Shown here: positions 1-64,000 of the stretch, piece by piece
How positions within the stretch are numbered: the first letter of the stretch is position 1
Layout of the letters: each line of letters begins with the position of its first letter
Assembly (NCBI GenBank): GCA_964022095.1
Contig: CAXHZO010000001.1
Coordinates: 288,001-352,000 of the forward strand
DNA: 64,000 nt
Source of the DNA: an uncultured Arcobacteraceae bacterium
GTDB taxonomy: Bacteria; Campylobacterota; Campylobacteria; Campylobacterales; Arcobacteraceae
Direction: 5' to 3'
Program-made: the position numbers and the translations under genes
Notes under the pieces: generated by a model
The model's database searches: none
Told to the model about the DNA's origin: nothing
What the model saw: only the letters and a program-made list of their open reading frames with translations

Positions 1-338
1 TTTAATCCTGCATCTTTTAATTTTGTAATAATTCCTTCAGGAGCACCAACTCCTGAAGTAATTAAATTTGTATAAAAACCAAGTTCACTTGCACGTGCTA
101 CAATTTCAACTATATCTTTATTTAATAAAGGCTCACCACCAGAGATTCCTAGCTGAACAGCACCAAGTTCTCTAACTTGTTCCATTACTCTAAACCAATC
201 TTCTTTTGTCATGCCATCTTTTGTTTCAGCAAAATCTAGTTGATTATAACAGTAAGTACACTCTAAAGGACATTTATGTGTTAATTCAAGTAATACCCAT
301 AATGGTGGTTTAATCTCTATTTTTTCATTAGTCGACAT
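1..338 (-). CDS. pqqE: PqqA peptide cyclase, radical SAM (5' part only, runs off window)
   Basis: Manual translation from ATG at 338: [33 protein letters not shown]..., with CxxxCxxC and later SGGEPL; directly follows pqqD. Not in ORF track. Confidence 0.95.
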   Translation of the reverse strand, partial: MSTNEKIEIKPPLWVLLELTHKCPLECTYCYNQLDFAETKDGMTKEDWFRVMEQVRELGAVQLGISGGEPLLNKDIVEIVARASELGFYTNLITSGVGAPEGIITKLKDAGL

Positions 339-612
339 AATTTACCCACTTTCTTTCAAATGCTTCAGCAAAAAAAGATTCTACGTCTTTTTCTAATCCA
401 GACATATCAAATTTTTTTTCTAATGTTTCTACAATTTGATTAAAATTTTTTGTTCCATCACATTGATTCATAATTTCACCAGCACTTTGGTTTAATTGAA
501 CCATACCTTCAGGATATAACAACACAAAACAATCTTGCGCTTTTTCAAATTGCAGTTGAAAGTGATTATTCACTACAATTAATTTTTCTTTGTGCATTTT
601 CTGCCCCTTCAA
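328..612 (-). CDS. pqqD: PqqA-binding chaperone PqqD
   Basis: [18 protein letters not shown] motif; position between pqqC and pqqE; true start may be the second Met. Confidence 0.93.
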
Positions 613-1312
613 TATTGAAGTATGGAGGTTGTTTTAACTCGTATGCTAAATACAACGCATCACACATTGTCCAAAGTATATCAAGTTTAAACTGTAAAAT
701 CTCACAAGCTTTCTCTTGAAGTTCAACTGTATTAAACTCTTCTAAAGTAATTGATAATCCATGTTGAACATCTCTTCTTGCTTCACTTAATCTTTTTTGG
801 AAGTATCTTAAACCTTCTGGTTTTATCCATGGATAATTATCAGGCCAAGTACTTAATCTTTGTTGATGAATTTGAGGTGCAAACATCTCAGTTAAAGATG
901 ACATTGCAGCTTCTTTCCACGGTCTTTGTTTTGCAAAGTTTATATAAGCATCAACTGCGAATTTAACTGCTGGTAAAACATATTTATGAGAAACCAAGTC
1001 CTCTTTATTTAAACCTACTGCTTCACCTAATTCAAGCCATGCTTCAATTCCTCCACCCTCACTATCATGATCAATAATTCTATCTAACCATTTTCTTCTA
1101 TCTTCTAATGGGGGGTTATTTGACATAATAGCTGCATCTTTAATAGGAATTGCAGTTTGATAATAAAATCTATTTGCAACCCATCCTTGAATTTCCTCTT
1201 TTGTACATTCTCCTTTGTACATTCTAACGTGAAAAGGATGATGGATGTGATACATTGCACCCATACCTCTTAATTTTGCTTCGAACTCTTCTTTGTTTAA
1301 TAATTCGCTCAT
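566..1312 (-). CDS. pqqC: Pyrroloquinoline-quinone synthase
   Basis: [46 protein letters not shown] motifs. Confidence 0.97.
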
Positions 1313-1326
1313 TACTTCTCCTACTA

Positions 1327-2244
1327 CTAAATTTCGATACTCATACCGTCATAAGATACTTCTATTCCGTGAGATATCAATTCTTTATATTCATCATTAC
1401 TTTCATCTAAAATTGGATTAGTATTATTTATATGTATTAAGATTTTTCTAGGTTTTTCTAATGTATCTAATATTTTAATCAAGCCCTCATCACCGCTTAA
1501 TGGAATATGTCCCATATCAGTTCCAAGTTTATTTGAAAACTTCCCTTTAATCATTTCATCATTTGTCCAAAGAGTACCTTCAATTAATAATACATCTGCA
1601 TTTCTCATTTCTTCAAATACGTGATCTTCCATAACTCCAAGACCTGGTAGATAAAATAGTCTTTTTCCAGTTTTTTTATTTACTACTGTTATTCCTATAT
1701 TATCACCTTTTCTTGGCTTATCTCTATGGGCTGAATATGGTGGTGCATTTGAAATTAACGCATGTGCATAAAATTCATAACTAGGCATTACTGGAATTTC
1801 AAACTTTGTAGTTGAATCTGGAAGTATTTCATGCCAATTAGTTCCTCCACCATCCCAATGTTTTAACATTTTCATAGTAGGGAATGATGTATTTAATTCT
1901 TCATTTACTTCTTTTGTACAGTAAATTTCATGTGGGCAACCTTCTCTTAACATTAAAAGTCCAGTTGTATGATCAATTTGAGCATCATTAAAAACGATAG
2001 CTTTTATTTTAGTTTCTCTTTTTTTTGTTGGATGTAAAAAAGGTGAGTTATGAATTTGTTCTAAAATATCTGGTGATGTGTTAAATAAAACCCAGTTTTC
2101 ACCATCTTCACTAATTGTAATAGAACTTTGAGTTCTTCTTTTTATTGTAGATTTACCTTCTCTGTAACCTCTACAGTTATCACAGTTACAGTTAAATTGG
2201 GGAAGACCTCCACCAGCTCCTGAACCTAAAACTTGAATTTTCAT
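1327..2244 (-). CDS. pqqB: PQQ biosynthesis protein PqqB
   Basis: [48 protein letters not shown] motifs. Confidence 0.97.
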
Positions 2245-2260
2245 ACAAACCTTTCATCTA

Positions 2261-2306
2261 TTTTTCATAATTGAACTCATATTAACATAAACTCAATTAT
2301 AAAAAA
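2261..2306 (-). other. Long RNA stem-loop in the pqqA-pqqB intergenic region
   Basis: The 46 nt fold back on themselves on the minus-strand transcript; every non-Watson-Crick position is a G-U pair. Confidence 0.6.
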
Positions 2307-2339
2307 GAGGCAAGTTAGAAAAATTTCTAACTTACCTCT
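2301..2339 (-). terminator. Intrinsic terminator/stabilising hairpin after pqqA1
   Basis: AGAGGUAAGUUAGAAA/UUUCUAACUUGCCUCU stem followed by U-tract on the minus strand. Confidence 0.75.
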
Positions 2340-2356
2340 AACCAAAAATACTTCTC

Positions 2357-2431
2357 TTAGTTATGACAAATGTACATTGTCACTTCAAAACCAAATCTGT
2401 TATCTACGAACATAGGTGTTTCCCATTTCAT
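2357..2431 (-). CDS. pqqA: PQQ precursor peptide, copy 1 (MKWETPMFVDNRFGFEVTMYICHN)
   Basis: 24 aa with RxGFEVTMY (ExxxY) core; AAGGAGG RBS; upstream of pqqB. Not in ORF track. Confidence 0.97.
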   Translation of the reverse strand: MKWETPMFVDNRFGFEVTMYICHN

Positions 2432-2467
2432 GATCAGTACCTCCTTTGTAAGATTTTAGTATTTAAA

Positions 2468-4231
2468 TTACTTATGTAATTTAAATACGTGAACTGTCCC
2501 ACCTTGGTTGATGTTTTTAACAAGTTTTGCAACTTCACCACCCCATAATGGAACAGCACCACCCCAACCAGAAACGATTGCGATATATTGCTCACCATTT
2601 TGAGTCCATGTTACAGGAGATGAAACAATTCCTGAACCAACATTAAAGCTATATAATGTTTCACCAGACTCGTCATCTAATGCTAAGAATTTACCTTCAG
2701 GAGTACCGAAGAATACTAAACCACCAGCAGTAGTTAAAACTCCACCCCATAATGGTGCAGGGTTTTTATAATTCCATTTAATATCACCAGTTAATGGATC
2801 AATTGCTTTTAATGAACCAATATGGTCATCAAAAATTGGTTTAATTGTAAATCCAGCACCTAAGTAAGCAGCACCTTTTTTATAAGAAATTGGTTGATTC
2901 CAAATATCCATACCCCACTCATTTGATGGAACATAGAAGTTACCAGTTTTTTGAGAGTATGCCATTGGCATCCAGTTTTTACCACCTAAGAACGAAGGAA
3001 CAGACCATACTGATTTACCTTTAGACTCAGAACCAGGATTACCAGGTCTTCCATCTTTAGTATATAAAGGTCTTCCATCTTTTCCAATTCCAGTTGCCCA
3101 AGTAATATTTGAAACAAATGGATTAGCAGTAATGAAGTCACCATTAGTTCTATCTAATACATAGAAGAAACCATTTCTATCTGCAGTTGCAGCATATTTT
3201 TTACCATCTTTGTTGAAAGAAATTAACTCATTAACACCATCAAAATCCCATCCATCATGTGGAGTTGTTTGGAAATGCCATACAATTTTACCAGTATCAG
3301 GATCAATAGCTAATCTTGAAGAAGAGTATAAGTTATCACCTGGTCTTGTGTGTGAATTCCAAGGTGCAGGGTTACCAGTACCAAAGAATAAAAGGTCTGT
3401 TTCTGGATCATAAGTACCACCTAACCATGTAGCAGCACCACCAGTTTTCCACATATCACCTGGCCATGTTTTACCAGCTTCACCACCAGTAATTCCATTT
3501 TCTTTACCATTTAAGTAACCCATGTGACCTTCAACAGTTGGTCTATTCCAAACTACTTCACCAGTTTTAGCATTTCTTGCTTCAACTTTACCAACGATAC
3601 CAAATTCACCACCAGCAACACCAGTGATTACCATATCTTTTACGATAATTGGAGCAGCAGTAATTGAGTAACCGTCTTTATATTTTGCAATTCTTTTTTT
3701 CCATACAACTTTACCAGTTTTTCTATCTAAAGCAACTAGTTTAGCATCTAATGTACCGAAAATAAATAAGTTTTCGTATAATGCTCCACCTCTGTTGATA
3801 ACATCACAACAAGGTAAAATTGCGCTTGGTAATTTTGCATCATATTGCCATAATTCTTCACCAGTAGCAATATCAATTGCATACGCTCTTGAATAAGAAC
3901 CAGTTACATACATAACTCCATCTTTAATTAATGGTTGTGACTCTTGTCCTCTTTGTTTTTCCCCACCAAATGAGAAGTTCCATACAGGTACTAAATTTTT
4001 AACAGTCTCTTTATTAACTTGTGTTAATTGTGAGTATCTTTGTCCTTGTAATCCCATACCGTTAGATAATACATCCTCAGTAGATTTTACATCATTTAAT
4101 ACATCGTTACTTGTTACAGTTGCAAAACCTGGCTTAGTAACTTTTTGTACATTAGTATCAGCAACACATCCTGTGATTAACGCAGCTAATGAAACAGCGA
4201 TAGCACTCTTTAATAGTACTTTTTTACTCAT
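2468..4231 (-). CDS. pedH: PQQ-dependent alcohol dehydrogenase, predicted lanthanide-dependent (PedH/ExaF type), putative lipoprotein
   Basis: [21 protein letters not shown] vicinal Cys, GGEFG, active-site [13 protein letters not shown] (extra Asp), [11 protein letters not shown]-terminal LITGC lipobox. Confidence 0.9.
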
Positions 4232-4255
4232 AGTCTCTCCTTAATTTATGTTATA

Positions 4256-4272
4256 ACAAATTGGGAATTTGT
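4256..4272. promoter_or_regulatory. Candidate operator ACAAATT-GGG-AATTTGT in the pedH leader
   Basis: Perfect 7-bp dyad between the -10 box and the RBS; 14-bp reverse-complement copy at 6802-6815. Confidence 0.4.
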
Positions 4273-4281
4273 CTTATCAAA

Positions 4282-4314
4282 AGTATACATGAGAAACATA
4301 GCATAAGTTTAGCT
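4282..4314 (-). promoter_or_regulatory. pedH promoter with regulon motif
   Basis: AGCTAAA-CTTAT-GCTATG-N9-TATACT on the minus strand. Confidence 0.7.
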
Positions 4315-5091
4315 ATTGTTAACTTTTTTAGATTTAAACCCTAAAAAGGCCATAACTAAAGTTATTACTAATGAAATAAATAAGACAAAAAGTGCCTGAT
4401 TATCGACTTTTAAATACAATGCAAACCTAATTGACTCTACTATATATGTAAAAGGATTATATGAAGAAATTTCATATAAAAGTATTGAAGAGTCTTTAAT
4501 TTTCCATAATGGGTACAGTGCTGAGCTTAAAAAGAACATTGGAAAAATAACGAAATTCATTACTGTAGCAAAGTTCTCAAGTTGTTTAATAACTGATGAA
4601 ATAAATAATGCAAAGGCATTTAATATAATTGAAGAGACTATAATTACAGGTATTGTTACTAATATAGCAATAAAACTAATATCAACTCCATAAGCTTTTG
4701 CTATTAATAAAAATGTTACTGCTTGAATAGTTGATACTATTGAAGTAGCAAACATCTTACAAAATAGTAAATAATTTCTATTTATATATGATGATAAAAG
4801 AATCTTCATACTTCCCATCTCTCTATCAAATATCATTGTAAGTGAACTTTGCATACCATTAAATAGTAACACCATCCCTACTAAACCTGGAACTATATAT
4901 GTCTCATATGTAATATATGTTTCATATGGAGGAGTAATTGCTAGTCCAAGTGCAGTTTTAAAACCAACAGAGAAAATAAACAACCATAACAGAGGTCTAA
5001 CAAGTGCTGAAAAAAATCTACTTTTTTGTTTTACAAATCGAATTAACTCTTTATAGATAATTCCCTTCATACAATTAATATATATATTCAT
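4309..5091 (-). CDS. ABC-2 type permease of PQQ-ADH system (PedC/LutF-like)
   Basis: SRFFSALVRPLLWLFIF, LLFNGMQSSL..IFDREMGSMK, LENFATVMNFVIFPMFFLSSALYPLW. Confidence 0.88.
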   Translation of the reverse strand: MNIYINCMKGIIYKELIRFVKQKSRFFSALVRPLLWLFIFSVGFKTALGLAITPPYETYITYETYIVPGLVGMVLLFNGMQSSLTMIFDREMGSMKILLSSYINRNYLLFCKMFATSIVSTIQAVTFLLIAKAYGVDISFIAILVTIPVIIVSSIILNAFALFISSVIKQLENFATVMNFVIFPMFFLSSALYPLWKIKDSSILLYEISSYNPFTYIVESIRFALYLKVDNQALFVLFISLVITLVMAFLGFKSKKVNNS

Positions 5092-5094
5092 GCT

Positions 5095-5826
5095 TTACCT
5101 TACTAAATGGTTGAATGTATCAACTAAATTTTCTTTTTCATATTTGTTAACAATATCTTTTACAATTCCTGACTCTACAATATCACCTGCTTTTATAAAT
5201 GATATATTATCAACTTCTTTTACCTCATCAAATAGATGCGTAATCCAAAGTACACTTACATTTTCTCTTTTAACTAAATCTCTAACATAATCTAATATAT
5301 CAAATCTACTTTTTAAATCTAATCCTACAGTAGGTTCGTCCAACAATAAAAGTTTTGGTTTGTTAATAAGAGCTCTTAAGATTTCAACTCTTCTTCTATG
5401 GCCACCATTTAGTTTTCTTGCTGTTTTATCTAAAACATCTTCAAGCTCTAATCTTTTTATTTCATCTTTTATCGATTCAATAGTTTCTTTAAACCCTAAG
5501 CCTTTAATAGCACCATAGTAGTATAGATTTTGTCTAACTGTTAAATCTAAATCTAATGTTGGTTCTTGAAATACAATCCCAATATCTTTTAATGATTTTG
5601 AATAATTCTCTATTGAGTGTTGATTTATATTAATCTCACCTACTTCTAATTTTAGTAGCCTAGTGATTAATGAGAAAATTGTTGATTTTCCTGCACCATT
5701 TAATCCAAGTAATACAGAAAAGCTTCCCTCATTTATATGAAAGGATATTTTATTTAATACTTTTTTACTACCATATGAAAATTCTACGTCTTTTAGTTCT
5801 AATATTTTTTTACACATTTTTACCAC
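5095..5826 (-). CDS. ABC ATP-binding protein of PQQ-ADH system (PedB/LutE-like)
   Basis: Walker A GLNGAGKS, GIVFQEPTLDLDLTVRQNL, LNGGHRRRVEI, LLDEPTVGLD. Confidence 0.88.
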   Translation of the reverse strand: MVKMCKKILELKDVEFSYGSKKVLNKISFHINEGSFSVLLGLNGAGKSTIFSLITRLLKLEVGEININQHSIENYSKSLKDIGIVFQEPTLDLDLTVRQNLYYYGAIKGLGFKETIESIKDEIKRLELEDVLDKTARKLNGGHRRRVEILRALINKPKLLLLDEPTVGLDLKSRFDILDYVRDLVKRENVSVLWITHLFDEVKEVDNISFIKAGDIVESGIVKDIVNKYEKENLVDTFNHLVR

Positions 5827-5850
5827 AATCTATTTTAAATTTTAATATTG

Positions 5851-5883
5851 ATTATATGACATCTTTATAGCATACATTTAGCA
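5851..5883 (-). promoter_or_regulatory. ABC ATPase/permease promoter with regulon motif
   Basis: TGCTAAA-TGTAT-GCTATA-N9-TATAAT on the minus strand. Confidence 0.75.
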
Positions 5884-5893
5884 AAAATCTATT

Positions 5894-5931
5894 AAAAAAA
5901 TACATAACTTGAAAAGTTTCAAGCTATGTAT
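5894..5931 (-). terminator. Intrinsic terminator after pqqA2
   Basis: AUACAUAGCUUGAAA/UUUCAAGUUAUGUAU stem with a G-U pair, followed by a U-tract. Confidence 0.75.
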
Positions 5932-5959
5932 CATAAAACCAAAGAAGGTCAGTTATTTA

Positions 5960-6034
5960 TTATTCATTACAAATATACATTGTAACTTCAAAACCAAATC
6001 TATTATCAACGAACATCGGTGTTTCCCATTTCAT
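5960..6034 (-). CDS. pqqA: PQQ precursor peptide, copy 2 (MKWETPMFVDNRFGFEVTMYICNE)
   Basis: 24 aa, 22 identical to copy 1 with several synonymous differences; AAGGAGG RBS. Not in ORF track. Confidence 0.96.
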   Translation of the reverse strand: MKWETPMFVDNRFGFEVTMYICNE

Positions 6035-6057
6035 TTCAATTACCTCCTTTTTAAAGT

Positions 6058-6759
6058 TTACCAATCAGTTGGACAATCTTTACAACCATCCATATATACT
6101 CCACTTAAGTTTGCATAATGGATTCTTGTTCCTGTAAAAATTGCCTTATGTAAAGACGCACTAGATAATTTAGTTTCTTGTAAATTCGCATTAGTAAAAT
6201 TTGAATTTTCAAAATTTATTCTTGTCATCCATGCCGCTTCTAAATTTACTGCTTGTAAATTACAATTTTTCATACTAGAGCCACTCATTCTTGCAAACTC
6301 AAGATTAGCACCATGAAAAGATGAATTATCAAATGTACTACCTTGTGCAAATAAAGCCCATGCATTTACTCCATCAAAATTACTATTTGATGCTTTTGCA
6401 ACCTTAATATTTGCATGTCTTAAATCTGCTCTTGCTAAATTTGCTCCTTCAAAATTTGAATTACTCATATCTGAATTCTTTAAAATTGCATGTCTTAACT
6501 TTGCATTTTTAAAATTTGACTTTCTCAATATTGATTTTGTCAAATTTACTCCATCAAGAATTGCTCCTTCAAAGTTAGCCCCTTCGAAATTAGACTCTTT
6601 TAAATCTAACCCCGAAAGATTTTGCTTACTTAAATCTACATTTTGACAACTTGTTTTTGGTACTAGCTTACATCCATTAATTATTCTTATTTCGTCATCT
6701 TCATATGCATGAATTAAACTCATAAAAATAATTAAAATAACTATAACTTTTTTCATCAT
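6058..6759 (-). CDS. Exported pentapeptide-repeat protein (PedD-like)
   Basis: Signal peptide, long A(N/D)L/Fxx repeats, Cys pairs at both ends (GCKLVPKTSC, GCKDCPTDW); adjacent to the ADH gene. Confidence 0.85.
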   Translation of the reverse strand: MMKKVIVILIIFMSLIHAYEDDEIRIINGCKLVPKTSCQNVDLSKQNLSGLDLKESNFEGANFEGAILDGVNLTKSILRKSNFKNAKLRHAILKNSDMSNSNFEGANLARADLRHANIKVAKASNSNFDGVNAWALFAQGSTFDNSSFHGANLEFARMSGSSMKNCNLQAVNLEAAWMTRINFENSNFTNANLQETKLSSASLHKAIFTGTRIHYANLSGVYMDGCKDCPTDW

Positions 6760-6823
6760 GTGCCTTTTGAGTATTATTTAACTTCTAATTTTATATACTT
6801 TAAATTCCCAATTTGCGTATAAA

Positions 6824-8710
6824 TTATCTTTTAAGTTTAAATACCCAGAAAGAACCACCTTGAGATACAGGTTTAGTTAATTCAGCCATGTCTCCACCCC
6901 ATAAAGGTACAGCTCCACCGTAACCACTTGCAAGTCCTATATATTGTTCACCATCTTCTTCCCAAGTAATTGGACAAGAAATAATTCCAGAACCAGTTTG
7001 GAACTTCCATAACTCTTTACCAGTTTTTGCATCAAATGCTTTAACATAACCATCACCAGTACCTGTAAATACAAGGCCACCTTTAGTAGTTAATACTCCA
7101 GCCCATAATGGTAATTTTTCTTTATGTGACCATACAATTTCGCCTTTTACTGGATCAACTGCTCTTAAAATACCTACATGATCATCATAAGTTCTCTTAA
7201 TTCTAAATCCTTGACCTAAATACGCTGCACCTTTTTTGTACTCAATAGGTTGAGTCCAATAATCTTCTTCCCAATGGTTTGCACCAAGATAGAATAATTT
7301 TGTATCTTCATTATATGCCATTGGGTTCCAGTTCTTACCACCTAAGAATGGTGGAGCAACCTTGATAGCTTTTCCTCTTGTTTTCCCCTCTTCAGGTAAT
7401 GGTGGGTATTGTTTTGGATCAACAACTGGTCTACCTGTTTTTGGGTCAATATGACTTGCCCATGTAATCTTATCAACAAATGGGAAAGCTTTAATAAATC
7501 TTCTTGCTTGATCTTCTCTTTGCTTATCAGCTTTTTTCATAGTTTCTCTATTAATTACATAGAAGAATCCATTTCTATCTGCATGTCCAGTAGCTTTAAT
7601 TGTTTTACCATTTTCTACATAATCAAATAGTACTAATTCATTATTACCTGAGAAATCCCATGCATCATTTGGTGTATGTTGGTAGAACCATTTAATATCA
7701 CCAGTAGTTGGGTCAACTGAAATTTGTCCTGATGTATATAAACTATCCCAATCTCTTGGATCTCCACCATCAGCAGTTCTTTCCCAAGTATTCCATGGTG
7801 CTGGATTTCCAGTACCTATAATAATTGAGTTTGTTTCATAATCATAACTAGCACTTTGCCATGGTGCACCACCACCGTGACTCCAAGCTGTTTTTTTACC
7901 AGTAGGATTATTTTTATCATCTGGCCAAGTTGGAGCTTTAGGATCTCCTGTTGGAGTTGATTTTTTACCATTTAATCTACCATAGTGACCTTCAACCATA
8001 GGTCTCATCCAGATCTCTTTACCTGTATCTGGATCTAATGCAAATAATTTACCTATAACACCGAATTCATCACCTGATGAACCATGGATTAACATTACTT
8101 TTCCAGTTTTTTTATCTTTTACAATAGTTGGAGCACCAGTCATAGTATAACCGTCTTGATACCCTTTATTTGGTCTATCTGCATATCCAAATCTTTTTTT
8201 CCAGATCACTTTTCCTGTATCTTTATTTAATGCAACAATACCAGCATCTAAAGTACCAAAGAATACTTTATCTCCAAATATAGCTGCACCTCTGTTAATT
8301 ACATCACAACAAGGTTTAATATCTGAAGGTAATCTATGCTCATATTCCCATATTTTTTTACCACTTTTTGAATCAAGTGCAAATAATCTTGAATATGATC
8401 CAGTTACATATATTTTTCCATCATGAACTAAAGCTTGAGACTCTTGTCCTCTTTGTTTCTCTCCTCCAAATGAAAACGTCCAAGCTGGTACTAAATCTTT
8501 AATAGTTTTAGTATTTATCTCATCAAGTTTTGAGTATCTTTTTGCTTCTGGTCCCATACCATACATTAATACATCTTCAGTTGTATTTTTATCATTTAAG
8601 ATATCGTCCCATGATACTTTTTTTGTTTCAGTACTTGCAACACTAGATTGAAGTCCTAATAAACCAACAAAAGTCATAACAGCTGCTTTTTGTAACAAAT
8701 GATTTCTCAT
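6824..8710 (-). CDS. exaA: PQQ-dependent ethanol dehydrogenase, predicted calcium-dependent (PedE/ExaA type)
   Basis: [32 protein letters not shown] (Ser in place of the extra Asp), FLGGKNWNPM. Confidence 0.92.
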   Translation of the reverse strand: MRNHLLQKAAVMTFVGLLGLQSSVASTETKKVSWDDILNDKNTTEDVLMYGMGPEAKRYSKLDEINTKTIKDLVPAWTFSFGGEKQRGQESQALVHDGKIYVTGSYSRLFALDSKSGKKIWEYEHRLPSDIKPCCDVINRGAAIFGDKVFFGTLDAGIVALNKDTGKVIWKKRFGYADRPNKGYQDGYTMTGAPTIVKDKKTGKVMLIHGSSGDEFGVIGKLFALDPDTGKEIWMRPMVEGHYGRLNGKKSTPTGDPKAPTWPDDKNNPTGKKTAWSHGGGAPWQSASYDYETNSIIIGTGNPAPWNTWERTADGGDPRDWDSLYTSGQISVDPTTGDIKWFYQHTPNDAWDFSGNNELVLFDYVENGKTIKATGHADRNGFFYVINRETMKKADKQREDQARRFIKAFPFVDKITWASHIDPKTGRPVVDPKQYPPLPEEGKTRGKAIKVAPPFLGGKNWNPMAYNEDTKLFYLGANHWEEDYWTQPIEYKKGAAYLGQGFRIKRTYDDHVGILRAVDPVKGEIVWSHKEKLPLWAGVLTTKGGLVFTGTGDGYVKAFDAKTGKELWKFQTGSGIISCPITWEEDGEQYIGLASGYGGAVPLWGGDMAELTKPVSQGGSFWVFKLKR

Positions 8711-8780
8711 TTTCTCTCCTTAATAAAATTTATTTCAAATAAATACAATTAATATGTAACTATTTTAAAACAATTGTTAA

Positions 8781-8813
8781 ATTATACATTTTAATTATAG
8801 CCTTAGTTTAGCA
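8781..8813 (-). promoter_or_regulatory. exaA/pedE promoter with regulon motif
   Basis: TGCTAAA-CTAAG-GCTATA-N9-TATAAT on the minus strand. Confidence 0.75.
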
Positions 8814-8946
8814 TTAATCGTAAATAATAAAATTTATATGTAATTAATTAGTTATTAATAATAGTGTTTATGATTTAATTAATATATTTCATAAATATTG
8901 AAATAAAGTTTAGTTGTAAATGAGTTATTTAGGTTTTTATAAAATT

Positions 8947-8987
8947 AAAAGAAAAATAGCTTAGGATATGAATATTCCTAAGCTATT
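8947..8987 (-). terminator. Intrinsic terminator after beta-propeller gene
   Basis: AATAGCTTAGGA...TCCTAAGCTATT inverted repeat with U-rich tail on the minus strand. Confidence 0.7.
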
Positions 8988-9004
8988 GTGTTAGTAGATT
9001 GAAG

Positions 9005-9973
9005 CTAATTTTTTTTCTCACTTGGAATTACAGCTAATCCCCAAGGATATCTTCCTACTTTTATACTTTTTTCTACTTTTAAAGATTCTACATCTATTAT
9101 AGATACATCTCCACTAACACCGTTTGTTGTATATAGTTTTTTTTCATTATCTGCTAAAGCTAATTGCCAAACTCTACTTCCAACTAATAGGTATTTAATT
9201 ACTTTATAAGTTTTTGCATCAACAACAGCTACATGATTTGCAGGCCCTAAGGCTACAAATGCATATTTACCATCACTTGTTAACTGTATACCAACTGGTT
9301 GAATTAAGTCTTTAAAGATTCCAGGAATTTTAAAACCAAATTTTGCAATTTCTTCTTTTGTTTTTGCATCAACAACCATTACTGTTCCACCAATCTCAGA
9401 AGAAGCCCAAACTTTATCACCTGATTCAGTAAACTCAATATGTCTTGGTCTTTCATCAACTAATGTATTGTGAACAATTTTTTTACTTTTTGTATCAATC
9501 CAATGTAAAAAATTAGATGTTTCTGATGTATTAATTGCAACGCTTCCATCTGGACTAACAGCCATACCTTCTGGCTCTAAACCTACTTCAATTTGTGATA
9601 CAACAGTTTTATTAGGAATATCAACAACTGTTACAATACCATCATCTTCATTGGATATGTAAAGCTCTTTCCCATCTGGATGTAAAGCGAACTGTTCAGG
9701 ATCTTCACCTGAAGGAAGATCATATAAAATTTTTCCAGTTTTTGTATCCATGGCTTGTACTGTATCATCATCACTAGCACAAATATATAATTTTGTGTAA
9801 TCATTATTTAATAAGATACCTCTTGGCCTTTGACCAACTTCATAAGTTTGCACAACTTTTTGAGTATTTGAGTCAATTACTGAAATAGTATTATCTTTTT
9901 CATTTGAAACAAAAATTGTATCTGAAAGTAGTGCTGAACTTAAAATAGAAATTAATCCTAATTTCTTTAACAT
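9005..9973 (-). CDS. PQQ-catabolism-associated YVTN beta-propeller protein (PedA1-like)
   Basis: FVSNEKDNTISVID, GQRPRGI, LPSGEDPEQF, VGLEPEGM, YTTNGVSGDVS, VGRYPWG repeats; signal peptide. Confidence 0.88.
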   Translation of the reverse strand: MLKKLGLISILSSALLSDTIFVSNEKDNTISVIDSNTQKVVQTYEVGQRPRGILLNNDYTKLYICASDDDTVQAMDTKTGKILYDLPSGEDPEQFALHPDGKELYISNEDDGIVTVVDIPNKTVVSQIEVGLEPEGMAVSPDGSVAINTSETSNFLHWIDTKSKKIVHNTLVDERPRHIEFTESGDKVWASSEIGGTVMVVDAKTKEEIAKFGFKIPGIFKDLIQPVGIQLTSDGKYAFVALGPANHVAVVDAKTYKVIKYLLVGSRVWQLALADNEKKLYTTNGVSGDVSIIDVESLKVEKSIKVGRYPWGLAVIPSEKKN

Positions 9974-9992
9974 TTTATCTCCTTAAAAAATT

Positions 9993-10019
9993 AACACAAA
10001 GTAAAAATTACTTTGTGTT
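9993..10019. other. Intergenic hairpin
   Basis: AACACAAAGTAA-AAA-TTACTTTGTGTT perfect 12-bp inverted repeat between co-oriented genes. Confidence 0.55.
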
Positions 10020-10024
10020 TAGTA

Positions 10025-10453
10025 TTATTTAACTATAAAAGTAGCTCTTTCTCTATCACTTTTAGCTGAAGGAAGACCTAATGTATACGTTCCTGGCTTA
10101 ATAGGTATAAAAGTTAATTCAATCTCACCCTCATCATCAAATTCAAAACTATCAATTCCTAATGGTCTTACTTCAATATCATTAATAGATACTTGATTTA
10201 CCCAAATATTTCTAAAAAATTCTGGACCTACAATAGGAATTTCTCTTGAACCATCACTTTTTAACTCGATTTTATAGTATTTACCAGCTACTAAATTATA
10301 AGGTTTTTCTGCTAATGCTTTACCAGCACCAATAGTTATAGGCTCTAGTGTTGTTCTAGAGTGTAATAAACCTTTAATATTTGCTGCAAAAGCAAATTCA
10401 CTTGTTAAAAGCACCATAAATAAACATAACGCAATCTTCTTAATCATTTTCAA
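10025..10453 (-). CDS. Exported protein, cupredoxin-like fold, lacking copper ligands
   Basis: Signal peptide; L.AGKYYKIEL and FIPIKPGTY strands typical of cupredoxin-like proteins; acidic DSFEFDDEGEIE; no Cys in the mature part. Confidence 0.6.
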   Translation of the reverse strand: MKMIKKIALCLFMVLLTSEFAFAANIKGLLHSRTTLEPITIGAGKALAEKPYNLVAGKYYKIELKSDGSREIPIVGPEFFRNIWVNQVSINDIEVRPLGIDSFEFDDEGEIELTFIPIKPGTYTLGLPSAKSDRERATFIVK

Positions 10454-10487
10454 TCCTTTTCCTTAATTATTCTAAAATTGTATCAAA

Positions 10488-10520
10488 ATTGTATTAAAGT
10501 TTTATAGCTTCAGTTTAGCA
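10488..10520 (-). promoter_or_regulatory. Promoter with regulon motif (cupredoxin-like/beta-propeller operon)
   Basis: TGCTAAA-CTGAA-GCTATA-N9-TACAAT on the minus strand. Confidence 0.75.
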
Positions 10521-10542
10521 TTTAATGTTTTTCTTATTATTT

Positions 10543-10575
10543 TGCTAAACTATAGCTATATATTTTCTATACAAT
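10543..10575 (+). promoter_or_regulatory. Promoter with regulon motif (SBP-DUF302 operon)
   Basis: TGCTAAA-CTATA-GCTATA-N9-TACAAT on the plus strand. Confidence 0.75.
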
Positions 10576-10601
10576 ATAGAAATAAAAAACAAAGGATTAA
10601 A

Positions 10602-11750
10602 ATGAAAATTATAATTTCGATACTTTTTTTAATAAGTTTAATAAAAGCAGAAATACTAGAAGTTAATATCTTATATTTAGAACAAAAAATACAAAAGCCA
10701 CCTATTCTTTCAAATGTTATTGAAGAGCCTGAGGACTTAGGACTAAAAGGTGCACAAATTGCTATTAAAGATAGTAATAAAACGGCAAAGTTTTTAAATC
10801 AACACTATAATTTGATAGAAAAAATATCTTACGATAAAAAAGAGCTAAAAAAAGATTTTGAAGAATTTATAAATAGTGGAAATTCATATATACTTTTAAA
10901 TGTTGAAGATGATTTTTTTAAAGAGTTACTAAATAACCCACTTTCAAAAAAAGCATTATTAATAAACTCAAGTAGTAAAACAACTGACTTAAGAAAACAA
11001 TATTGTCAAGAGAATTTACTTCATACAATTTCAAGCAATGCAATGCTTTATGATGGATTAGTACAATTTCTAATAAAAAGAAACTTCAAAGATATATTTT
11101 TAATTAGTGGAGAAAATCCAAAAGATAACCTAATTGTAAAAGATATAAAAAGAGCAATTAAAAAATTTAATGCAAATATAATTAAAGAAAAAGTTTGGGA
11201 TAATAATAGTGATATTAGAAGAAAAGCAAATGCAGAGTTTCCAGTATTTACTCAAGCAAAAGATTATGATTTAGTTATGTTAGCTGATCACTATGGGGAT
11301 TTTGGCGAGTTTATGTATTTTAATACTTGGCTTCCAAGACCAGTTGCAGGAACACAAGGATTAACTCCTGTTACTTGGCATAAAGTTATTGAAGCTTGGG
11401 GTGCAGCACAAATGCAAAGTAGATTTGAAGATTTTGCTTCTAGATGGATGCAATCAAAAGACTATTCAAACTGGGTAGCAATTAGAACAATTATTACATC
11501 GATTTCAAAAACAAAAACTTCTGATTTAAAAACAAATTTAGAGCTTATTAGATCAAAAAGTTTTGATATAGCTGCATATAAAGGAAGAAAACTATCTTTT
11601 AGAGACTATAATGGGCAATTAAGAATGCCTGTTTCTTTAGTACAACCAAGAGCACTTATTTCAACTTCACCGCAGGTTGGTTTTTTACATCCTGAAACTG
11701 ATTTAGATACATTAGGTATTGCACCATTTGAAATGGAGTGTAAAAAATGA
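10602..11750 (+). CDS. ABC substrate-binding protein of PQQ-ADH system (PedA2/LutA-like)
   Basis: WLPRPVAGTQGLTPVTWH..EAWGAAQMQSRF, YKGRKLSFRDYNGQLR, SPQVGFLHPETDLDTLG; start moved to ATG 10602 (AAGGA RBS, promoter upstream). Confidence 0.85.
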   Translation: MKIIISILFLISLIKAEILEVNILYLEQKIQKPPILSNVIEEPEDLGLKGAQIAIKDSNKTAKFLNQHYNLIEKISYDKKELKKDFEEFINSGNSYILLNVEDDFFKELLNNPLSKKALLINSSSKTTDLRKQYCQENLLHTISSNAMLYDGLVQFLIKRNFKDIFLISGENPKDNLIVKDIKRAIKKFNANIIKEKVWDNNSDIRRKANAEFPVFTQAKDYDLVMLADHYGDFGEFMYFNTWLPRPVAGTQGLTPVTWHKVIEAWGAAQMQSRFEDFASRWMQSKDYSNWVAIRTIITSISKTKTSDLKTNLELIRSKSFDIAAYKGRKLSFRDYNGQLRMPVSLVQPRALISTSPQVGFLHPETDLDTLGIAPFEMECKK

Positions 11751-12205
11751 TAAAAGTTCTCTCTTTATTTTTACTTTTTATTAGTTACGTAAGTGCTTCA
11801 TATGAAGTAATTGATGAGGAGAATATTTTTACAATTAAAACAAAAGACATTAGTTTTGATGAGTTACATATAAACTTAGAAGATGAGATTACTTTTCAGA
11901 GTTTTGTAATTGTTCATAAATTAGATTTAGCAAAATCAACAGCTAAAGTTGCTGAGGCTTTAGAAAAAAAAGCTGTTTTAAAAAAAGGTATAAATATACT
12001 TATTTGTAAAAGTAGTTTTACACTTGCTATGCATGAAGAGAATATTAAAAATATTACATATTGTCCTTTAAATATTTCAGTATATGCAGATGAACAGTAT
12101 AATTATATATCTTATAAAAAATATGATAATTTTGGTAAAGATGATAAAATAGCTAATGAGATAAATGAAAAGTTAAAAAATATTGTTTTAAAGAGTTTGG
12201 ATTAA
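11747..12205 (+). CDS. Exported DUF302-family protein
   Basis: Signal peptide, ILIC...YCPLNISVY pattern; ATGA overlap with the upstream gene. Confidence 0.65.
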   Translation: MIKVLSLFLLFISYVSASYEVIDEENIFTIKTKDISFDELHINLEDEITFQSFVIVHKLDLAKSTAKVAEALEKKAVLKKGINILICKSSFTLAMHEENIKNITYCPLNISVYADEQYNYISYKKYDNFGKDDKIANEINEKLKNIVLKSLD

Positions 12206-12222
12206 AATCCAAAACTCTTTAA
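12188..12222. terminator. Hairpin between convergent genes
   Basis: TTAAAGAGTTTGGAT...ATCCAAAACTCTTTAA with one bulge. Confidence 0.55.
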
Positions 12223-12226
12223 CTTT

Positions 12227-13201
12227 TTACATCTTAACTAAATATCTTCCAACTGCTTTACCAGCTAATAATTGTTCATAAGCTTCTTTTACTTCATCTA
12301 AAGAAATTTCATTTGTTAAATCGTTTAATGTATCAACTTTAAACTCATCTGCAACTTTTTCCCATGCAGCGATTTTCTTTTCAATTTTACATTCAACAGA
12401 ATCAATACCAACTAATCTAACACCTCTTAAAATAAATGGAAATACATTTGTATTTAATGCAAAAGAAGAAGTTAATCCACAACAAGTAGCAACACCATCA
12501 TATTTTATAACTTTTAAAGCTTCTGCTAAAATATTTCCACCAACAGTATCAATCACACCATCGTATTTTTCACTACCCATTGGTCTTTTATTCTCTACAT
12601 CAAAATCTTTTCTTAAAATTACTTCAGTTGCACCAATGCTTTTTAAGAACTCAATTTTTTCTTCTTTTCCTGAAATTGCAGTTACTTCAAATCCTAATTT
12701 ACTTAAAATTGAAACAGCAATACTCCCAACTCCACCAGTTGCACCTGTTACTAAAACACTTCCTGATGTTACACCGTTGTTTAATAATTCATTTACACTT
12801 AAAGCAGCTGTTAATCCAGCTGTTCCATAAGTCATAATCTCTTTATCTGTAATATTTTCAGGCATTGGAACAACCCATGATGCTGGAACTTTTACATATT
12901 CACTATGTCCACCATTTGTGTTCATACCTAAATCATAACCAGTTACTAAAACTTTTTGACCTACTTTAAAACTATCACTATTTGATTGCTCAATTGTACC
13001 AGCTACATCAATACCTGTAACGTGAGGAAATACTCTTGTTACTCCTGGATTACCAACTGAACTTAATGCATCTTTATAATTTAATGATGAATAAGTAGTT
13101 TTAATTAATACTTCATTCTCTTCAATATTAGGAATATCTATTTCTTGTATTCCTGAACTAAACTTCTTATCTTCAATTTTCTCTACAATATATGCTTTCA
13201 T
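12227..13201 (-). CDS. YhdH/YhfP (AcuI-like) NADPH-dependent oxidoreductase
   Basis: YSSLNYKDAL, GTAGLTAAL, VTGATGGVGS, VFPFILRGVRLVGIDSV. Confidence 0.9.
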   Translation of the reverse strand: MKAYIVEKIEDKKFSSGIQEIDIPNIEENEVLIKTTYSSLNYKDALSSVGNPGVTRVFPHVTGIDVAGTIEQSNSDSFKVGQKVLVTGYDLGMNTNGGHSEYVKVPASWVVPMPENITDKEIMTYGTAGLTAALSVNELLNNGVTSGSVLVTGATGGVGSIAVSILSKLGFEVTAISGKEEKIEFLKSIGATEVILRKDFDVENKRPMGSEKYDGVIDTVGGNILAEALKVIKYDGVATCCGLTSSFALNTNVFPFILRGVRLVGIDSVECKIEKKIAAWEKVADEFKVDTLNDLTNEISLDEVKEAYEQLLAGKAVGRYLVKM

Positions 13202-13263
13202 AAAAAATCCTTTATTTTCTTTACTTCTTAATGAAACTTTAGCTAAAATACAAACTTAAGACA

Positions 13264-13288
13264 AGTACATACTAAAAAGAAATGTACT
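13264..13288. promoter_or_regulatory. Candidate HxlR-family operator
   Basis: AGTACAT-N11-ATGTACT inverted repeat between divergent oxidoreductase and regulator genes. Confidence 0.45.
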
Positions 13289-13326
13289 ATATAAAAAGAT
13301 ACCTATGTGATTTTAAGGGGTTTACA

Positions 13327-13668
13327 ATGAATAAGAAAATGGAAGAAAAAGAATTAATTGAGAAATGTCCAGTTGAAACAGCACTTGATGTACTAGCTGG
13401 AAAATGGAAAATTTTAATATTATGGTATTTAAAAAGTGAAACTAGAAGATTTAGTGAACTACAAAAACTACTGCCAAGAACAACTCAAAAAATGTTAATT
13501 CAAAAATTAAGAGAACTTGAAGAGGATGGAATAATTCATAGAGAAGTATATCCAGTAGTTCCACCAAAAGTAGAATACTCTTTAACTGAGTATGGTGAAA
13601 CACTGAAACCTATATTAAAACAATTATACAAATGGGGTGAAATTCACAAAGAAAAGTATAATAAATAA
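13327..13668 (+). CDS. HxlR-family winged-helix regulator
   Basis: CPVETALDVLAGKWKILI, RFSEL, YPVVPPKVEYSLT; start at 13327 has an AAGGGG RBS. Confidence 0.92.
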   Translation: MNKKMEEKELIEKCPVETALDVLAGKWKILILWYLKSETRRFSELQKLLPRTTQKMLIQKLRELEEDGIIHREVYPVVPPKVEYSLTEYGETLKPILKQLYKWGEIHKEKYNK

Positions 13669-13694
13669 TATAGCTTAATTAATTTTGGCTATTG

Positions 13695-13814
13695 TTATAT
13701 TAAAATCAATAGAACGATAGCTAAAATAAAACCAAACTCATACTTAAACATACTTTTCATATCATCTGATGTAATTGATTCACTATAGTGTGCGTCATAT
13801 GATGTAATATTCAT
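13695..13814 (-). CDS. Small putative membrane protein, 39 aa
   Basis: AAGGA RBS; MNITSYDAHYSESITSDDMKSMFKYEFGFILAIVLLILI with hydrophobic C-terminus. Not in ORF track. Confidence 0.55.
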   Translation of the reverse strand: MNITSYDAHYSESITSDDMKSMFKYEFGFILAIVLLILI

Positions 13815-13972
13815 AATTAGTTCCTTATAGTTATATTTTATTACTATACACAATAACATATATAACTTATTTTATTCTTAAGAAATCTATAGTAATTTAC
13901 TTATATTTTAATAAAAAACCTCCTAACTGTATATATACTGTACAATTAAGAGAATATTACAACCTTTTTTTA

Positions 13973-16481
13973 CTACTCTCTAAATTTTTTTTCACCAACA
14001 TCTTCTAATATTTGTTTAGCAAGTTTATTTGAATTAGCTGCTATATCATGAGTTTGTGAAGCAATTTCTGCATTTTCTTGAGTTTGCTTATCTAAGCTAT
14101 AAACTGCACTATTAATTTGCTCTATTCCAGATAATTGCTCTTTACTTGATTTATCAACAAAATCAATTAAATGTAAAGTCTCTTCAATATTGTTATTAAG
14201 TTTTTTATATCCTTCAATCATTTCAGAAGCAATACCTTTACCTTCATTTGCTTTGAAGCTTGCATCTTCAACTAATTTTTTTATCTCATCAGCTGCTTGG
14301 GCACTTCTACTTGCTAAGTTTCTAACTTCTTGAGCAACAACAGCAAATCCTTTTCCAGCTTCACCTGCAGTTGCTGCTTCAACGGCTGCATTAAGAGATA
14401 AAATATTTGTTTGAAATGCAATTTGATCAATCACTTCAATTGCTTCACTAATAGCAGTTACTTTTTCGTTTATTTCATCCATAGAAGAGTTTGTTTTATT
14501 AGCTAATACTTCCCCACTTGTAGAAGACTCATTTACTTTTTTAGAATAGTTAGTCATTTTATAAATATTCTCTGAACTATTTCTAATATTTGATGTAATC
14601 TCTTCAATTGATGAAGATGTCTCCTCTAAAGATGCTGCTGCTTGAGTAGAACTAAGCTTTAATTTATTTACATTGTCAAGTAAAGTATCTGATTGTCTAT
14701 CAATAGTTAATCCTCTTTGTTTACTTTTATTTAGCATTGTAGAGATTGAATCACCTAAATAATTTACTCCTTGTGCTAAATTTAATAAATCTTCTTTTAA
14801 TCCATTTGTATCTACTTTTTCTAAATAATCATAATTTGAATATTTATCTAAAATATTTAAAACCTTATTTATATTAGATTCTAAATTCCCTGCCATATTA
14901 TTAAGTACATCTTGTAATTGCATTAAAGAAGGATTAGATACATTTTGATTTAATCTTTTTGACAAATAACCCTTTTCAAAATCACCTAACACTGCTATTG
15001 TTTCATCAATTAGTTTTCTATCTTCATCTATTGATTTTTTAGTAATTTGAACATTCTCATTTAAAATACTTGCCATTTGACCTATTTCATCATCATTAAC
15101 AACTTCTAATAATACAGCATCATCTGATTTATGATTTAAATATGAAAAGAAAGAGTCTAATCCATCTTTTAATTTTTCAATTGGATTTATTATTAGTTTG
15201 CTTATTAAACTAATAGAGATAATCAAAAATATTGTGATACTTACAATTGAAGCAATTAATACAAATCTTCTAAGCTCATATGCTGTTTGAAAAGCTTCAT
15301 CTTCATCAATTTCAGACACTAATACCCATTTTGTTTGATCAAAAATATTTATTACCTCAAAAGCACTTAATACACTAATCCCTCTATAATCATCAATTAT
15401 CCAATTAGCTTCATTTATATTTTTTTCAAAGGCTGCTTTTGTTGTATCTGTTTTTACTTCCCAAATACCAATAGTTGAATTTAACTCTTTTACAATGTCA
15501 TCATTTATGTCATTTAAAAATCTAGAGTTGTTTCTCATTTTATAATCACTACCAATTAAATAAGCCTCACCACTTTTTCCAAAACCTGATTCTTCATAAT
15601 CTCCATTAAAACTCATAATGTCATTGATTTTATCAACTGGCATTTGAAAAATTAAAACACCTTGTTTCTTATCATTTATAAAGATAGGTGTTGCAATAAA
15701 GGAAGCAGCTGAATTATAACTAGGCTCATAGGGAGCAAAATCTTCAAAAGCAATTTCATTTTTATTTAACTGTAATGCTTTTTTATAAACTTTTCCAATA
15801 CCTGTTTTTGAATATACACCATTAATTAAATTTGTACCAAAATCTTTTTCTTTGAAGTCTGTGTAAATTAAGTTACCCTTTAAATCTACCATGAAAATAT
15901 CATATAAACTATAATTAATTAAGAATTCATTGAAAGTGCTATGGTATAACTTATGTGCCTCCATATATTTAGACTTATATTTTTCATTATAAACTAAATT
16001 GTTTTTTTCTCCCAATTTTTCTTTATTATCAGTAATAAAAATATATTGAGCAATTAAAGAGTTATTATTAATTGGAAGATAGGTATCCATATCTTTTCTT
16101 GAATCACTATTTGGGACTTTATAATTTACCAAATCTAAATAGTTTGTCTTAAAATCTTTTGAAATTTCTTCTTCAATAAAATCAATATCTAAATCAATTT
16201 CATTAGATAAATTATGAAAACCTTCTTCAAAATCTACAAAAGCATCTTTTGTAGTTTTACTTTGAGATAAAGATAAAAGAAGTGATTGTAATGTTCCAAA
16301 ATAAGATTGAATTTCATTCTTTTTAGTAGTTTTGATAGCTTGTAGCTTATTCATTTCTGATTTTTCTAAAGATTTCATTGACATATCTATAGATAGATAT
16401 GAGATAATAGAACCTAGAAAAATCAAACTAAATGCGATTAAAGTAATTAACTTAAATCTAATTGATAAGTTTTTTTTTCAT
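13973..16481 (-). CDS. Methyl-accepting chemotaxis protein (Cache-like sensor), frameshifted at A9 tract directly after the ATG
   Basis: [30 protein letters not shown] signalling motif; ATG at 16481 with RBS is one base out of frame with the long ORF. Confidence 0.85.
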
Positions 16482-16552
16482 TTATCAGCCCTTTATAAAA
16501 TAATCTATAATTGTACTGTAAATTAATAAATGTATAAATAAATAAGAAAAAA

Positions 16553-16951
16553 CTAGTACTTACCAAACTCTTTATATGTTTTATCTTCAAAAATTATAAA
16601 GACTGTTTTTGGATCATTATCATTCTCATAAGCAGGTAATGCTAAACCAATTGAGTCCTTAATTGGTTTTGCTAAAAAATCTTTTATAGCTTTTGAAGGA
16701 ACATTACCTTCAAATACATAATCATTTAAAAAAGAGGTATTACATGATTGTATTTCAAAAGGAACACCAACATCTTTTTTTATTGCTTTTACGCTTCTTA
16801 AAGTTATGATCTCTACATCTTTTGCAACTAAATTCATCTCTTCATACCAAGAAGGAGGACAAGTACTACTTAGAGGTTTAAAAACTTGCATTTTCCCTTC
16901 ACTTGCAAACAATGCAACTACTAAACTAGCTAAAATAAATATTTTTTTCAT
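16553..16951 (-). CDS. Exported DUF411-like protein, degenerate metal ligands
   Basis: KKDVGVPFEIQSCNTS...YVFEGNVP...IGLALP matches the DUF411 pattern (SCHT, EGHVP, GLAVP). Confidence 0.65.
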   Translation of the reverse strand: MKKIFILASLVVALFASEGKMQVFKPLSSTCPPSWYEEMNLVAKDVEIITLRSVKAIKKDVGVPFEIQSCNTSFLNDYVFEGNVPSKAIKDFLAKPIKDSIGLALPAYENDNDPKTVFIIFEDKTYKEFGKY

Positions 16952-17661
16952 ATTTCACCTTTTAATATATTTGGATATTCATCAAAAAGATTGTTTTTAA
17001 TCTCATCAATTCTTTTTAAATCAAAACTTTGTTCATTTGGGTTGTTAAACTCTAAAATTACCTTTGCAGGATTTTTTGAAAAGAAGAATATTCTATTTGA
17101 AAATAAAATAGCCTCACTTATATCATGAGTTACAAGAATAACTATTGGATTGAATTTTTTGCAAAGTTCTAAAAAGTCTTTTTTAAGCTCTTGAGAAGTT
17201 GGAAAATCTAAAGAAGTAAAAGGCTCATCAAGTAAAATTAATTTCGGTTGATTTATAAATGCTCTTACAAATGCAACTCTTCTTTTCATGCCCCCTGATA
17301 ATACTTTTGGATATTCATCTAAAAAATCTTCTAAATCGATTAATCTTAGTAATTCTATTATATCTTCAATACTTTTTGATTGAGAAACTAATAAAAGATT
17401 CTCTTTAATTGTTAGCCAAGGAACTAATCTATCATCTTGAAAAACAAAAGAAATCTCATCAAAAGGTATATCAATATGTCCACAATAGTCATTATCTAAG
17501 TTTGATAAAATATTTAAAAAAGTACTTTTACCACACCCTGATGGACCAATTATTGATATAAATTCATTCTCTTTTACATTCATATTTATATCTTTTAATA
17601 TGGTTTTAGTGTTGTATTCTTTTGAGCTTATATTTATATCAATCATACTATTTCCATGCAT
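16948..17661 (-). CDS. NitT/TauT-family ABC ATP-binding protein
   Basis: GPSGCGKST, FVFQDDRLVPW, LSGGMKRRV, LLDEPF. Confidence 0.88.
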   Translation of the reverse strand: MHGNSMIDINISSKEYNTKTILKDINMNVKENEFISIIGPSGCGKSTFLNILSNLDNDYCGHIDIPFDEISFVFQDDRLVPWLTIKENLLLVSQSKSIEDIIELLRLIDLEDFLDEYPKVLSGGMKRRVAFVRAFINQPKLILLDEPFTSLDFPTSQELKKDFLELCKKFNPIVILVTHDISEAILFSNRIFFFSKNPAKVILEFNNPNEQSFDLKRIDEIKNNLFDEYPNILKGEI

Positions 17662-18379
17662 TTATTTTATTTTCTATTGGCTTTAATATATAGTTCTCAA
17701 TTAATAATATAACAATAATAAAAGCTAAAGAATAAGCTAAAATAGATGTAATATTAAAAAATTGGAAAAACATTGATATTTTAAATCCAATCCCATCACT
17801 TCTACCAAGTAACTCTACAACTAAAACAATCTTCCAAATTAAAGATAAGGATAATCTTGTTGAAGCCATTATATATGGATAGATTTGAGGTAAAAAAACT
17901 TTAAAGAAAGTTTCTTTTTTTGATACTTTATATACTTGTGCTAGTTTTAAATACTTTTGCTCAACTGCTCTAGTGCCTTCTCTAATATTAACTACAACAA
18001 TTGGTACTTTATTTAAAATAACAGCCAATAATGCTGCAAAATCTGTTAATCCAAACCAAATATAGCAAATAACAATCGTAACTAATGCAGGTATATTTAA
18101 ACTAAGAATTAATATAAAATCAAATATATCATCTACTTTTTTTGATAAACCCATTGCTATACCAATAAATATTCCAATAAGCATTGTAATAAAAAATGTT
18201 ACAAATACTCTATAAAGAGTAATTCCTAAGTGATGAAACAGTTCTCCATCCCCCATATGTCTAATTAAATCATAAAAGATATCAACAACACTTGGGAATA
18301 CTGAAGATTCTATAGTAACAGCAATAGCTTGCCAAAGTATTACAAAAATAAATATTGATATTAGTTTAGTTTGATTCAA
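17648..18379 (-). CDS. NitT/TauT-family ABC permease
   Basis: Hydrophobic; LNIPALV, REGTRA, WKIVLVVELLGRSDGIGF. Confidence 0.88.
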   Translation of the reverse strand: MNQTKLISIFIFVILWQAIAVTIESSVFPSVVDIFYDLIRHMGDGELFHHLGITLYRVFVTFFITMLIGIFIGIAMGLSKKVDDIFDFILILSLNIPALVTIVICYIWFGLTDFAALLAVILNKVPIVVVNIREGTRAVEQKYLKLAQVYKVSKKETFFKVFLPQIYPYIMASTRLSLSLIWKIVLVVELLGRSDGIGFKISMFFQFFNITSILAYSLAFIIVILLIENYILKPIENKINAWK

Positions 18380-18393
18380 AATATAATTCCCAT

Positions 18394-19350
18394 TTATTTT
18401 TCAAAGTCCCAGAAAGTTTTTGTTTGTAAATAATTACTATTTTTAACTAATTTTCTACCACCCTGCTTTAGAAGAATCTCAAATATTTTTGAAGAATCTT
18501 TAATGTTTTTCTTTGTAAAATCTTTAATTACACCTGCTTTATAACCATCTATTAATGCATTAAAAGTTTTTTCATCTTTCACGTTCATTAATGGTTTAAT
18601 TCTCTCCCACTCTTTTTTATTATTTATTAAAATATCTTTTGCTTCATGTGTAGCTTTTATAAAAGAGTTATATAATTTTTTATTTTCTAAAGCAATATCT
18701 CTTCTAAAAGTCCATCCAACAGTTGAAATATCTTCTTTTATTCCAAAAGAAGCAAATACATCTTTAATTCTTATAAATTCTTTCGCCCCTTTTGCTTTAA
18801 CTTTTGCATTAAAATGCCAAAAATTAATTGCTCCATCTAATGAGCCATCTAATACTTTTTTCATTAAAATTGGAGGAGCAGCAAAAACTGGCTTAATTAT
18901 ATTTTTCAAATCTTTACCATATTTTAACTTTGAATAAGCCCTTAAGATTAGCCATGTTTTATCAACAGGACCTCCAGCAATACCTATACTTTGTCCTTCC
19001 AAATCTAAAATAGTTTTTGCATTATTATTTTTGTTTATATACATAGTGCCATTAGCTTTTGAATAAGGATAAAAAGTAAAATCTTTACCACTCGCTCTTT
19101 GAGTATTAACCCAAATCCAATCAGTAACAAAAATATCTACACTTTTAGATTGAAAGGCAACAGAGGTGGCATTTTTTGATGCTAATTTAACAATATCTAA
19201 ATCAAAGCCATATTTTTTATCTAATTTATGATGTTTTATTACATTTAGTTCCCAATTTACAGTACCAAAGGCAAGAACTCCAACTTTTAATTTTTCACTT
19301 GCACTAAGATTCAAAATTAATAAAAAGATTAAAAAATTCACTTTTTTCAT
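18394..19350 (-). CDS. NitT/TauT-family ABC substrate-binding protein
   Basis: VGVLAFGTVNWEL, VTDWIWV, GIAGGPVDKTW, NFWHFNAK; signal peptide. Confidence 0.85.
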   Translation of the reverse strand: MKKVNFLIFLLILNLSASEKLKVGVLAFGTVNWELNVIKHHKLDKKYGFDLDIVKLASKNATSVAFQSKSVDIFVTDWIWVNTQRASGKDFTFYPYSKANGTMYINKNNNAKTILDLEGQSIGIAGGPVDKTWLILRAYSKLKYGKDLKNIIKPVFAAPPILMKKVLDGSLDGAINFWHFNAKVKAKGAKEFIRIKDVFASFGIKEDISTVGWTFRRDIALENKKLYNSFIKATHEAKDILINNKKEWERIKPLMNVKDEKTFNALIDGYKAGVIKDFTKKNIKDSSKIFEILLKQGGRKLVKNSNYLQTKTFWDFEK

Positions 19351-19379
19351 ACAATTTATCCTTAAAGTTATTTAATGAA

Positions 19380-19412
19380 ATTGTATATGAGTTTTATAGC
19401 ATAAATTTAGCA
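19380..19412 (-). promoter_or_regulatory. Promoter with regulon motif (TauT-like ABC operon)
   Basis: TGCTAAA-TTTAT-GCTATA-N9-TACAAT on the minus strand. Confidence 0.75.
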
Positions 19413-19432
19413 TTTGATGATTCTTTTTTAAA

Positions 19433-19465
19433 TGCTATAATGAGGCTATAAAAAGAGTCTATAAT
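19433..19465 (+). promoter_or_regulatory. Promoter with regulon motif (cytochrome c550 operon)
   Basis: TGCTATA-ATGAG-GCTATA-N9-TATAAT on the plus strand. Confidence 0.7.
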
Positions 19466-19500
19466 TCCATTAACAAAAATTTTTATTTAAGGATGAGTAT

Positions 19501-19932
19501 ATGAAAAATATTCAAAAAATTGGATTAGCTACACTATTTTCTGCAGTAGTAGCATTTGGACATGGAAGTGTTACACCTCAAGCTATTGATTTAGCTGCTG
19601 TTGAAAAAGCTGGTGTAAAATTACTTGGTGAAGAATTATTAGATGAAAATCCATATAAAACAACTGATGATAAAGTAATTGAATTTGGTAAAGTACAATA
19701 TGCTGAAAACTGTGCTAGATGTCATGGATTAGATGCTGTTTCTGGTGGAATTGCTCCTGATTTAAGATACTTAGAAGATGGTATGGATGGTGATGAATGG
19801 TTCACTGATAGATTCATGAATGGTGCAGTTAGAAACGGTAACGTTTATATGCCTCCATTTGAAGGTATCTTACCACAAGAAGCAATGTGGGCAATTAGAA
19901 CTTACGTTCAAGCTTTACCAAAAGAAGACTAA
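19501..19932 (+). CDS. pedF: Cytochrome c-550, ADH electron acceptor (PedF/ExaB)
   Basis: HGSVTPQAID, ENPY, NCARCHGL heme motif, SGGIAPDLRYL, VYMPPFEG. Confidence 0.92.
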   Translation: MKNIQKIGLATLFSAVVAFGHGSVTPQAIDLAAVEKAGVKLLGEELLDENPYKTTDDKVIEFGKVQYAENCARCHGLDAVSGGIAPDLRYLEDGMDGDEWFTDRFMNGAVRNGNVYMPPFEGILPQEAMWAIRTYVQALPKED

Positions 19933-19942
19933 AAGGTAAACA

Positions 19943-20815
19943 ATGATTAATATTTTTAAATCGTTTTTTTTAGTAATTTTATTTACACTTTTTGCACATG
20001 CAAGAAGTATAGAAGAAATCCAAGAGAGTGGAGAAGTTTATATAGCAGTATATGAAAACTTCCCTCCTTACTCTTTTACTAAAAATGGTAAATTAGTAGG
20101 TGTTGATGTAGATTTAGGTAATGAGATTGCTAAGTCCCTAAATGTTAAACCTATTTTTTATCAGACAGGTACAGATGAGACTTTGTCAGACGATTTAAGA
20201 AATAATCTTTGGAAAGGTAATCTAGTTCATAAGCACAAAGCGGACATCATGTTCAGAGTTCCTTATGACTATGATTACTTAAGATTAAAAGATGACTATA
20301 CTGGTGAATTACAAAATGAAATGGTTACTATTAAAGGACCATATCAAAGTGAAAAATGGGTTATAGCAACTCATAAAAAAATTATCCCAGAATTTAAAAA
20401 TCTTGCTATGTTTGCATATCATACAATTGGTGTAGAGTTAGACACTCTTCCTGATAATCATTTATCTGGTTTCGCAAGAGGTTTAATTAGAGAAAAAGTT
20501 AAGCACTATTTTAGATATGAAGATGCAGTAAAAGATTTTTTAGATGGAAAACTTGATGCCATTGCAGGTTTAAGATCACAACTTGAGTATTATTTAGATT
20601 ATAACAATAATAAAGATAAGTACTACATGAGTGATAGTATTCCTCAAATGAAATCACATTGGGATTTAGCAGTAGCTGTTGAAAGCCTTTATAGACCGTT
20701 AGGTTATCACATCGCTGGCCTAATTTCTAAAAAATATAATAATGGTGAAATTAAGAAAATCTTTGAAAAATATGGAGTAAATTATCTTCCTCCAATTTCT
20801 AGAACGGCTCAATAA
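19943..20815 (+). CDS. Periplasmic substrate-binding-fold protein associated with quinoproteins (PedG/MxaJ-like)
   Basis: AVYENFPPYSF, DETLSDDLRNNLWKG, ADIMFRVPYD; follows cytochrome c550. Confidence 0.8.
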   Translation: MINIFKSFFLVILFTLFAHARSIEEIQESGEVYIAVYENFPPYSFTKNGKLVGVDVDLGNEIAKSLNVKPIFYQTGTDETLSDDLRNNLWKGNLVHKHKADIMFRVPYDYDYLRLKDDYTGELQNEMVTIKGPYQSEKWVIATHKKIIPEFKNLAMFAYHTIGVELDTLPDNHLSGFARGLIREKVKHYFRYEDAVKDFLDGKLDAIAGLRSQLEYYLDYNNNKDKYYMSDSIPQMKSHWDLAVAVESLYRPLGYHIAGLISKKYNNGEIKKIFEKYGVNYLPPISRTAQ

Positions 20816-20831
20816 TAAAAAAGGAATTATC

Positions 20832-21569
20832 ATGAAACATATATTCTTCTTCATTATGGTGTTTTTAGTTAGTACCGCAAACGCTAAAAACCCAATCATA
20901 TCTCCAACATTTGACGACCTAGTAAAATCCATGATCAATGGAGAGGAATATATCTTTGATGATAAAAATATCATAATGAAAGTACCTAAGTTTGCAGATA
21001 ACCCTGTACAAGTACCCATTTATGTAAATGCAACAAAAATCAAAGATGCCCAAAGAATGATTATCTTTGCAGATTTAAACCCAATTGCAGAAATTGTTGA
21101 TATGCCAACTACAAACTTATTGCCTATTTTTTCTTCTAATATAAAAGTAGCTCAAGAAACTCCACTTAGAGCATTAATAAAAGATAGTTCTGGCCTTTGG
21201 CATGTAGGAAGTATTAATATTAATAGTAATGGTGGAGGTTGTGACATCTCTTCTCAGGCTTCACAAGATAGTAAGTTTGCAGAATTTTTAGGCCAAACAA
21301 AAGGTCAAACTTTTGATAAGAAAGATGGTGTAACAAGAATCAAAGCCTCAGTTTTTCATCCAATGGAAACAGGTTTAATTTTTGGTAATTCAAAATTTTA
21401 TGTTCATACAGTAGAAATTAAAGATGGGAATAAATTAATTGACAAAATTAAATTATCTCCTGCAATTAGTGAAAACCCTAGACTTATTTTTGAAACAAAA
21501 AGTAAATTTAAAAACTTAAATATTCTTTTCAGAGATAATGATGCAAATGAATTTGAATTAGAGTTATAA
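20832..21569 (+). CDS. Quinoprotein dehydrogenase-associated SoxYZ-like carrier
   Basis: PKFADNPVQVP, FADLNPI, GGGC swinging-arm motif, HPMETGL and ISENP SoxZ-like motifs. Confidence 0.85.
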   Translation: MKHIFFFIMVFLVSTANAKNPIISPTFDDLVKSMINGEEYIFDDKNIIMKVPKFADNPVQVPIYVNATKIKDAQRMIIFADLNPIAEIVDMPTTNLLPIFSSNIKVAQETPLRALIKDSSGLWHVGSININSNGGGCDISSQASQDSKFAEFLGQTKGQTFDKKDGVTRIKASVFHPMETGLIFGNSKFYVHTVEIKDGNKLIDKIKLSPAISENPRLIFETKSKFKNLNILFRDNDANEFELEL

Positions 21570-22456
21570 TGAAAAAGCTAATTTTACTAGTTTGTAGTCT
21601 TAGTTATTTATTTGCATATGACTTTAATTTAAAGCCTATAAAATTATCAGAAAACAGCTACTATTTTGAAGGTAAAAAAGAGTACTTTTCACCTTCAAAT
21701 GGTGGTGACATTTCAAATAGTTCATTTATAATTGCAAAGAACTCTGTAATCTTAATTGATACAGGAACTACTGTCGCTTATGCTGAAGCACTTAAAAAAG
21801 AAATAAAAAAAATCACTGATAAACCTATTAAATACATTATAAATACACATCATCACCCTGATCACTTTTTAGGTAACTATGCCTTTAAAGATGTTGAAAT
21901 TTATGCAACTGACTTTACAAAAAACGATATAGAATCTCATGGTGAACTATATGTAAGTAATATTGTAAACCTAGTAGGAGAAACTGCTTATACAACAAGA
22001 TCAAAAGCTCCAAATAAAATACTAAAAGAAGGTAAGTTATCACTAGATGGATATGATCTTGAGGTATTCTTTTTTGATGGGCATACAAAAAGTGATACTG
22101 TAATTTTAGATAAAAATACAAAAACACTTTATACTTCTGATTTAATTTTTAATCAAAGAGCCCTAGCAACTCCACATGCTAATATTCCACTATGGATAGA
22201 ATCTCTTAAAAAACTAAAAGAGTTTAATTTTGATACTTTAGTGCCAGGTCATGGGAAGGTTACACACTCAAAGAATGTAATTGATGAAAATATAAGATAT
22301 TTAGAGTTTTTAGATACTACATTAAAAGAAGCAAATTCAAATGGTTTAGATGTATTTGAAGTTCTTTTACAAGATGTTCCTAAAGAGTTTAGTGACTATT
22401 CAATGTTTCAAGAAGAGTATGAAAGAAGTATTATAAATTTATTTAAAAAATACTAA
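21569..22456 (+). CDS. Quinoprotein relay system zinc metallohydrolase (MBL fold)
   Basis: NGGDISN, THHHPDHFLGN, GHT, VPGHG. Confidence 0.85.
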   Translation: MKKLILLVCSLSYLFAYDFNLKPIKLSENSYYFEGKKEYFSPSNGGDISNSSFIIAKNSVILIDTGTTVAYAEALKKEIKKITDKPIKYIINTHHHPDHFLGNYAFKDVEIYATDFTKNDIESHGELYVSNIVNLVGETAYTTRSKAPNKILKEGKLSLDGYDLEVFFFDGHTKSDTVILDKNTKTLYTSDLIFNQRALATPHANIPLWIESLKKLKEFNFDTLVPGHGKVTHSKNVIDENIRYLEFLDTTLKEANSNGLDVFEVLLQDVPKEFSDYSMFQEEYERSIINLFKKY

Positions 22457-22479
22457 TTTATACTTTTAGAAAAGTTAGA

Positions 22480-23913
22480 TTATTTATCTAACTCTTCTAT
22501 AAATTTCGCCATCATTCTTACACCACATCCTGTAGCACCGTAAGGATTATACCCCCAGTTTTCTTTTCTATATGATGGTCCTGCAATATCAAAATGAAGC
22601 CATTTATTTTTGTTTTCTTTTTCAATAAAATTTGCTAAAAATAGACTTGCTGTAATTGCTCCACCATTTTTATTAGAACTAGTATTTGTCATATCTGCAA
22701 TTGCACTTTGTAATTTATTTTCCATGTATTGATTAAATGGTAAAAATCCAACTAATTCACCAGATTTTTTTGATACTTTTGAAATTTTGTTCTTTAGTTT
22801 TTCACTATAACCCATAACTGCAGTTGTATATCCACCAAATGCCCCAATACTAGAACCAGTTAATGTAGCAAAATCAAATAAGTAATCAATATCTTTAATA
22901 TTCTTTTGAGCAAATGTTAAACAATCTGCTAGAACTAATCTTCCTTCTGCATCAGTGTTTGTAACTTCTACAGTTTTTCCATTGTATGTTTTAATTACAT
23001 CATCAGGTTTATAAGCATCACCACCAATCATATTTTCAACTGCACCTAAAATACCATGGACTTCAACATTTACATCATGTTTACTTAAAAAGTCCATTAG
23101 TCCTAAAATTGCAATAGCTCCACCTTTATCAATTTTCATTGATACCATACCATCGCCTCTTTTTAGACTTAGTCCACCTGTGTCATAAGTTAATCCCTTA
23201 CCTACTAATACAATTTTAGCTTTTGGATTTTTTGGAGTATAAGATAAATGAATTAATTGAGATTCATGTCTTGAAGCTCTACCCACACTATACATAGTAT
23301 TCATACCTACTTCTTGTAAATAATCTTCACCATATACATCACATTTAACTTTTGAATTCTTCGCAATTTTTTTCGCATCATCTGCCATAGTTTTTGGATA
23401 ATAATCTTCAGGAGGAGTATTAACTATATCCCTTACTAAATTAACACTATCACAAAGTTTAATTGCAGTATTTAATTCTTCTTCTAATCTTGAATACTTT
23501 TTATCAGATCTTTTTGTACTAATTGTTATCTCAAACTCTTTTTTACTTGGCTTTTTCAAATATTTATCAAAACTATATGAACCTAATAATAAACCTTCAA
23601 CAATATCTTGAATATTTAGCTCTTTTTTTACTTGAAGTAAATCAAGTTTAATTGAACTGATTTTATATGATTTAATACTATTAAATGCTTTTGAAAAAGC
23701 TATTTTAATAGTTTCTTTATCTTTACTAGAGATATAAACATAAACTTTTTTATCATTTAATGATACATGAGTATTAAATGCACTTTTAAAAAAATTGATT
23801 TCTTCTAATATTTTTTTTGTAGATTTATCTAGATTTTTCTTATTTTTAACTAATACAATTTCTAAATCTGATTGTATTTTTTCTATTTTTTCTTTATTTA
23901 AAACTATATTCAT
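22480..23913 (-). CDS. pepA: Leucyl aminopeptidase (M17)
   Basis: VGKGLTYDTGG, NTDAEGRLVLAD, DFATLTG, WLHFDIAGP. Confidence 0.92.
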   Translation of the reverse strand: MNIVLNKEKIEKIQSDLEIVLVKNKKNLDKSTKKILEEINFFKSAFNTHVSLNDKKVYVYISSKDKETIKIAFSKAFNSIKSYKISSIKLDLLQVKKELNIQDIVEGLLLGSYSFDKYLKKPSKKEFEITISTKRSDKKYSRLEEELNTAIKLCDSVNLVRDIVNTPPEDYYPKTMADDAKKIAKNSKVKCDVYGEDYLQEVGMNTMYSVGRASRHESQLIHLSYTPKNPKAKIVLVGKGLTYDTGGLSLKRGDGMVSMKIDKGGAIAILGLMDFLSKHDVNVEVHGILGAVENMIGGDAYKPDDVIKTYNGKTVEVTNTDAEGRLVLADCLTFAQKNIKDIDYLFDFATLTGSSIGAFGGYTTAVMGYSEKLKNKISKVSKKSGELVGFLPFNQYMENKLQSAIADMTNTSSNKNGGAITASLFLANFIEKENKNKWLHFDIAGPSYRKENWGYNPYGATGCGVRMMAKFIEELDK

Positions 23914-23967
23914 ATGCTAAATCCTTTGTGCATATTATATAGTTTTAAATTGAAAGAGGGATTTTAT

Positions 23968-26532
23968 TTATATAGTTTCTCTGAATTTTTTTGCATTTGC
24001 ATTTGATACTACTTTTTGAGCAATCTGCAATGTACTAACAGCAATTTCATGTGTTGCTCCAGCAATTGATGCATTTTGTTGTGTTTGTCTGTCAAGTGAG
24101 TTTATAGCATCATTAATTTGCTCTATTCCTTGAAGTTGTTCTTTTGATGATTCATTTACACTATTAATCAAAGTTATAGTTTTATTTATATTCTTACTTA
24201 AGTCATTATAGCCATGAATCATTTCATCTGCTATTGATTTACCTTCATTGGACTTATTTGTTGCATTTTCAACTAAACTTTTTATTTCGCTTGCAGCTTG
24301 TGCACTTCTACTTGCTAAATTTCTGACTTCAGCAGCAACCACTGCAAAACCTTTTCCAGCTTCACCAGCAGTTGCAGCTTCAACTGCAGCATTAAGTGAA
24401 AGAATATTTGTTTGGAATGCAATTTGATCAATTACTTCAATTGCATCATTTATTGAGCTAACTTGTGAGTTAATCTCTTCCATTGATATAACAGTTTGAT
24501 TTGCTAAATTTTCACCTTGAGAAACTGAACTTGATAGATCATTTGCATATGATGTCATAGATGAAATATTATTAGTACTTTGTTTTATATTACTTGTTAT
24601 TTCTTCAACAGCAGCTGCTGTTTCTTCAATTCTTGAGGCAGCTTCATTTGAAGCATTATTTAATTCATCAACATTAGATAATAAAGTATTTGAACCTTCC
24701 TCTAAAGTCACACCATTTTTTTTATTTTCAATTAGCATTACTGTAATTGCATCGCCTAAAGAGTTAATACCATTTATCATCTTTTTAGAGTCACCTTCAA
24801 CCCCATTAATTTGAATTTTTTGCATATAATCATAATTAGTATATTGATGCAGTGTTTCTAAAATACAATTTATAACTTTTTGCTGATTATCAAGCATTTT
24901 ATTTATTGTTAATGCTAAAGTTTTTACTTGTGGGTTGGAAGGAACAGATCTAACTCTACATGAGTAGTAACCTTTCTCAACTTTATCAAGAGTAATAGCA
25001 GCTTCTCCTACGCATAATAAATCTTTTTCTAAATCTTTATTAATTTTATCAATATTACTATTTATCATATTAGCTAAATCACCTAATTCATCTTCTGACT
25101 CATAGTTTATATATTCTAATTCATTTATATCTTTATTTAAATATCTCATAAATTGATTTGTACCTAAATGTACATTTTCAATTGCATCTTTTAGTATTCT
25201 ATTTACTTTAAACACAACAAATATAATAAATACAATTGCTAAAAGAGTAAATCCTAAAGTAAAATATACTTTTTTCTCAATAGCAGAAATTTCATTATTC
25301 ACATTTTCAATTAATTTAGCAGCTAAAATATTTTCAGAATTTTGTAAAGAATCAATTCTTTTTGTATATTCATCAAACCAATAATTTGCTTCAGTACCTA
25401 AAAAGTTTTCTATTAAATTTGATAACTCTTTTTTTAACTTATTATAATTAACTCTAGCTAGGGAATCTATTTTAGTGAAGTCACTATTATCAGATGCAAA
25501 TTGATTATCAGCTTCAATTATATTTTTTCTTATTTGAATTGGTAAGCTTTCTAATTGATTAAGAATTTTTTCTTCTTTATCTTCATACTCACCTAATTTT
25601 TTATATTTAGTTAAAGTATCTTCAAATTTTTTTATACCAGAAATTGACCTTTTTTTATAGATATTTCTAATTTTTAAAATGTAACTTCTATAATTATTCA
25701 GAACTTCATTATCCATTAAATTTTTTAGTTCACTAAGATAAGCTACTTTTCTTTCAAAGTTAAGCAATTTCTTCCTCATTTTTTCTAATTCGTCAAAATT
25801 AGAATATGATACTTTTGAATCTTTTATTTCTTCTTCTAAAGAGTAGCTATAAAATGTATCTAAAAAGTTATCTTGAGTTACGATACTATCAACAAATTTT
25901 GTGTATAAATCTTCTCTATATCCTTTGTAGTAAAAAGTATCTGTACCAATAATTCTTTCTACGCTAGATTTTTCTTTTATATATATAAAATTATAGTAGG
26001 CAGTAATTTCATTTGCTATTTTTGCATTTGTTGCTAAAGTTGATGTTTTAGAGACAAATTCAATTAAATTATTATTCATATTTGTATAGAAATCTAATTG
26101 ATCTTTAAAAGATATAGTTAAGTTCTCAGTATCATTTCTAAGTTTTTTTAATTTAGCAAGATTTTTTTTAAAATCTTTTATATATCGATCACCTTTAATT
26201 GGCAAGATATCATAGTCAATACTATTAAAAATACTTATCAAATTTTCTATATCTTTGTCGGTATTATCTCTTATTTGTTTCAGTTGTGATTTATACTCTA
26301 AACCATCACTTATTAAATAAAAACCACTCTTATCTCTTTCAATTTGTAAGCTATGAACTACTTGAGAAATTAAAGTATCTAACTTTATATTTTCACTTAA
26401 TACTCTTGCTTCTTTTTTTTGAATAAAGCCATCGTAAGAAATTTTAAAAAACATTATAAATAAAAATAGTATTGGCAAAAAAACTAGTAGGAATAATTTA
26501 TGTTTAATTTTTAGATTTTTTATTATATTCAT
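23968..26532 (-). CDS. Methyl-accepting chemotaxis protein with NIT-like sensor domain
   Basis: [16 protein letters not shown] and [14 protein letters not shown]-like segments; two TM helices; MCP signalling motif. Confidence 0.88.
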
Positions 26533-26537
26533 CTTAT

Positions 26538-26927
26538 TTACCTCATTTTCTTATAAATATTTTCATATTTATTTATCTCATCACTTGAGGCCATTCTTCT
26601 ACAAGATATATATCCCTTTGAACCATCACAAGAAGTGAATGGAAATACTGTTGCAAATACCCAGTAGTATTTTCCTTTTTTAGTTCTATTTTTTACAAAA
26701 CCTTTCCAGGCCTTTCCACTTTTAACAGTTGTCCACAAATCTTCAAATGCTTGTTTTGGCATATCTGAATGTCTCACTATATTATGAGGTTTTCCTATTA
26801 ATTCATCTAATGTATATTCTGCAAATTCACAAAATTCTTGATTAGCATATTTAATAATTCCTTTTTCATCTGTTTCTGAGAGTAAAAATGATTCAGGAGA
26901 CAATTTTAATTCTAAATTGTTATTCAT
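26538..26927 (-). CDS. Stand-alone PAS domain protein (Aer/CetB-like)
   Basis: [40 protein letters not shown]. Confidence 0.88.
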
Positions 26928-27024
26928 TCTCTTCCTTAGTTATTTTTTAGGAAGTTTACACAAGAACTGTTACAATTCAATTACTTCAGAATATATTAAA
27001 AAATTATTTTATTTAAAAAAGAGG

Positions 27025-27052
27025 TATAAAACTAGCATTTGCTAGTTTTATA
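27025..27052 (-). terminator. Hairpin downstream of fbaA
   Basis: TATAAAACTAGCA-TT-TGCTAGTTTTATA. Confidence 0.6.
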
Positions 27053-27063
27053 TGAAGAAGTGT

Positions 27064-28131
27064 TTAGTTTTTACCTAAACAATTTAAATCAGAAAATGCA
27101 GTTTCAAGTCTAGCTATCATACTTTCTTGACCAGCTCTTAACCATTTTCTTGGATCATAATAAGATTTATTGGGTTTATCTTCACCCTCTGGGTTACCAA
27201 TTTGACCTTGTAAGTAGTCATAGTTTTTAGCTGTGAATTCCCTTACTCCATCCCAAGTTGCCCATTGAGTGTCTGTATCAATATTCATTTTAATTACACC
27301 ATAATCAATAGCTTCTCTAATCTCTTCTAATGCAGACCCAGACCCACCATGGAATACAAAGTCAACTGGTTGAGAACAGCTTGAATGTTTTTCACTAATA
27401 AATTTTTGTGAGTTATCTAAAATTTTTGGAGATAATACAACATTCCCTGGTTTGTAAACACCATGAACATTACCAAATGAAGCTGCAATAGTAAAGTTTT
27501 CACCAACTTTGCTTAACTCTTCATATGCATAACATACCTCTTCTGGTTGTGTATATAAAAGTGAATTATCAACATCTGTATTATCAACACCATCTTCTTC
27601 ACCACCAGTAATTCCTAACTCAATTTCAATCATCATATCAAGTTCATTCATCACTTTAAAATAATCAGCACAAGTACCAATATTCTCTTCTAATGGCTCT
27701 TCTGATAAATCTAACATATGAGAAGTAAATAAAGGTCTTCCAGTTTTCTCAAAACTTTCTTTACTAGCTTCTAATAAACCATCAATCCATGGTAATAGTT
27801 TTCTAGCTGCATGGTCTGTATGTAAAACAACAGGAACTCCATAAGCTTTAGCCATAGTATGAACATGGTTTGCTCCACTAATAGCTCCTAAAACTGCAGC
27901 ATTTGAATCTTTTAATCCTTTACCAGCATAAAATCCAGCTCCTCCATTTGAAAACTGAACGATAATTGGAGAATTAACTTTCGATGCAGCTTCTAATACT
28001 GAATTTATTGAATCTGTTCCTACTACATTAACAGCTGGAATTGCAAATTTATTGCTTTTTGCATAATCAAAAAGTTTTTTTGCTTCACTACCTGTTAATA
28101 CACCTGCTTTTACTACGTCTAATGCACCCAT
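27064..28131 (-). CDS. fbaA: Fructose-bisphosphate aldolase class II
   Basis: HTDHAARKLLPWIDG, GITGGEEDG, FGNVHGVYKPG, FHGGSG. Confidence 0.97.
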   Translation of the reverse strand: MGALDVVKAGVLTGSEAKKLFDYAKSNKFAIPAVNVVGTDSINSVLEAASKVNSPIIVQFSNGGAGFYAGKGLKDSNAAVLGAISGANHVHTMAKAYGVPVVLHTDHAARKLLPWIDGLLEASKESFEKTGRPLFTSHMLDLSEEPLEENIGTCADYFKVMNELDMMIEIELGITGGEEDGVDNTDVDNSLLYTQPEEVCYAYEELSKVGENFTIAASFGNVHGVYKPGNVVLSPKILDNSQKFISEKHSSCSQPVDFVFHGGSGSALEEIREAIDYGVIKMNIDTDTQWATWDGVREFTAKNYDYLQGQIGNPEGEDKPNKSYYDPRKWLRAGQESMIARLETAFSDLNCLGKN

Positions 28132-28154
28132 TTTAAATCCCCTTGTGTAATTAA

Positions 28155-28961
28155 TTATTTAATAACAATCTTAGCTTTACTTCTAAGTTTGTCAGCTAAT
28201 TCTTTTGCTTCTTTATTATATTTGTTTCCGATAAGAATTTGTGAAATATTACCCTCTACTTCTTTAAAAGATAATGATTTAGATGCTTTTTTATCTTTTA
28301 AGTAAATTACATGGTAACCAAATTGAGTTTTTACTGGCGATTTAGAATATGATTTAACATTTAAACTTTTTGCAGCTTTTGAAAATTCTGGAACCATTTG
28401 AGCTTCATTAAATTCTCCTAAATCTCCACCATTTTTTTTACTTGGTCCAATTGATTTAGTTTTAGCTAATTGAATAAATTTAGATTCTTTATTAGATGCA
28501 CTATTTAATTGTTTGATAATCTCTTTTGCTTCATTTTCAGTTTTAACTAAAATATGTCTAGCATTTAACATTCCTGGCTTAACAAATTTTTCTTTGTTTT
28601 TGTTATAGAAATCTTTTTTCTCAGCGTCTGAAAATTTAAGTTTTTCAATTTCATTTTTTTGCCAAATTTGAAAAGCTAAATCTTCTTTCATTTTTTTTAT
28701 AGCATTTTTAAATGTACTATCATTTTCAATACCGTTTTTTAAAGCATCTTTTGCAATTAATTTTCTATTGATAATTTGTTCAATAACTTGTTTTTTTGCA
28801 TTTGCAGGTAATTTTTCAAAGTTAATTCTTGGATCTTGAAGTACAACTGCAACATCCTCTTTTGTAATCTTTTCTCCATTTACTGTTGCATAATAATCTG
28901 CTGCACTCGCTGTTGATGCTAATGCAAGTGATACTATAAAACTCGATACTACTTTTCTCAT
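28155..28961 (-). CDS. Periplasmic parvulin-type PPIase (PEB4/SurA-like)
   Basis: ARHILVK, GGDLG, MVPEFS, KTQFGYHVI; position next to fba and hsrA. Confidence 0.9.
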   Translation of the reverse strand: MRKVVSSFIVSLALASTASAADYYATVNGEKITKEDVAVVLQDPRINFEKLPANAKKQVIEQIINRKLIAKDALKNGIENDSTFKNAIKKMKEDLAFQIWQKNEIEKLKFSDAEKKDFYNKNKEKFVKPGMLNARHILVKTENEAKEIIKQLNSASNKESKFIQLAKTKSIGPSKKNGGDLGEFNEAQMVPEFSKAAKSLNVKSYSKSPVKTQFGYHVIYLKDKKASKSLSFKEVEGNISQILIGNKYNKEAKELADKLRSKAKIVIK

Positions 28962-29122
28962 ATTATTCCTTATTATTTTTATATTTGATATTTTATCTTT
29001 TATAAATTAATAAAAAGTTAACTTACATTTTCAAAATAATTAAAAAAGTTACTCTTACTTTTATCAAAATCTAAGAAATTTCAAAATTTACCTTAAAAAA
29101 CCTTTAAATTTTTTAATTTTTA

Positions 29123-29160
29123 TGTTACAATTCGCCAAAATTTAAACTTAACTTAAATTT
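29123..29160 (+). promoter_or_regulatory. hsrA promoter and downstream dyad (candidate autoregulatory site)
   Basis: TGTTACAAT extended -10, then AAATTTAA-N7-TTAAATTT at 29138-29160. Confidence 0.45.
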
Positions 29161-29170
29161 AAGGGACGAG

Positions 29171-29854
29171 ATGAGAATATTAATTATTGAAGACGAAATA
29201 ACATTAAACAGAACTCTACAAGAAGGATTAACTGATTTTGGATATCAAGTTGATACAGCAGAGAACTATAAAGATGCAGAATACTTTATTGACATTAGAA
29301 ATTATGACTTAGTATTAACTGACTGGATGTTACCAGATGGTGATGGTATTGAATTATGTAAAATTGTAAAAAATAGAAGTTCAAGAACAGCAGTTGTAAT
29401 TATTTCTGCAAGAGATGATAAAGAATCAGAGATTGAAGCACTAAAATCTGGTGCAGATGATTTCATCAAAAAACCATTTGATTTTGATATCTTATTAGCT
29501 AGAATTGAAGCTAGATTAAGATTTGGTGGAACAAATGTAATTGAGATTGATGATTTATCAATTAATCCTGATGAAGAAAAAATTGAATACAACGGTGAAG
29601 AGATTGAATTAAAAGGTAAACCTTTTGAAGTATTAACTCACTTAGCTAGACATAGAGATCAAATTGTATCTAAAGAACAATTACTAGATGCTATCTGGGA
29701 AGAACCAGAATTAGTAACTCCAAACGTAATTGAAGTTGCAATCAATCAAATTAGACAAAAAATGGATAAACCATTAAACATCTCTACTATTGAGACAATT
29801 AGAAGAAGAGGTTACAGATTCTGTTACCCTAATACAGTTGATGACGATAAATAA
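29171..29854 (+). CDS. hsrA: Homeostatic OmpR-family response regulator (HP1043/CosR/HsrA)
   Basis: IDIRNYDLVL, KGKPFEVLTHLARHRDQIVSKEQLLDAIWEEPELVTPNVIEVAINQIRQKMDKPL. Confidence 0.93.
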   Translation: MRILIIEDEITLNRTLQEGLTDFGYQVDTAENYKDAEYFIDIRNYDLVLTDWMLPDGDGIELCKIVKNRSSRTAVVIISARDDKESEIEALKSGADDFIKKPFDFDILLARIEARLRFGGTNVIEIDDLSINPDEEKIEYNGEEIELKGKPFEVLTHLARHRDQIVSKEQLLDAIWEEPELVTPNVIEVAINQIRQKMDKPLNISTIETIRRRGYRFCYPNTVDDDK

Positions 29855-29874
29855 ATAGAGAACTTTTTAACTAA

Positions 29875-31158
29875 ATGAAAAGTAGAAGTATATATAAACA
29901 GTTCTATAATAAACTGATTATTGCTACTTCACTTTTTATTATCACTTTATCTTTCATATTTTACGAATATACAAGAAGTACAATCCACGAAGACATACAA
30001 AACGACCTTTTAAAACAAGCTAAACAGATATATAAAGGTACATATACACATCACAATTTCAAGCCATCACAAAGTGATAATATAACAATAGAATTAGTAA
30101 CTAACAATAGTTTAAAAAACTACAAATTCTATAATTATAAAAGAGGTGAAAATCATTATATAAAGCTGTTATACCCTTTTGATATAAAGAATAATCAATT
30201 TTTACAAATTGTAAAAAATATCAATTTTGAAAGGGAGTTACTATACTCATTGATTTTCAAAAATCTTTTTATATTAGCTATTCCAGGCTTTATTATGATG
30301 CTTTTATATGCAGTATTTGTTTCAAGATCACTTTTAAAACCAATTATTCAGATTAATAATAAATTATCAAATATGGATGAAAATAGTTTAACTCAAATTG
30401 ACAAAAAAGATTTGCCTGTAGAGTTTCACTCTCTTTCAAATTCAATTAATTCATTAACAAATAGAATTGAGACCTATGTAAAGTTTAAAAAAGAGCTATT
30501 TATTGGTGCGGCACATGAATTAAAAACACCACTTGCAGTAATGAAATTAAAAAATGAAGTAACTTTAAGAAAACAAAGGGAAATTGAGCAATATGAAGAG
30601 ACTTTAAAACTTACTATAAAATCTATTGATGACATGAATATCATGATATCTTCAATATTAGATATAGGTCGTGCTGAAGGTGCTCAATTTGAACAAACTA
30701 CAGAATTAGATTTAGTTCAATATTTAAAAAAGAAAACAAATGATTATAGAATGTTAAGTGCACAAAAAAATATTATAATTACATTCTTTTCAAATATAAA
30801 CTACTTGCATACAACAATTCAATTAACACTATTTAATCAAATTTTACAAAACTTTGTACAAAATGCCATAAAGTTCACTCCTAATAATAAATCAATTGCC
30901 ATTAGATTAAAAAAGAAAAAAGACAAAATTGTTGTAACAGTAACGGATGAAGGTATTGGAATTGATGAAAATATGGATTTATTTGCACCATTTAAAAGAG
31001 CTGGAAATCAAAGTGGAGTTGGATTAGGACTATTTTTGGCTAAAAATGCAGCTGATGCATTAAGAGGAAAAATATCACTTAAAAATAGAAAAGACGAAAA
31101 ATCTGGGTGTATTGCAAAGCTTGAACTTCCCAACACTCCCAAAAAATTAACTATTTAG
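29875..31158 (+). CDS. Sensor histidine kinase, cognate to HsrA
   Basis: Two TM segments, HAMP, AHELKTPL H-box, NAIKF, DEGIG, GVGLGL. Confidence 0.92.
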   Translation: MKSRSIYKQFYNKLIIATSLFIITLSFIFYEYTRSTIHEDIQNDLLKQAKQIYKGTYTHHNFKPSQSDNITIELVTNNSLKNYKFYNYKRGENHYIKLLYPFDIKNNQFLQIVKNINFERELLYSLIFKNLFILAIPGFIMMLLYAVFVSRSLLKPIIQINNKLSNMDENSLTQIDKKDLPVEFHSLSNSINSLTNRIETYVKFKKELFIGAAHELKTPLAVMKLKNEVTLRKQREIEQYEETLKLTIKSIDDMNIMISSILDIGRAEGAQFEQTTELDLVQYLKKKTNDYRMLSAQKNIIITFFSNINYLHTTIQLTLFNQILQNFVQNAIKFTPNNKSIAIRLKKKKDKIVVTVTDEGIGIDENMDLFAPFKRAGNQSGVGLGLFLAKNAADALRGKISLKNRKDEKSGCIAKLELPNTPKKLTI

Positions 31159-31583
31159 AAATTATTAGCATGCTCTATTTTTGTACATTTATTTTGTACT
31201 ACTTTTAAACCAGCTGCTTTTGCTTTTGCTGCTGCTTTATTATTCACTAAACCTAATTGTGTCCAAACAGTTTTTACATCATCTCTAGCAATTGCTTCAT
31301 CAACAATTGCAGCAATTGCATCAGGCTTTCTAAAAATGTCTACCATATCAATCTCAAAAGGAATTTCAGAAATAGTTCTATAAACTTTTTCTCCTAAAAT
31401 TTCATCCTCTTTTGGATAAACAGGAACTACTTTAAATCCTGCTCTTTGTAAATATCTAGCAACCATATTACTAGCTTTCTCTTCATTTGGAGAAAGTCCA
31501 GCAATTGCAATCACTTTTGTATTATTAAATATTTCAATTATCTCTTCATTATTAGAATTTACACTTGGAAATTCGCACTCCAT
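31155..31583 (-). CDS. CoA-binding protein (YccU-like)
   Basis: IAIAGLS, VPVYP, DMVDIFRK, VWTQLG. Confidence 0.88.
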   Translation of the reverse strand: MECEFPSVNSNNEEIIEIFNNTKVIAIAGLSPNEEKASNMVARYLQRAGFKVVPVYPKEDEILGEKVYRTISEIPFEIDMVDIFRKPDAIAAIVDEAIARDDVKTVWTQLGLVNNKAAAKAKAAGLKVVQNKCTKIEHANNF

Positions 31584-31814
31584 TTTATATCCTTAATTTT
31601 TATTTCACATATTATAATTAGTTTTCTTTAACTTATCAATATATTAGTTCAGATTATAGGATAACTCTTTATAAATAGTTATTAGAAATTTCTAAACTAA
31701 CAATTAAATCATCATATATTATTAATGTAACATTAAGAATAAAACAGTTAGAAAAGAATTTAGGCTTTAAACTATTTAATAGAGTCTCAAAAGATGTAAA
31801 ATTAAGGTTAAACT

Positions 31815-32138
31815 ATGAAAAGACTATTTATTTATGGAACACTAGCGCCAGGAAGGCCAAATGAACATAAACTACAAGATATTAAAGGTTATTGGAAAAA
31901 AGGTACTGTTAAAGGTATATTAAAAGAAGAAGGATGGGGTGCTGACTTTGGATATCCAGGAATTATTCTAGATGAAAATGCAAGTGAAGTTGAAGGTTTT
32001 ATTTTTACTTCAAATGAATTAGATAATAAACTAAGCGAGCTTGATGAATTTGAAGGTGAAGAGTATAAAAGAGTTCTAACAAAAGTCTTGCTTGAAGATA
32101 ATCAAACTGTTGATGCTTATATATATGCTTTAAAATAA
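31815..32138 (+). CDS. Gamma-glutamylcyclotransferase family protein
   Basis: LFIYGTL, LDEFEGEEYKR. Confidence 0.85.
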   Translation: MKRLFIYGTLAPGRPNEHKLQDIKGYWKKGTVKGILKEEGWGADFGYPGIILDENASEVEGFIFTSNELDNKLSELDEFEGEEYKRVLTKVLLEDNQTVDAYIYALK

Positions 32139-32397
32139 AAAGAGTAGTTTAACTCTTCTTTTATAAATTGTAAAAAATTATTTGCAAATACTCTTATTTT
32201 TAAATAAAGTATAGAAAACTATTACCTATCCTATATTTAGGATACTTTTTATCCTATTTACTCTCCTTATAAAAATAATTATTGTTTCAAAGTCACTATT
32301 TAAATAAGAAATACTTATATTAATTTTATATATTCTTAATAATTATTGCTTTATCATTTCAATATATAAGTTTAAATTATAGAAAGGTAATTAGTTT

Positions 32398-32607
32398 ATG
32401 TTATTAAAAAACTTTTTAAATATGTATATTGAAGGCTTTAAAAACCTGAAATTAGGTAAAACTCTTTGGAAACTAATACTTATAAAACTCTTTTTTATTT
32501 TAGTACTTCTAAAATATTTTGTTTATGATGAAAACTTTAAAAATACATACAGAACACAAGAAACAAAAATAGATTTTGTATATAAAAATATTACAAAGGA
32601 TAGATAA
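32398..32607 (+). CDS. DUF4492 small membrane protein
   Basis: YIEGFKNLKLGKTLWKLILIKLF; immediately upstream of cydA. Confidence 0.85.
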   Translation: MLLKNFLNMYIEGFKNLKLGKTLWKLILIKLFFILVLLKYFVYDENFKNTYRTQETKIDFVYKNITKDR

Positions 32608-34133
32608 TGGAAGAGCATTTAGTAGACTGGTCTAGAGCTCAATTTGCCCTAACAGCAATATATCATTGGTTGTTTGTACCACTTACATTAGGACTTGGTT
32701 TTATTATTGCAATTATGGAAACAATCTATGTAAAAACAAATAGTGAATTTTGGAAAAAAACTACAAAATTTTGGATGACACTTTTTGCCATAAATTTTGC
32801 CATTGGTGTTGCAACTGGAATTATAATGGAGTTTGAGTTTGGGACTAACTGGGCAAACTACTCTTGGTTTGTAGGAGATATATTTGGAGCACCTTTAGCA
32901 GTTGAGGGAATTTTGGCTTTTTTTATGGAGTCAACTTTTTTTGCTGTTATGTTTTTTGGTTGGGATAAAGTATCAAAGGGATTTCATTTACTTTCAACTT
33001 GGTTAGTTGCAATTGGCTCGAATCTTAGTGCTTTATGGATTTTAGTTGCAAATGGTTGGATGCAATATCCTGTGGGAATGACATTTAATCCAGATACAGT
33101 AAGAAATGAAATGAATAACTTTTGGGAAGTTCTATTCTCCCCTGTTGCCATCTCAAAGTTTTTGCATACTATTTCTAGTGGGTATATAGTTGCATCACTA
33201 TTTGTAGTTGGTATTTCTGCTTGGTATTTACTAAAAAGAAGAGAAATAGAATTTGCTAAGAAATCTATGATTATAGGAGCTACTTTTGGTTTGATTTCAT
33301 CTATTTTTATTATAGTAAATGGTGATGAATCAGCTCATCAAGTAGCCCTTAAACAACCAGTAAAACTAGCAGCAATGGAAGGTCTTTATGAAGGAAAAGA
33401 AGATGCTGGAATAGTTGCTGTTGGTATTTTAAATCCTAAGAAAACACTTACAAATGATGAAGAGACTTTTCTTTTTGAATTAGAAGCACCCTATGCCCTA
33501 TCACTTCTTGGATACCATGATATTCATGCCTTTGTTCCTGGACTTAAAGATCTAGTTTATGGAAATGAAAAATATAATATTATTCCAACTTCACAAAAAA
33601 TGGCTCAAGGTAAGATAGCAATTCAGGCACTAAAAGATTACAAAGAAGCCAAAAGAAACAATGACCTAATAGCTATGATTAAACATGAAAAAATACTTAG
33701 AGAAAATATAAAGTATTTTGGATATGGACATCTTCATAAACCTGAGGATATTGTTCCTTCTGTTGGTATTACATTTTATGCTTTCCATATTATGGTAGCT
33801 CTTGGATCATGGTTTTTGGCATTATTTGCTTTACTATTATTCTTTGTTCTTAAAAAAGATATTTTAAAGTATAGATGGCTTTTAATAAGTGCAGTTGCTT
33901 CAATTCCTTTAGGATATATTGCAAGTGAAGCAGGTTGGATTGTAGCTGAAGTTGGACGACAACCTTGGGCAATTCAAGACTTGATGCCTGTTGGTATTGC
34001 AGCTACTGATATTTCATCTACAAATGTAAAGATTACATTTTATATGTTCGCATTTTTATTTACTGCACTTTTAATTGCAGAAATAAAAATCATGCTAAGA
34101 CAAATTTCAATTGGTCCAAATGGAGGTCATTAA
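32607..34133 (+). CDS. cydA: Cytochrome bd oxidase subunit I
   Basis: [45 protein letters not shown]. Confidence 0.96.
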
Positions 34134-34134
34134 A

Positions 34135-35268
34135 ATGTTTGAAGAACTTACACTATTACAACTACAACAATACTGGTGGATTATAATCTCACTACTTGGT
34201 GGTATTTTTGGATTTATTATGTTTGTACAAGGTGGCCAAACTCTATTTGGAACTATTTCAAAAGGGGATGAGACTCTAAAAACTATGCTTGTAAATTCAC
34301 TTGGTAGAAAATGGGAACTTAGTTTTACAACTTTAGTTTTATTTGGTGGGGCTTTATTTGCAGCATTTCCTTTGTTTTACTCTACTAGTTTTGGCGGGGC
34401 TTATTGGGTTTGGATGTCAATTTTATTTTGTTTCATTATTCAAGCAGTATCATATGAGTATAGAAAAAAACCTCAAAATTTCTTAGGTCAAAAAGTGTAT
34501 GAAAGCTTTTTATATATAAATGGTAGTTTAGGAGTTATTTTGCTTGGAGTTGCTATTGCTACGTTTTTTTCAGGTTCATCTTTTAGTGTGGATGAAAACA
34601 ACTTTTCCCATTGGCACACAAGTCTAAGAGGTCTTGAAGCTTTAACAGATCCATTTAATCTAAGTCTTGGTTTTGCCCTATTCTTTTTAGTTAGAATCTC
34701 AGGAGCTTTATATTTTATCAATAATATAGACCATGAAATTATTAGACAAAGAGCTATAAAAAGTATAAAAATCAATATGCCTATCTTTTTAGTTTTCTTT
34801 TCTATTTTTCTTTTTTTACTATTTACAAAAGAAGGTTTTGCTTATGATTGTGAGGGTTTTGTTTATTTAGTAAAATACAAATATTTACATAACTTTTTAG
34901 AAATACCTATAGTTTTTACTCTTTTTATTTTAGGAATTATTATGGTAGTAATAGCTGTTGTTGCAACTATTCACTTTAATATGACATGTTGTATTAAAAC
35001 TGGTGGATTAGGAATAGTTTTAACTGTAATGGCACTATTTTTAAATGTTGGATTTAATAATACATCATATTACCCATCTGTATATGATTTACAAAGTTCA
35101 CTTACTATACAAAACAGTTCAGGCAGTCACTATACACTTACAACAATGTCTTATGTATCTTTGATGGTACCTTTTGTAATAGCATATATTACTTATGTTT
35201 GGTACCAAATGGATAAAGTAAAAATCACAAAAGAGGAAATAGAAGATCCTCATGCACACAATTATTAG
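34135..35268 (+). CDS. cydB: Cytochrome bd oxidase subunit II
   Basis: LQQYWW, LGRKWELSFTTLVLFGGALFAAFPLFY; follows cydA. Confidence 0.94.
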   Translation: MFEELTLLQLQQYWWIIISLLGGIFGFIMFVQGGQTLFGTISKGDETLKTMLVNSLGRKWELSFTTLVLFGGALFAAFPLFYSTSFGGAYWVWMSILFCFIIQAVSYEYRKKPQNFLGQKVYESFLYINGSLGVILLGVAIATFFSGSSFSVDENNFSHWHTSLRGLEALTDPFNLSLGFALFFLVRISGALYFINNIDHEIIRQRAIKSIKINMPIFLVFFSIFLFLLFTKEGFAYDCEGFVYLVKYKYLHNFLEIPIVFTLFILGIIMVVIAVVATIHFNMTCCIKTGGLGIVLTVMALFLNVGFNNTSYYPSVYDLQSSLTIQNSSGSHYTLTTMSYVSLMVPFVIAYITYVWYQMDKVKITKEEIEDPHAHNY

Positions 35269-35277
35269 GAGATTATT

Positions 35278-35373
35278 ATGGAATATTTAAGTTCAATTAT
35301 TTGGCTTTGTTCATGGCCTATAATCATTTATATAGCATTCAAGTTATCATTGAGAAATATTAAGGAAAAGTAA
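35278..35373 (+). CDS. Small cytochrome bd accessory subunit candidate (CydX/CydY-like), 31 aa
   Basis: AGGAG RBS; MEYLSSIIWLCSWPIIIYIAFKLSLRNIKEK, single TM helix directly after cydB. Not in ORF track. Confidence 0.8.
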   Translation: MEYLSSIIWLCSWPIIIYIAFKLSLRNIKEK

Positions 35374-35385
35374 ATGATAAGGGCT

Positions 35386-35508
35386 ATGAAAAAAGGATTT
35401 GTCTACTTCCTTTTTATAATTATATTAATAAATGTGGTTCAAGATTTAAATAAAAAAGATTTAAAAAATGAAATAAAAACACATGCTAGTTATATTAACA
35501 AAGATTAA
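35386..35508 (+). CDS. Small putative single-TM protein, 40 aa
   Basis: AAGGG RBS; MKKGFVYFLFIIILINVVQDLNKKD...; fills the gap to the convergent gene. Confidence 0.4.
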   Translation: MKKGFVYFLFIIILINVVQDLNKKDLKNEIKTHASYINKD

Positions 35509-36551
35509 AGCTTATCTAATCTTTGTTGAACATAGTTTTTCACATCTTGATAGTTAATTGTTTCTCTAAAGTCTTCAAATTTACCACCACTTGCATTTAC
35601 ATGTCCACCGCCATTTGCGATTTTTTCTGCCATTTGCGATACATTTACAACACCATCTGCTCTAAATGATGCATTACCTTTTCTTCCTACATCAATAAAG
35701 AAATCAAAGTCATCATTTGCTTTTAAAAATGCATTTGCAGGAATAGAAACAGAACCAAGACAGTAAGTTAATAAACCTTTGTGCCCATTATAAACTACAG
35801 TTAACTCATCTTTTACATCAGCTAATGTTTTTACTAAATATTTTGCACTTAAATTATCTAAAGTATCATCTTGCGTGCTTTGGTTTAAAAACTCTTTTTT
35901 AAATGAATGAATACTACTATCAAGCTTGATATTTGCATTTTCTTCATTTAAAAAATTTGTAGCTTTTTTTAATAAAAAAAGTCTATACTCTCTATTTAAA
36001 TCTGCAAATAAAACATTGTTTATTTCCCTTGCACCACTAACCATAGTCATTAAAACTTTTCCAAACTCAAAGTTTGTAATCTCTTCTTCTACCCAAATAT
36101 CAATTGCATTAATTGCATTTACAAGTGGTTTCATCCACTCACTTGTTTTACAATCAAAACCTTCATACTCTTCGAATAAATAATCATATACTATTTTTGT
36201 AGCACATCTATTGTTATCTAAGTAATACCAATCAAATTCATCAGCGCTTCTTTGTCCACTTGCATGATGATCTAAAAGTTGAAGTTTAATATTAAAACCT
36301 TCATCTCTTAATTGATTTATGTTTTTATCTAAATCTTTTGACTCTTTAAAAGTTAAGTTTAAATCACTAATAATTAATAAAATCTCTTCATCTTTGTGAT
36401 TTAAAATCTCTTTTAAAACTTTTGCAATTGTTAGTTTAACTTCTATTCCATAATTAGCATTATAAAAATAGCCCTCTTTAAAGAACTCTTTTGTAATTAG
36501 TTGGCAACCATATCCATCAAGATCGGTATGGGAAATATGAAATAACTTCAT
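35505..36551 (-). CDS. DHH-family phosphoesterase
   Basis: SHTDLDG, SDL, LDHH, GGGH motifs. Confidence 0.88.
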   Translation of the reverse strand: MKLFHISHTDLDGYGCQLITKEFFKEGYFYNANYGIEVKLTIAKVLKEILNHKDEEILLIISDLNLTFKESKDLDKNINQLRDEGFNIKLQLLDHHASGQRSADEFDWYYLDNNRCATKIVYDYLFEEYEGFDCKTSEWMKPLVNAINAIDIWVEEEITNFEFGKVLMTMVSGAREINNVLFADLNREYRLFLLKKATNFLNEENANIKLDSSIHSFKKEFLNQSTQDDTLDNLSAKYLVKTLADVKDELTVVYNGHKGLLTYCLGSVSIPANAFLKANDDFDFFIDVGRKGNASFRADGVVNVSQMAEKIANGGGHVNASGGKFEDFRETINYQDVKNYVQQRLDKL

Positions 36552-36949
36552 TAAACTAAATCTTTTAAAGTTAAGTCTTTTAGAAAGTCATTTACTTTTA
36601 GTTGTAAATTATTTAATAAAGGCCAAATTGTACAATTCATTGCTTTTTGATTTGGACAACTATCAACTGATGGTGAACATTCAAACACCATAGGGATTCG
36701 CTCTTCAGCAGCTTCTACAATTTCTAATATTGTCATTTCTTCCCATGATTTTTTTAATGTAAATCCACCATTAACACCTCTATGAGAGATAACTAGTTCA
36801 TTTTTTGCTAAGTTCTGCATGATTTTTGCTAAAAATGATTTTGAGATATCAAGCTCTTTTGATAAAACATCTACATTTTTTGCTTTGTCATCTTGAGCAA
36901 TTGAAATTAGTGATAATAATGCATATTCGCTTTTTTTTGTTAATAACAT
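36551..36949 (-). CDS. Rrf2-family transcriptional regulator
   Basis: MLLTKKSEYAL, FLAKIMQNL, SHRGVNGGF, three Cys (CSPSVDSCP..NC). Confidence 0.9.
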   Translation of the reverse strand: MLLTKKSEYALLSLISIAQDDKAKNVDVLSKELDISKSFLAKIMQNLAKNELVISHRGVNGGFTLKKSWEEMTILEIVEAAEERIPMVFECSPSVDSCPNQKAMNCTIWPLLNNLQLKVNDFLKDLTLKDLV

Positions 36950-37036
36950 ATTAATTCCGATTCTTTTTGTCTTAATTCTACAAAAAAGTTCATTAAGATT
37001 AGTTATTATATTCAACTAATATTATTTTTTAATAAA

Positions 37037-37073
37037 AAAAAAGGGTTGCAGCACGAAACTACAACCCTTTTTT
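37037..37073 (-). terminator. rpsO terminator
   Basis: AAAAAAGGGTTG...CAACCCTTTTTT hairpin with flanking A/T tracts. Confidence 0.8.
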
Positions 37074-37092
37074 CAATATTTAGTAAGTAAAA

Positions 37093-37365
37093 TTACTTAG
37101 CTCTAATTCCTAAAGAAGCTACTAACTCCGTAAATGAAGCATAGTTTTTCTTTCTTAAGTATGCTAATAATCTTTTTCTTTTACCAACCATTTTTAAAAG
37201 ACCTAATCTTGAAGAGTGATCTTTTTTGTTGATTTTTAAATGCTCTGTTAAAACTTTAATTTGTTCTGTTAATACTGCGATTTGTACTTCCGCTGAACCT
37301 GTATCACCATCTTTTTTTGCATATTTTGCAATAATTCCTGCTTTTACTTCCTGATCTAAAGCCAT
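37093..37365 (-). CDS. rpsO: 30S ribosomal protein S15
   Basis: [33 protein letters not shown]. Confidence 0.98.
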
Positions 37366-37531
37366 CTTGACCTCCTAATAGGTATATTATATTCTCACTT
37401 ACAATTAAGTGGTCGCGTATTATAGTGAAAAATTTATTAAATTAGCTTTAATAAATTTTTAAAAGGTTTTTTTGCAATATTTCTTTTTTGTGATATAATT
37501 TGTTAATCTAATTTAAAGAAAAGGATATTAT

Positions 37532-38182
37532 ATGATTAATTACCCTAATGTTTTAAGTAATCCTTTTGATCCTGTTTACAAATTAAGTGATGCGGAGAAA
37601 TACTCATTAAAAGAGTGCGACGAACTAATATCTTTAGAAAAATACTCATATAGCTTTTTTGCATTTTGGAATGCAAGTATCATAAACATACAAAGACGTA
37701 TTGAGTTTTTTGGTATTGATGTGTTTTTAAATATTATTGAAAAAAAAGAAGAATTTAATATAAATGGCAATAATTTAAAAGATAGATGGCTAAATATAAA
37801 TGAATATAAAATACTTTTCTATGGAAAAAAATTAAATATAATAAATCACATAACGCATGACTTGTTAAGTACTCTTTTTTGGATGAAATCAAATACAAAT
37901 GAAGAAGAAAATAAAGAAATTACAAAAGATGAAATTATAGCCTTGGTATATTTAATTGAAAAAAACCTTTTTTTAAAGCCGTATAAAGAGGATTTAAGAG
38001 GTAAGAATCCTGCGATAAAAAATACAAAATTGAAATTTAGAAGGAAAGAAGATATGAGTACTGATACAAATGCCATTCCAAGAACTTACCATAATATACT
38101 TATGAAGTCAGGTGTAAAAGCTTTTGAAGATAGCAATAATTTAAATAAAAACAAAGATAAGCTTTTAGATAAATATTGCTAA
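37532..38182 (+). CDS. Hypothetical protein
   Basis: 216-aa ORF with AAGGA RBS and upstream TATAAT; no motif recognised. Confidence 0.7.
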   Translation: MINYPNVLSNPFDPVYKLSDAEKYSLKECDELISLEKYSYSFFAFWNASIINIQRRIEFFGIDVFLNIIEKKEEFNINGNNLKDRWLNINEYKILFYGKKLNIINHITHDLLSTLFWMKSNTNEEENKEITKDEIIALVYLIEKNLFLKPYKEDLRGKNPAIKNTKLKFRRKEDMSTDTNAIPRTYHNILMKSGVKAFEDSNNLNKNKDKLLDKYC

Positions 38183-38976
38183 AATCAAGTATGATTATAA
38201 ATTTTGAAAACATTCATCTCTCATATGACGAGAAACTAATATTAAAAGAATTGAACCTAAAAATCGCAAAAGGCGAGCACTGGGCGATTTTAGGTAAAAA
38301 CGGTAGTGGAAAATCAACCCTAATAAAATTGATTTCATCAGAACTTCACCCAAGACAACAATATAACTATAAAAAAGAGATTCTAGGTAAAGAAAGATAT
38401 ACACTAAGTGAATTAAAACAACATCTAGGAATCATTACAAATGATTTACACAATTACTTTGAAAGACATGGAAACTTCTTAAGTACATATGAAGTTGTGC
38501 TAAGTGGATACTATAGTTCTATTGGAGTATTTAAACATCAAGACTTTACCAAAGAGCAACATCAAAGAGCTTTAGAAGTTATTGATTTTTTAGAATTAAA
38601 TGAAATAAAAGAGAAAAAAGTACATCAACTGTCAACAGGACAGTTAAGAAAAGCAATAATTGCAAGAGCATTAATTCATAAGCCTAGTGCATTTATACTT
38701 GATGAGCCAACAGTTGGACTTGATATAAAAGCTCAAGTAAACTTTATAAAGACCATGAAAAAACTATCTTTAAATGCTAGTATTATTTTAGTAACACATC
38801 ATATTGAAGAGATATTTGAAGAAATAAGTCATGTTGCACTTATTTATGAAAACAAAGTATTCATTCAAGGGAGTAAAGAAGAAATATTAACAAGTGAAAA
38901 CTTGTCTAAAATTTTTGAAGTTGATTTATCAATAAAACAAAAAAATGGTAGATATTTTTTTGATAGGGTTGGATGA
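38176..38976 (+). CDS. ABC ATP-binding protein (ModF/YlmA-like)
   Basis: GEHWAILGKNGSGKST, LSTGQ, ILDEPTVGLD, VTHHIEEI. Confidence 0.85.
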   Translation: MLKSSMIINFENIHLSYDEKLILKELNLKIAKGEHWAILGKNGSGKSTLIKLISSELHPRQQYNYKKEILGKERYTLSELKQHLGIITNDLHNYFERHGNFLSTYEVVLSGYYSSIGVFKHQDFTKEQHQRALEVIDFLELNEIKEKKVHQLSTGQLRKAIIARALIHKPSAFILDEPTVGLDIKAQVNFIKTMKKLSLNASIILVTHHIEEIFEEISHVALIYENKVFIQGSKEEILTSENLSKIFEVDLSIKQKNGRYFFDRVG

Positions 38977-38982
38977 GTTACC

Positions 38983-39954
38983 TCATCCTCCTGTTTCATA
39001 AAATGCTCTTGATGAAGTTTCATTTTCATCCATAGTTGACCATTTATTTTTTTCTGGTTTATTTTCTAGTACTTTTTTCAAAATTGCAGCTGCTTCATCT
39101 ATATTATTACTTTGAACCGCATCTTTAATACTCATAGCATCTTCAAAATATAAACAAGGAATCAAATACCCCTCAGCTGTTAATCTAATTCTATTACATG
39201 AAGCACAAAAATCATCTTTATGTGGTTCAATTATCCCAAATTGAAACCCTCCATCTAACTCATAGTATTGAGCAGGAGAGCTTGTATCCCTTGGAACTTC
39301 TTTAAAGTCTGGATATCTAGTTGATACCATTGCTTTTATTTCATCAGAGTTTAAACCTTTTGCGCCATCTTTTGCATGATGGTTTTCCATAAATTCAATA
39401 AACCTAACAACATAGCCTTTTTCTTTACAGAACTCTAATACATCTAAAATATGAGTATCATTTACTCCTTTTAGAGGTACACAATTTATTTTTATTTTTA
39501 AGCCTACTTTGTCAGCTTCTTCGATACCTTTTAAAACTGTTTTTAAAACATCTTTTTGAGCCATTTTAGCAGCAGTTGCTTCATCCATAGAATCTAAAGA
39601 TACATTTATTCTTTTTAAACCTGCATCTTTTAACTTTTGAGCAACTCTTGGCAATAAAAATCCATTTGTTGTTAAAGCTAAATCTATATCATTTTTATAT
39701 TCATAAATCATATTTATGAAAACATCTAGCCCCTCTCTTAAAAGAGGTTCACCACCAGTAATCCTTACTTTCTTTATACCCTCATCTATTCCTACTTTTA
39801 TAAATTTAAACATATCTTCATATGAGAGTAAGTTCTCTTTTGGAACCCAAGAAAAAGGTTTTTCTGGCATACAGTATTGACATCTAAAGTTGCACCGTTC
39901 AGTAACGGAAACTCTCAGATAATCATGTTTTCTACCAAATCCATCTATTAACAT
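38983..39954 (-). CDS. moaA: GTP 3',8-cyclase
   Basis: [31 protein letters not shown]-terminal GG. Confidence 0.96.
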
Positions 39955-40014
39955 AATATATTCCTATCTTTTTCAATTTATAAGGATAATATATAAAACC
40001 TTAAAAAGGTAAAA

Positions 40015-40932
40015 TTAATTTAACCTTTTCCAAGCTTCTTCTAAAGAATCAACTCTACATGCAAAAACTAAATATAATGCTATATTAAATTTCGCTAGTT
40101 TAAGAGTTTGCTCATCAGGATTATTAATCACTTCTAAAGCTTCTTCTAAAGTTATATTATCAAATGATTTATCATAAGTAATACCAAAATCTTTTAAGCT
40201 AAAAGCTACTTCTTCTATTTCACCATTAACTTCTTTCCAGTATTTACCATCTTTGAATACTTCAGGACTTCCTTCACTAGCTTTTACTACAAATATATCT
40301 TTATAATAATCTTCATACATTGCTAAATATTTTTTTACATAAGGTTTGTGAAATGCTGTTGTCACACCATAATCACTTAAACCTGGATTTAAAAGTTTTT
40401 CAGCTGTATTAAAAACTGTTCTAAGTCCCAACTCATGTCTTAAAGAAGTTATATCACTTAACTCTTTAAAGTATTCTATCCTATCAAAGAAGTGAACATA
40501 TTGACCTTTATCAATTTTCTCAAAAACTTCTTTTGTTGTTAATCCACATTTTGCAGGTTGAACTAAATCCCCTGATATTACTAAGTGTAAAGGTTCAATA
40601 TCACTATTTTTTACAAAGAAGTCTTTTAAAATTTCATCATATAACGGAAATAAAAATGGATTATTTACCCTTCCATCAAATGAATATCCAAGTTCTAATG
40701 AATTCTCAATCTTCTTTGTTTTTACATATTTCTTCAATGCTTTTACTGCTGCTTTTAACTCATCATTTGTTTCAAGTTTTGTTCTCCAACCAATTAAAAA
40801 AGCCCCAATTTGAGCTTGTGTAACTCTATTTTCTAAAATAGATTCAAGGGCATCAATAATCTCATTTTCTTCTAATTCTCTATTACCTTTTGGACCTGTT
40901 CCAACTGCTTTTATATACTTTTTAAAACTCAT
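40015..40932 (-). CDS. YbiB-like / glycosyltransferase family 3 protein
   Basis: FKKYIKAVGTGPKGNREL, QIGAFLIGWR, LRHELGLRTVFNT. Confidence 0.75.
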   Translation of the reverse strand: MSFKKYIKAVGTGPKGNRELEENEIIDALESILENRVTQAQIGAFLIGWRTKLETNDELKAAVKALKKYVKTKKIENSLELGYSFDGRVNNPFLFPLYDEILKDFFVKNSDIEPLHLVISGDLVQPAKCGLTTKEVFEKIDKGQYVHFFDRIEYFKELSDITSLRHELGLRTVFNTAEKLLNPGLSDYGVTTAFHKPYVKKYLAMYEDYYKDIFVVKASEGSPEVFKDGKYWKEVNGEIEEVAFSLKDFGITYDKSFDNITLEEALEVINNPDEQTLKLAKFNIALYLVFACRVDSLEEAWKRLN

Positions 40933-41018
40933 TTTGTACCTTAATTATAATCGTTTAATTAATATTTCTAAATATATAATATACAATAACTTTTATAAAA
41001 CAACTTCGAAGGTACGCT

Positions 41019-41684
41019 GTGTCTATAAAAGATACCATAAGAAAAATAAGTTTTTTTAATAATTTATCTGATGAACAAATTGATCAAATTGCCTCAATAT
41101 CTAGTGTTTCTAAATACTCAAAAGATTCTATTTTATATTATGAAAGTGATGTTCAAAAAAATCTTTTATTTTTAGTTGAAGGCTTAATAAAAATATATAA
41201 AGTTGATAAATTTGACAATGAAATTTTTCTTTATCATATACATGAGAACTCAATGATTAGTGAATTGTCATCAATAAAGCAAAATGATATTTACTGTTTT
41301 TCAAATGCAGAGTTTACAGAAAATTCAACTTTATTAACTGTAAACTTTGAAAAGTTCCAAGAACACTTTTTATCAAAAAATATCTTAACGATGGAACTTA
41401 TGGAAATTTTACTTGATAAAACTCATCAATTACAATGTATTGTTAATAGAGAACTAGTATTTGATGCAACTGCAAAAGTTGCATTTATGCTAAATCAAGA
41501 CTTAGTCATGTTTAATAAATTAAAAAGACAAGAAGTATCATTTATGCTTCATATTCAACCAGAAACCCTTTCTAGAGTTTTAAAAAGATTAGTAAGAAAT
41601 GAAATAATCGAAATTAAAAATGGAAAAGTAACAGTAAAAAATAAAGAAGCACTAGTTGCAATTTTTAGAGGTGTTGGAATATGA
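41019..41684 (+). CDS. Crp/Fnr-family regulator (Nss/Dnr-like, no Fe-S Cys cluster)
   Basis: cNMP-binding-like N-terminus; HTH with PETLSRVL recognition helix. Confidence 0.88.
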   Translation: MSIKDTIRKISFFNNLSDEQIDQIASISSVSKYSKDSILYYESDVQKNLLFLVEGLIKIYKVDKFDNEIFLYHIHENSMISELSSIKQNDIYCFSNAEFTENSTLLTVNFEKFQEHFLSKNILTMELMEILLDKTHQLQCIVNRELVFDATAKVAFMLNQDLVMFNKLKRQEVSFMLHIQPETLSRVLKRLVRNEIIEIKNGKVTVKNKEALVAIFRGVGI

Positions 41685-42682
41685 AAACAAAAGCAATAAG
41701 CACAAAAATTAAGTTTATCGGTATTTTATTTATTATCTTAATGATAAGTATTGTAGCAATTACAATGTACTTAAATAACAACAATAAAAAAGATGCACTT
41801 GTAATTAATATAGCTGGGAAGCAAAGAATGCTAACTCAAAAGATATCTAAAAATATTTTTTACTTGTATTACAATAATAAAGCTTCTTATGATGAATTAA
41901 ATCAAGCAAGTATTGAGTTTATTTACAATCTTAATTCTTTAAAAAATGGGAATAGTTTAACAGGTGTTTTTAAAGCTCCGACCTATGAAATAGCAAAACA
42001 AATATCTAAAATAGAAATTTTATGGAATAACTTTTATACAAATATTCAAGAGTTTAAAAAGTTTAATATAGAACAAAATTCATCTAATAAAGTTTTATTA
42101 GGAAATATTGTAGAAGAGATTCAAAAAACTAATATTCCTTTATTAGAAGAAATGGATAAAGCTGTTTCTATGTATACAATTTATAGTGAAACAAAAACAG
42201 ATTTTATTAAAAAAATTCAATATATTTTTGCTTTTTCAATTTTACTTCTTATAATTTATAGTTTTATGGTTTTAAAATCCATGGAAGATAATGCAAAAAG
42301 ATTCTTTGAAGAGTCTAAAAAAATCTTTAAAAATAGCGATGAAGAAACACACTTAAAGCCAATGAAAATAGAAGCAGAGAAAGAAATTGTCGAAGCAACG
42401 GATACAATTAACTGTTTTATTGATAAAATTAATTCTGCTATGGATTATTCAGCAGTTGCAATGGAACAATCAAAAAATGCTTCAATTAAACTTGAAGAGA
42501 TTACAGATGAGTTCGATAAAGTAATAGGTGAAGTAAAAAACTCAGCAGATGTATCTAAACAACTTGACATAAGTGAAGATATGGTTATTGAAACACAAGA
42601 AGAGTTAATAAATTCTACAAAGAAACTTCAAGAGCTAAAAAAAGAACTTGATAAACTTTTAAACAATTGTAAAATGCACTAA
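41681..42682 (+). CDS. Membrane protein with NarX/PilJ-like nitrate sensor domain and no recognisable output domain
   Basis: DALVINIAGKQRMLTQKI P-box between two TM helices; short coiled-coil C-terminus. Confidence 0.8.
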   Translation: MKTKAISTKIKFIGILFIILMISIVAITMYLNNNNKKDALVINIAGKQRMLTQKISKNIFYLYYNNKASYDELNQASIEFIYNLNSLKNGNSLTGVFKAPTYEIAKQISKIEILWNNFYTNIQEFKKFNIEQNSSNKVLLGNIVEEIQKTNIPLLEEMDKAVSMYTIYSETKTDFIKKIQYIFAFSILLLIIYSFMVLKSMEDNAKRFFEESKKIFKNSDEETHLKPMKIEAEKEIVEATDTINCFIDKINSAMDYSAVAMEQSKNASIKLEEITDEFDKVIGEVKNSADVSKQLDISEDMVIETQEELINSTKKLQELKKELDKLLNNCKMH

Positions 42683-42762
42683 GTGTATATTTTATATACT
42701 AGAAGTAAAAAATTGTCTACTATTTAATAGATATAATTAAAATAAAAAATTTAGGAAAAAAT

Positions 42763-43494
42763 TTGACAAAAGTATACCTAACAGGAGCAGGTCCTGGAGA
42801 TATTGAATTAATGACTGTAAAAGCTTTAAAACTTGTTCAAAAAGCTGATGTTATTATCTATGATAGACTTGCAAATCCTGAGATACTAGAAGAAGCAAGA
42901 GATGATGCCAATCTAATATTTGTAGGAAAAGAAAAGGGAAACCATAGAGTTCCTCAAGATGAAATAAATGAAATCATTTACCAAAGTGCATTAAAATATG
43001 AAAATGTAGTAAGACTAAAAGGTGGTGATCCTTTTGTATTTGGTAGAGGTGGAGAAGAAGCACTGTATTTAAAAGAAAGAGGAATTGGTTTTGAAATTAT
43101 TCCAGGTGTTACTTCTGCTATTAGTGTTCCAGCATACGCTGGAATTCCTGTAACAAATAGGGGTATTACTCCATCATTTAGAGTTGTAACTGGACATAGA
43201 AAATCTAGTGATAATATTGCTCATATTAATTGGAAAACATTTATTGAAGATGAAACAATAGTATTTTTAATGGGATTACATAATATTTCATTAATAGTTT
43301 CAAAACTACTTGAAGTAGGAAAAGCCAAAGATTATCCATGTGCTATTATTAGTAATGGTACAACAAAAAAACAAACCGTAATAACTGGAACTTTAGAAGA
43401 TATTGTAGAAAAATCTAAAGATGCAGTTAGTCCAGCAATTATTATTGTTGGAGAAGTTGTAAAATTAAGAGACGAATTAAGATGGTTTGATTAA
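42763..43494 (+). CDS. cobA: Uroporphyrinogen-III C-methyltransferase
   Basis: GAGPGD, VRLKGGDPFVFGRGGEE, PGVTSA, YAGIPVT. Confidence 0.95.
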   Translation: MTKVYLTGAGPGDIELMTVKALKLVQKADVIIYDRLANPEILEEARDDANLIFVGKEKGNHRVPQDEINEIIYQSALKYENVVRLKGGDPFVFGRGGEEALYLKERGIGFEIIPGVTSAISVPAYAGIPVTNRGITPSFRVVTGHRKSSDNIAHINWKTFIEDETIVFLMGLHNISLIVSKLLEVGKAKDYPCAIISNGTTKKQTVITGTLEDIVEKSKDAVSPAIIIVGEVVKLRDELRWFD

Positions 43495-43590
43495 ACCATC
43501 TTCAGCCTTTTAAACTCCCCTAAGAACCTATCTTTTTACCTTCAAAATTCAAAACAAGATATTTATTGTCTTAATTTAAACTTAAAAAAA

Positions 43591-43604
43591 TTGACTTAAG
43601 TCAA
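43591..43604. promoter_or_regulatory. Crp/Fnr-type box upstream of napA
   Basis: Perfect palindrome TTGACTTAAGTCAA upstream of TGTTACAAT; identical copy before nrfH. Confidence 0.85.
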
Positions 43605-43672
43605 CCACTAATTTTTTCTTCAGTGTTACAATTGTGATGTTAAAACAATTCTATTTCGTAAAAGGAGAAAAG

Positions 43673-46477
43673 ATGTCGCTATCAAGAAGAGACTTTCTAA
43701 AAAGCTCAGCAGCAGCAAGTGCAGCAGCAGCAGTTGGTATGAGTGTACCATCTGACTTACAAGCACAATCAAAAGCAGCACAAAGTGGATGGAGATGGGA
43801 CAAGGCAGCTTGTCGTTTCTGTGGTACTGGTTGTGGGATCATGCTTGCAACTAAAGGTGGAAAAATAGTTGCAGTAAAAGGTGATCCAGCAGCTCCAGTA
43901 AACAGAGGTCTTAACTGTATCAAAGGTTATTTCAACGCAAAAATCATGTATGGGGCAGATAGATTAAAACAACCACTGTTAAGAGTTAATGAAAAAGGTG
44001 AATTTGACAAAAAAGGAAAGTTTACTCCTATTTCTTGGGAAAGAGCATTTGATGAGATGGAAGTTCACATTAAAAAAGCTTTAAAAGAAAAAGGTCCTGA
44101 GGGTGTTGGTGTATTTGCTTCTGGTCAATATACAGTTATGGAAGGATATGCAGCACAAAAGATGATGAAAGGTGGATTTAGGTCAAATGCATTTGATCCA
44201 AATGCAAGACACTGTATGGCATCTGCTGTTGTTGGTTTTTACCAAACATTTGGTATTGATGAGCCATCTGGATGTTATGATGATATTGAGTTAACTGATA
44301 CTGTTGTATGTTGGGGTTCAAATATGGCGGAAATGCATCCTATTTTGTGGTCAAGAGTTACGGATAGAAAGCTATCAAATCCAGATAAAGTAAAAGTTAT
44401 AAATATCTCTACGTATAGACATAGAACATCAGATTTAGCTGATAGTGAAATTATCTTTACTCCAAATACTGACTTAGCTTTATGGAATTATATTGCAAGA
44501 GAAATTGTATACAACGCACCTGAAGCAATTGATTGGGATTTTGTAAAAGAACATATTGTATTTGCTGCAAGTCCAGTAAATATGGGTTATGGAATGAGAA
44601 GATCAGGTGAAAAATCTTTAAAAGATGGTAAATATTCTGATAAAGAAATGGAAACTATTTCTAAAGAAATGGTAAAAACTGTTTCTGAAACTGAAGCACC
44701 AGCACTGCAACCTTATGGATATAAAGCTGGAGATAAAATGGAAAATAATCCAGCAGGACTTAAACACTGGGAAATCTCTTTTGAAGAGTATAAAAAATTC
44801 TTAGATCCATATACTTTAGATTATGTTGCAAAAATTTCTAAAGGTGACCCTGATGAAGATATTGAAGTATTCAAGAAAAAACTTCAAGAATTAGCAAACT
44901 TATATATTGAAAAAAATAGAAAAGTTGTAAGTTTCTGGACTATGGGTATGAACCAACATACAAGAGGTACTTGGGTAAATACTTTAGCATATAATGTTCA
45001 CTTCTTACTTAACAAACAAGCTAAACCAGGTTCTGGTGCATTTTCATTAACTGGTCAACCAAGTGCTTGTGGAACAGCAAGAGAAGTAGGAACTTTTGCA
45101 CATAGATTACCAGCTGATATGATGGTAAAAAATGGCAAACATAGAAAAATTGTTGAAAACTCTTGGAAAGTTCCAAATGGAACATTAAATCCAGTTGGAA
45201 ATCAACATATTATGAAAATCCATAGAGATATCGAAGATGGTGTTGTTAAATTTGCATGGGTAAATGTATGTAATCCTTACCAAGATACAGCAAGTGCGAC
45301 ACATTGGATTAAAGCAGCAAGAGAAATGGATAACTTTATTGTAACAAGTGATGGATATCCAGGAATTTCGGCAAAAGTATCTGACCTTATTTTACCTTCT
45401 GCAATGATTTATGAAAAATGGGGAGCATATGGAAATGCTGAAAGAAGAACTCAACACTGGAGACAACAAGTATTACCAGTAGGTGATGCAATGTCTGATA
45501 CATGGCAATGGGTTGAACTTTCAAAAAGATTTACAGTTAAAGATGTATGGGGTGAATATACTCTAAGAAATGGTAAGAAATTAGAAAATGTAATTCCTGA
45601 AGCTAAAAAAATGGGATACGATGAAAATACAACTATGTATGAAATTTTATTCGCAAATGATAAAGCAAAATCATATAAACTAGATCCTAAAGATCCAATT
45701 CAAGCTGGTTATGATAATACTGAAGGTTATGGAGATAGCAGAAATGTTAAAGGTTCTGATGGAGAAGTTTGGAAAGGTTATGGATTCTTTATTCAAAAAT
45801 ATCTATTCGAAGAGTATGCTGATTTTGGTAGAGGACATGCACACGATTTAGCTGATTTTGATACTTATCATAAAGTAAGAGGATTAAAATGGCCAGTTGT
45901 TGATGGTAAAGAAACACAATGGAGATTTAATACTAAATATGATCCATATGCGAAAAAATATGGTAAACCAGGAACTGATTTTGCATTCTACGGAACTTTA
46001 GCAAAAGCCTTAGCTCAAGGTGACTTATTAGGTATTAAAGACAAAACTAAAAAATCTTTAAAAAATAAAGCGAAAATCTTCGCAAGACCATATATGGATC
46101 CACCAGAAGTTCCAGATACTGAGTACCCAGTTTGGTTAAGTACAGGTAGAGTTTTAGAACACTGGCATAGTGGAACTATGACTATGAGAGTTCCTGAATT
46201 ATACAGAGCAGTTCCTGAAGCACTTTGTTACATGCATCCAGAAGATGCAAAAAAATATGGTGTAAAACAAGGTGGACTTTGTTGGGTTGAATCAAGACGT
46301 GGAAAAGTTAAAGCAAGAGTTGAGACAAGAGGTAGAAATAGACCTTCTAAAGGACTTGTATTTGTACCTTGGTTTGATGAGAAAGTATTTATTAATAAAG
46401 TTTGTGCTGATTATACTTGTCCTCAATCAAAACAAACAGACTTTAAAAAATGTGCCGTGAAAATTTATAAAGCATAA
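43673..46477 (+). CDS. napA: Periplasmic nitrate reductase catalytic subunit
   Basis: Tat signal [46 protein letters not shown] before 43673. Confidence 0.98.
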
Positions 46478-46498
46478 TAGAAAATAAAAGAGATAAAA

Positions 46499-47296
46499 AT
46501 GGGAAATCAACCAATAAACGAAAGAAGAAAATTCTTTTTAACTATTGCAAGAGCAGCTGGTTTAGCAATACTTGGAGGCTTAACATGGAGTGCTTATTTA
46601 AATGAAGTAAAAGCTCATGAGTTAACACTAAGACCACCTGCAGCACTTGATGAAGATGATTTCCTAGCAACTTGTATCAAATGTGGTATGTGCGTTGAAG
46701 CATGTCCATATGATACTTTAAAGTTAGCAAAGCCAGGAGATAACAAACCTTTAGGAACTCCTTATTTTACTCCTAGAGAAACTCCTTGTTATATGTGTAC
46801 TGATATTCCTTGTGTTCCTGTATGTCCAACAGAAGCACTTGATTTAAAATCAGTTCAAAATAAAAATAACCAACTAGATATTAAAAAAATCGATATGGGT
46901 GTTGCAGTTATTGATGATAATAGTTGTATTGCTTTTTGGGGTATTCAATGTGATGCTTGCTATAGGGCTTGTCCACTTTTAGGAGAAGCTATTAGTATTG
47001 AGTATACAAAAAATGAAAGAACAGGGAAACACGCATTTTTAAAGCCTGTTGTACATCCAGATATTTGTACGGGCTGTGGATTATGTGAAAAAGCCTGTGT
47101 AACTGATAAAGCAGCAATATTTGTTTTACCTACAAAAGTCGCTCTTGGAAAAGCAGGTGATTATTACATCAAAGGCTGGGATAAAAATGATGAAAAAAGA
47201 TTAGAAGATGCAACTAGTAAAATCAACACTACAAAAATTAGTGAAGATTCAGCAATTGACTCTTTAAATAGTGGGATGGAGGATTTATTAAAATGA
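46499..47296 (+). CDS. napG: Ferredoxin-type protein NapG
   Basis: RRKFF, LRPP, four Cys clusters. Confidence 0.95.
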   Translation: MGNQPINERRKFFLTIARAAGLAILGGLTWSAYLNEVKAHELTLRPPAALDEDDFLATCIKCGMCVEACPYDTLKLAKPGDNKPLGTPYFTPRETPCYMCTDIPCVPVCPTEALDLKSVQNKNNQLDIKKIDMGVAVIDDNSCIAFWGIQCDACYRACPLLGEAISIEYTKNERTGKHAFLKPVVHPDICTGCGLCEKACVTDKAAIFVLPTKVALGKAGDYYIKGWDKNDEKRLEDATSKINTTKISEDSAIDSLNSGMEDLLK

Positions 47297-48105
47297 CAAT
47301 TTTAAAAAAACATGCCTTCTTAATTGCTAGAAGATTTACACAAGTGTTTTTAATGCTTTTATATATAGTAGCAAACGCATATGGAATAAATATTTTAATG
47401 GGAAATTTAAGTTCATCAAAAGTTTTTGAGCTTGTTCCCCTTAGTGATCCATTTGCAGTTTTACAGATGTTTTTTGCAGGTGCAGTAATATCAATAGATA
47501 TTTTAATTGGTGCACTTTTAATCATCATTTTTTATGCTCTAATTGGAGGCCGTGCATTTTGTTCTTGGGTTTGTCCAGTAAATATGATTACAGATTTGGC
47601 AAACTTTTTACGAAGAAAATTGGGATTTAATCAAGTTCAAAAAAAGCAACCGGCTTCTAGAAGTATTAGATATTGGGTTATTGCTATTAGTTTAGTATTA
47701 TCATTTTTAACAGGTGTTGCAGCATTTGAAATGATATCTCCAATATCAATGGTTCACAGAGGAATAATATTTGGTTTAGGTTTTGGTTGGGCAACTATAG
47801 TTGTGATATTTCTTTTTGATTTATTTGTTTTAAAAAATGGATGGTGTGGTCATATCTGCCCTCTTGGTGGATTTTATTCACTAGTAGGTAGATTTAGTTT
47901 AATAAAAGTTCATCACAATGAACCAAACTGTACAGCTTGTATGAAGTGTAAAGAGGTTTGTCCAGAGAGTCAAGTTCTTTTTATGGTCTCAAAAAACAGT
48001 GCTCCTGTTTTATCAGGTGAGTGTACAAACTGTGGAAGATGTGTAGAAGTTTGTGATGATGATGCTTTAAATTTTTCAATAAAAAAATTAAAAAAGGGAG
48101 AATAA
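47293..48105 (+). CDS. napH: Quinol dehydrogenase membrane subunit NapH
   Basis: GRAFCSWVCP, GWCGHICPLG, two C-terminal 4Fe-4S motifs. Confidence 0.95.
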   Translation: MTILKKHAFLIARRFTQVFLMLLYIVANAYGINILMGNLSSSKVFELVPLSDPFAVLQMFFAGAVISIDILIGALLIIIFYALIGGRAFCSWVCPVNMITDLANFLRRKLGFNQVQKKQPASRSIRYWVIAISLVLSFLTGVAAFEMISPISMVHRGIIFGLGFGWATIVVIFLFDLFVLKNGWCGHICPLGGFYSLVGRFSLIKVHHNEPNCTACMKCKEVCPESQVLFMVSKNSAPVLSGECTNCGRCVEVCDDDALNFSIKKLKKGE

Positions 48106-48106
48106 A

Positions 48107-48715
48107 ATGAAGTTAGTTAATTTAACTTTAGGAATTATAACTGCGGGAACTATATTTGTAATTAGTTGTTCAGCAGCGAATAATATTCTAAGTGAAGAAG
48201 AAATTGGTCTTAGAAAAACTGATATATATACAGAAGATAAAACTGTTGCTGATAAAACAGAGTACTCAAAAGATGTGCCAGGTACTTCTAAAAAAATCAA
48301 AAGAGCATTTCAAGATGCTCCACCAATGATTCCTCATGATGTAGAAGGTATGATACCTATTACAATTGATAATAATCAGTGTACAATGTGTCATGAACCA
48401 GCAATGGCACAATCAATGGGAGCAACTCCTATTCCAAAGTCCCACTTTATTGACTTTAGACCTAAGCATCATTATAATGGCAAAAAGTTTGAAAAGGCAA
48501 TTGATAACATGAAAAATGAAACTTCAGTTAAACCGATTCCTCAATTAGCAGGTGCAAGATTTAATTGTACTCAATGTCATGCGCCTCAAAGTCAAGGTGC
48601 CTTAGCTGTAGAGAATACTTTTGAAGCAAACTTTACAAAAAAAGATGGTGAATTTAAATCTAGCTGGGATGAAGTTATTCTAGAAGACTTAGATACAGTA
48701 AAGAAAGATAAATAA
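48107..48715 (+). CDS. napB: Diheme cytochrome c NapB
   Basis: APPMIPH, CTMCH, RFNCTQCHAPQ. Confidence 0.95.
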   Translation: MKLVNLTLGIITAGTIFVISCSAANNILSEEEIGLRKTDIYTEDKTVADKTEYSKDVPGTSKKIKRAFQDAPPMIPHDVEGMIPITIDNNQCTMCHEPAMAQSMGATPIPKSHFIDFRPKHHYNGKKFEKAIDNMKNETSVKPIPQLAGARFNCTQCHAPQSQGALAVENTFEANFTKKDGEFKSSWDEVILEDLDTVKKDK

Positions 48716-49201
48716 ATGAAAAGAAGAGAACTATTTAGTTCTCTTGCTTCATCTTTTAATAAAAAGAAGAAGCAAGAAAAAGTTATCAGACCACCATATT
48801 ATGAAAATGAAGAGATTTTTTTCTCAAACTGTATTGATTGCATTAATAAAGAGTGTAGTACAGTTTGTGATGAAAATATCATCGTAATACAAGATGATGG
48901 TACACCAAAACTTGATCTACAAATAAGTGGATGTACTTATTGTGATGAGTGTGCAAATGCTTGTCCAAATGAAGCTTTAGATATAAATTTTAAAAAGAAT
49001 ATCGATGCAATTATACAAATAGATGTCTTATCATGTCTTTCATGGAATCAAACTATGTGTTTTTCATGCAAAGATCCATGTAATGATAATGCAATAGAAT
49101 TTTTAGCAATGTTTAGACCAAGTATTACAAATAACTGTACCTCATGTGGTTTTTGTATAAGTACTTGTCCAACAAATGCTATAAAAATAGTACAAGGATA
49201 A
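48716..49201 (+). CDS. napF: Ferredoxin-type protein NapF
   Basis: KRRELF, IRPPY, multiple CxxCxxC motifs. Confidence 0.88.
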   Translation: MKRRELFSSLASSFNKKKKQEKVIRPPYYENEEIFFSNCIDCINKECSTVCDENIIVIQDDGTPKLDLQISGCTYCDECANACPNEALDINFKKNIDAIIQIDVLSCLSWNQTMCFSCKDPCNDNAIEFLAMFRPSITNNCTSCGFCISTCPTNAIKIVQG

Positions 49202-49203
49202 AA

Positions 49204-50169
49204 ATGAATTTTTTAAAAACATTAACAATCACTGTTTTAACTATCATTTTTTCAAACTTTTTAAATGCAAAAGATATTAATCCTTCATTTACATATATTG
49301 CAAGTGGTGGAGTAAATGATTTGGTTCTAAAAAAAGACAAATTATATGCAGCAACTAGTGCTTCAAGTATTGATATCTTTGATATTAATACAAAAACAAA
49401 AATTCAATCAATTAAAATAAAAAAAATAAAAGATTTTATGGGTGATGTTATTGACTCAAAAATCTATAGTGTTGATGTAAAAGACAACTCACTTCTTATT
49501 CTTTCACAAGGGAATAAGGGAGGAAGAAATATTGATATTTACAAAGATGAAAAATTTGAAAATATTATTCCTGATACAAAAAGACTATTTATTGCTAAAG
49601 CAAAATATTTAGATGATTCAAGAATAATCTATGCCCTACTTTCAAATCAAATTTTTATCTATAATTTAAAAACAAAAAAAATACAAAATGAAATTCAAGT
49701 ATCTCACTCTAAATTTTCAGATTTTGTATTAACAGAAGATAAAAGCAAAGTAATAGTTGCAGATGAAAGTGGAAATCTAAAAATGTTTTCAACTAATGAT
49801 TTAAAGTTATTACAAAAGTATGAGAAACAAAATGTTGATAATGTATTTCAAGTTGACACTAAAAATAGTATGATTATAACAGCAGGTCAAGATAGAAGAA
49901 GTGCAATATTCAGTCTTGAAAAAACAGTTAATTATTATAAACAATTTGAATTTCTAATTTATAGTGTTGGACTTAGTCCAAGTGCAGAACTTGCAGGAGT
50001 TGCTAGTAATGAACAAAATGATGTAACAATTTTTAATACAAAAACAAAGTCACATCTTCATACACTAAAGCAAAACCCAGCACTTCTATCTAATATTTTA
50101 TTTATAAATGAAAATGAAGTATTAGTTAGTTGTGATCAAGAAAAAATAAATTATTATAAATTAAAATAA
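49204..50169 (+). CDS. napL: WD40-like periplasmic protein NapL
   Basis: Beta-propeller repeats, ITAGQDRR; between napF and napD as in Campylobacterota. Confidence 0.85.
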   Translation: MNFLKTLTITVLTIIFSNFLNAKDINPSFTYIASGGVNDLVLKKDKLYAATSASSIDIFDINTKTKIQSIKIKKIKDFMGDVIDSKIYSVDVKDNSLLILSQGNKGGRNIDIYKDEKFENIIPDTKRLFIAKAKYLDDSRIIYALLSNQIFIYNLKTKKIQNEIQVSHSKFSDFVLTEDKSKVIVADESGNLKMFSTNDLKLLQKYEKQNVDNVFQVDTKNSMIITAGQDRRSAIFSLEKTVNYYKQFEFLIYSVGLSPSAELAGVASNEQNDVTIFNTKTKSHLHTLKQNPALLSNILFINENEVLVSCDQEKINYYKLK

Positions 50170-50180
50170 AAGGATTATAA

Positions 50181-50567
50181 ATGAATATCTCAAGTATCGT
50201 AGTACAAACTAGACCAGAATTTTTAGAAGAGGTAATTGATTCTTTAAAGAAAAGTGGCGTGTGTGATTATCATATGCATGATGAATTAGGAAGGGTAATT
50301 ATAACAATTGAAGGAAATGGAGTTCAAGAAGAGCTAAAGAAAATGAAAGTTATTGAAGCAATACCTCATATAGTAAGTGCAGATATGCAAATGGCTTATA
50401 GCGAAGAAGAGTTAAATGAACATATTAGTGTATTAGAAAACTCTGATGCAGTACCCACTGTATTAAATGACAATGATATTAAACCTCAAGATATCATTTA
50501 TAATGGTGATTTAAAAAAGAAGAACCTAGAAGGCTTTGCTAAACAATTTGATAATACAGGGAAATAG
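50181..50567 (+). CDS. napD: NapA chaperone
   Basis: MNISSIVV, GRVIITIEG. Confidence 0.92.
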   Translation: MNISSIVVQTRPEFLEEVIDSLKKSGVCDYHMHDELGRVIITIEGNGVQEELKKMKVIEAIPHIVSADMQMAYSEEELNEHISVLENSDAVPTVLNDNDIKPQDIIYNGDLKKKNLEGFAKQFDNTGK

Positions 50568-50568
50568 T

Positions 50569-51012
50569 ATGGAATTTACATCTGGAAACTTTTTTATAGA
50601 AACTATTGTTCCAAAAAATGAACTGATAGTTTCAAGAACTGATTTAAAAGGTAATATTACATACGCAAATGATTTATTTGCTGATATTTCAGGATATACA
50701 GTTGATGAATTATTAGGTAAACCTCATAATATAGTTAGGCACCCAGATATGCCAAAAATTATATTCAAAGAGATGTGGGAAGATTTACAAGCAAATAAAA
50801 GATGGTCAGGTTTTGTAAAAAACATGAGAAAAGATTTTGGATATTATTGGGTTTATGCAGAAATTTCTGGGGTTTATAAAAATGGTGCATTAATTGAATA
50901 TAAATCAATTAGAAGTCCAATTACATTTGAAGATAAAGTAAAATATCAAAAACAATATGACCAAATAAGAGAATATAATAGTGAACTAAAAAGAATAGTA
51001 ATATATAAATAA
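50569..51012 (+). CDS. Stand-alone PAS domain protein (Aer/CetB-like)
   Basis: [34 protein letters not shown]. Confidence 0.88.
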   Translation: MEFTSGNFFIETIVPKNELIVSRTDLKGNITYANDLFADISGYTVDELLGKPHNIVRHPDMPKIIFKEMWEDLQANKRWSGFVKNMRKDFGYYWVYAEISGVYKNGALIEYKSIRSPITFEDKVKYQKQYDQIREYNSELKRIVIYK

Positions 51013-51039
51013 TTCACTATTTTTTTGTAAAATAAAATC

Positions 51040-51417
51040 ATGAAAAAAATAACACTAATTTTACTATTTATAAGCTCTTTAATCTCTGAAAATTTAGATA
51101 TTCAAAAAGCAGTAGCAATTGGAATATTTAATGAAAATGGTGTAGGCGAAAACATACAGCATCTTACAACTACAAAAAATGATTATAATGGCACATGCTT
51201 TTCCAAAATTGTAATTTTTGGGAATTTAAATAATTCAAGTGTAAAAGTTAAAATTGGTAACTCAAGAGGTCACTTTATAAAAGCTTCACCAATATATAAT
51301 GACAAAAAACTATTAATAGGTAAAGAGATCACTTTTAAACATTATAATATCAACAAAGGCTATTTTGAAGTAAAAATTGATAATAAGTTATATGATTCTA
51401 AAGTATTCATAAAATAA
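51040..51417 (+). CDS. Hypothetical exported protein
   Basis: 125-aa ORF with signal-peptide-like N-terminus. Confidence 0.65.
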   Translation: MKKITLILLFISSLISENLDIQKAVAIGIFNENGVGENIQHLTTTKNDYNGTCFSKIVIFGNLNNSSVKVKIGNSRGHFIKASPIYNDKKLLIGKEITFKHYNINKGYFEVKIDNKLYDSKVFIK

Positions 51418-51609
51418 ATTTTTAAATTTCTTATTCTAATTAATACAGAATATATACAAATTAGTTTTTCTTATAATAAGATACAAATATTCTACTTTAA
51501 AGCTCTTAAACAAGGTAAATTTTATTTTACCCTTTTTTTATCCTATTTTTCAAAAACCTATACTTTTACATAAGCTAATTTTATCTAAAATGAATACCTA
51601 TTCATTTTA

Positions 51610-51623
51610 TTGACTTAAGTCAA
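51610..51623. promoter_or_regulatory. Crp/Fnr-type box upstream of nrfH
   Basis: TTGACTTAAGTCAA, identical to the napA box, upstream of TATACT. Confidence 0.85.
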
Positions 51624-51676
51624 TTAATTAAAGCAAAAATCCTTTTATACTTCTTTTGTGACTAAAAGGATATGCA

Positions 51677-52213
51677 ATGGAAAATAAAAAGATTGTTGTT
51701 TATGGAACAATTTTAAGCCTTCTTATAGCTGCTGGTTTATTTGTTTACACTGTATATGCATCAAATATGCTGTCATATTTATCAAGTGATCCAAAAGCCT
51801 GTATTAATTGTCATACTATGCATTCTGCATATGCGACATGGGACAAAAGTTCACATAAAAATGTGGCTGGCTGTGTTGATTGTCACCTACCAGTTGGGGA
51901 TACAATCGCAAAATATAAAGCAAAAGCAATTGATGGTTGGAACCATTCAGTGGCATTTACTTTAAGCACTTATAAGAATAACATCAAAATAGGTGAAGAT
52001 GGTGCAAATAGAGTTCAAGCAAACTGCGTTAGATGTCACACTAGTGAAAATGCGACACTAAAAGTTAATGCAGATAAATATCATAACAGTGAAGACGGAA
52101 GTCTTGAAAATGGTCGTAAGTGTTGGGAGTGTCACAAATATGTGCCACATGGGAAAGTAAGAAGTTTAACATCAACTCCATTTAATCTTGGTGTTAAAGA
52201 AAGCTTAAAATAG
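51677..52213 (+). CDS. nrfH: Cytochrome c nitrite reductase small subunit
   Basis: N-terminal TM, YLSSDPKACINCH, four CxxCH motifs. Confidence 0.95.
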   Translation: MENKKIVVYGTILSLLIAAGLFVYTVYASNMLSYLSSDPKACINCHTMHSAYATWDKSSHKNVAGCVDCHLPVGDTIAKYKAKAIDGWNHSVAFTLSTYKNNIKIGEDGANRVQANCVRCHTSENATLKVNADKYHNSEDGSLENGRKCWECHKYVPHGKVRSLTSTPFNLGVKESLK

Positions 52214-52222
52214 AGGTTCGTC

Positions 52223-53713
52223 ATGAAAAAATATAAAATATTACTTGCAGTTTCAATAATTGCAATAGGTTTAATGTCTGCGTTATTAGCTTCAATAAAT
52301 GAAAAAAAAGATGAGAAAGAGCTTTTAAATCAAGTTCCTAAAATCGATAGATGGGAAACAAAGAATGAAGAGTTCAGAAAGTTTTATCCAAGACAATATG
52401 ACTCATGGAAAAAAACTAAAAACTCTGATGACATAGATGATATGTTAAAAAAGTATCCTGAGTTAGTTGTATTATGGGCAGGATATGGTTTTGCAAAAGA
52501 TTACAATGCTCCAAGAGGTCACTTTTATGCGATTGAAGATAACAGAAATACATTAAGAACGGGTGGTCCAGTTGATGATAAAACAGGTCCAATGCCAACT
52601 GCTTGTTGGACTTGTAAATCTCCAGATGTTCCAAAAATCATGAAAGAAGATGGTGATATGGAATACTTTACTGGTAAATGGGCTAAATATGGTTCAGATA
52701 TTATCAATCCAATTGGATGTGTTGATTGTCATAATCCAGAAACTATGGAGTTACAAGTTAATAGAAACTATTTAAATGAAGGTTTAAAAGCTGAGGGTTC
52801 AGGATTAACGTTAGATAATGCAACTCAACAAGATATGAGAACTATGGTTTGTGCACAATGTCACTCTGAATACTACTTTAATAAAACTCCATTAGCAAAT
52901 GGTAAAAAAGCTGCTGTAGTAACTTTTCCATGGGGAGAAGGAACATCAGTTGAAGATATGGAAAAATATTACGACAATATGAATTTCAAAGATTGGACTC
53001 ATAAAATTTCTAAAACTCCAATGCTAAAAGCACAACACCCAGGTTACGAAATGTGGAAAACTGGAGCACATGGAAGAAACAATGTATCTTGTGCAGATTG
53101 TCACATGCCATATGTTCAAGAAGGTGGTATCAAATATACAGATCATAACATAGGAAATCCATTAGAAAATATGGACAAAACTTGTATGAACTGTCACAGA
53201 ACTGGTGAGCAAGATTTATTAGCAAATATTGCTGCTAAAAGAGATAGAAAAGATGAATTACATAAAAAAACTATGACTCAGTTATCTGCTGCACACTTAG
53301 AAGCTGGTAAAGCTTGGGAAGTAGGTGCTACTGAAGAAGAAATGAAACCAATTTTAACTGATATTAGACATGCTCAATGGAGATGGGATTACGCTGTTGC
53401 TTCACATCCTGCATTTTTCCATGCACCAGAGGAGACACTAAAAGTATTAGGAACTGCTGTTGAAAAAGCAGGAAATGCAAGAATCAAATTAGCTAAAGTT
53501 CTAGCTAAATATGGAGCTGCTGATTATGTAGCACCAGTTATTACAGATAAAAAACAAGCTCAAGAAGTAATTGGATTACCTTTTGAAAAACTTGTTGATG
53601 AGAAAAAGAAATTCCAAAATGGCTTAATGCAAGAATGGAAAAAAGAAGCTGAGAAAAAAGGTATTTACAACCCTAAATCAACTGAAGGTATTGAAGATAA
53701 AACTTCATACTAA
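52223..53713 (+). CDS. nrfA: Ammonia-forming cytochrome c nitrite reductase
   Basis: CWTCK active-site motif plus four CxxCH, LWAGYGFAKDY, LKAQHP. Confidence 0.97.
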   Translation: MKKYKILLAVSIIAIGLMSALLASINEKKDEKELLNQVPKIDRWETKNEEFRKFYPRQYDSWKKTKNSDDIDDMLKKYPELVVLWAGYGFAKDYNAPRGHFYAIEDNRNTLRTGGPVDDKTGPMPTACWTCKSPDVPKIMKEDGDMEYFTGKWAKYGSDIINPIGCVDCHNPETMELQVNRNYLNEGLKAEGSGLTLDNATQQDMRTMVCAQCHSEYYFNKTPLANGKKAAVVTFPWGEGTSVEDMEKYYDNMNFKDWTHKISKTPMLKAQHPGYEMWKTGAHGRNNVSCADCHMPYVQEGGIKYTDHNIGNPLENMDKTCMNCHRTGEQDLLANIAAKRDRKDELHKKTMTQLSAAHLEAGKAWEVGATEEEMKPILTDIRHAQWRWDYAVASHPAFFHAPEETLKVLGTAVEKAGNARIKLAKVLAKYGAADYVAPVITDKKQAQEVIGLPFEKLVDEKKKFQNGLMQEWKKEAEKKGIYNPKSTEGIEDKTSY

Positions 53714-53721
53714 AAACAAGG

Positions 53722-53750
53722 ATTAAGAAGAGTTTTCTCTTCTTAATTTC
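53722..53750 (+). terminator. Hairpin after nrfA
   Basis: ATTAAGAAGAG-TTTT-CTCTTCTTAAT then T-rich. Confidence 0.65.
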
Positions 53751-53830
53751 TATTATTTGCAAGTAACATCAAAAAAATTACCTCCTTACTATCTCCTTAT
53801 TTGACAATTTGGTGTTACTTGCAAATAATA
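53751..53830 (+). other. 23-bp stem with 34-nt loop carrying two anti-SD motifs
   Basis: Arms 53751-53773 and 53808-53830 pair fully (one U-G); loop contains CCTCCTT and TCTCCTT. Confidence 0.65.
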
Positions 53831-53856
53831 GACAAAATATTAAAAATGAGATGATT

Positions 53857-56800
53857 ATGAAAAAAATATTTAAAACACTATTTAGCATGGAAGTTATGAC
53901 TGTATTATTAGTCTTTATGGCTTTAGCATGTGCTGTTGCAACTTTTATTGAAAATGATTTTGGCCCACTTGGTTCTAAATCTTTTGTTTATGGCCAAACA
54001 TGGTTTGAAATTATAATGCTTTTACTAACTATTGGTGTAATTTTTAATATCATTTGGTTTAAGATGTATAAACTTAAAAAGTTTTTTATTTTTATGATAC
54101 ATATTTCACTTGTATTTATTTTTATAGGAGCTGCACTTACTAGATATTTAGGATATGAAGCAATTATGACTATTCCTGAAGGTGCAATGGAAAACAAAGT
54201 TTATTCAAGTGATGAGTATATTCAAATAAAAATTGATGATGAGACTTATGATAAAAAAGTTTTAATGACTCCATTGTGGCAATCAAATTTTGATTATGAT
54301 ACAACAATTGACAATAAACCCTTAGAGATAAAATTCAATAGATTTGTTCAAAATGCTGTAGAGAAAATAGTTCCAGCAACAAATGGAAAGCCTTTAATGA
54401 ATATCTTGGTGTCTGAATTTTCAGGAACTAAAAGTTTTGATTTAAAAGACAATAGTCATGTTGACAGTAAATTAATCTCTTTTTCACTAAATAAAAAAAT
54501 AGATACTAAAAAACCAACAGTAAATTTTGAAATAATCAATAATGATTTTTATATTTCATCTAACTTAAAACTAACACAACATACACAAGATATGACTCAA
54601 AAAAGAGATATAAAAGCAAATACAAAAATCAAACTTGATATAGGCTCTATTTTTCAAATAGGGCAAACACATTTTAGAATACCCCAAGCTCAAATAAAAG
54701 GAAATGTGGCAATTGTAAGTGACTTTACAAATGAAATACCAAAAGAGATGCAGTTAAATGCAGTAATTTTAGATGTGACTTACAATAATAATACTATAGA
54801 AGTTCCTTTATATGGTAGAGGTGGTTCAAATAAAGGAATCTCTAGAAATCTAATAATAGCAAATAAGAATATTAACTTTCAATGGGGAACAAAAGAGTTT
54901 ACCCTTCCATTTTCAATTTTATTAAATGACTTCAAATTAGATAGATACCCTGGTTCAATGTCCCCTTCTTCATATTCAAGTGACGTAAAAATATATGATA
55001 AACAAGCAGGAGATTCATTTGAATATAAAATATATATGAACAATGTTCTTGATTATAAAGGATATAGATTCTTTCAATCTTCATATAAAATGGATGAAAG
55101 TGCAACAATTCTTTCAGTTAACAAAGATCCAGGGAAAATTCCTACATATATAGGTTATGCACTTTTATTTACGGGTTTACTATTAAGTTTATTTATTAGT
55201 AATAGTAGATTTAAAAAACTAAGTACAAAAAAATATACAGTTGAAAATATAAAACATACATATTCAATAAAAAAAGCAGCGATAACTTTAATCTTAGGAT
55301 TACTTTTTGTAGTTACTCCACAAGATAGTTTTAGTCAAAATTTAGATGAATCACAAAAGATAATTTTAAATATAGATAAGAATCATAGTGATCAATTAGG
55401 TTCATTGATCATTCAAGACTATCAAGGAAGAATAAAACCTCTTAACTCTTTAGCTATTGAAATTATGAATAAAATTACAAGAAAAAATGAACTTTATGGT
55501 TTAGATGCAAACCAATTTTTTATAAGTATGATTTTATATCCAGAAACTTGGAAGAAGTTAGCTATTTTTAAAGTAAAAAACCCTAAAACTAAAGAGCTTT
55601 TAGATTTAAAACCGCAAAGTAAATACTTTAAATTTAATGATATTTATACAAAATCTGGAGAATATAAACTACAAAATGTTTTAGAAATAGCAAATAATAA
55701 AAAAGCTTCATTAAGAAATAAGTTCGACAAAGAAATTATCAAAATAGATGAAAGACTAAATATAGCTTATGCTTTATATGTTGGGGATTTTTTAAGAGCA
55801 TTCCCTTTAAAAGGTGATAAAAATAATAAATGGCTAAATATAACTGAAGCTACAAGTTATGATAGTACTGAATCAAAATTGATAAATAATATAATCAAAA
55901 AATACTATTTTTCCCTAATCCATGGAACTACAACGAATAACTGGGATAAAGCAAATAATGTTTTAGAAGAGATAAAAGACTTCCAAATGATTTATGCTTC
56001 AAGATTAATTCCAAGTGATTTAAAAATACAAGCAGAACTATTTTTCAATAAATTTAATATATTTGAAAGACTTACTCCATTTTACTTAATATTAGGATTT
56101 GTACTTTTAACCCTTGTATTTATAAATATTTTTAACCCAAAAATTAAAATAACTAAAGTGACAAAAATAACTTTATATTTTCTAATTGTAGCTTTTATTT
56201 TACATACAATTGGTTTAGCTTTAAGATGGTATATTTCAGGTCATGCTCCATGGTCAAATGGATATGAATCTATGATTTATATTGCATGGGCTATTGCTTT
56301 ATCTGGAATATTCTTCTCAAAACATTCTCATCTAGCCCTTGCAACAACTTCTATATTAAGTGGTATTACACTTTTTGTAGCTCACTTAAGCTGGATGGAG
56401 CCACAAATTACAACTTTAGCACCAGTACTTAAATCTTACTGGCTTACTATTCATGTAAGTGTAATTACAGCTAGTTATGGATTTTTAGCACTTAGTGCAC
56501 TTTTAGGATTTATTTCATTATGCTTATTTATCTTTGCAAATCCAAAAAAAGAAAATGATAGATTTTTCAGAATTTTAGTAAGTATTAAAGAATCAAATAG
56601 AATCAATGAAATGTCAATTCTTTTAGGACTTGTATTACTTGTAATTGGAAACTTTTTAGGTGGTATTTGGGCCAATGAATCATGGGGTAGATATTGGGGT
56701 TGGGATCCTAAGGAGACTTGGACTTTAATTTCAATTATCATTTATGCAATTATTCTTCATTTAAAATACATTAAAGATGCTTTTAATGATTATACCTTAA

Positions 56801-56985
56801 GTGTGTTATCTGTAATTAGCTATTTTAGTATTATTATGACTTATTTTGGAGTAAACTATTTTTTAAGTGGTAAACATTCTTATGCAGCTGGGGATCCAAT
56901 ACAAATTCCAACATTTGTATACGTATCAATTATTATCATATTTGCTGTAATTACAATGTCTTTTAAAAATAGAAAAGTGCTTTAA
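53857..56985 (+). CDS. nrfI: Cytochrome c synthase CcsBA fusion (NrfI-like)
   Basis: ATFIEND, RYPGSMSPSSY, GYRFFQSSY, HAPWSNGYES, WANESWGRYWGWDPKETW; follows nrfHA. Confidence 0.9.
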   Translation: MKKIFKTLFSMEVMTVLLVFMALACAVATFIENDFGPLGSKSFVYGQTWFEIIMLLLTIGVIFNIIWFKMYKLKKFFIFMIHISLVFIFIGAALTRYLGYEAIMTIPEGAMENKVYSSDEYIQIKIDDETYDKKVLMTPLWQSNFDYDTTIDNKPLEIKFNRFVQNAVEKIVPATNGKPLMNILVSEFSGTKSFDLKDNSHVDSKLISFSLNKKIDTKKPTVNFEIINNDFYISSNLKLTQHTQDMTQKRDIKANTKIKLDIGSIFQIGQTHFRIPQAQIKGNVAIVSDFTNEIPKEMQLNAVILDVTYNNNTIEVPLYGRGGSNKGISRNLIIANKNINFQWGTKEFTLPFSILLNDFKLDRYPGSMSPSSYSSDVKIYDKQAGDSFEYKIYMNNVLDYKGYRFFQSSYKMDESATILSVNKDPGKIPTYIGYALLFTGLLLSLFISNSRFKKLSTKKYTVENIKHTYSIKKAAITLILGLLFVVTPQDSFSQNLDESQKIILNIDKNHSDQLGSLIIQDYQGRIKPLNSLAIEIMNKITRKNELYGLDANQFFISMILYPETWKKLAIFKVKNPKTKELLDLKPQSKYFKFNDIYTKSGEYKLQNVLEIANNKKASLRNKFDKEIIKIDERLNIAYALYVGDFLRAFPLKGDKNNKWLNITEATSYDSTESKLINNIIKKYYFSLIHGTTTNNWDKANNVLEEIKDFQMIYASRLIPSDLKIQAELFFNKFNIFERLTPFYLILGFVLLTLVFINIFNPKIKITKVTKITLYFLIVAFILHTIGLALRWYISGHAPWSNGYESMIYIAWAIALSGIFFSKHSHLALATTSILSGITLFVAHLSWMEPQITTLAPVLKSYWLTIHVSVITASYGFLALSALLGFISLCLFIFANPKKENDRFFRILVSIKESNRINEMSILLGLVLLVIGNFLGGIWANESWGRYWGWDPKETWTLISIIIYAIILHLKYIKDAFNDYTLSVLSVISYFSIIMTYFGVNYFLSGKHSYAAGDPIQIPTFVYVSIIIIFAVITMSFKNRKVL

Positions 56986-57120
56986 AAGAATATTTTATTA
57001 CTAATATCTATTTTTAAACTTAAAACTGTAAGTATGTTTAAAAACTAATCAAAAAAATTAAGATATTTTTTATAAAGATAGCATTAACATAGCAATTTTT
57101 AAGTTTATACAGGTATAATT

Positions 57121-57268
57121 TTACTAAATAAGAAGTTTTATCATTATCTCTCCTTAGTAAATATTACATATGTAATTATTTCAGATGGAACTTCCTTATT
57201 TATTTACTTCTTAATTAAATTTAGTCATACAAGGAAATGTAGTGGGTACATCTCCTTGTATTTTTTTT
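57121..57268 (+). ncRNA. Candidate small RNA with C/U-rich anti-SD motifs
   Basis: TATAAT at 57114-57119, three TCCTT motifs, terminal hairpin 57227-57261 plus T8; no convincing ORF. Confidence 0.45.
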
Positions 57269-57280
57269 GCCTAAAATTTC

Positions 57281-59029
57281 CTAGATAGTTTCTAAAGTAT
57301 TATTTCCAGCAGTAGATTTTAAAGACATTTGTCTTGTAGTATCCATTGTATATGTAGTTGAATCAGTATTATTTAAATAGTGCCAAGTCGTATTTACCTC
57401 ATCATTAGTAAATGTAACTTCCATAAATCCTCTTTGATTAAAATTCGCATATAATAAATCATCAATTAATGTTGTAATCGCATATTCAAATTGCATCGAA
57501 GCTTGCATTGTAGGTAAACCTACACTTTGTTCAAATCCTGGAGAACTAATAGAAGTTGTAGCAAACTCCACTCCTACATTATTCCCAGAATTATCTTTTA
57601 AGTTATTTGCCCAAGAGTTATGTGTATCCCCTGAAAGAACAACTAAGTTTTTACCATAAGCAGCGGCTGTTCCTAAAATCACTTCTCTTTCATAGAAATA
57701 TCCATCCCATGCATCTAAATTATATGGTAAAAGTGTAGTTAATCTTACATTTGTAGGATCTGTTAATTTCAGTGTCACAAGTTCAGTAATAGTAGCGTTT
57801 AATTGAGTTAAAACTGCAACTTTTTGCTCGGCATTTAAAGCTGCATCAAGTTGAGAAATCAATACTAATAATTCTGCTGGTAAAAACATTTTACCCATTA
57901 GAACTTGTTGTCCTAAAACCTGCCATTTTGTATTTGATGATACAAGTTTTGTTTGAAGCCATGTTAATTGTTCACTGCCTAACATAGTTCTTGTATCATT
58001 TGTTAAATCAGCAGAAAATGAAGCTGAATCAAAATTCCCTAAGTTATCATAATAGTTGATATAGCTTAATTGTTTGTCTCTTCCTATAACTCTAGTATCA
58101 AGCATATATAAACTTACTAAATCACCAAACTCGAAGTTTCTGTATATTGTTTCATTATCATTTTTATCAAATGGTCTTATTGGAAGCCATTCAAAATATG
58201 CCTGAAGTGCAGCTAATTTTCTATCTTCAAAATCACCTTCAGTGTCATTATGATTTTCTGCTCCATCTTTATATGTATCATTTGCTACTTCATGATCATC
58301 CCAAACAGTTATAAATGGCACACTTTTATGTAAAGCTACTGAGCCTTCATCTGTATGGTATAAAGCATATCTATTTCTATAGTCTTCTAAAGTCAAACAT
58401 TCTGTATCATTACTACTTGGTAATACTCTTCCAATAGTTGAAGCATTTTGAGTAGCATATGCAGGTGTTATACCATCTGATTCAAACATACCATACTCAT
58501 AAATGTAATCACCTAAATGTACAACAACATCTAAATCTTCAATTTTTGATGCTTCCATATATGAGTTAAAATAACCATTTGTATAATTTGCACATGAGAA
58601 TACTGCCATTTTAACTTGACTTGGATTTGATGAAATTGTTTTTGTTTTACCTACTATTGAGATTTTATCATTTGATTTAAATCTATAGTAATAAACTGTG
58701 TTTTCTTCTAGATTTTGTAAATCAATTTTTACTGTATAATCTTGATCTTTTTTAGTAGTTATTTCTCCAGAGTGAGTAAGAGTAGTAAAGTTACTATCTT
58801 TTGATACTTCATATCCTAATCTTAAAATATTAAGTTCTTTTTGTGGAGTCAATCTAGTCCATATGATTAATTTATCAGTAAGAGGATCACCACTAGCAAC
58901 TCCATGTTTAAAATCAACATCTGTAGGGTTCCAAATATTTGCACAGCCACTAAGTCCTGTTGATACAACTAATGAGCAAGCTGTTAGTGCAGAAATTTTT
59001 ATAAAATCTCTTCTAGAAAGTTTTAACAT
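57281..59029 (-). CDS. phoD: Alkaline phosphatase D family, Tat-exported lipoprotein
   Basis: SRRDFIK, LSGC lipobox, FKHGVASGDP, HLGDYIYEY, WDDHE, DAWDGY, SGDTH. Confidence 0.92.
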   Translation of the reverse strand: MLKLSRRDFIKISALTACSLVVSTGLSGCANIWNPTDVDFKHGVASGDPLTDKLIIWTRLTPQKELNILRLGYEVSKDSNFTTLTHSGEITTKKDQDYTVKIDLQNLEENTVYYYRFKSNDKISIVGKTKTISSNPSQVKMAVFSCANYTNGYFNSYMEASKIEDLDVVVHLGDYIYEYGMFESDGITPAYATQNASTIGRVLPSSNDTECLTLEDYRNRYALYHTDEGSVALHKSVPFITVWDDHEVANDTYKDGAENHNDTEGDFEDRKLAALQAYFEWLPIRPFDKNDNETIYRNFEFGDLVSLYMLDTRVIGRDKQLSYINYYDNLGNFDSASFSADLTNDTRTMLGSEQLTWLQTKLVSSNTKWQVLGQQVLMGKMFLPAELLVLISQLDAALNAEQKVAVLTQLNATITELVTLKLTDPTNVRLTTLLPYNLDAWDGYFYEREVILGTAAAYGKNLVVLSGDTHNSWANNLKDNSGNNVGVEFATTSISSPGFEQSVGLPTMQASMQFEYAITTLIDDLLYANFNQRGFMEVTFTNDEVNTTWHYLNNTDSTTYTMDTTRQMSLKSTAGNNTLETI

Positions 59030-59110
59030 ATTATTACCTTATAATTTTTTAATAATAATATAATAAATTTTATTACAAAATAGCCTCAAAGGAGTTAAAC
59101 CCCTTTGAAA

Positions 59111-60349
59111 TTACATATATTTTTTAAGAACTTCTGGAATTGCTACAGTTCCATCTGCTTGTTGATAGTTTTCCATAATTGCAACTAATGTTCTTCCAAC
59201 TGCTAGTGAAGATCCATTTAAAGTATGAGCAAGAATATTTTTCTTTCCATCTTTATATCTGATTTTAGCACGTCTTGCTTGGAATTCTTTAGTATTTGAA
59301 ATTGAGCTTATTTCTCTAAATTTATTTTGTCCAGGAAGCCATACTTCTAAATCAATTGTAGTTGCTGCACTAAATCCAAGGTCACCAGTACATAATTGAA
59401 CTTTTTGGTGAGCAAGTCCTAAAGAAGTTAATAAATCACTAGCACAAGCAACCATTTTTTCAAATACTTCAGCTGATTGCTCTTGTTTTGTAATAGCAAC
59501 CATTTCAACTTTGTCAAATTGGTGTTGTCTTATTAATCCTCTTGTATCACGTCCTGCACTTCCTGCTTCTTTTCTAAAACAAGGAGTATAAGAAGTTAAC
59601 ATTAAAGGTAATTCTTCAGAGGGAACAATTTCGTCATTATAAAGATTTGTTAAACTAACTTCAGCAGTAGGAATTAAGTATAAATCTTCACCTTCAATTT
59701 TAAATAAATCATCTTCAAATTTTGGTAATTGTCCAGTTCCCTGAAGTGTATTTGAGTTTGCCATAAATGGAACATACCACTCTTCAAAACCTCTTTGTCT
59801 ATTAAAGTCAAGCATATAATTAATAAGTGCTCGCTCTAATCTTGCACCTTGACCTTTAATAGCTGAGAATCTAGATTTTGCTAGCTTAACTCCTCTTTCA
59901 AAGTCTAACCAACCATTAGGTAAATCCCAATGCTCTTTTGGTTCAAAATCAAATGTTGGCTTTTCACCAATAGTTTCTAAAACAACATTTTCATCTTCAT
60001 CAGCACCATCTGGTACATTTTCATCTGGTAAATTTGGAACACCTAAAGCAAGAGAAGTTAGCTCATCTTCAATAACTCTTACTTCATCTTCCATTGTTTG
60101 TTTATTGTATTTTAATTCATTTATTTCAGCTTGAAGAGAAGCAATATCTAAGCCCTCTTTTTTATATCTTCCAAACTCTTTTGATAATTTATTTTGCTGT
60201 GCAGTGATATCTTCCATCTCTTGTCTTTTTGCTTTTGCAGTAAATGAGATGTTTTGTAGATTATCAAGAATATCTTGTGATACGCCTTTTCTTTTTAAAG
60301 CGCTTGCAGTTGTTTCAAAGTCTTTTTGTAGTTGTTTTATATCAATCAT
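59111..60349 (-). CDS. serS: Serine--tRNA ligase
   Basis: [45 protein letters not shown]. Confidence 0.98.
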
Positions 60350-60420
60350 TCTAAACTCTTTGTACTTATTTTTTGTGGCATTATAGCTAAAAAAATCTAC
60401 AAAGAGATTAGATGAAAAAT

Positions 60421-60627
60421 TTATCCGTTCATTTCCATTTTTATAATAACTTCATCATTTATATATTCAGCTTTAAATTTATGTTTGTGACAGAAGTCTT
60501 CATTCATTGCCATACACATTTCTTGTGCTTTTTGTAATGCTTCATCTACTGTTTCAAATTGTGTTTCAGCTTCAAAATCAGAATTTCTAAAACATCCACA
60601 TTGTCTTTCAACTTTTACAATTGTCAT
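60421..60627 (-). CDS. Small Cys/His-containing hypothetical protein
   Basis: AGGAG RBS; CGCF and FCHKH motifs. Confidence 0.75.
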
Positions 60628-60737
60628 AATATCTATCTCCTATAATTTTTTTCGAAATTGTAGCATAAACTTTTTACAATATCTTTTATAAATCAATAAT
60701 TAATAGTTATCAAATTGATAAACTAGTAATATATCTT

Positions 60738-62051
60738 ATGACAAATAACAAAAAATTTTATGAAAGAATATATATGAAATACAAATTTTTAACAGTTTCT
60801 ATTCCTATTTTGATTTTTATTATCGCATCTTTTTACATTACAGCACAGTTTATAAAACCAAGCCCAAAAAAGGAGATTACAATTGCAACGGGTTCAAAAT
60901 CTGGTCAATATTATCAAACTGCACTAAAATATAAAGAGCTTTTAGAAAAAGAGAAAGTTACAGTAAATATCATAAATACAAGTGGTTCTATTGAAAACTT
61001 AGAGCTAATTCAAGAAAACAAAGCAGATATTGCTTTTGTTCAAAATGGCAGTGTAAAAGATACTAAAGATATTGAAGCATTAGCTTCTGTTTATAATGAA
61101 CCTTTATGGATTTTTTTTAATAACAATATAGAAAAAACAAACTATATAAAAGATTTTGTTGGTAAGAAAATCTCAATTGGGGCTTTTAAAAGTGGAACTG
61201 AAGATTTGAGTTTAGAAGTTTTAAACACAAATGGACTTGATAATTCAAATACTGAATTTGTAAACCTAGATTCAACACAAGCAAAACAATCACTTCTAAA
61301 TGGAGATATAGATGCTATCTTTTTAGTAACATCTGCAAATAATACAATAATAAAAGAATTACTTTTAGAAAAAGATATTTCGCTTTTTTCATTTAGAAGA
61401 GCAAATGCTTATGGCAAAAAGTTTAATTACTTAAATGCTGTGAATCTTCATGAAGGAACTATAAACCTTCATAAAAATTTACCAAATGAAGATAAAAAAC
61501 TATTAGCAACATCAGCTTTACTAATAGCTCATAAAGATTTTTCAGATGAATTAATTAGAATCTTACTTAAAAAAGTAAAAGAAGTACACGCTCCTAAAAG
61601 TATGTTCTCACAAGCAGGTGAATTTCCAACAAAATTTGGAATAACAATTTCTATGAATGAAGAAGCTGACAGATACCTAACATATGGCGATACTTGGTTA
61701 GAGAAGATCTTTCCATATTGGATAGCTTCAAACCTAGATAGATTAAAAATTTTACTAATTCCATTATTAACTTTAATGATTCCTATTTTTAAAGGAGTAT
61801 TTCCTTTATATAGATGGAGTATTAGATCTAAAATTTATAGATGGTATGATGAGCTTCAAGAGCTAGATTTATCTTTAGATGGATTACAAAAAGATGAAAT
61901 GCTTAAAAAAATCGAAGAACTTGAAGTACTAAAAAAAGAGATAAAAGATGAAACAAAAGTTCCATTAGCATATATGGGTGAATATTATGATCTTATTATG
62001 CATATAGAATTAATCATCTCAAAGGCAAATATACGAATTCACGGTGAGTAA
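60738..62051 (+). CDS. TAXI-family solute-binding protein with C-terminal TM and cytoplasmic tail
   Basis: IATGSKSGQY, TSGSIENL, ADIAFVQ, GSGT-like KSGT; LLIPLLTLMIP TM then YRWSIRSKIYRWY. Confidence 0.82.
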   Translation: MTNNKKFYERIYMKYKFLTVSIPILIFIIASFYITAQFIKPSPKKEITIATGSKSGQYYQTALKYKELLEKEKVTVNIINTSGSIENLELIQENKADIAFVQNGSVKDTKDIEALASVYNEPLWIFFNNNIEKTNYIKDFVGKKISIGAFKSGTEDLSLEVLNTNGLDNSNTEFVNLDSTQAKQSLLNGDIDAIFLVTSANNTIIKELLLEKDISLFSFRRANAYGKKFNYLNAVNLHEGTINLHKNLPNEDKKLLATSALLIAHKDFSDELIRILLKKVKEVHAPKSMFSQAGEFPTKFGITISMNEEADRYLTYGDTWLEKIFPYWIASNLDRLKILLIPLLTLMIPIFKGVFPLYRWSIRSKIYRWYDELQELDLSLDGLQKDEMLKKIEELEVLKKEIKDETKVPLAYMGEYYDLIMHIELIISKANIRIHGE

Positions 62052-62100
62052 TTTTAGCTACTTTTGATATAATATCACCAAAAAATATAAGGACTTTGAT

Positions 62101-63066
62101 TTGAGAATTTTATCAGGTATTCAACCATCAGGAACTATTCATATCGGAAACTATTTTGGTATGGTAAAAAAGATGATTGAATCACAAGATCAGGGTGAAT
62201 TATTTGCATTTATTGCATCTTATCATGCCCTAACTTCAGTAAAAGAAAAAGAGGTTTTAGAGCAAAACACTTTTGAAGCAGCAGTAAACTTTCTAGCACT
62301 TGGAATGGACCCAGAAAAATCTACATTTTGGGTACAGCATCATGTAAAAGAGGTTTTAGAGCTTTACTGGATATTATCAAATCATACTTCTATGGGGCTT
62401 TTAGAAAGAGCTCACTCATACAAAGATAAAACTGCAAAGGGTATTCAAGCAAATCATGGATTGTTTTCATACCCTGTTTTAATGGCAGCAGATATCTTAC
62501 TATTTGATTCAAATATCGTTCCAGTTGGAAAAGACCAAATCCAACACGTAGAGATGACAAGAGATATTGCAAATAGCTTTAATCATCACTACAACACAGA
62601 TATTTTAGTTTTACCTGAAGCGAAGGTTGATGAAGTGGTTGCAACAGTTCCAGGAACTGATGGTGCAAAAATGTCAAAATCGTATAACAACACTATTGAT
62701 ATGTTCAACACTAAGAAAAAAATCAAAAAGCAAGTTATGGGAATAGTAACTGATTCAAAAGAACTTGATGAGCCAAAAGAGTGGGAAAACTGTAATGTAT
62801 ATAAGCTTTGTGAACTATTTATGAACGAAGATGAATTAAAAGAGTTACAACAAAGATATGCAACTCCAGGTGAAGGTTATGGACACTTTAAATTAAGTTT
62901 ATTTGATAAAATCAATGAACATTTTGAACCATACGCTCAAAAAAGAGAGCACTACTTAAACAATCCAAAAGAAGTACATGAAATCTTAGCACATGGTGCA
63001 AGTAAAGCTAAAAAAATAGCTGCTGCTAAAATGGAAGTTATTAGAGATACTGTGGGGTTGATTTAG
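62101..63066 (+). CDS. trpS: Tryptophan--tRNA ligase
   Basis: SGIQPSG.IHIGNY, YPVLMAADIL, VPVGKDQ, KMSKS. Confidence 0.97.
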   Translation: MRILSGIQPSGTIHIGNYFGMVKKMIESQDQGELFAFIASYHALTSVKEKEVLEQNTFEAAVNFLALGMDPEKSTFWVQHHVKEVLELYWILSNHTSMGLLERAHSYKDKTAKGIQANHGLFSYPVLMAADILLFDSNIVPVGKDQIQHVEMTRDIANSFNHHYNTDILVLPEAKVDEVVATVPGTDGAKMSKSYNNTIDMFNTKKKIKKQVMGIVTDSKELDEPKEWENCNVYKLCELFMNEDELKELQQRYATPGEGYGHFKLSLFDKINEHFEPYAQKREHYLNNPKEVHEILAHGASKAKKIAAAKMEVIRDTVGLI

Positions 63067-63069
63067 TTA

Positions 63070-63100
63070 AAATATAAAAGAGACTTTCTCTTTTATATTT
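63070..63100. terminator. Probably bidirectional terminator after trpS
   Basis: AAATATAAAAGAGA-CTT-TCTCTTTTATATTT. Confidence 0.7.
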
Positions 63101-63395
63101 ATTTATATTTTTTCCAATCAGATGAATAAAACATTCTAATACTTAATATAGTATATAGAAGACAAATAAATATAATATACTCAAATGATAATTCAAATAC
63201 ACTGTAAAAAAATAATGATGGATATATTATTCCAGAAAAAACAATAGCAATTATTTGTGAATAAAGTAACTCTTGCCAAAAAAGTTTAATCTTAAAAATA
63301 TGTGGGAATAATATTCAAAAAAATAATCCTCCTATATAAGAAGGTATTAAAAATATCAAAATCCATATAAATAAAGACAATTCATTATAACTCAT
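63099..63395 (-). pseudogene. Possible small membrane-protein gene interrupted by one in-frame TGA
   Basis: 98 codons from ATG 63395 to TAA 63099, hydrophobic throughout, single TGA at codon 27 (63315-63317). Confidence 0.4.
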
Positions 63396-63469
63396 AAAAT
63401 ACTCTTATTTTTAAGATATACAAAGAATACAATAAATTTTATAAGATTATTATTTAGTAAGATTGATAT

Positions 63470-64000
63470 TTATTTCTTACAAACAAATATCAATTTGTCA
63501 GCATCTTCATCACTATGAAGGTTAAAGTCTCTTATTTCTTTTACTTCAAAACCACATTTTTTAAGTACTTTTTCTAAATACTGTTTTGAGTGATACTCTT
63601 GAGTAATACTATCACTCTCTTTTGTAAAAGTTCCATTATCATTTTGTGTAAATAGCGTGAAATCTGTTTGTAGTTTTTCTTCATCAAAGTTTGCATCAAT
63701 ACCTATAAATCTATTTTCTAAATCTATATTAATACACCCTTGAGCAACCATATCAAAACCAAAGTATGAATTAACATCAAATACAAAGTATCCATCAGTA
63801 TTTAAAACCTCATATGTTTCTTTGATAAAATTTTCTAAGTCATTTTTTGAAATATAGTTTAATACATCAAAAATTGCAGTCGCACAATCAAATTTTTGAT
63901 TAACTTCATTTAGTGGTATAGCTTTTGCGTCTAAGCCTTTTTCTTGACAAACTTTTATTTGCTCAATACTTAGGTCCGTTCCAAAAGCTTTTTTGTCATT
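63470..64000 (-). CDS. Class I SAM-dependent methyltransferase (3' part; start outside window)
   Basis: Frame open to the window edge: AFGTDLSIEQI, FDCATAIFDVLNY, GYFVFDVNS. Confidence 0.85.
   Translation of the reverse strand, partial: NDKKAFGTDLSIEQIKVCQEKGLDAKAIPLNEVNQKFDCATAIFDVLNYISKNDLENFIKETYEVLNTDGYFVFDVNSYFGFDMVAQGCINIDLENRFIGIDANFDEEKLQTDFTLFTQNDNGTFTKESDSITQEYHSKQYLEKVLKKCGFEVKEIRDFNLHSDEDADKLIFVCKK

Follow-up and report, generated by a model that had tools for sequence, protein, structure and literature searches.

Does an Arcobacteraceae genome carry a complete ped/exa-type island with both a lanthanide-type and a calcium-type quinoprotein alcohol dehydrogenase, and what would such an island do there? 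The window analyzed was a stretch of 64,000 nucleotides from the chromosome of a marine Arcobacteraceae bacterium. A sequence-only reading had assigned positions 1–22456 to an alcohol-oxidation locus. Profile matches placed every gene that it had listed, namely the two dehydrogenases (ADH1 and ADH2), cytochrome c550, the PedG-like protein, the pentapeptide protein, the ABC parts, the SoxYZ-like carrier, and the hydrolase (Table 1). The limits needed revision, as positions 12227–19350 hold other genes and the island reaches about 7.4 kb beyond the window start on the upstream side, covering about 30 kb in total (genome G000, contig C1, 280575–310456). In this upstream part, pqqE is completed, and an AraC regulator, a pair of FIST kinase and regulator, DUF779, and an ExaC-like aldehyde dehydrogenase are encoded. 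PqqB, PqqC, PqqD, both ADHs, PedC, PedA1, PedA2, PedF, and the metallohydrolase scored above their curated cut-offs.

Table 1. Island features located in the window.
Feature	Position	Strand	Evidence
pqqE, N-terminal part (radical SAM)	1..338	-	TIGR02109, residues 9-112; runs off window start
pqqD	328..612	-	NF002535, 106.8 bits (cut-off 101)
pqqC	566..1312	-	TIGR02111, 335.8 bits (cut-off 240)
pqqB	1327..2244	-	TIGR02108, 375.9 bits (cut-off 245)
pqqA copy 1	2357..2431	-	24 aa, E-x3-Y; ORF list and sequence
ADH1, PedH-like PQQ alcohol dehydrogenase	2468..4231	-	TIGR03075, 768.8 bits (cut-off 480)
PedC-like ABC permease	4309..5091	-	TIGR03861, 346.9 bits (cut-off 241)
PedB-like ABC ATPase	5095..5826	-	TIGR03864, 279.7 bits (just under cut-off 302.25)
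pqqA copy 2	5960..6034	-	24 aa, E-x3-Y
Pentapeptide-repeat protein, signal peptide	6058..6759	-	PF00805, E 4e-62
ADH2, ExaA/PedE-like PQQ ethanol dehydrogenase	6824..8710	-	TIGR03075, 721.9 bits
PedA2-like YVTN beta-propeller	9005..9973	-	TIGR03866, 493.2 bits (cut-off 287)
ORF142, small exported protein, no known family	10025..10453	-	No Pfam or NCBIfam match
PedA1-like periplasmic binding protein	10542..11750	+	TIGR03863, 414.0 bits (cut-off 413.6)
ORF152, small exported protein	11747..12205	+	DUF302 weak hint, E 0.011
Insert: YhdH/AcuI-type reductase, HxlR regulator, chemoreceptor	12227..16426	.	Family matches
DUF411 protein and second ABC importer (ATPase, permease, NMT1/THI5-like binding protein)	16553..19350	-	
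Cytochrome c550 PedF	19501..19932	+	TIGR04494, 176 bits (cut-off 122)
PedG/MoxJ-position binding protein	19943..20815	+	PF00497 (SBP_bac_3), N-terminal match only
Fused SoxYZ-like carrier	20832..21569	+	TIGR04557, 135.7 bits (just under cut-off 140)
Quinoprotein relay system metallohydrolase 1 (SoxH-related)	21569..22456	+	TIGR04558, 337.8 bits (cut-off 300)

The genome contains a pqqABCDE set in which PqqA carries the E-x3-Y motif and PqqB, PqqC, PqqD, and PqqE are all present. The two PqqA peptides differ only in their last two residues. The proposal of a complete pqqA(x2)BCDE set within the window stood for both pqqA copies, pqqB, pqqC, and pqqD; the window edge truncates pqqE, whose full length is present in the genome. 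The PqqE pieces on either side of this edge were scored separately (TIGR02109 model positions 3–106 and 124–358), the second being encoded at L002:19211–19960.

Both dehydrogenases were compared with solved structures. ADH1 aligned end to end with P. putida PedH (6ZCW/6ZCV, E 5e-267) and showed the eight-bladed PQQ propeller of the methanol/ethanol family. Its C141-C142 ring, E209, N287, and catalytic D329 correspond to C131-C132, E199, N281, and D323 of 6ZCV, and an extra Asp (D331) follows two residues past the catalytic Asp in the motif W-D-F-D-G (D-x-D). ADH2 aligned with ExaA (1FLG) over residues 30–626 (E 0). Its site residues are C134-C135, E215, N302, D352, and S354, and Ser takes the discriminating position two residues past the catalytic Asp (W-D-F-S-G, D-x-S). 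According to PMC5487730, this Ser/Asp difference distinguishes the calcium-type PedE from the lanthanide-type PedH. ADH1 is predicted to be lanthanide-type from this one residue and homology, and ADH2 is predicted to be calcium-type from D-x-S and its ExaA homology, which agrees with the PedH/ExaF-type and PedE/ExaA-type assignments made earlier. The same signatures recurred across the family, with D-[F/Y]-D in 49/49 full-length lanthanide-type sequences and D-F-S in 9/9 calcium-type sequences. A lipobox-like signal peptide was present on ADH1, as on 27 of the 49 lanthanide-type sequences.

It is unlikely that ADH1, despite its D-x-D motif, works with calcium or another metal while the PedA1A2BC-like transporter carries something else. 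Such a reading is favored by the scarcity of dissolved rare earths in seawater and by the predicted nature of the metal assignment. However, all four metal ligands are the same as in solved PedH, and the D-x-D type is the sole PQQ alcohol dehydrogenase in 48 genomes. Of the 52 genomes with the D-x-D enzyme, 48 also have PedA1, which was absent from all five genomes with only the D-x-S enzyme.

All four PedA1A2BC parts are encoded beside the PQQ dehydrogenases, with the ATPase below its cut-off. Their names follow PMC6839425, which shows that growth at nanomolar lanthanum requires PedA1A2BC. The true start of PedA1 is probably the ATG at 10602, and ORF152 adjoins PedA1 in six of seven Arcobacteraceae loci. 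ORF142 has counterparts at the same position in two other loci (L012, 79%; L015, 34%), and its Atlas lead was copper-binding/cupredoxin only. The PedG-position protein lies directly 3' of PedF in proteobacterial loci as well, at 28–38% identity. The second ABC importer and the DUF411 protein form a family-specific part of the island: the importer's binding protein was found in 51/184 family genomes, among them 50 of the 52 that encode a lanthanide-type ADH but none of the five calcium-only genomes. The insert at 12227–16426, which includes the chemoreceptor, had no counterpart in the seven Arcobacteraceae loci compared and is particular to this genome.

The SerS encoded in the window places the host in the Arcobacteraceae, since it shares 82–88% identity with SerS of genomes titled Arcobacter, Poseidonibacter, and Aliarcobacter and 47–50% with that of two Gammaproteobacteria; the Campylobacterota host named earlier was thus borne out. 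Misassembly or contamination that fused a gammaproteobacterial locus with Campylobacterota sequence near 22.5 kb, a prospect that the sequence-only reading had raised against itself, would account for ADHs that are about 70–75% identical to Pseudomonas enzymes while SerS reaches only 50%. This explanation was rejected as highly improbable. The G+C content is 0.25–0.35 over the island and the same in the remainder of the window, in line with the AT-rich composition reported before, and housekeeping genes flank the island on both sides. The junction with the core genes pepA and fbaA near 22.5 kb recurs in other Arcobacteraceae genomes, where the stretch from PedF to pepA and then fbaA is contiguous (G546 and G548), so the contig is not chimeric at this point. 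In addition, a closed genome of the same genus (G535) carries both ADHs in unchanged order, with 90% and 95% identity.

The search of Campylobacterota genomes for pqqC and both ADH types, proposed with the original reading, detected pqqC in 58 of 184 Arcobacteraceae genomes and, among the 401 Campylobacterota genomes sampled, in this family only. Therefore, the trait is less singular than that reading implied and, as predicted from these genes, is shared by roughly one in three species of the family. The lanthanide-type ADH was present in 52/184 genomes, the calcium-type in 9/184, and both in four. A PQQ alcohol dehydrogenase occurred in 57 species genomes, 48 of which had the lanthanide type only. 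Each ADH type formed a single Arcobacteraceae clade adjoining gammaproteobacterial sequences, and the island gene order was the same in the six Arcobacteraceae loci having enough flank.

Gene content, catalytic and metal-ligand residues, synteny, distribution, and phylogeny were established directly. With a probability of about three in four, we regard the locus as a ped/exa-type island for periplasmic alcohol oxidation, resident in an Arcobacteraceae genome, with one lanthanide-type and one calcium-type enzyme.

PQQ production, metal specificity, substrates, electron path, and regulation are predicted by homology. PQQ would be made by pqqA(x2)BCDE, and the two exported dehydrogenases would generate aldehydes from ethanol and probably from further volatile alcohols, ADH1 with a light lanthanide ion supplied through the PedA1A2BC-like ABC system and ADH2 with calcium. 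Via the Cys-Cys ring, electrons would reach cytochrome c550 (PedF) and then a cbb3 oxidase, for which the genome contains ccoN (683.8 bits). Oxidation of the aldehyde to acetate would fall to the NAD-dependent, ExaC-like enzyme whose gene lies shortly before the window start (828 bits, just under the cut-off of 900). No PedS2/PedR2-type pair of a sensor kinase and a LuxR-type regulator was found beside the ped genes of the island, nor any LuxR-type PedR2-like regulator within it, which gives no support to an inverse lanthanide switch. In place of the Pseudomonas PedS2/PedR2, control would likely lie with the neighboring FIST-domain kinase and its OmpR-type partner and with the AraC/GyrI-like regulator. 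RNA-library contigs of two studies, at least 95% alike, cover ADH1, which is not proof of its transcription, strand, or level. Of the two, X11 spans 2367–4261 and also covers parts of ADH2, PedA2, and PedF, and X16 covers 2596–3626 and 3597–4250 in three pieces.

Growth on ethanol as the sole carbon source is doubtful, because profile searches of the 99.99% complete genome found neither AcsA nor isocitrate lyase over the cut-off and detected neither malate synthase A nor malate synthase G. The main yield of the system may be energy. The same absences support a reading of somewhat less than even odds, in which the island is real and serves, rather than growth on ethanol, mainly periplasmic electron donation and the detoxification of volatile alcohols and aldehydes, such as those from algae or fermenters, with acetate being excreted or only partly assimilated. 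The cbb3 oxidase, the chemoreceptor and HxlR/YhdH module within the island, and the many volatile alcohols and aldehydes that P. putida PedE and PedH are described as oxidizing (PMC5487730) are consistent with this role. Against it, the genome contains ackA (500.3 bits), so acetate activation is possible. Other routes of acetyl-CoA assimilation also exist in Campylobacterota.

In the full-text literature search, no publication dealt with PQQ dehydrogenases in Arcobacter or Campylobacterota or with the use of lanthanides there, just as the sequence-only reading had known of no characterized example in the phylum. The ped/exa-type system predicted here is of a known kind, and its occurrence in Campylobacterota was without an earlier report in that search. 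We tentatively propose that the Arcobacteraceae are unrecognized, widespread coastal and marine rare-earth users, the first in Campylobacterota, with their own version of the system. If so, this version would comprise a PedH that is often lipid-anchored, a FIST kinase replacing PedS2, and a second importer with a DUF411 metal-binding protein; the importer would occur only with the lanthanide-type enzyme and may help to acquire the lanthanide or a chelator. Since 48 of the 57 genomes have the lanthanide type only, alcohol oxidation in their periplasm would be strictly lanthanide-dependent under this proposal.

The claimed match to the ped/exa clusters held for parts shared with both Pseudomonas systems. 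ExaF of Methylorubrum extorquens is a D-x-D ethanol dehydrogenase, and the Methylorubrum homologues are 68–69% identical. The lut lanthanide-uptake cluster of M. extorquens has an ABC system homologous to PedA1A2BC, according to PMC6839425, whereas the island showed no recognizable gene for a TonB-dependent receptor or lanmodulin. The P. putida KT2440 ped cluster contains PedE, PedH, PedF, PedA1A2BC, a pentapeptide protein, PedI, and pqq genes. Judging from PMC5487730 and PMC6839425, the island shares with it the calcium-/lanthanide-type ADH pair with the Ser/Asp difference, c550, PedA1A2BC, the pentapeptide protein next to the calcium-type ADH, an aldehyde dehydrogenase, and the pqq genes. 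In contrast to the P. putida cluster, the island belongs to a different phylum, has a FIST kinase with OmpR-type and AraC/GyrI regulators instead of a PedS2/PedR2-type kinase and LuxR regulator, and encodes an ADH1 with a lipobox-like signal. It also holds the second ABC importer and DUF411 protein, which were not seen in the six proteobacterial loci compared. Like the P. aeruginosa exa system (ExaA, ExaB c550, ExaC, and pqqABCDE), the island has an ExaA-like ADH2, a c550, and an ExaC-like enzyme. The calcium enzyme is the characterized enzyme of P. aeruginosa, whereas in Arcobacteraceae it is the rarer partner (9/184 genomes versus 52 with the lanthanide type).

As judged from homology, the island is a ped/exa-type system for alcohol oxidation; the feature is real, and the sequence-only reading was supported. 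Each gene that this reading had named was present in the window, according to an ORF list and two family scans. The majority of the island genes exceeded the NCBIfam curated cut-offs, and the SoxYZ-like carrier scored just under its own (135.7 against 140). The interval 12227-19350, which had not been stressed before, encodes a YhdH/AcuI reductase, an HxlR regulator, a chemoreceptor, a DUF411 protein, and a second ABC importer. The PedA1-like gene was annotated from a TTG start; its relatives align from approximately residue 14-21, and stops lie upstream in other genomes. The start is probably the ATG at 10602, with the TTG too far upstream.

Positions of the island genes and neighbouring features in the window and in L002, the 20 kb upstream of it
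Feature	Position	Strand	Remark
pqqE	3-338	-	cut by window edge
pqqD, pqqC, pqqB	after pqqE	-	family scans
pqqA, 24 aa	2357-2431	-	ORF list
ADH1 (PedH-like, lanthanide-type)	2468-4231	-	family scan
ABC permease	4309-5091	-	family scan
ABC ATPase	5095-5826	-	279.7 against NCBIfam cut-off of 302, just under
pqqA, second copy	5960-6034	-	ORF list
Pentapeptide protein	6058-6759	-	family scan
ADH2 (ExaA/PedE-like, calcium-type)	6824-8710	-	family scan
YVTN beta-propeller	9005-9973	-	family scan
ORF142, small exported protein	10025-10453	-	without Pfam or NCBIfam family
PedA1-like binding protein	10542-11750	+	followed by small protein ORF152
YhdH/AcuI-type reductase, HxlR regulator, chemoreceptor	12227-16426		817-aa chemoreceptor
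Second ABC importer and DUF411 protein	16553-19350		NMT1/THI5-like binding protein, permease, ATPase
PedF c550	19501-19932	+	family scan
SBP_bac_3 protein, fused SoxYZ-like carrier, metallohydrolase	after PedF, to 22456	+	
Nitrate-to-ammonium respiration block	43634-56985		napA, napG, napH, napF and neighbours, nrfH, nrfA
Delta-class carbonic anhydrase	L002 10728-11585		PF10563, E 4e-85
FIST-domain histidine kinase, OmpR-type regulator, AraC/GyrI-like regulator	L002 14776-18401		between pqqE and ExaC-like gene
Remaining pqqE; ORF without family; DUF779 protein	L002		
ExaC-like aldehyde dehydrogenase	L002		828 bits against cut-off of 900

Beyond the island genes of L002 lie the housekeeping genes aroK, hisD, hemA, and proS. 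Based on these flanks and the upstream island genes, the island spans about 30 kb (C1:280575-310456) of a 2.57 Mb genome with 31 contigs and 99.99% completeness, in which the window corresponds to C1:288001-352000. The carbonic anhydrase gene is located just outside the island, beside ExbB/ExbD-like genes.

The host was confirmed as a member of Campylobacterota, and the AT-rich composition that the island was said to share with its neighbours was also found, with a G+C of 0.25-0.35 all through the window. The window SerS was 88% identical to that of Arcobacter sp., 86% to Poseidonibacter lekithochrous, and 82% to an uncultured Aliarcobacter, and only 50% and 47% identical to the Pseudomonas and Halioxenophilus proteins, respectively. 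The rest of the window carries rpsO, fbaA, serS, trpS, the nap cluster, nrfHA, and a gene for a 1058-aa protein with a CcsB cytochrome c biogenesis domain, which belongs to the nitrate-to-ammonium respiration block. PedF to pepA form a contiguous stretch, with fbaA next, in two other Arcobacteraceae genomes (G546 and G548); the closed genome G535 of the same genus has these genes inside 10 kb. A chimeric or contaminated contig joined at 22.5 kb was thus ruled out by composition, the conserved junctions, and the closed same-genus genome.

The two dehydrogenases were compared with solved structures, to which they are 70-75% identical. Along its whole mature length, ADH1 aligned with P. putida PedH (6ZCW and 6ZCV; E 5e-267 and 1e-265), with C141-C142, E209, N287, D329, and D331 conserved. 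ADH2 matched P. aeruginosa ExaA (1FLG; E 0) and has S354 at the place of D331 in ADH1. An excerpt of PMC5487730 describes Ser in PedE and Asp in PedH at this place, with Asp accompanying lanthanide coordination. By this rule, the description of the pair as lanthanide-type and calcium-type holds at the level of a sequence signature.

The signature was also examined in 48 full-length or near-full-length ADH1 relatives and eight ADH2 relatives, omitting three partial or broken ADH1 relatives (G549, G416, and G545). D-[F/Y]-D was present in 49/49 lanthanide-type sequences including ADH1, and W-D-F-S-G in 9/9 calcium-type sequences including ADH2. The lanthanide-type sequences of the family split into a W-D-F-D-G group (29 sequences) and a W-D-Y-D-G group (20 sequences). 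Among ADH1 and its family homologues (L083-L130), a lipobox-like signal peptide was observed in ADH1 and 26 others; other lanthanide-type family sequences carry an A-x-A signal of the ordinary kind, and so do the few proteobacterial relatives examined. The lanthanide-type gene at G545:C15:400587-402372 is broken by an in-frame TAA and matched as two pieces, possibly as a pseudogene or through a sequencing error.

The system is less unusual than the sequence-only reading had suggested. Among 401 sampled phylum genomes, pqqC (TIGR02111) was found in five, all within Arcobacteraceae, and it was not found in any of the 378 sampled genomes outside this family. Inside the family, it was found in 58/184 genomes and 10 of the 22 genera. 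The ADH1 query matched in 57 of the 184 family genomes: close relatives of ADH1 (at least 68% identity) were found in 52 genomes and relatives of ADH2 (55-58% identical to ADH1) in nine. Both types occur together in four genomes (G000, the genome under study, with G535, G546, and G548), the lanthanide type only in 48, and the calcium type only in five. In these five, the enzyme gene shares the strand of pqqC and lies approximately 2 kb upstream of it, beside the pqq genes. Island genes are present in a third of the family's species.

The origin of the dehydrogenases was analyzed using a FastTree tree of 148 rows, comprising the family sequences and dehydrogenases from 80 named loci, and an IQ-TREE quick tree (LG+C20+F+G4) of a hand-picked 68-row subset, which omitted 80 rows. 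The two trees were concordant. In both, which are unrooted, the lanthanide-type Arcobacteraceae sequences formed one clade with support of 100. Its sister was a gammaproteobacterial clade comprising Halioxenophilus, Aestuariibacter, Colwellia, and Pseudomonas PedH (support 99 and 97); since the reference set was limited to the best 80 among at least 595 relatives and the trees are unrooted, a closer donor may be missing. All nine calcium-type sequences also formed one clade (99 in both trees), adjoining Pseudomonas ExaA/PedE (100). Given the lack of pqqC matches in the 378 sampled phylum genomes outside the family, gain by an ancestor of Arcobacteraceae is the simpler reading, and a G+C resembling that of the host suggests that the acquisition is old.

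To compare the arrangement of the island, 33 island proteins were searched by tblastn in 13 loci, seven from Arcobacteraceae and six proteobacterial. Six Arcobacteraceae loci whose flanks are long enough (L003, L004, L006, L010, L012, and L037) share a common order. It starts with the metallohydrolase, SoxYZ-like carrier, PedG-position protein, PedF, and second ABC importer, continues through DUF411, ORF152, PedA1, PedA2, PedB, and PedC, and ends with the PedH-type dehydrogenase, pqqBCDE, regulators, ExaC-like dehydrogenase, and DUF779. The second importer was present in 6/6 of these loci, with DUF411 after it in 5/6; tblastn gave no DUF411 match in L012. In the six proteobacterial loci compared, the second importer and DUF411 had no match except weak ATPase cross-hits.

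To this order the window adds ADH2, the pentapeptide protein, and the second pqqA between PedA2 and PedB, and, separately, YhdH, HxlR, and the chemoreceptor. The latter three are an insert specific to G000, with tblastn matches in 0/7 compared Arcobacteraceae loci, and are possibly an aldehyde-stress or chemotaxis add-on. ORF142 lies between PedA1 and PedA2; one counterpart (79%) occupies this spot in a Poseidonibacter locus and another (34%) in a Terasakiella locus. Searches assigned ORF142 to no Pfam or NCBIfam family, and its protein atlas leads were hypothetical and copper-binding/cupredoxin proteins only. For ORF152, the search gave a DUF302 hint alone (E 0.011).

Gene content varied with enzyme type. 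The PedA1 binding protein was found in 49/184 family genomes, including 48/52 with the lanthanide type and 0/5 calcium-only genomes; the NMT1/THI5-like binding protein of the second importer was found in 51/184, including 50/52 and 0/5, respectively. These counts come from related, non-independent genomes, and owing to this kinship no statistic is attached. PedA1 is missing from four lanthanide-type genomes, all of them drafts (61-94% complete), and the second-importer protein from two, which are drafts of 78% and 91% completeness. Both proteins also occur in G525, a draft (85% complete) that carries a pqqC fragment, and DUF411 was found in two of the five calcium-only genomes. The PedA1 pattern fits an excerpt of PMC6839425, in which PedA1A2BC was needed at low lanthanum for PedH-dependent, not PedE-dependent, growth. 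The 50/52 against 0/5 distribution of its binding protein also makes the second ABC importer a candidate to act together with the lanthanide-type enzyme.

The genome contains ccoN (683.8 bits) and ackA (500.3 bits). In this 99.99% complete genome, AcsA and isocitrate lyase gave nothing over cut-off, and neither malate synthase A nor G was found. Therefore, the system may be mainly an electron-donor pathway with acetate as its end.

Metagenome runs labelled as marine, seawater, aquatic, or salt marsh contained the segment 2300-8800, and two of them may be the sequence source itself; the alignment covered four runs. RNA contigs of library X11 span 2367-4261 (pqqA through ADH1), with 5-11 differing letters per piece, and also cover parts of ADH2, PedA2, YhdH, and PedF. 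In X16, a metatranscriptome from another study, ADH1 was matched as three pieces (2596-3545, 3516-3626, and 3597-4250). The contigs are compatible with expression by close marine relatives and prove neither transcription nor its level; contig depth cannot rank the genes, and island parts uncovered in X11 or X16 are not evidence of silence.

Lanthanide-dependent enzymes are known chiefly from methylotrophs, a few other Proteobacteria, and Verrucomicrobia. Full-text searches, with subscription journals and supplements outside the scope, turned up no paper that reports PQQ dehydrogenases or the use of lanthanides for Arcobacter, Arcobacteraceae, Epsilonproteobacteria, or Campylobacterota. Passages of PMC9841196, PMC2147049, PMC7284936, PMC12550815, PMC11830464, and PMC11237559 likewise contained no ascription to Arcobacter or Campylobacterota. 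PQQ dehydrogenase transcripts were assigned to Colwellia (PMC7284936), the text of the A. butzleri genome paper mentioned neither PQQ nor ethanol (PMC2147049), and a fused SoxYZ with SoxH was linked with PQQ dehydrogenases in other bacteria (PMC11237559).

The Campylobacterota chromosome carries the full predicted toolkit of PQQ synthesis, a PedH-type enzyme, its cytochrome, and the PedA1A2BC uptake system, in a family whose members abound in coastal water, sediments, sewage, and animal-associated habitats. Should the enzyme function as predicted, the physiology of this family would gain rare-earth use and volatile-alcohol oxidation, and culturable closed-genome strains would serve for tests of lanthanide sensing and uptake in the absence of the Pseudomonas PedS2/PedR2 pair. 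The genes were already nameable by standard family models, and the assignments rest on homology. Because the models name them and a third of the species carry them, the interest is moderate and centred on the predicted rare-earth use by Arcobacteraceae. The second importer co-occurring with the lanthanide-type enzyme provides a concrete new candidate gene set. Some traits are family-specific, namely the lipobox-like signal (27/49), the FIST kinase in place of PedS2, and the co-varying second importer. The kinase/regulator pair is kept in Arcobacteraceae loci, with regulators 78-87% identical; whereas Pseudomonas uses PedS2/PedR2, the island has a FIST kinase and OmpR-type regulator, a pair of a different kind, in its stead.

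Follow-up and report, generated by a model that had tools for sequence, protein, structure and literature searches.

The window, by which we mean the whole 64,000-nucleotide stretch of DNA that was analyzed from an uncultured Arcobacteraceae bacterium, contains two intact open reading frames for PQQ-dependent ADHs, both on the minus strand. The first encodes a 587-aa enzyme (2468-4231) in which the motif WDFDGVNE (3227-3250) supplies the catalytic Asp329 and, two residues further on, an extra, predicted Ln-coordinating Asp331 (codon GAT, 3239-3241). The second encodes a 628-aa enzyme (6824-8710) whose motif, WDFSGNNE (7637-7660), has the catalytic Asp352 and then Ser354 (codon TCA, 7649-7651) where the lanthanide Asp would sit. 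We refer to these as the D-x-D and D-x-S enzymes, respectively. Translation of the minus strand reproduced both motifs exactly where the initial annotation had placed them; a plus-strand reading of the same coordinates gives LINTIKIP and FIIT*EIP, nonsense that we rejected. The codons for D331 and S354 are unlike at all three bases, so a single-base slip is excluded. Against the TIGR03075 profile (PQQ-dependent dehydrogenase, methanol/ethanol family; curated cut-off 480.05 bits), the 587-aa enzyme scores 768.8 bits over profile positions 5-530 of 530, and the 628-aa enzyme scores 721.9 bits over positions 3-530 of 530. The whole 2.57-Mb genome has just these two genes of the class, and the enzymes are 49% (BLAST) to 54% (MAFFT) identical to each other.

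The neighboring genes match a ped cluster. Directly 3′ of the D-x-D gene lies pqqA (MKWETPMFVDNRFGFEVTMYICHN, 2357-2431), followed by a hairpin (2306-2339) and then by pqqB (1327-2244), pqqC (566-1312), pqqD (328-612), and the start of pqqE (3-338), which runs off the window; all are on the minus strand, and the last four score above their curated cut-offs. The same strand encodes the permease PedC (4309-5091; TIGR03861, 346.9 bits, above cut-off), the ATPase PedB (5095-5826; TIGR03864, 279.7 bits, just under the cut-off of 302), and the YVTN beta-propeller protein PedA2 (9005-9973; TIGR03866, 493 bits, above cut-off), while the periplasmic binding protein PedA1 is encoded on the plus strand (10602-11750; TIGR03863, 414 bits, above cut-off). 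Binding protein, YVTN propeller, ATPase, and permease are the components of PedA1A2BC (PMC6839425); this four-gene make-up is complete here, and lanthanide uptake is predicted from it. Further along the plus strand, a group at 19501-22456 encodes the cytochrome c550 PedF (19501-19932, above its curated cut-off), a binding protein (19943-20815), a SoxYZ-like carrier (20832-21569), and a relay metallohydrolase (21569-22456), with matches to TIGR04494 (176 bits; cut-off 122), TIGR04557, and TIGR04558. An aldehyde dehydrogenase gene lies just beyond the window, 6 kb away.

The best PDB matches of the 587-aa enzyme are 6zcw and 6zcv (890 and 886 bits, versus 638 bits for 1flg), structures of PedH from Pseudomonas putida KT2440, the former with Pr3+ (PMC11996626). 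Its residues E209, N287, D329, and D331 align to Glu199, Asn281, Asp323, and Asp325, the Ln ligands of PedH (PMC11845868), and thus all four are kept. The position two residues beyond the catalytic Asp is Ser in PedE and Asp in PedH (PMC5487730), and 10.1101/2020.02.25.964783 reports experiments in which XoxF1 and ExaF need the extra Asp to function with Ln. The enzyme resembles PedH and ExaF (Methylorubrum extorquens AM1) in its full-length homology (890 bits to PedH), its clade, its metal ligands, the vicinal Cys pair of quinoprotein ADHs (C141-C142 within PCCDV, where the disulfide itself is predicted), and its companions PedA1A2BC, c550, and pqq genes. From these features, we infer that it is of the PedH/ExaF type and lanthanide-dependent, an assignment to be read with the knowledge that PedH-type proteins can take Ca2+ when lanthanide is absent (PMC11845868) and that clade does not always predict metal preference among type 2b ADHs (preprint 10.64898/2026.07.10.737718). 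The lanthanide ion would be held by Glu209, Asn287, Asp329, and the extra Asp331. In contrast to PedH and ExaF, the enzyme comes from a host of low GC content (∼28%) within the Arcobacteraceae (Campylobacterota), its gene is placed directly 3′ of pedC and 5′ of pqqA, and the protein begins with a lipobox-like L-I-T-G-C22 and an ∼15-residue linker. This lipobox-like pattern was absent from 56 gammaproteobacterial rows under a crude regular expression, and the N terminus suggests that the enzyme is probably lipid-anchored.

The 628-aa enzyme, by comparison, matches 1flg best (ExaA of Pseudomonas aeruginosa; 1021 bits, versus 657 bits for 6zcw). Counted from the alignment, its E215, N302, D352, and S354 correspond to E179, N266, D316, and S318 of 1FLG, the first three of which we take to be the Ca ligands of that structure. 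The E/N/D ligands, the Ser at +2, a vicinal Cys pair (C134-C135), and an adjoining pentapeptide-repeat gene are shared with ExaA and with PedE of P. putida. The 628-aa enzyme is therefore predicted to be of the PedE/ExaA type and Ca2+-dependent, the ion being bound via Glu215, Asn302, and Asp352, with Ser354 replacing the extra Asp. Unlike ExaA and PedE, its gene sits in a cassette with its own pqqA inside a transporter operon, and the protein has several insertions, including 12 residues (393-404) that ExaA/1FLG is without.

The same division runs through a tree of 142 nonidentical homologues, drawn from the window, a scan of 184 family genomes, and 80 named loci. The residue at +2 is D in 117 of them and S in 25, with a single change between the two states across the tree, placed on a branch whose support is 100; none of 500 label shuffles gave so low a count. 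The 587-aa enzyme falls inside the 117-row D-x-D clade and the 628-aa enzyme inside the 25-row D-x-S clade (support 100). These clades are anchored by their members' scores to PDB structures rather than by the characterized ExaF, PedH, PedE, and ExaA sequences themselves. The D-x-D side includes two Methylobacterium proteins, of which one scores 877 bits against PedH, as well as a Pseudomonas protein (1115 bits against PedH) whose D-x-S neighbor scores 1185 bits against ExaA. Phylogeny thus keeps the 587-aa enzyme within the PedH/ExaF clade (890 vs. 638 bits; support 100). The proposal of the initial annotation that the two are metal-alternative isoenzymes is favored, at the level of sequence, by every test applied: ligands, clade, and PedA1 co-occurrence.

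The last of these comes from a survey of 184 species genomes of Arcobacteraceae. D-x-D enzymes occur in 51 of the 184 genomes and D-x-S enzymes are rare (9/184), with 47 genomes having the former alone, 5 the latter alone, and 4 both. PedA1 accompanies the D-x-D type in 47 of 51 genomes, is missing from all 5 genomes with the D-x-S type alone, and turns up in 2 of the 128 genomes that have neither ADH. This table overstates the support because the genomes are related and not independent; the four D-x-D genomes without a PedA1 match are assemblies that are 61-94% complete. On the best explanation, the D-x-D form is both ancestral and usual in the family. That PedA1 tracks the Ln enzyme also supports, independently and by comparison of genomes, a link between PedA1A2BC and lanthanide use, and the 47 Ln-only, 5 Ca-only, and 4 dual species (predicted types) make a natural comparison set.

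How the rarer enzyme came to the locus may be read from gene order. At D-x-D-only loci, the order is pedA2-pedB-pedC-ADH-pqqA-pqqBCDE. In the window, as in genomes G156 and G168, a D-x-S ADH gene and a pentapeptide-repeat gene (6058-6759, minus strand; NCBIfam pentapeptide models) stand between pedA2 and pedB; in the window and G156, a second pqqA and a hairpin stand there as well. The second pqqA (MKWETPMFVDNRFGFEVTMYICNE, 5960-6034, minus strand) is the last gene of the inserted segment, which is closed by a terminator-like hairpin with a 15-bp stem and a T run (5899-5932, minus strand). A pentapeptide-repeat gene lies directly 3′ of the D-x-S gene at all 25 D-x-S loci checked. The D-x-S enzyme most likely arrived as a self-contained cassette of promoter, ADH, pentapeptide-repeat gene, own pqqA, and terminator that landed between pedA2 and pedB, inside the pedA2BC-pedH operon. 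On the 142-row tree, the D-x-S groups of Arcobacteraceae, gammaproteobacteria, and Rhodocyclaceae form an unresolved three-way fork, and therefore we name no donor; GC content (30-33% in the ADH region vs. ∼27% around it) is of no help on this point.

Each ADH gene has its own predicted promoter, and both are preceded by what we call the ped box, a direct repeat (GCTAAA-N5-GCTATA) with an 11-bp period in the −35 position. The box before the D-x-S gene (GCTAAACTAAGGCTAT, 8797-8812, minus strand) is 10 nt upstream of TATAAT, and that before the D-x-D gene (GCTAAACTTATGCTAT, 4298-4313, minus strand) is 10 nt upstream of TATACT. A copy with one mismatch precedes pedB (5867-5882, minus strand), and two divergent pairs are found, one at 10504-10559 (10504-10519, minus, for orf142/pedA2; 10544-10559, plus, for pedA1) and one at 19396-19449 (19396-19411, minus, for an NMT1-type ABC operon; 19434-19449, plus, with two mismatches, for pedF). 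Because the pedA1 box and its −10 element lie inside the extension of the reading frame to TTG 10542, ATG 10602 is the likely start of that gene. The window holds nine matches where 2.3 are expected (0 of 100 shuffles reached nine), the only four exact matches in the genome are all in the cluster, and all eight promoter-proximal boxes are followed, at exactly 10 nt, by a TAnnnT hexamer. Box and spacing are the same before both ADHs, the transporter genes, pedF, and the aldehyde dehydrogenase gene. Since one box is found at both ADH promoters, a single activator probably turns on both genes along with that for the aldehyde dehydrogenase.

The identity of that activator is suggested by the pho box, in which direct repeats recurring every 11 bp take the place of a −35 element, stop 10 nt short of the −10 hexamer, and serve an activator of the OmpR/PhoB family. 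The ped box is like it in arrangement and differs from it in sequence, and binding by a regulator of this kind is predicted by analogy. An OmpR-type regulator (Response_reg + Trans_reg_C) is encoded 3 kb before the window, at contig positions 284689-285348, adjacent to a kinase with a FIST sensor domain. Judging from adjacency, box architecture, and co-conservation, this pair is most likely the activator of the ped box. Many genomes without any PQQ-ADH also have the pair, and in five of six such genomes checked the ped box accompanies the module of kinase, regulator, and aldehyde dehydrogenase. We also considered a sigma-54 site. The GC-N9-GC spacing of the box fits, but the −24 GG is found in only three of eight aligned D-x-S promoters, the −10 hexamer is normal and at a fixed 10 nt, and the neighboring regulator is OmpR-type rather than an enhancer-binding protein; this candidate was rejected. 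A generic promoter scan returned fewer sigma-70-like sites than shuffled sequence (44 vs. 66.7) and was unused for promoter calls.

Taken together, the motifs and ligands, the position of each enzyme in the tree, the gene order, and the co-occurrence with PedA1 point, with a probability of roughly 0.8, to two periplasmic PQQ ethanol dehydrogenases that would catalyze one and the same reaction, each with its own metal, the D-x-S gene having been inserted as a cassette and both genes responding to a shared ped-box activator. PedA1A2BC would supply the lanthanide, and the adjacent pqqABCDE genes would provide PQQ for both enzymes. On the predicted path, both would pass their electrons to cytochrome c550 PedF, and the aldehyde that they produce would go to the nearby aldehyde dehydrogenase.

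The initial annotation had further described the pair as the prerequisite for a lanthanide switch. The description holds that far; beyond it, the genome has no PedS2/PedR2, and the same activator-type box stands at both promoters. PedS2/PedR2 is the only characterized switch regulator for a PedE/PedH-type pair, and it has no counterpart in the genome. Queries from a Marinobacter locus (L039), with confirmed domains (PedS2, a HAMP/HisKA_3 kinase; PedR2, a LuxR-type regulator), returned no genomic match to the kinase and only receiver-domain matches of ≤34 bits to the regulator. HisKA_3 (PF07730) and GerE (PF00196) domains number zero and zero in this 99.99%-complete genome, with control genomes positive in 7 of 14 and 12 of 14 cases, respectively.

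These absences, and boxes identical in kind at both promoters, weigh against a reciprocal switch as in P. putida, in which lanthanides would turn transcription of the D-x-S cassette down and that of the D-x-D gene up, here via some other regulator. The layout of the locus speaks for it: box, −10 element, and terminator are present for each ADH gene, which makes two separate transcription units of the pair. In addition, D-x-D promoters alone carry a conserved leader element, AAGACAA...GTTG/A, which a regular expression found in none of nine D-x-S upstream regions. RNAalifold gave no consensus structure for 29 such leaders (energy 0, 0 pairs), and an intergenus compensatory change seen by eye was out of alignment register; thus, the element is conserved as sequence only. 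PP_2673, the pentapeptide partner, is lowered with PedE by La in P. putida (PMC7188995), and having both enzymes would pay most if they were used in alternation. We consider a switch of this kind possible, at something short of even odds.

Alternatively, the choice between enzymes may be passive. Alcohol or aldehyde would co-induce both through the common box, and the available metal would decide after translation which of them is active. This would account for the shared box and 10-nt spacing across the regulon, fits the pairing of the box with the kinase-regulator-aldehyde dehydrogenase module in genomes without a PQQ-ADH, and agrees with the kinase having a FIST domain rather than a PedS2-type sensor region. 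The D-x-D-specific leader element hints, however, at a further layer of control, and lanthanides regulate transcription in all systems studied to date (PMC6115532, PMC11845868); we entertain the passive choice tentatively. A third reading, that the two are substrate-specialized paralogues for which metal is not the physiological difference (the 587-aa enzyme might, for example, also use Ca2+), draws on their limited identity, the insertions of the D-x-S enzyme, and the broad metal selectivity reported for a PedE-type enzyme (PMC10409515), but is improbable given the four conserved Ln ligands, the fixed D/S state over 142 sequences, the association of PedA1 with the D-x-D type and its absence from D-x-S-only genomes, and the loss of Ln function upon D-to-S or D-to-A substitution in ExaF and XoxF1 (10.1101/2020.02.25.964783).

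Taking the pair as metal-alternative isoenzymes under a shared activator, a broader proposal can be made for the family, although we would not yet bet on it: Arcobacteraceae may be a large unrecognized group of lanthanide users, with their own ped-box regulon and a portable Ca-type cassette. The D-x-D enzyme of the 51 genomes would in most cases operate without a Ca-type backup. The ped box would replace the −35 element at every ped unit and at the aldehyde dehydrogenase gene, with the cytoplasmic FIST-domain kinase and the OmpR-type regulator driving the regulon. The cassette (ADH, pentapeptide protein, and pqqA) could stand in for the Ln enzyme, in which case PedA1 is lost, or join it as a second enzyme. 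Because the family would rely on its own regulon and cassette, and not on PedS2/PedR2, any switch here would operate through an as yet undescribed mechanism, in which the conserved leader element found before D-x-D genes only may take part. The common promoter box and the lack of PedS2/PedR2 make a rare-earth switch outside Proteobacteria, and its workings, directly testable.

Most of what is known of lanthanide-dependent enzymes comes from methylotrophs and P. putida. The locus and its 50 relatives in the family scan place a PedH-type enzyme in Campylobacterota, within a family whose members are often found in coastal sediment, in sewage, and in waters affected by oil. PedE/PedH pairs in general are already well described; in Arcobacter-family bacteria, such an Ln/Ca ADH pair has apparently not been described before. 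The terms Arcobacter, Campylobacter, and Epsilon have no mentions in the main texts of PMC11996626, PMC11845868, and 10.64898/2026.07.10.737718, nor in the readable supplements of PMC11996626. Literature searches on Arcobacter(aceae) with lanthanides and PQQ turned up a soil metagenome and a plant-microbiome review, although the survey “Rare earth element alcohol dehydrogenases widely occur...” (2019) may already list sequences of this kind.

Two further known systems can be compared. Like the XoxF/MxaF switch of methylotrophs, the locus pairs a PQQ dehydrogenase of the Ln type (D-x-D) with one of the Ca type within a single genome; unlike it, the enzymes belong to another subfamily (methanol dehydrogenases score only ∼300-360 bits) and have no small subunit. 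The XoxF/MxaF switch is regulated by MxbDM, MxcQE, and MxaY. With the ped cluster of P. putida KT2440, the locus shares the same inventory of enzymes, transporter, cytochrome, relay proteins, and pentapeptide protein. It differs in gene order and in having a family-specific promoter box and a FIST kinase/OmpR-type regulator instead of PedS2/PedR2.

The two PQQ-dependent ethanol dehydrogenases of the window are typical PedH/ExaF- and PedE/ExaA-type enzymes, and a lanthanide/calcium pair of alcohol dehydrogenases (ADHs) is an already known kind of system. Both motifs reported in the initial annotation, WDFDGVNE at 3227–3250 and WDFSGNNE at 7637–7660, are exact in minus-strand translation; the plus-strand reading of these coordinates yields nonsense and was rejected. 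They lie in intact minus-strand ORFs of 587 aa (2468–4231; the D-x-D enzyme) and 628 aa (6824–8710; the D-x-S enzyme), with D329/D331 and D352/S354, respectively, as the critical residues. The codons for D331 and S354 are GAT and TCA, so that all three bases differ. Against TIGR03075 (PQQ-dependent dehydrogenase, methanol/ethanol family; curated cut-off 480) the proteins score 768.8 and 721.9 bits, and no further genes of this type occur in the 2.57-Mb, 99.99%-complete genome. Their matches among all PDB sequences are reciprocal: the D-x-D enzyme is closest to 6zcw and 6zcv (890 and 886 bits, versus 638 for 1flg) and the D-x-S enzyme to 1flg (1021 bits, versus 657 for 6zcw). 6ZCW is Pseudomonas putida PedH with Pr3+ (PMC11996626, PMC11845868), and 1FLG has been used as P. 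aeruginosa ExaA (PMC5487730). The PedH ligands Glu199, Asn281, Asp323, and Asp325, as listed in PMC11845868, map onto E209, N287, D329, and D331 of the D-x-D enzyme when counted along the 6zcv alignment; its vicinal cysteines are C141-C142. The counterparts in the D-x-S enzyme are C134-C135, E215, N302, D352, and S354. The extra aspartate had been called an established mark of lanthanide use, and its literature basis holds: the +2 position is Ser in PedE and Asp in PedH (PMC5487730), and lanthanide function was lost in XoxF1 D320A and ExaF D319S (10.1101/2020.02.25.964783).

Each protein has a further peculiarity. The D-x-S enzyme carries a 12-residue charged insertion (KADKQREDQARR; residues 393–404, 7499–7534, minus strand) that is not in the ExaA structure 1FLG. 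The N-terminus of the D-x-D enzyme (residues 1–22; 4166–4231, minus strand) includes a lipobox-like L-I-T-G-C22, behind which comes a linker of ~15 residues; this enzyme may be a lipoprotein. With a crude regular expression, for which some gammaproteobacterial N-termini were unparsable, the pattern was found in 28 of 52 Campylobacterota D-x-D sequences versus 0 of 56 gammaproteobacterial ones.

The phylogeny agrees with the motif. All homologues from 80 named loci and 184 species genomes of the window's family were collected, identical cores were removed, and a FastTree phylogeny of 142 sequences and 584 columns was built; characterised sequences stood outside this tree, and its clades were anchored by PDB scores instead. 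The +2 residue is D in 117 sequences and S in 25, separated by a single change with branch support of 100. A single clade of 50 sequences (support 100) unites the Campylobacterota D-x-D proteins; its sister relation to a gammaproteobacterial clade of 55 sequences has a support of 91. The nine Arcobacteraceae D-x-S proteins form another clade (support 99). As anchors, a Pseudomonas D-x-D sequence scored 1115 bits to PedH versus 670 to ExaA, its D-x-S neighbour 1185 to ExaA versus 693 to PedH, and a Methylobacterium organophilum D-x-D sequence 877 to PedH versus 696 to ExaA. By this tree placement and these anchors, the 587-aa enzyme falls within the PedH/ExaF clade, as predicted.

Read along the minus strand, the locus runs orf142, pedA2 (a YVTN propeller), the D-x-S ADH, a pentapeptide-repeat gene, pqqA, pedB, pedC, the D-x-D ADH, pqqA, and pqqB, C, D, and E; pedA1 and orf152 are divergent, and cytochrome c550 PedF, a binding protein, a SoxYZ-like carrier, and a relay metallohydrolase follow 10 kb further on. 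The P. putida ped cluster has the same set of genes, and its PedA1A2BC transporter is required for growth at nanomolar La (PMC6839425). PedA1 (TIGR03863) is present in 47 of 51 D-x-D genomes, the four others being 61–94% complete assemblies, in none of the 5 D-x-S-only genomes, which are spread over three genera, and in 2 of the 128 genomes that lack both ADH types, counts drawn from related and not independent genomes. This pattern is what the lanthanide/calcium assignment predicts. Taken together, ligands, reciprocal PDB matches, clade placement, and PedA1 co-occurrence support, at the level of sequence, the proposal that the two enzymes are metal-alternative isoenzymes.

ADHs of this type occur in 56 of the 184 family genomes. 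Among 60 matches the motif is W-D-[FY]-D-G at 51 places (one broken by a TAA stop, one cut by a contig end) and WDFSGNNE at 9. The D-x-D type alone is found in 47 genomes and the D-x-S type alone in 5, the latter confirmed by a second search; only 4 have both, namely the window's genome, its congener G156, G168, and G170. Likewise, in the 80 named loci a D-x-S gene lies within the flanks in 0 of 10 Campylobacterota versus 16 of 70 proteobacterial cases. Thus, most ADH-bearing members of this family have the lanthanide-type enzyme alone, and few have the pair. The window has a GC content of ~28%, and its nearest named homologues are in Malaciobacter pacificus (90%), Arcobacter arenosus (83%), and Poseidonibacter (73%), which makes the host one of the Arcobacteraceae.

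Locus architecture suggests how the exception arose. D-x-D-only loci read pedA2-pedB-pedC-ADH-pqqA-pqqBCDE, and D-x-S-only loci ADH-pentapeptide-pqqA-pqqBCDE. Of the four genomes with both types, three (the window's, G156, and G168) carry the ADH(D-x-S)–pentapeptide block between pedA2 and pedB; in G170 the block lies 12 kb away. In all 25 loci checked, the D-x-S gene is directly followed by a pentapeptide-repeat gene. Its P. putida counterpart, PP_2673, falls together with PedE upon La addition (PMC7188995). In the window and G156, to the exclusion of G168 and G170, the block also contains a second, 24-aa pqqA (5960–6034, minus strand) followed by a terminator-like hairpin with a 15-bp stem (5899–5932, minus strand). 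The first pqqA (2357–2431, minus strand), after the D-x-D gene, is likewise followed by a strong hairpin (2306–2339, minus strand), so that each ADH unit ends with a pqqA copy and then a strong hairpin. The coding sequences of the two copies are almost the same and include silent differences; their products differ solely in the last two residues. A block with its own pqqA and hairpin argues that the D-x-S enzyme came as a self-contained cassette. In D-x-S-only genomes (L145/L146 in G091 and G043), which have no PedA1, the cassette takes the position held elsewhere by the D-x-D gene, immediately 5′ of pqqA-pqqBCDE.

In P. putida, the lanthanide switch requires the kinase PedS2 and the LuxR-type regulator PedR2 (PMC6115532), and gammaproteobacterial loci with both ADHs have a PedS2/PedR2-type pair beside the pentapeptide gene. 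This genome lacks a counterpart. A PedS2-type query gave no match in it, a PedR2-type query gave receiver-domain matches alone (≤34 bits), and HisKA_3 and GerE each had 0 matches, domains found in 7 and 12 of 14 control genomes, respectively.

Instead, the cluster shares a promoter element, GCTAAAYTnAnGCTAT (the ped box), derived from aligned upstream regions of the family's D-x-S genes. With up to two mismatches it occurs 9 times in the window, versus 2.3 expected, a number reached in 0 of 100 shuffles; allowing one mismatch at most, the whole genome has 13 matches, versus one for a reversed control pattern. All four exact copies and 8 of the 13 matches fall within 25 kb holding the ped genes and an aldehyde dehydrogenase gene. 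The boxes (4298–4313, 5867–5882, 8797–8812, 10504–10519, 10544–10559, 19396–19411, and 19434–19449 in the window; 10646–10683 in L147, contig 1 272001–288400 of this genome) precede the D-x-D gene, pedB, the D-x-S gene, orf142/pedA2, pedA1, an NMT1-type ABC operon, pedF, and the aldehyde dehydrogenase gene. Each of the 8 promoter-proximal boxes stops exactly 10 nt short of a downstream TAnnnT hexamer. The pho box is a direct repeat of 11-bp period in place of the −35 element, and the ped box has the same layout. All 12 Campylobacterota ped loci examined have the ped box and none of the 5 proteobacterial loci does; in some genera its first half is a variant, CCTATA.

A candidate regulator lies 3 kb before the window, where aldehyde dehydrogenase and DUF779 genes are divergent from a FIST-domain histidine kinase and an OmpR-family regulator (L147 8575–13348); ExbB/ExbD genes adjoin this module. 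Comparison of coordinate tables places a kinase orthologue 4–12 kb from the ADH gene in 39 of the 56 genomes with an ADH, and on a different contig of a fragmented assembly in 16; the remaining genome, which lacks a close orthologue (G167, L141), has a D-x-D gene interrupted by a TAA stop. The four-gene module is also conserved in 6 of 6 family genomes without a PQQ-ADH, and 5 of the 6 keep the ped box facing the aldehyde dehydrogenase gene. We infer that the FIST kinase/OmpR-type system would drive a common alcohol/aldehyde regulon that includes both ADH genes.

The isoenzyme pair had been regarded as the prerequisite for a lanthanide switch. Two readings of its control appear about equally probable: a reciprocal switch operated by a regulator other than PedS2/PedR2, and passive, metal-limited use of two co-induced enzymes. 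The ped box precedes both ADH genes. Each also has its own promoter and terminator, and differential control is therefore possible. The D-x-D gene has a leader element, AAGACAAATT...TTTGTTA (4240–4275, minus strand), located between its −10 hexamer and its start codon. The element (AAGACAA...GTTG/A) is conserved in D-x-D promoters only: it occurs in most D-x-D leaders, with a variant GACAAC...GTTGC in other genera, and is absent before D-x-S genes. RNAalifold gave no structure for it.

Compared with known PedH/PedE pairs, the host lineage differs, the lanthanide-only state dominates the family, the calcium-type enzyme has the nature of a cassette, and a lineage-specific box together with another two-component system would stand in for PedS2/PedR2. 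Our searches gave no literature on lanthanide-dependent or PQQ ADHs in Arcobacteraceae; Arcobacter, Campylobacter, and Epsilon are unmentioned in the main texts of PMC11996626, PMC11845868, and 10.64898/2026.07.10.737718 and in the readable supplements of PMC11996626. The significance lies mainly in the extension to this phylum and in a different, testable regulatory wiring.

Several neighbouring genes are also associated with the cluster. orf142 (10025–10447, minus strand) and orf152 (11747–12205, plus strand) encode small secreted proteins without Pfam or NCBIfam matches that are kept within the family's ped clusters; a 35% relative of orf142 occurs in a Neptuniibacter locus, and orf152 always follows pedA1. 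An ABC transporter operon (NMT1/THI5-like binding protein, permease, ATPase) with a DUF411 protein (16553–19350, minus strand) lies under a ped box and adjoins ped clusters in several genera (loci L008, L009, and L012). Finally, two large methyl-accepting chemotaxis proteins flank the cluster (13973–16426 and 23968–26532, both minus strand), and chemotaxis may be linked to the ped system; in Arcobacter caeni (L007 6430), a related protein is inserted between pedA2 and pedB.

Follow-up and report, generated by a model that had tools for sequence, protein, structure and literature searches.

The operon promoters of a PQQ-dependent alcohol oxidation cluster share a direct-repeat box that is a real, widely conserved promoter motif, and genome comparisons suggest that a single PhoB-style, aldehyde-responsive activator likely governs alcohol and aldehyde oxidation in Campylobacterota. 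What has been observed is the box with its geometry and conservation, and its linkage to a FIST kinase/OmpR-type regulator pair. Beyond this, we consider it probable that the FIST-linked regulator binds the box and would switch on alcohol and aldehyde oxidation when the kinase senses an aldehyde, likely a cytoplasmic one.

The window, the whole 64,000-nucleotide stretch analysed here, is C1:288001-352000 of the 2.57-Mb source genome (G000). A sequence-only reading had placed the 18-mer TGCTAAA-N5-GCTATA at seven promoters of the PQQ cluster, each exactly 9 nt from a -10 element. All seven sites are present at those positions and on those strands, and the 9-nt gap to TATAAT, TACAAT or TATACT is exact at 7/7. 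Five boxes lie on the minus strand and precede pedH-pqqA-pqqB-pqqC(D) (4297..4314, -10 TATACT at 4287-4282), the pedB-pedC ABC genes (5866..5883, -10 TATAAT at 5856-5851), pedE-pedD (8796..8813, -10 TATAAT at 8786-8781), a 142-aa ORF plus a pedA-like beta-propeller gene (10503..10520, -10 TACAAT at 10493-10488), and a second ABC operon encoding an NMT1-type binding protein, permease, ATPase and DUF411 protein (19395..19412, -10 TACAAT at 19385-19380). Two divergent boxes on the plus strand face the gene for a PQQ-system ABC binding protein (10543..10560, -10 TACAAT at 10570-10575, ATG at 10602) and an operon of pedF (c550), an SBP, a SoxYZ-like carrier and a SoxH-like hydrolase (19433..19450, -10 TATAAT at 19460-19465).

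The 18-mer is exact at five of the seven sites, with one mismatch at 19433 and two at 4297. Its half-sites and spacing hold up among relatives, but the leading T does not (34/89 boxes), and we therefore redefined the core as GCTAWA-N5-GCTATA. Loose matches with up to 3 mismatches occur in the window at chance level (46 versus 44.7 expected). A 1-mismatch site at 25834 was rejected; it lies inside an MCP gene and has no -10 match.

Genome-wide, the exact 18-mer has 5 copies; every one belongs to the cluster and is followed by TANANT at +9. The full arrangement had been reported absent outside the cluster, which is correct for the window but not for the genome, where two more strict sites lie to the left. 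One is at the promoter of an aldehyde dehydrogenase (ALDH) gene (C1:282630-282661) and one at that of an XdhC-like gene (C1:265194-265225), each as part of four in-phase half-sites. Searching without any -10 requirement returned 10 boxes, and 8 of the 9 that are not followed by a further half-site have TANNNT at 9 nt. Another box, at C4:28054 upstream of an NADH-dehydrogenase-like flavoprotein gene, is retained as a likely regulon site because a strict box stands there in 9 relatives. Weak matrix matches at C15:46335, C2:332484, C29:3446, C2:48473 and C1:127111 are not counted as regulon sites, and C9:56510 is at most a possible one.

The PhoB/OmpR-type geometry proposed for these sites is borne out in all its elements: an 11-bp-period direct repeat, a fixed distance to the -10 element, and tandem arrays. 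Across 184 genomes of the family, the combination of 5 nt between half-sites and 9 nt to the -10 gives 344 matches, compared with 37 for eight neighbouring spacings combined. The core box at 9 nt from TANNNT is found in 83/184 genomes, and the reversed pattern in none. When the 9-nt gap is scored on loci chosen independently of the -10 pattern, TANNNT is also in register in 16/16 loci chosen by their kinase and in 26/26 cluster loci.

A two-component system had been suggested to lie left of pqqE, and one is found there, in the 2.7-5.2 kb left of the window; it tracks the box across genomes. It consists of a soluble FIST-domain kinase (C1:282776-284692, plus strand; FIST PF08495, E 7e-36; FIST_C PF10442, E 4e-20) and an OmpR/PhoB-type regulator (C1:284689-285348, plus strand; PF00072 and PF00486 above cut-off). 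The regulator carries the EDD, D52 and KPF motifs of a phospho-Asp receiver and a winged-helix Trans_reg_C domain. The kinase lacks a hydrophobic segment (maximum 19-residue hydropathy 1.13), and its FIST domain contains an invariant C310-x-x-R313-R314. The ALDH gene (C1:281050-282546, minus strand) diverges from the kinase gene across a four-half-site array with a -10 element that faces ALDH (C1:282630-282683, minus strand). Within the cluster we saw no second two-component system and, among its ORFs, no LuxR-type regulator. The FIST-linked regulator likely docks on the box; because 36 OmpR-type DNA-binding domains in the genome exceed the Pfam cut-off, this assignment rests on linkage and co-occurrence. 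Paralogous FIST kinase/regulator pairs have a mostly almost identical recognition helix, yet no adjoining box.

The pair and the box travel together. PQQ alcohol dehydrogenases occur in 58/184 family genomes and the box in 58/58 of these; the kinase reaches its cut-off in 57/58, and the remaining genome (G195) has a frameshifted copy beside pqqE. Among genomes with neither kinase nor PQQ alcohol dehydrogenase, 4/84 show the box, with one match each. Where operon heads are rearranged, in G101 and G105, the box follows the head. In 42 genomes the kinase is retained although no PQQ alcohol dehydrogenase was detected. The proposed regulon stands for the cluster operons but is wider than had been seen, and its conserved core is the aldehyde dehydrogenase rather than the PQQ cluster. 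The latter looks like an add-on to a more widespread ALDH-kinase-regulator core.

ALDH promoters illustrate this linkage most directly. With up to 2 mismatches, the box is present at 46/46 ALDH loci of kinase-bearing genomes, including 18/18 from genomes chosen for lacking a strict match, and at 2/20 loci where the kinase was not found; because 17 of these 20 kinase-negative genomes belong to one genus, they represent few independent losses. In 63 of 80 named-record loci ALDH diverges from the kinase, and 57/63 have a box with at most 1 mismatch. In a second family, 14/22 kinase loci face instead a 907-aa molybdenum aldehyde oxidoreductase (PDB 1dgj, E=0). With a box consensus relaxed after those 22 loci had been inspected, 14/14 oxidoreductase loci have the box and 0/8 other loci reach 2 mismatches. 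At two loci a gene for a tungsten-type aldehyde ferredoxin oxidoreductase lies near the kinase. Since the kinase adjoins three unrelated kinds of aldehyde-oxidising enzyme, it likely senses an aldehyde. The box also stands upstream of flavoprotein genes in relatives, of the ethanolamine lyase genes eutBC in 2 genomes from two genera, and of an MCP gene in 4 genomes; the one MCP examined has FIST domains. Some boxes head 4Fe-4S/membrane-subunit operons, whose connection to aldehydes is not apparent, and several matches fall inside ORFs or upstream of unrelated genes.

We propose the following mechanism. The soluble kinase would respond to an aldehyde such as acetaldehyde and phosphorylate the regulator at Asp52. 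Head-to-tail regulator dimers would then cover the half-sites, which span roughly -38 to -22 where a -35 element would otherwise lie, and bring in sigma70 polymerase in a PhoB-like manner; four-half-site arrays could accommodate two dimers. If an aldehyde is indeed the signal, the compound made by the PQQ enzymes or by ethanolamine lyase would trigger its own removal together with further alcohol oxidation.

A first question concerns the nature of the signal. The same box and regulator could serve a FIST domain that senses something other than an aldehyde, either the alcohol itself or, as for NosP, NO, haem or redox state, a reading we regard as possible but doubtful. The genes facing the kinase are aldehyde oxidisers from unrelated families, the kinase persists in genomes without a detected PQQ alcohol dehydrogenase, and acetaldehyde is the product of the eutBC enzyme, whose genes carry the box in two genera. 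All three observations argue for the aldehyde. Conversely, the invariant C310-x-x-R313-R314 could bind a cofactor. In a 2022 review that describes little as known on FIST ligand binding, the ligands reported for FIST-FIST_C proteins are NO or haem, not aldehydes (PMC8846402), and a review of the Pseudomonas ped system views nosP-nahK as sensing NO, either instead of or besides an alcohol (PMC12997753). Structural comparison pointed to no ligand: modelling the FIST region (pLDDT 82.7) gave a fold with weak matches to FBXO22 and to chorismatase/Toblerone-fold enzymes (query TM up to 0.45). Searching solved structures with the kinase sequence matched the kinase core alone, and no bacterial FIST structure, ligand-bound or otherwise, turned up in the solved-structure searches, where FBXO22 was the nearest fold.

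A second question is which regulator occupies the box. A sister OmpR-type regulator at the actP/pta-ackA locus (C1:164242-164904) is 55% identical to the FIST-linked one (53-55% across the genomes compared) and has a similar recognition helix. Boxes of the same geometry stand at pta and upstream of actP-like genes, and within one genus the strict box itself occurs at four pta promoters; given these and the similarity of the sister box, cross-binding is possible. Were this regulator the main occupant, or a joint one, the cluster would answer to acetate or general C2 status. Several kinase-negative ALDH promoters retain a GTTACT/GCTAY variant at identical spacing, which also speaks for this reading. 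We think it unlikely. The sister half-sites, GCTA(C/T)(T/G), end in T or G where those of the cluster end in A, a four-half-site array lies directly at the FIST kinase, and in four kinase-negative genomes that have the sister regulator the ALDH promoters depart from the strict box at 2, 4, 4 and 5 positions. The two systems have regulator identity and box geometry in common but differ in half-site letters, in gene neighbours (actP-like and pta-ackA) and in the kinase: the sister kinase has a hydrophobic N-terminal segment and aligns with the FIST kinase over the catalytic part alone. We found no published name for the sister system.

Fixed -10 spacing is also typical of sigma-factor promoters, and A. 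butzleri has 7 ECF pairs (PMC2147049). An alternative (ECF) sigma factor might accordingly read the motif as its -35-like element, or another local regulator might bind there: an AraC-type protein (L001:17526-18401), whose gene is a neighbour of the pair in both G000 and G001 and has a homologue in the G105 locus, an HxlR-like protein (13282) or a regulator at 29171. Either version is very improbable, as a sigma factor does not account for arrays of at least 4 in-phase half-sites and TANNNT is a housekeeping-type -10. In addition, the cluster stretches of G061, G101 and G018 (the last partial) keep the boxes but showed no AraC or HxlR-like orthologues, and the regulator at 29171 is a distant outlier in the regulator tree. 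Repression by a regulator covering the -35 region is, if anything, harder still to credit: OmpR-type proteins can repress and the box overlaps the polymerase footprint, but the aligned boxes show no TTGACA-like columns or -35 consensus under or beside them, and strict 9-nt spacing is expected for polymerase contact rather than steric blocking.

The pedH box has GCTATG as its second half-site and shares bases with the stop codon of pedC (4309-4311); its -10 predicts a transcription start near 4275. Assembled pedH contigs in RNA runs from two studies end downstream of this point, at 4261 and 4250, although contig ends cannot show a start and carry no weight here; an assembled contig of another RNA run extends into a box. 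From this promoter pqqB and pqqC(D) (566..2244, minus strand) are likely also transcribed, in a putative operon with a pqqA-like 24-codon ORF read by eye between pedH and pqqB (2357..2431, minus strand). The PQQ cluster continues beyond the left edge of the window.

Both isoenzymes on which a lanthanide switch would act are present: a PedH-type enzyme (2468..4231, minus strand) with the D-x-D motif (WDFDGVNE) and a PedE-type enzyme (6824..8710, minus strand) with D-x-S (WDFSGNNE), predicted by the motif rule to depend on lanthanide and calcium, respectively (PMC11996626). The PQQ alcohol dehydrogenases of the 58 family genomes are mostly nearer to the PedH type. The pedH site is the most divergent here, with 2 mismatches, as noted before, and this had been offered as a clue to isoenzyme switching. 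However, the divergence is lineage-specific. Because the pedH box is strict in G001 and G196, both of which have PedE and PedH, a conserved difference between the pedE and pedH control sites is unsupported and we rejected the idea; no strict pedH site is listed for G198, the third relative with both isoenzymes. A lanthanide switch may still operate through an element other than the box.

The closest known geometry is that of the E. coli Pho box, in which PhoB binds two 11-nt direct-repeat units head-to-tail about 10 bp upstream of a sigma70 -10 element (PMC4415409, PMC1906773). The box shares the 11-bp period, a 9-nt gap after the 6-mer that is within ~1 bp of the PhoB register, and tandem arrays. 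It differs in its half-site (GCTAWA versus CTGTCAT), its aldehyde and alcohol targets, and a soluble FIST kinase as sensor. The Pho regulon proper does not fit: the regulator scores 92.5 bits against TIGR02154 (PhoB family; cut-off 296), the half-site is not CTGTCAT, and no pst/pho targets were recognised among the boxes examined.

In function, the counterpart is the Pseudomonas ped/exa system, described as controlled by AgmR/PedR1/ErbR, PedS2-PedR2, YiaY-YiaZ and NosP-NahK (PP_2663-PedS1) (PMC12997753). The controlled gene set is common to both (pedE, pedH, pedF, pedABC, pedD and pqq), and the Pseudomonas cluster also encodes the FIST protein NosP and its kinase (PMC12997753). The Pseudomonas cascade is LuxR-type and multi-level, whereas here one OmpR-type regulator appears to act directly on every operon head, and a regulon of the AgmR/ErbR or PedR2/EraR type is not supported, the linked regulator being OmpR-type and the cluster ORFs showing no LuxR-type regulator. 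The same pathway is under unrelated control, yet a FIST protein is kept beside it in both lineages. The literature searched, mostly open-access, yielded no description of the box or of the system, which offers a complete circuit for alcohol and aldehyde oxidation (sensor, regulator, box and targets) that is open to experiment. Regulon members in Campylobacterota genomes can be predicted from the box, which could also be put to use as an aldehyde-responsive promoter part.

Like NosP-NahK, the system couples FIST and FIST_C domains, above Pfam cut-offs, to a histidine kinase; unlike it, FIST is fused to the kinase and wired to a DNA-binding regulator, in a gene context of aldehyde rather than NO/c-di-GMP. 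A single soluble kinase with a known style of DNA read-out is a simple setting in which to address the question of aldehyde versus NO or haem. More tentatively, though we find the idea plausible, FIST domains in this lineage may be aldehyde sensors, and the fused FIST kinase and OmpR-type activator a Campylobacterota-wide switch that was joined anew to aldehyde oxidisers dependent on NAD, Mo and W and brought lanthanide/PQQ alcohol oxidation, the use of ethanolamine and a chemoreceptor with FIST domains under its control. If so, aldehyde sensing would explain the presence of nosP-nahK inside the Pseudomonas ped cluster.

All seven copies of a direct-repeat motif that the sequence-only reading had claimed for the ped/pqq cluster were found as described, five on the minus strand (4297-4314, 5866-5883, 8796-8813, 10503-10520 and 19395-19412) and two on the plus strand (10543-10560 and 19433-19450), each 9 nt ahead of TATAAT, TACAAT or TATACT. 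Every ped/pqq cluster operon in the window has this box at its head: pedH-pqqABC, pedBC, pedE-pedD, the pedA-like operon, the divergent ABC binding protein gene, a second ABC operon, and pedF with SBP, SoxYZ-like and SoxH-like genes. These names follow Pseudomonas ped nomenclature and are our assignments by family match or recall. An insertion within the cluster (12227-16426), also present in the related genome G001, carries yhdH, an hxlR-like gene and an MCP gene, none of which has the box.

The window (C1:288001-352000) has a G+C content of 28%, and loose matches to the 18-mer TGCTAAA-N5-GCTATA occur within it at chance level (46 vs 44.7 expected). The exact 18-mer occurs five times in the whole 2.57-Mb genome, always inside the cluster with a -10 box at +9. 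The core box GCTAWA-N5-GCTATA, with no -10 required, occurs 10 times in the genome, and eight of the nine boxes that have no further half-site behind them are followed by TANNNT at 9 nt. A matrix trained on 126 sites, all from other genomes, gave its top ranks to six of the seven window sites and two sites left of the window (25-36 bits), with a maximum of 14.9 in the reversed genome; the pedB site scored 23.7, under two distal candidates.

A two-component system is present left of pqqE, outside the window, where the earlier reading had suggested looking. A 638-aa FIST-FIST_C-HisKA-HATPase kinase (C1:282776-284692) that lacks any hydrophobic segment and a 219-aa OmpR-type regulator with intact receiver motifs (C1:284689-285348) are encoded divergently from an ExaC-like aldehyde dehydrogenase (ALDH; C1:281050-282546; 828 bits vs a cut-off of 900) accompanied by DUF779. 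The ALDH-kinase intergenic region holds four half-sites in exact 11-bp steps, the final one 9 nt before TAGAAT. The window itself encodes another OmpR-type regulator with a kinase (29171-31158); this regulator, which we take to resemble the CosR/HP1043 type, stands well apart from the FIST-linked group.

Across the family, the strict pattern GCTAWA-N5-GCTATA-N9-TANANT has 344 matches in 83 of 184 genomes, and the reversed pattern has none. Allowing spacings of 4-6 and 8-10 nt raises the total to 381, so that eight neighbouring spacings together add only 37 matches, part of which fall inside true arrays. The box is present in all 58 genomes with a PQQ-dependent alcohol dehydrogenase (PQQ-ADH; 310 sites), and 57 of these are among the 99 genomes whose kinase passes a cut-off of E about 1e-140; the copy in G195 is frameshifted. 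A further 42 genomes have the kinase without PQQ-ADH, and 21 of them have a strict match. In the other 21, ALDH adjoins the kinase in 18, with at most two mismatches in the box; two loci stop at a contig edge, and one genome has a paralogue only. The 84 genomes with neither gene include four with one match each, close to the per-spacing background. These co-occurrence counts are descriptive, as related genomes are not independent.

The box might follow its target genes instead of the kinase. We searched for ALDH in 80 genomes: the paralogue-only genome and, after six poorly complete assemblies had been set aside from the 85 without the kinase, the remaining 79; 20 have an orthologue (70-88% identity), 17 of these from one genus. 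In kinase-bearing genomes the ALDH promoter carries the box at all 46 loci (45 genomes), and at 33 of 33 once the 13 pattern-picked loci are removed, vs 2 of 20 in the kinase-negative set. No regulator orthologue was found in the five kinase-negative genomes checked (best matches 47-55%).

A sister system, a membrane kinase with a regulator 53-55% identical to this one, lies outside the window (C1:162678-179192; L268-L271) alongside actP-like symporter genes, CBS-nucleotidyltransferase-like genes and pta-ackA. Its variant box here, GCTA(C/T)(T/G)-N5-GCTA(C/T)(T/G)-N9-TATAAT, has the geometry of the cluster box, and boxes with such half-sites and that geometry also occur at four of the five other loci scanned. 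The sister locus is a likely acetate regulon. Because several kinase-negative ALDH promoters have the sister-type variant, their sequences suggest rewiring to the sister regulator. The box was not found at eight paralogous FIST kinase/regulator loci away from ALDH; despite this, the recognition helix is nearly unchanged in six of seven aligned paralogous regulators. Recognition of the box by this regulator, and not by its sister or paralogues, is thus a prediction from linkage and co-occurrence. In genome G144, one paralogous pair (L049:563-2173) is transcribed away from a gene of the TPP-dependent decarboxylase type; some enzymes of this class are able to yield aldehydes.

Outside the family, 12 of 333 genomes sampled phylum-wide have one strict match, six of them in one family. 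In this second family, 32 of 61 genomes have the kinase and 14 the strict box, and 13 of these 14 have the kinase. Of the 35 kinase loci listed there, 22 were examined; in 14 of them the kinase lies opposite a gene for a 907-aa molybdenum aldehyde oxidoreductase, an arrangement also seen in named Sulfurospirillum records. GCTATA-N5-GCTAYR-like boxes 9 nt before TANNNT occur at all 14 and at none of the other eight, under a consensus loosened after inspection of these same loci. At two loci a gene for a tungsten-type aldehyde ferredoxin oxidoreductase is found close to the kinase, and some others sit at the tail of XdhC-containing operons. With ALDH, three unrelated aldehyde-oxidising families therefore flank the kinase. 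The module is present in named records of, among others, Arcobacter, Aliarcobacter, Poseidonibacter, Halarcobacter, Malaciobacter, Sulfurimonas, Sulfurovum, Sulfuricurvum and Sulfurospirillum, from which we take the first family to be Arcobacteraceae. Strict boxes also lie away from the kinase in three second-family genomes (L127, L130 and L138); the two annotated ones precede genes for a 4Fe-4S subunit and a membrane subunit, presumably of a hydrogenase-4 operon.

Among the distal strict matches fetched, the box precedes genes for an NADH-dehydrogenase-like flavoprotein (nine genomes), a 4Fe-4S protein (six, with an ApbE-like neighbour in five), an MCP (four, with FIST domains in the one checked), pta-ackA (four), eutBC (two) and an XdhC-like gene (two, plus the source genome). 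It also precedes, with long arrays, a 399-aa porin-like protein. NADH dehydrogenase, porin and pta are our labels; Pfam gives Pyr_redox_2 for the first and no match for the porin-like protein. Four distal matches lie inside ORFs or have no gene behind them, and five precede unrelated genes. The source genome also has a FIST-MCP orthologue (65%, C6:39368-41254), but its upstream region gave no strict match. At L105 (G197), L103 and L108, a porin-like gene lies some 1 kb away from the box; the L105 gap holds a 256-aa ORF, which looks to us like a REP-associated transposase.

The two alcohol dehydrogenases of the cluster differ in metal motif. Because D-x-D and D-x-S distinguish lanthanide from calcium types in the available parts of PMC11996626 and PMC5487730, we read the D-x-D enzyme at 2468-4231 as the lanthanide type and the D-x-S enzyme at 6824-8710 as the calcium type. 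Among the 58 PQQ-ADH genomes, the majority show a single enzyme, nearer the PedH type; five have only a PedE-like match (55-58% identity) and four have both. The 70-nt, AT-rich pedE leader (8711-8780) contains the palindrome AACAATTGTT; it is similar in dual-enzyme G001 and dissimilar in pedE-only G101 and G105, and is a candidate site for a possible lanthanide switch. Directly behind the pedH -10 box (~4255-4271, minus strand) lies an inverted repeat, ACAAATT-CCC-AATTTGT, identical in G001, partly retained in G018 and missing in G061, a possible second operator or hairpin.

The box, its geometry, its conservation and its linkage to the kinase and regulator are direct observations. In the accessible portions of PMC4415409 and PMC1906773, OmpR/PhoB effector domains sit head-to-tail on 11-nt direct repeats, ~10 bp upstream of the -10 box. 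We propose that the phosphorylated regulator would occupy about -38 to -22 and bring in sigma70 polymerase. Half-site arrays would hold two dimers; one genus keeps 11 bp within each half-site pair and has 12 or 13 bp from pair to pair. The regulator probably binds the box, and, if it does, activation is very likely to follow. The signal would be cytoplasmic aldehyde, giving product-induced control, a proposal to which we give even chances. Gene context is a strong lead on the signal of the kinase.

FIST ligands reported in the excerpted text of PMC8846402 are NO and haem. The A. butzleri genome paper (PMC2147049), in the sections available, mentions aldehyde dehydrogenases as well as numerous two-component systems and draws no link between them. 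We found no description of the box or of the kinase/regulator system in the literature searched. The regulon is real and, as far as searched, undescribed, with a familiar type of activator and an unusual sensor. In Pseudomonas, as described in the available part of PMC12997753, the cluster also encodes a porin, NosP and NahK/PedS1, the latter two read as an NO sensor in place of or besides an alcohol sensor. The same ped genes are there controlled by the LuxR-type AgmR and PedR2 in cascade, whereas here the candidate is an OmpR-type regulator.
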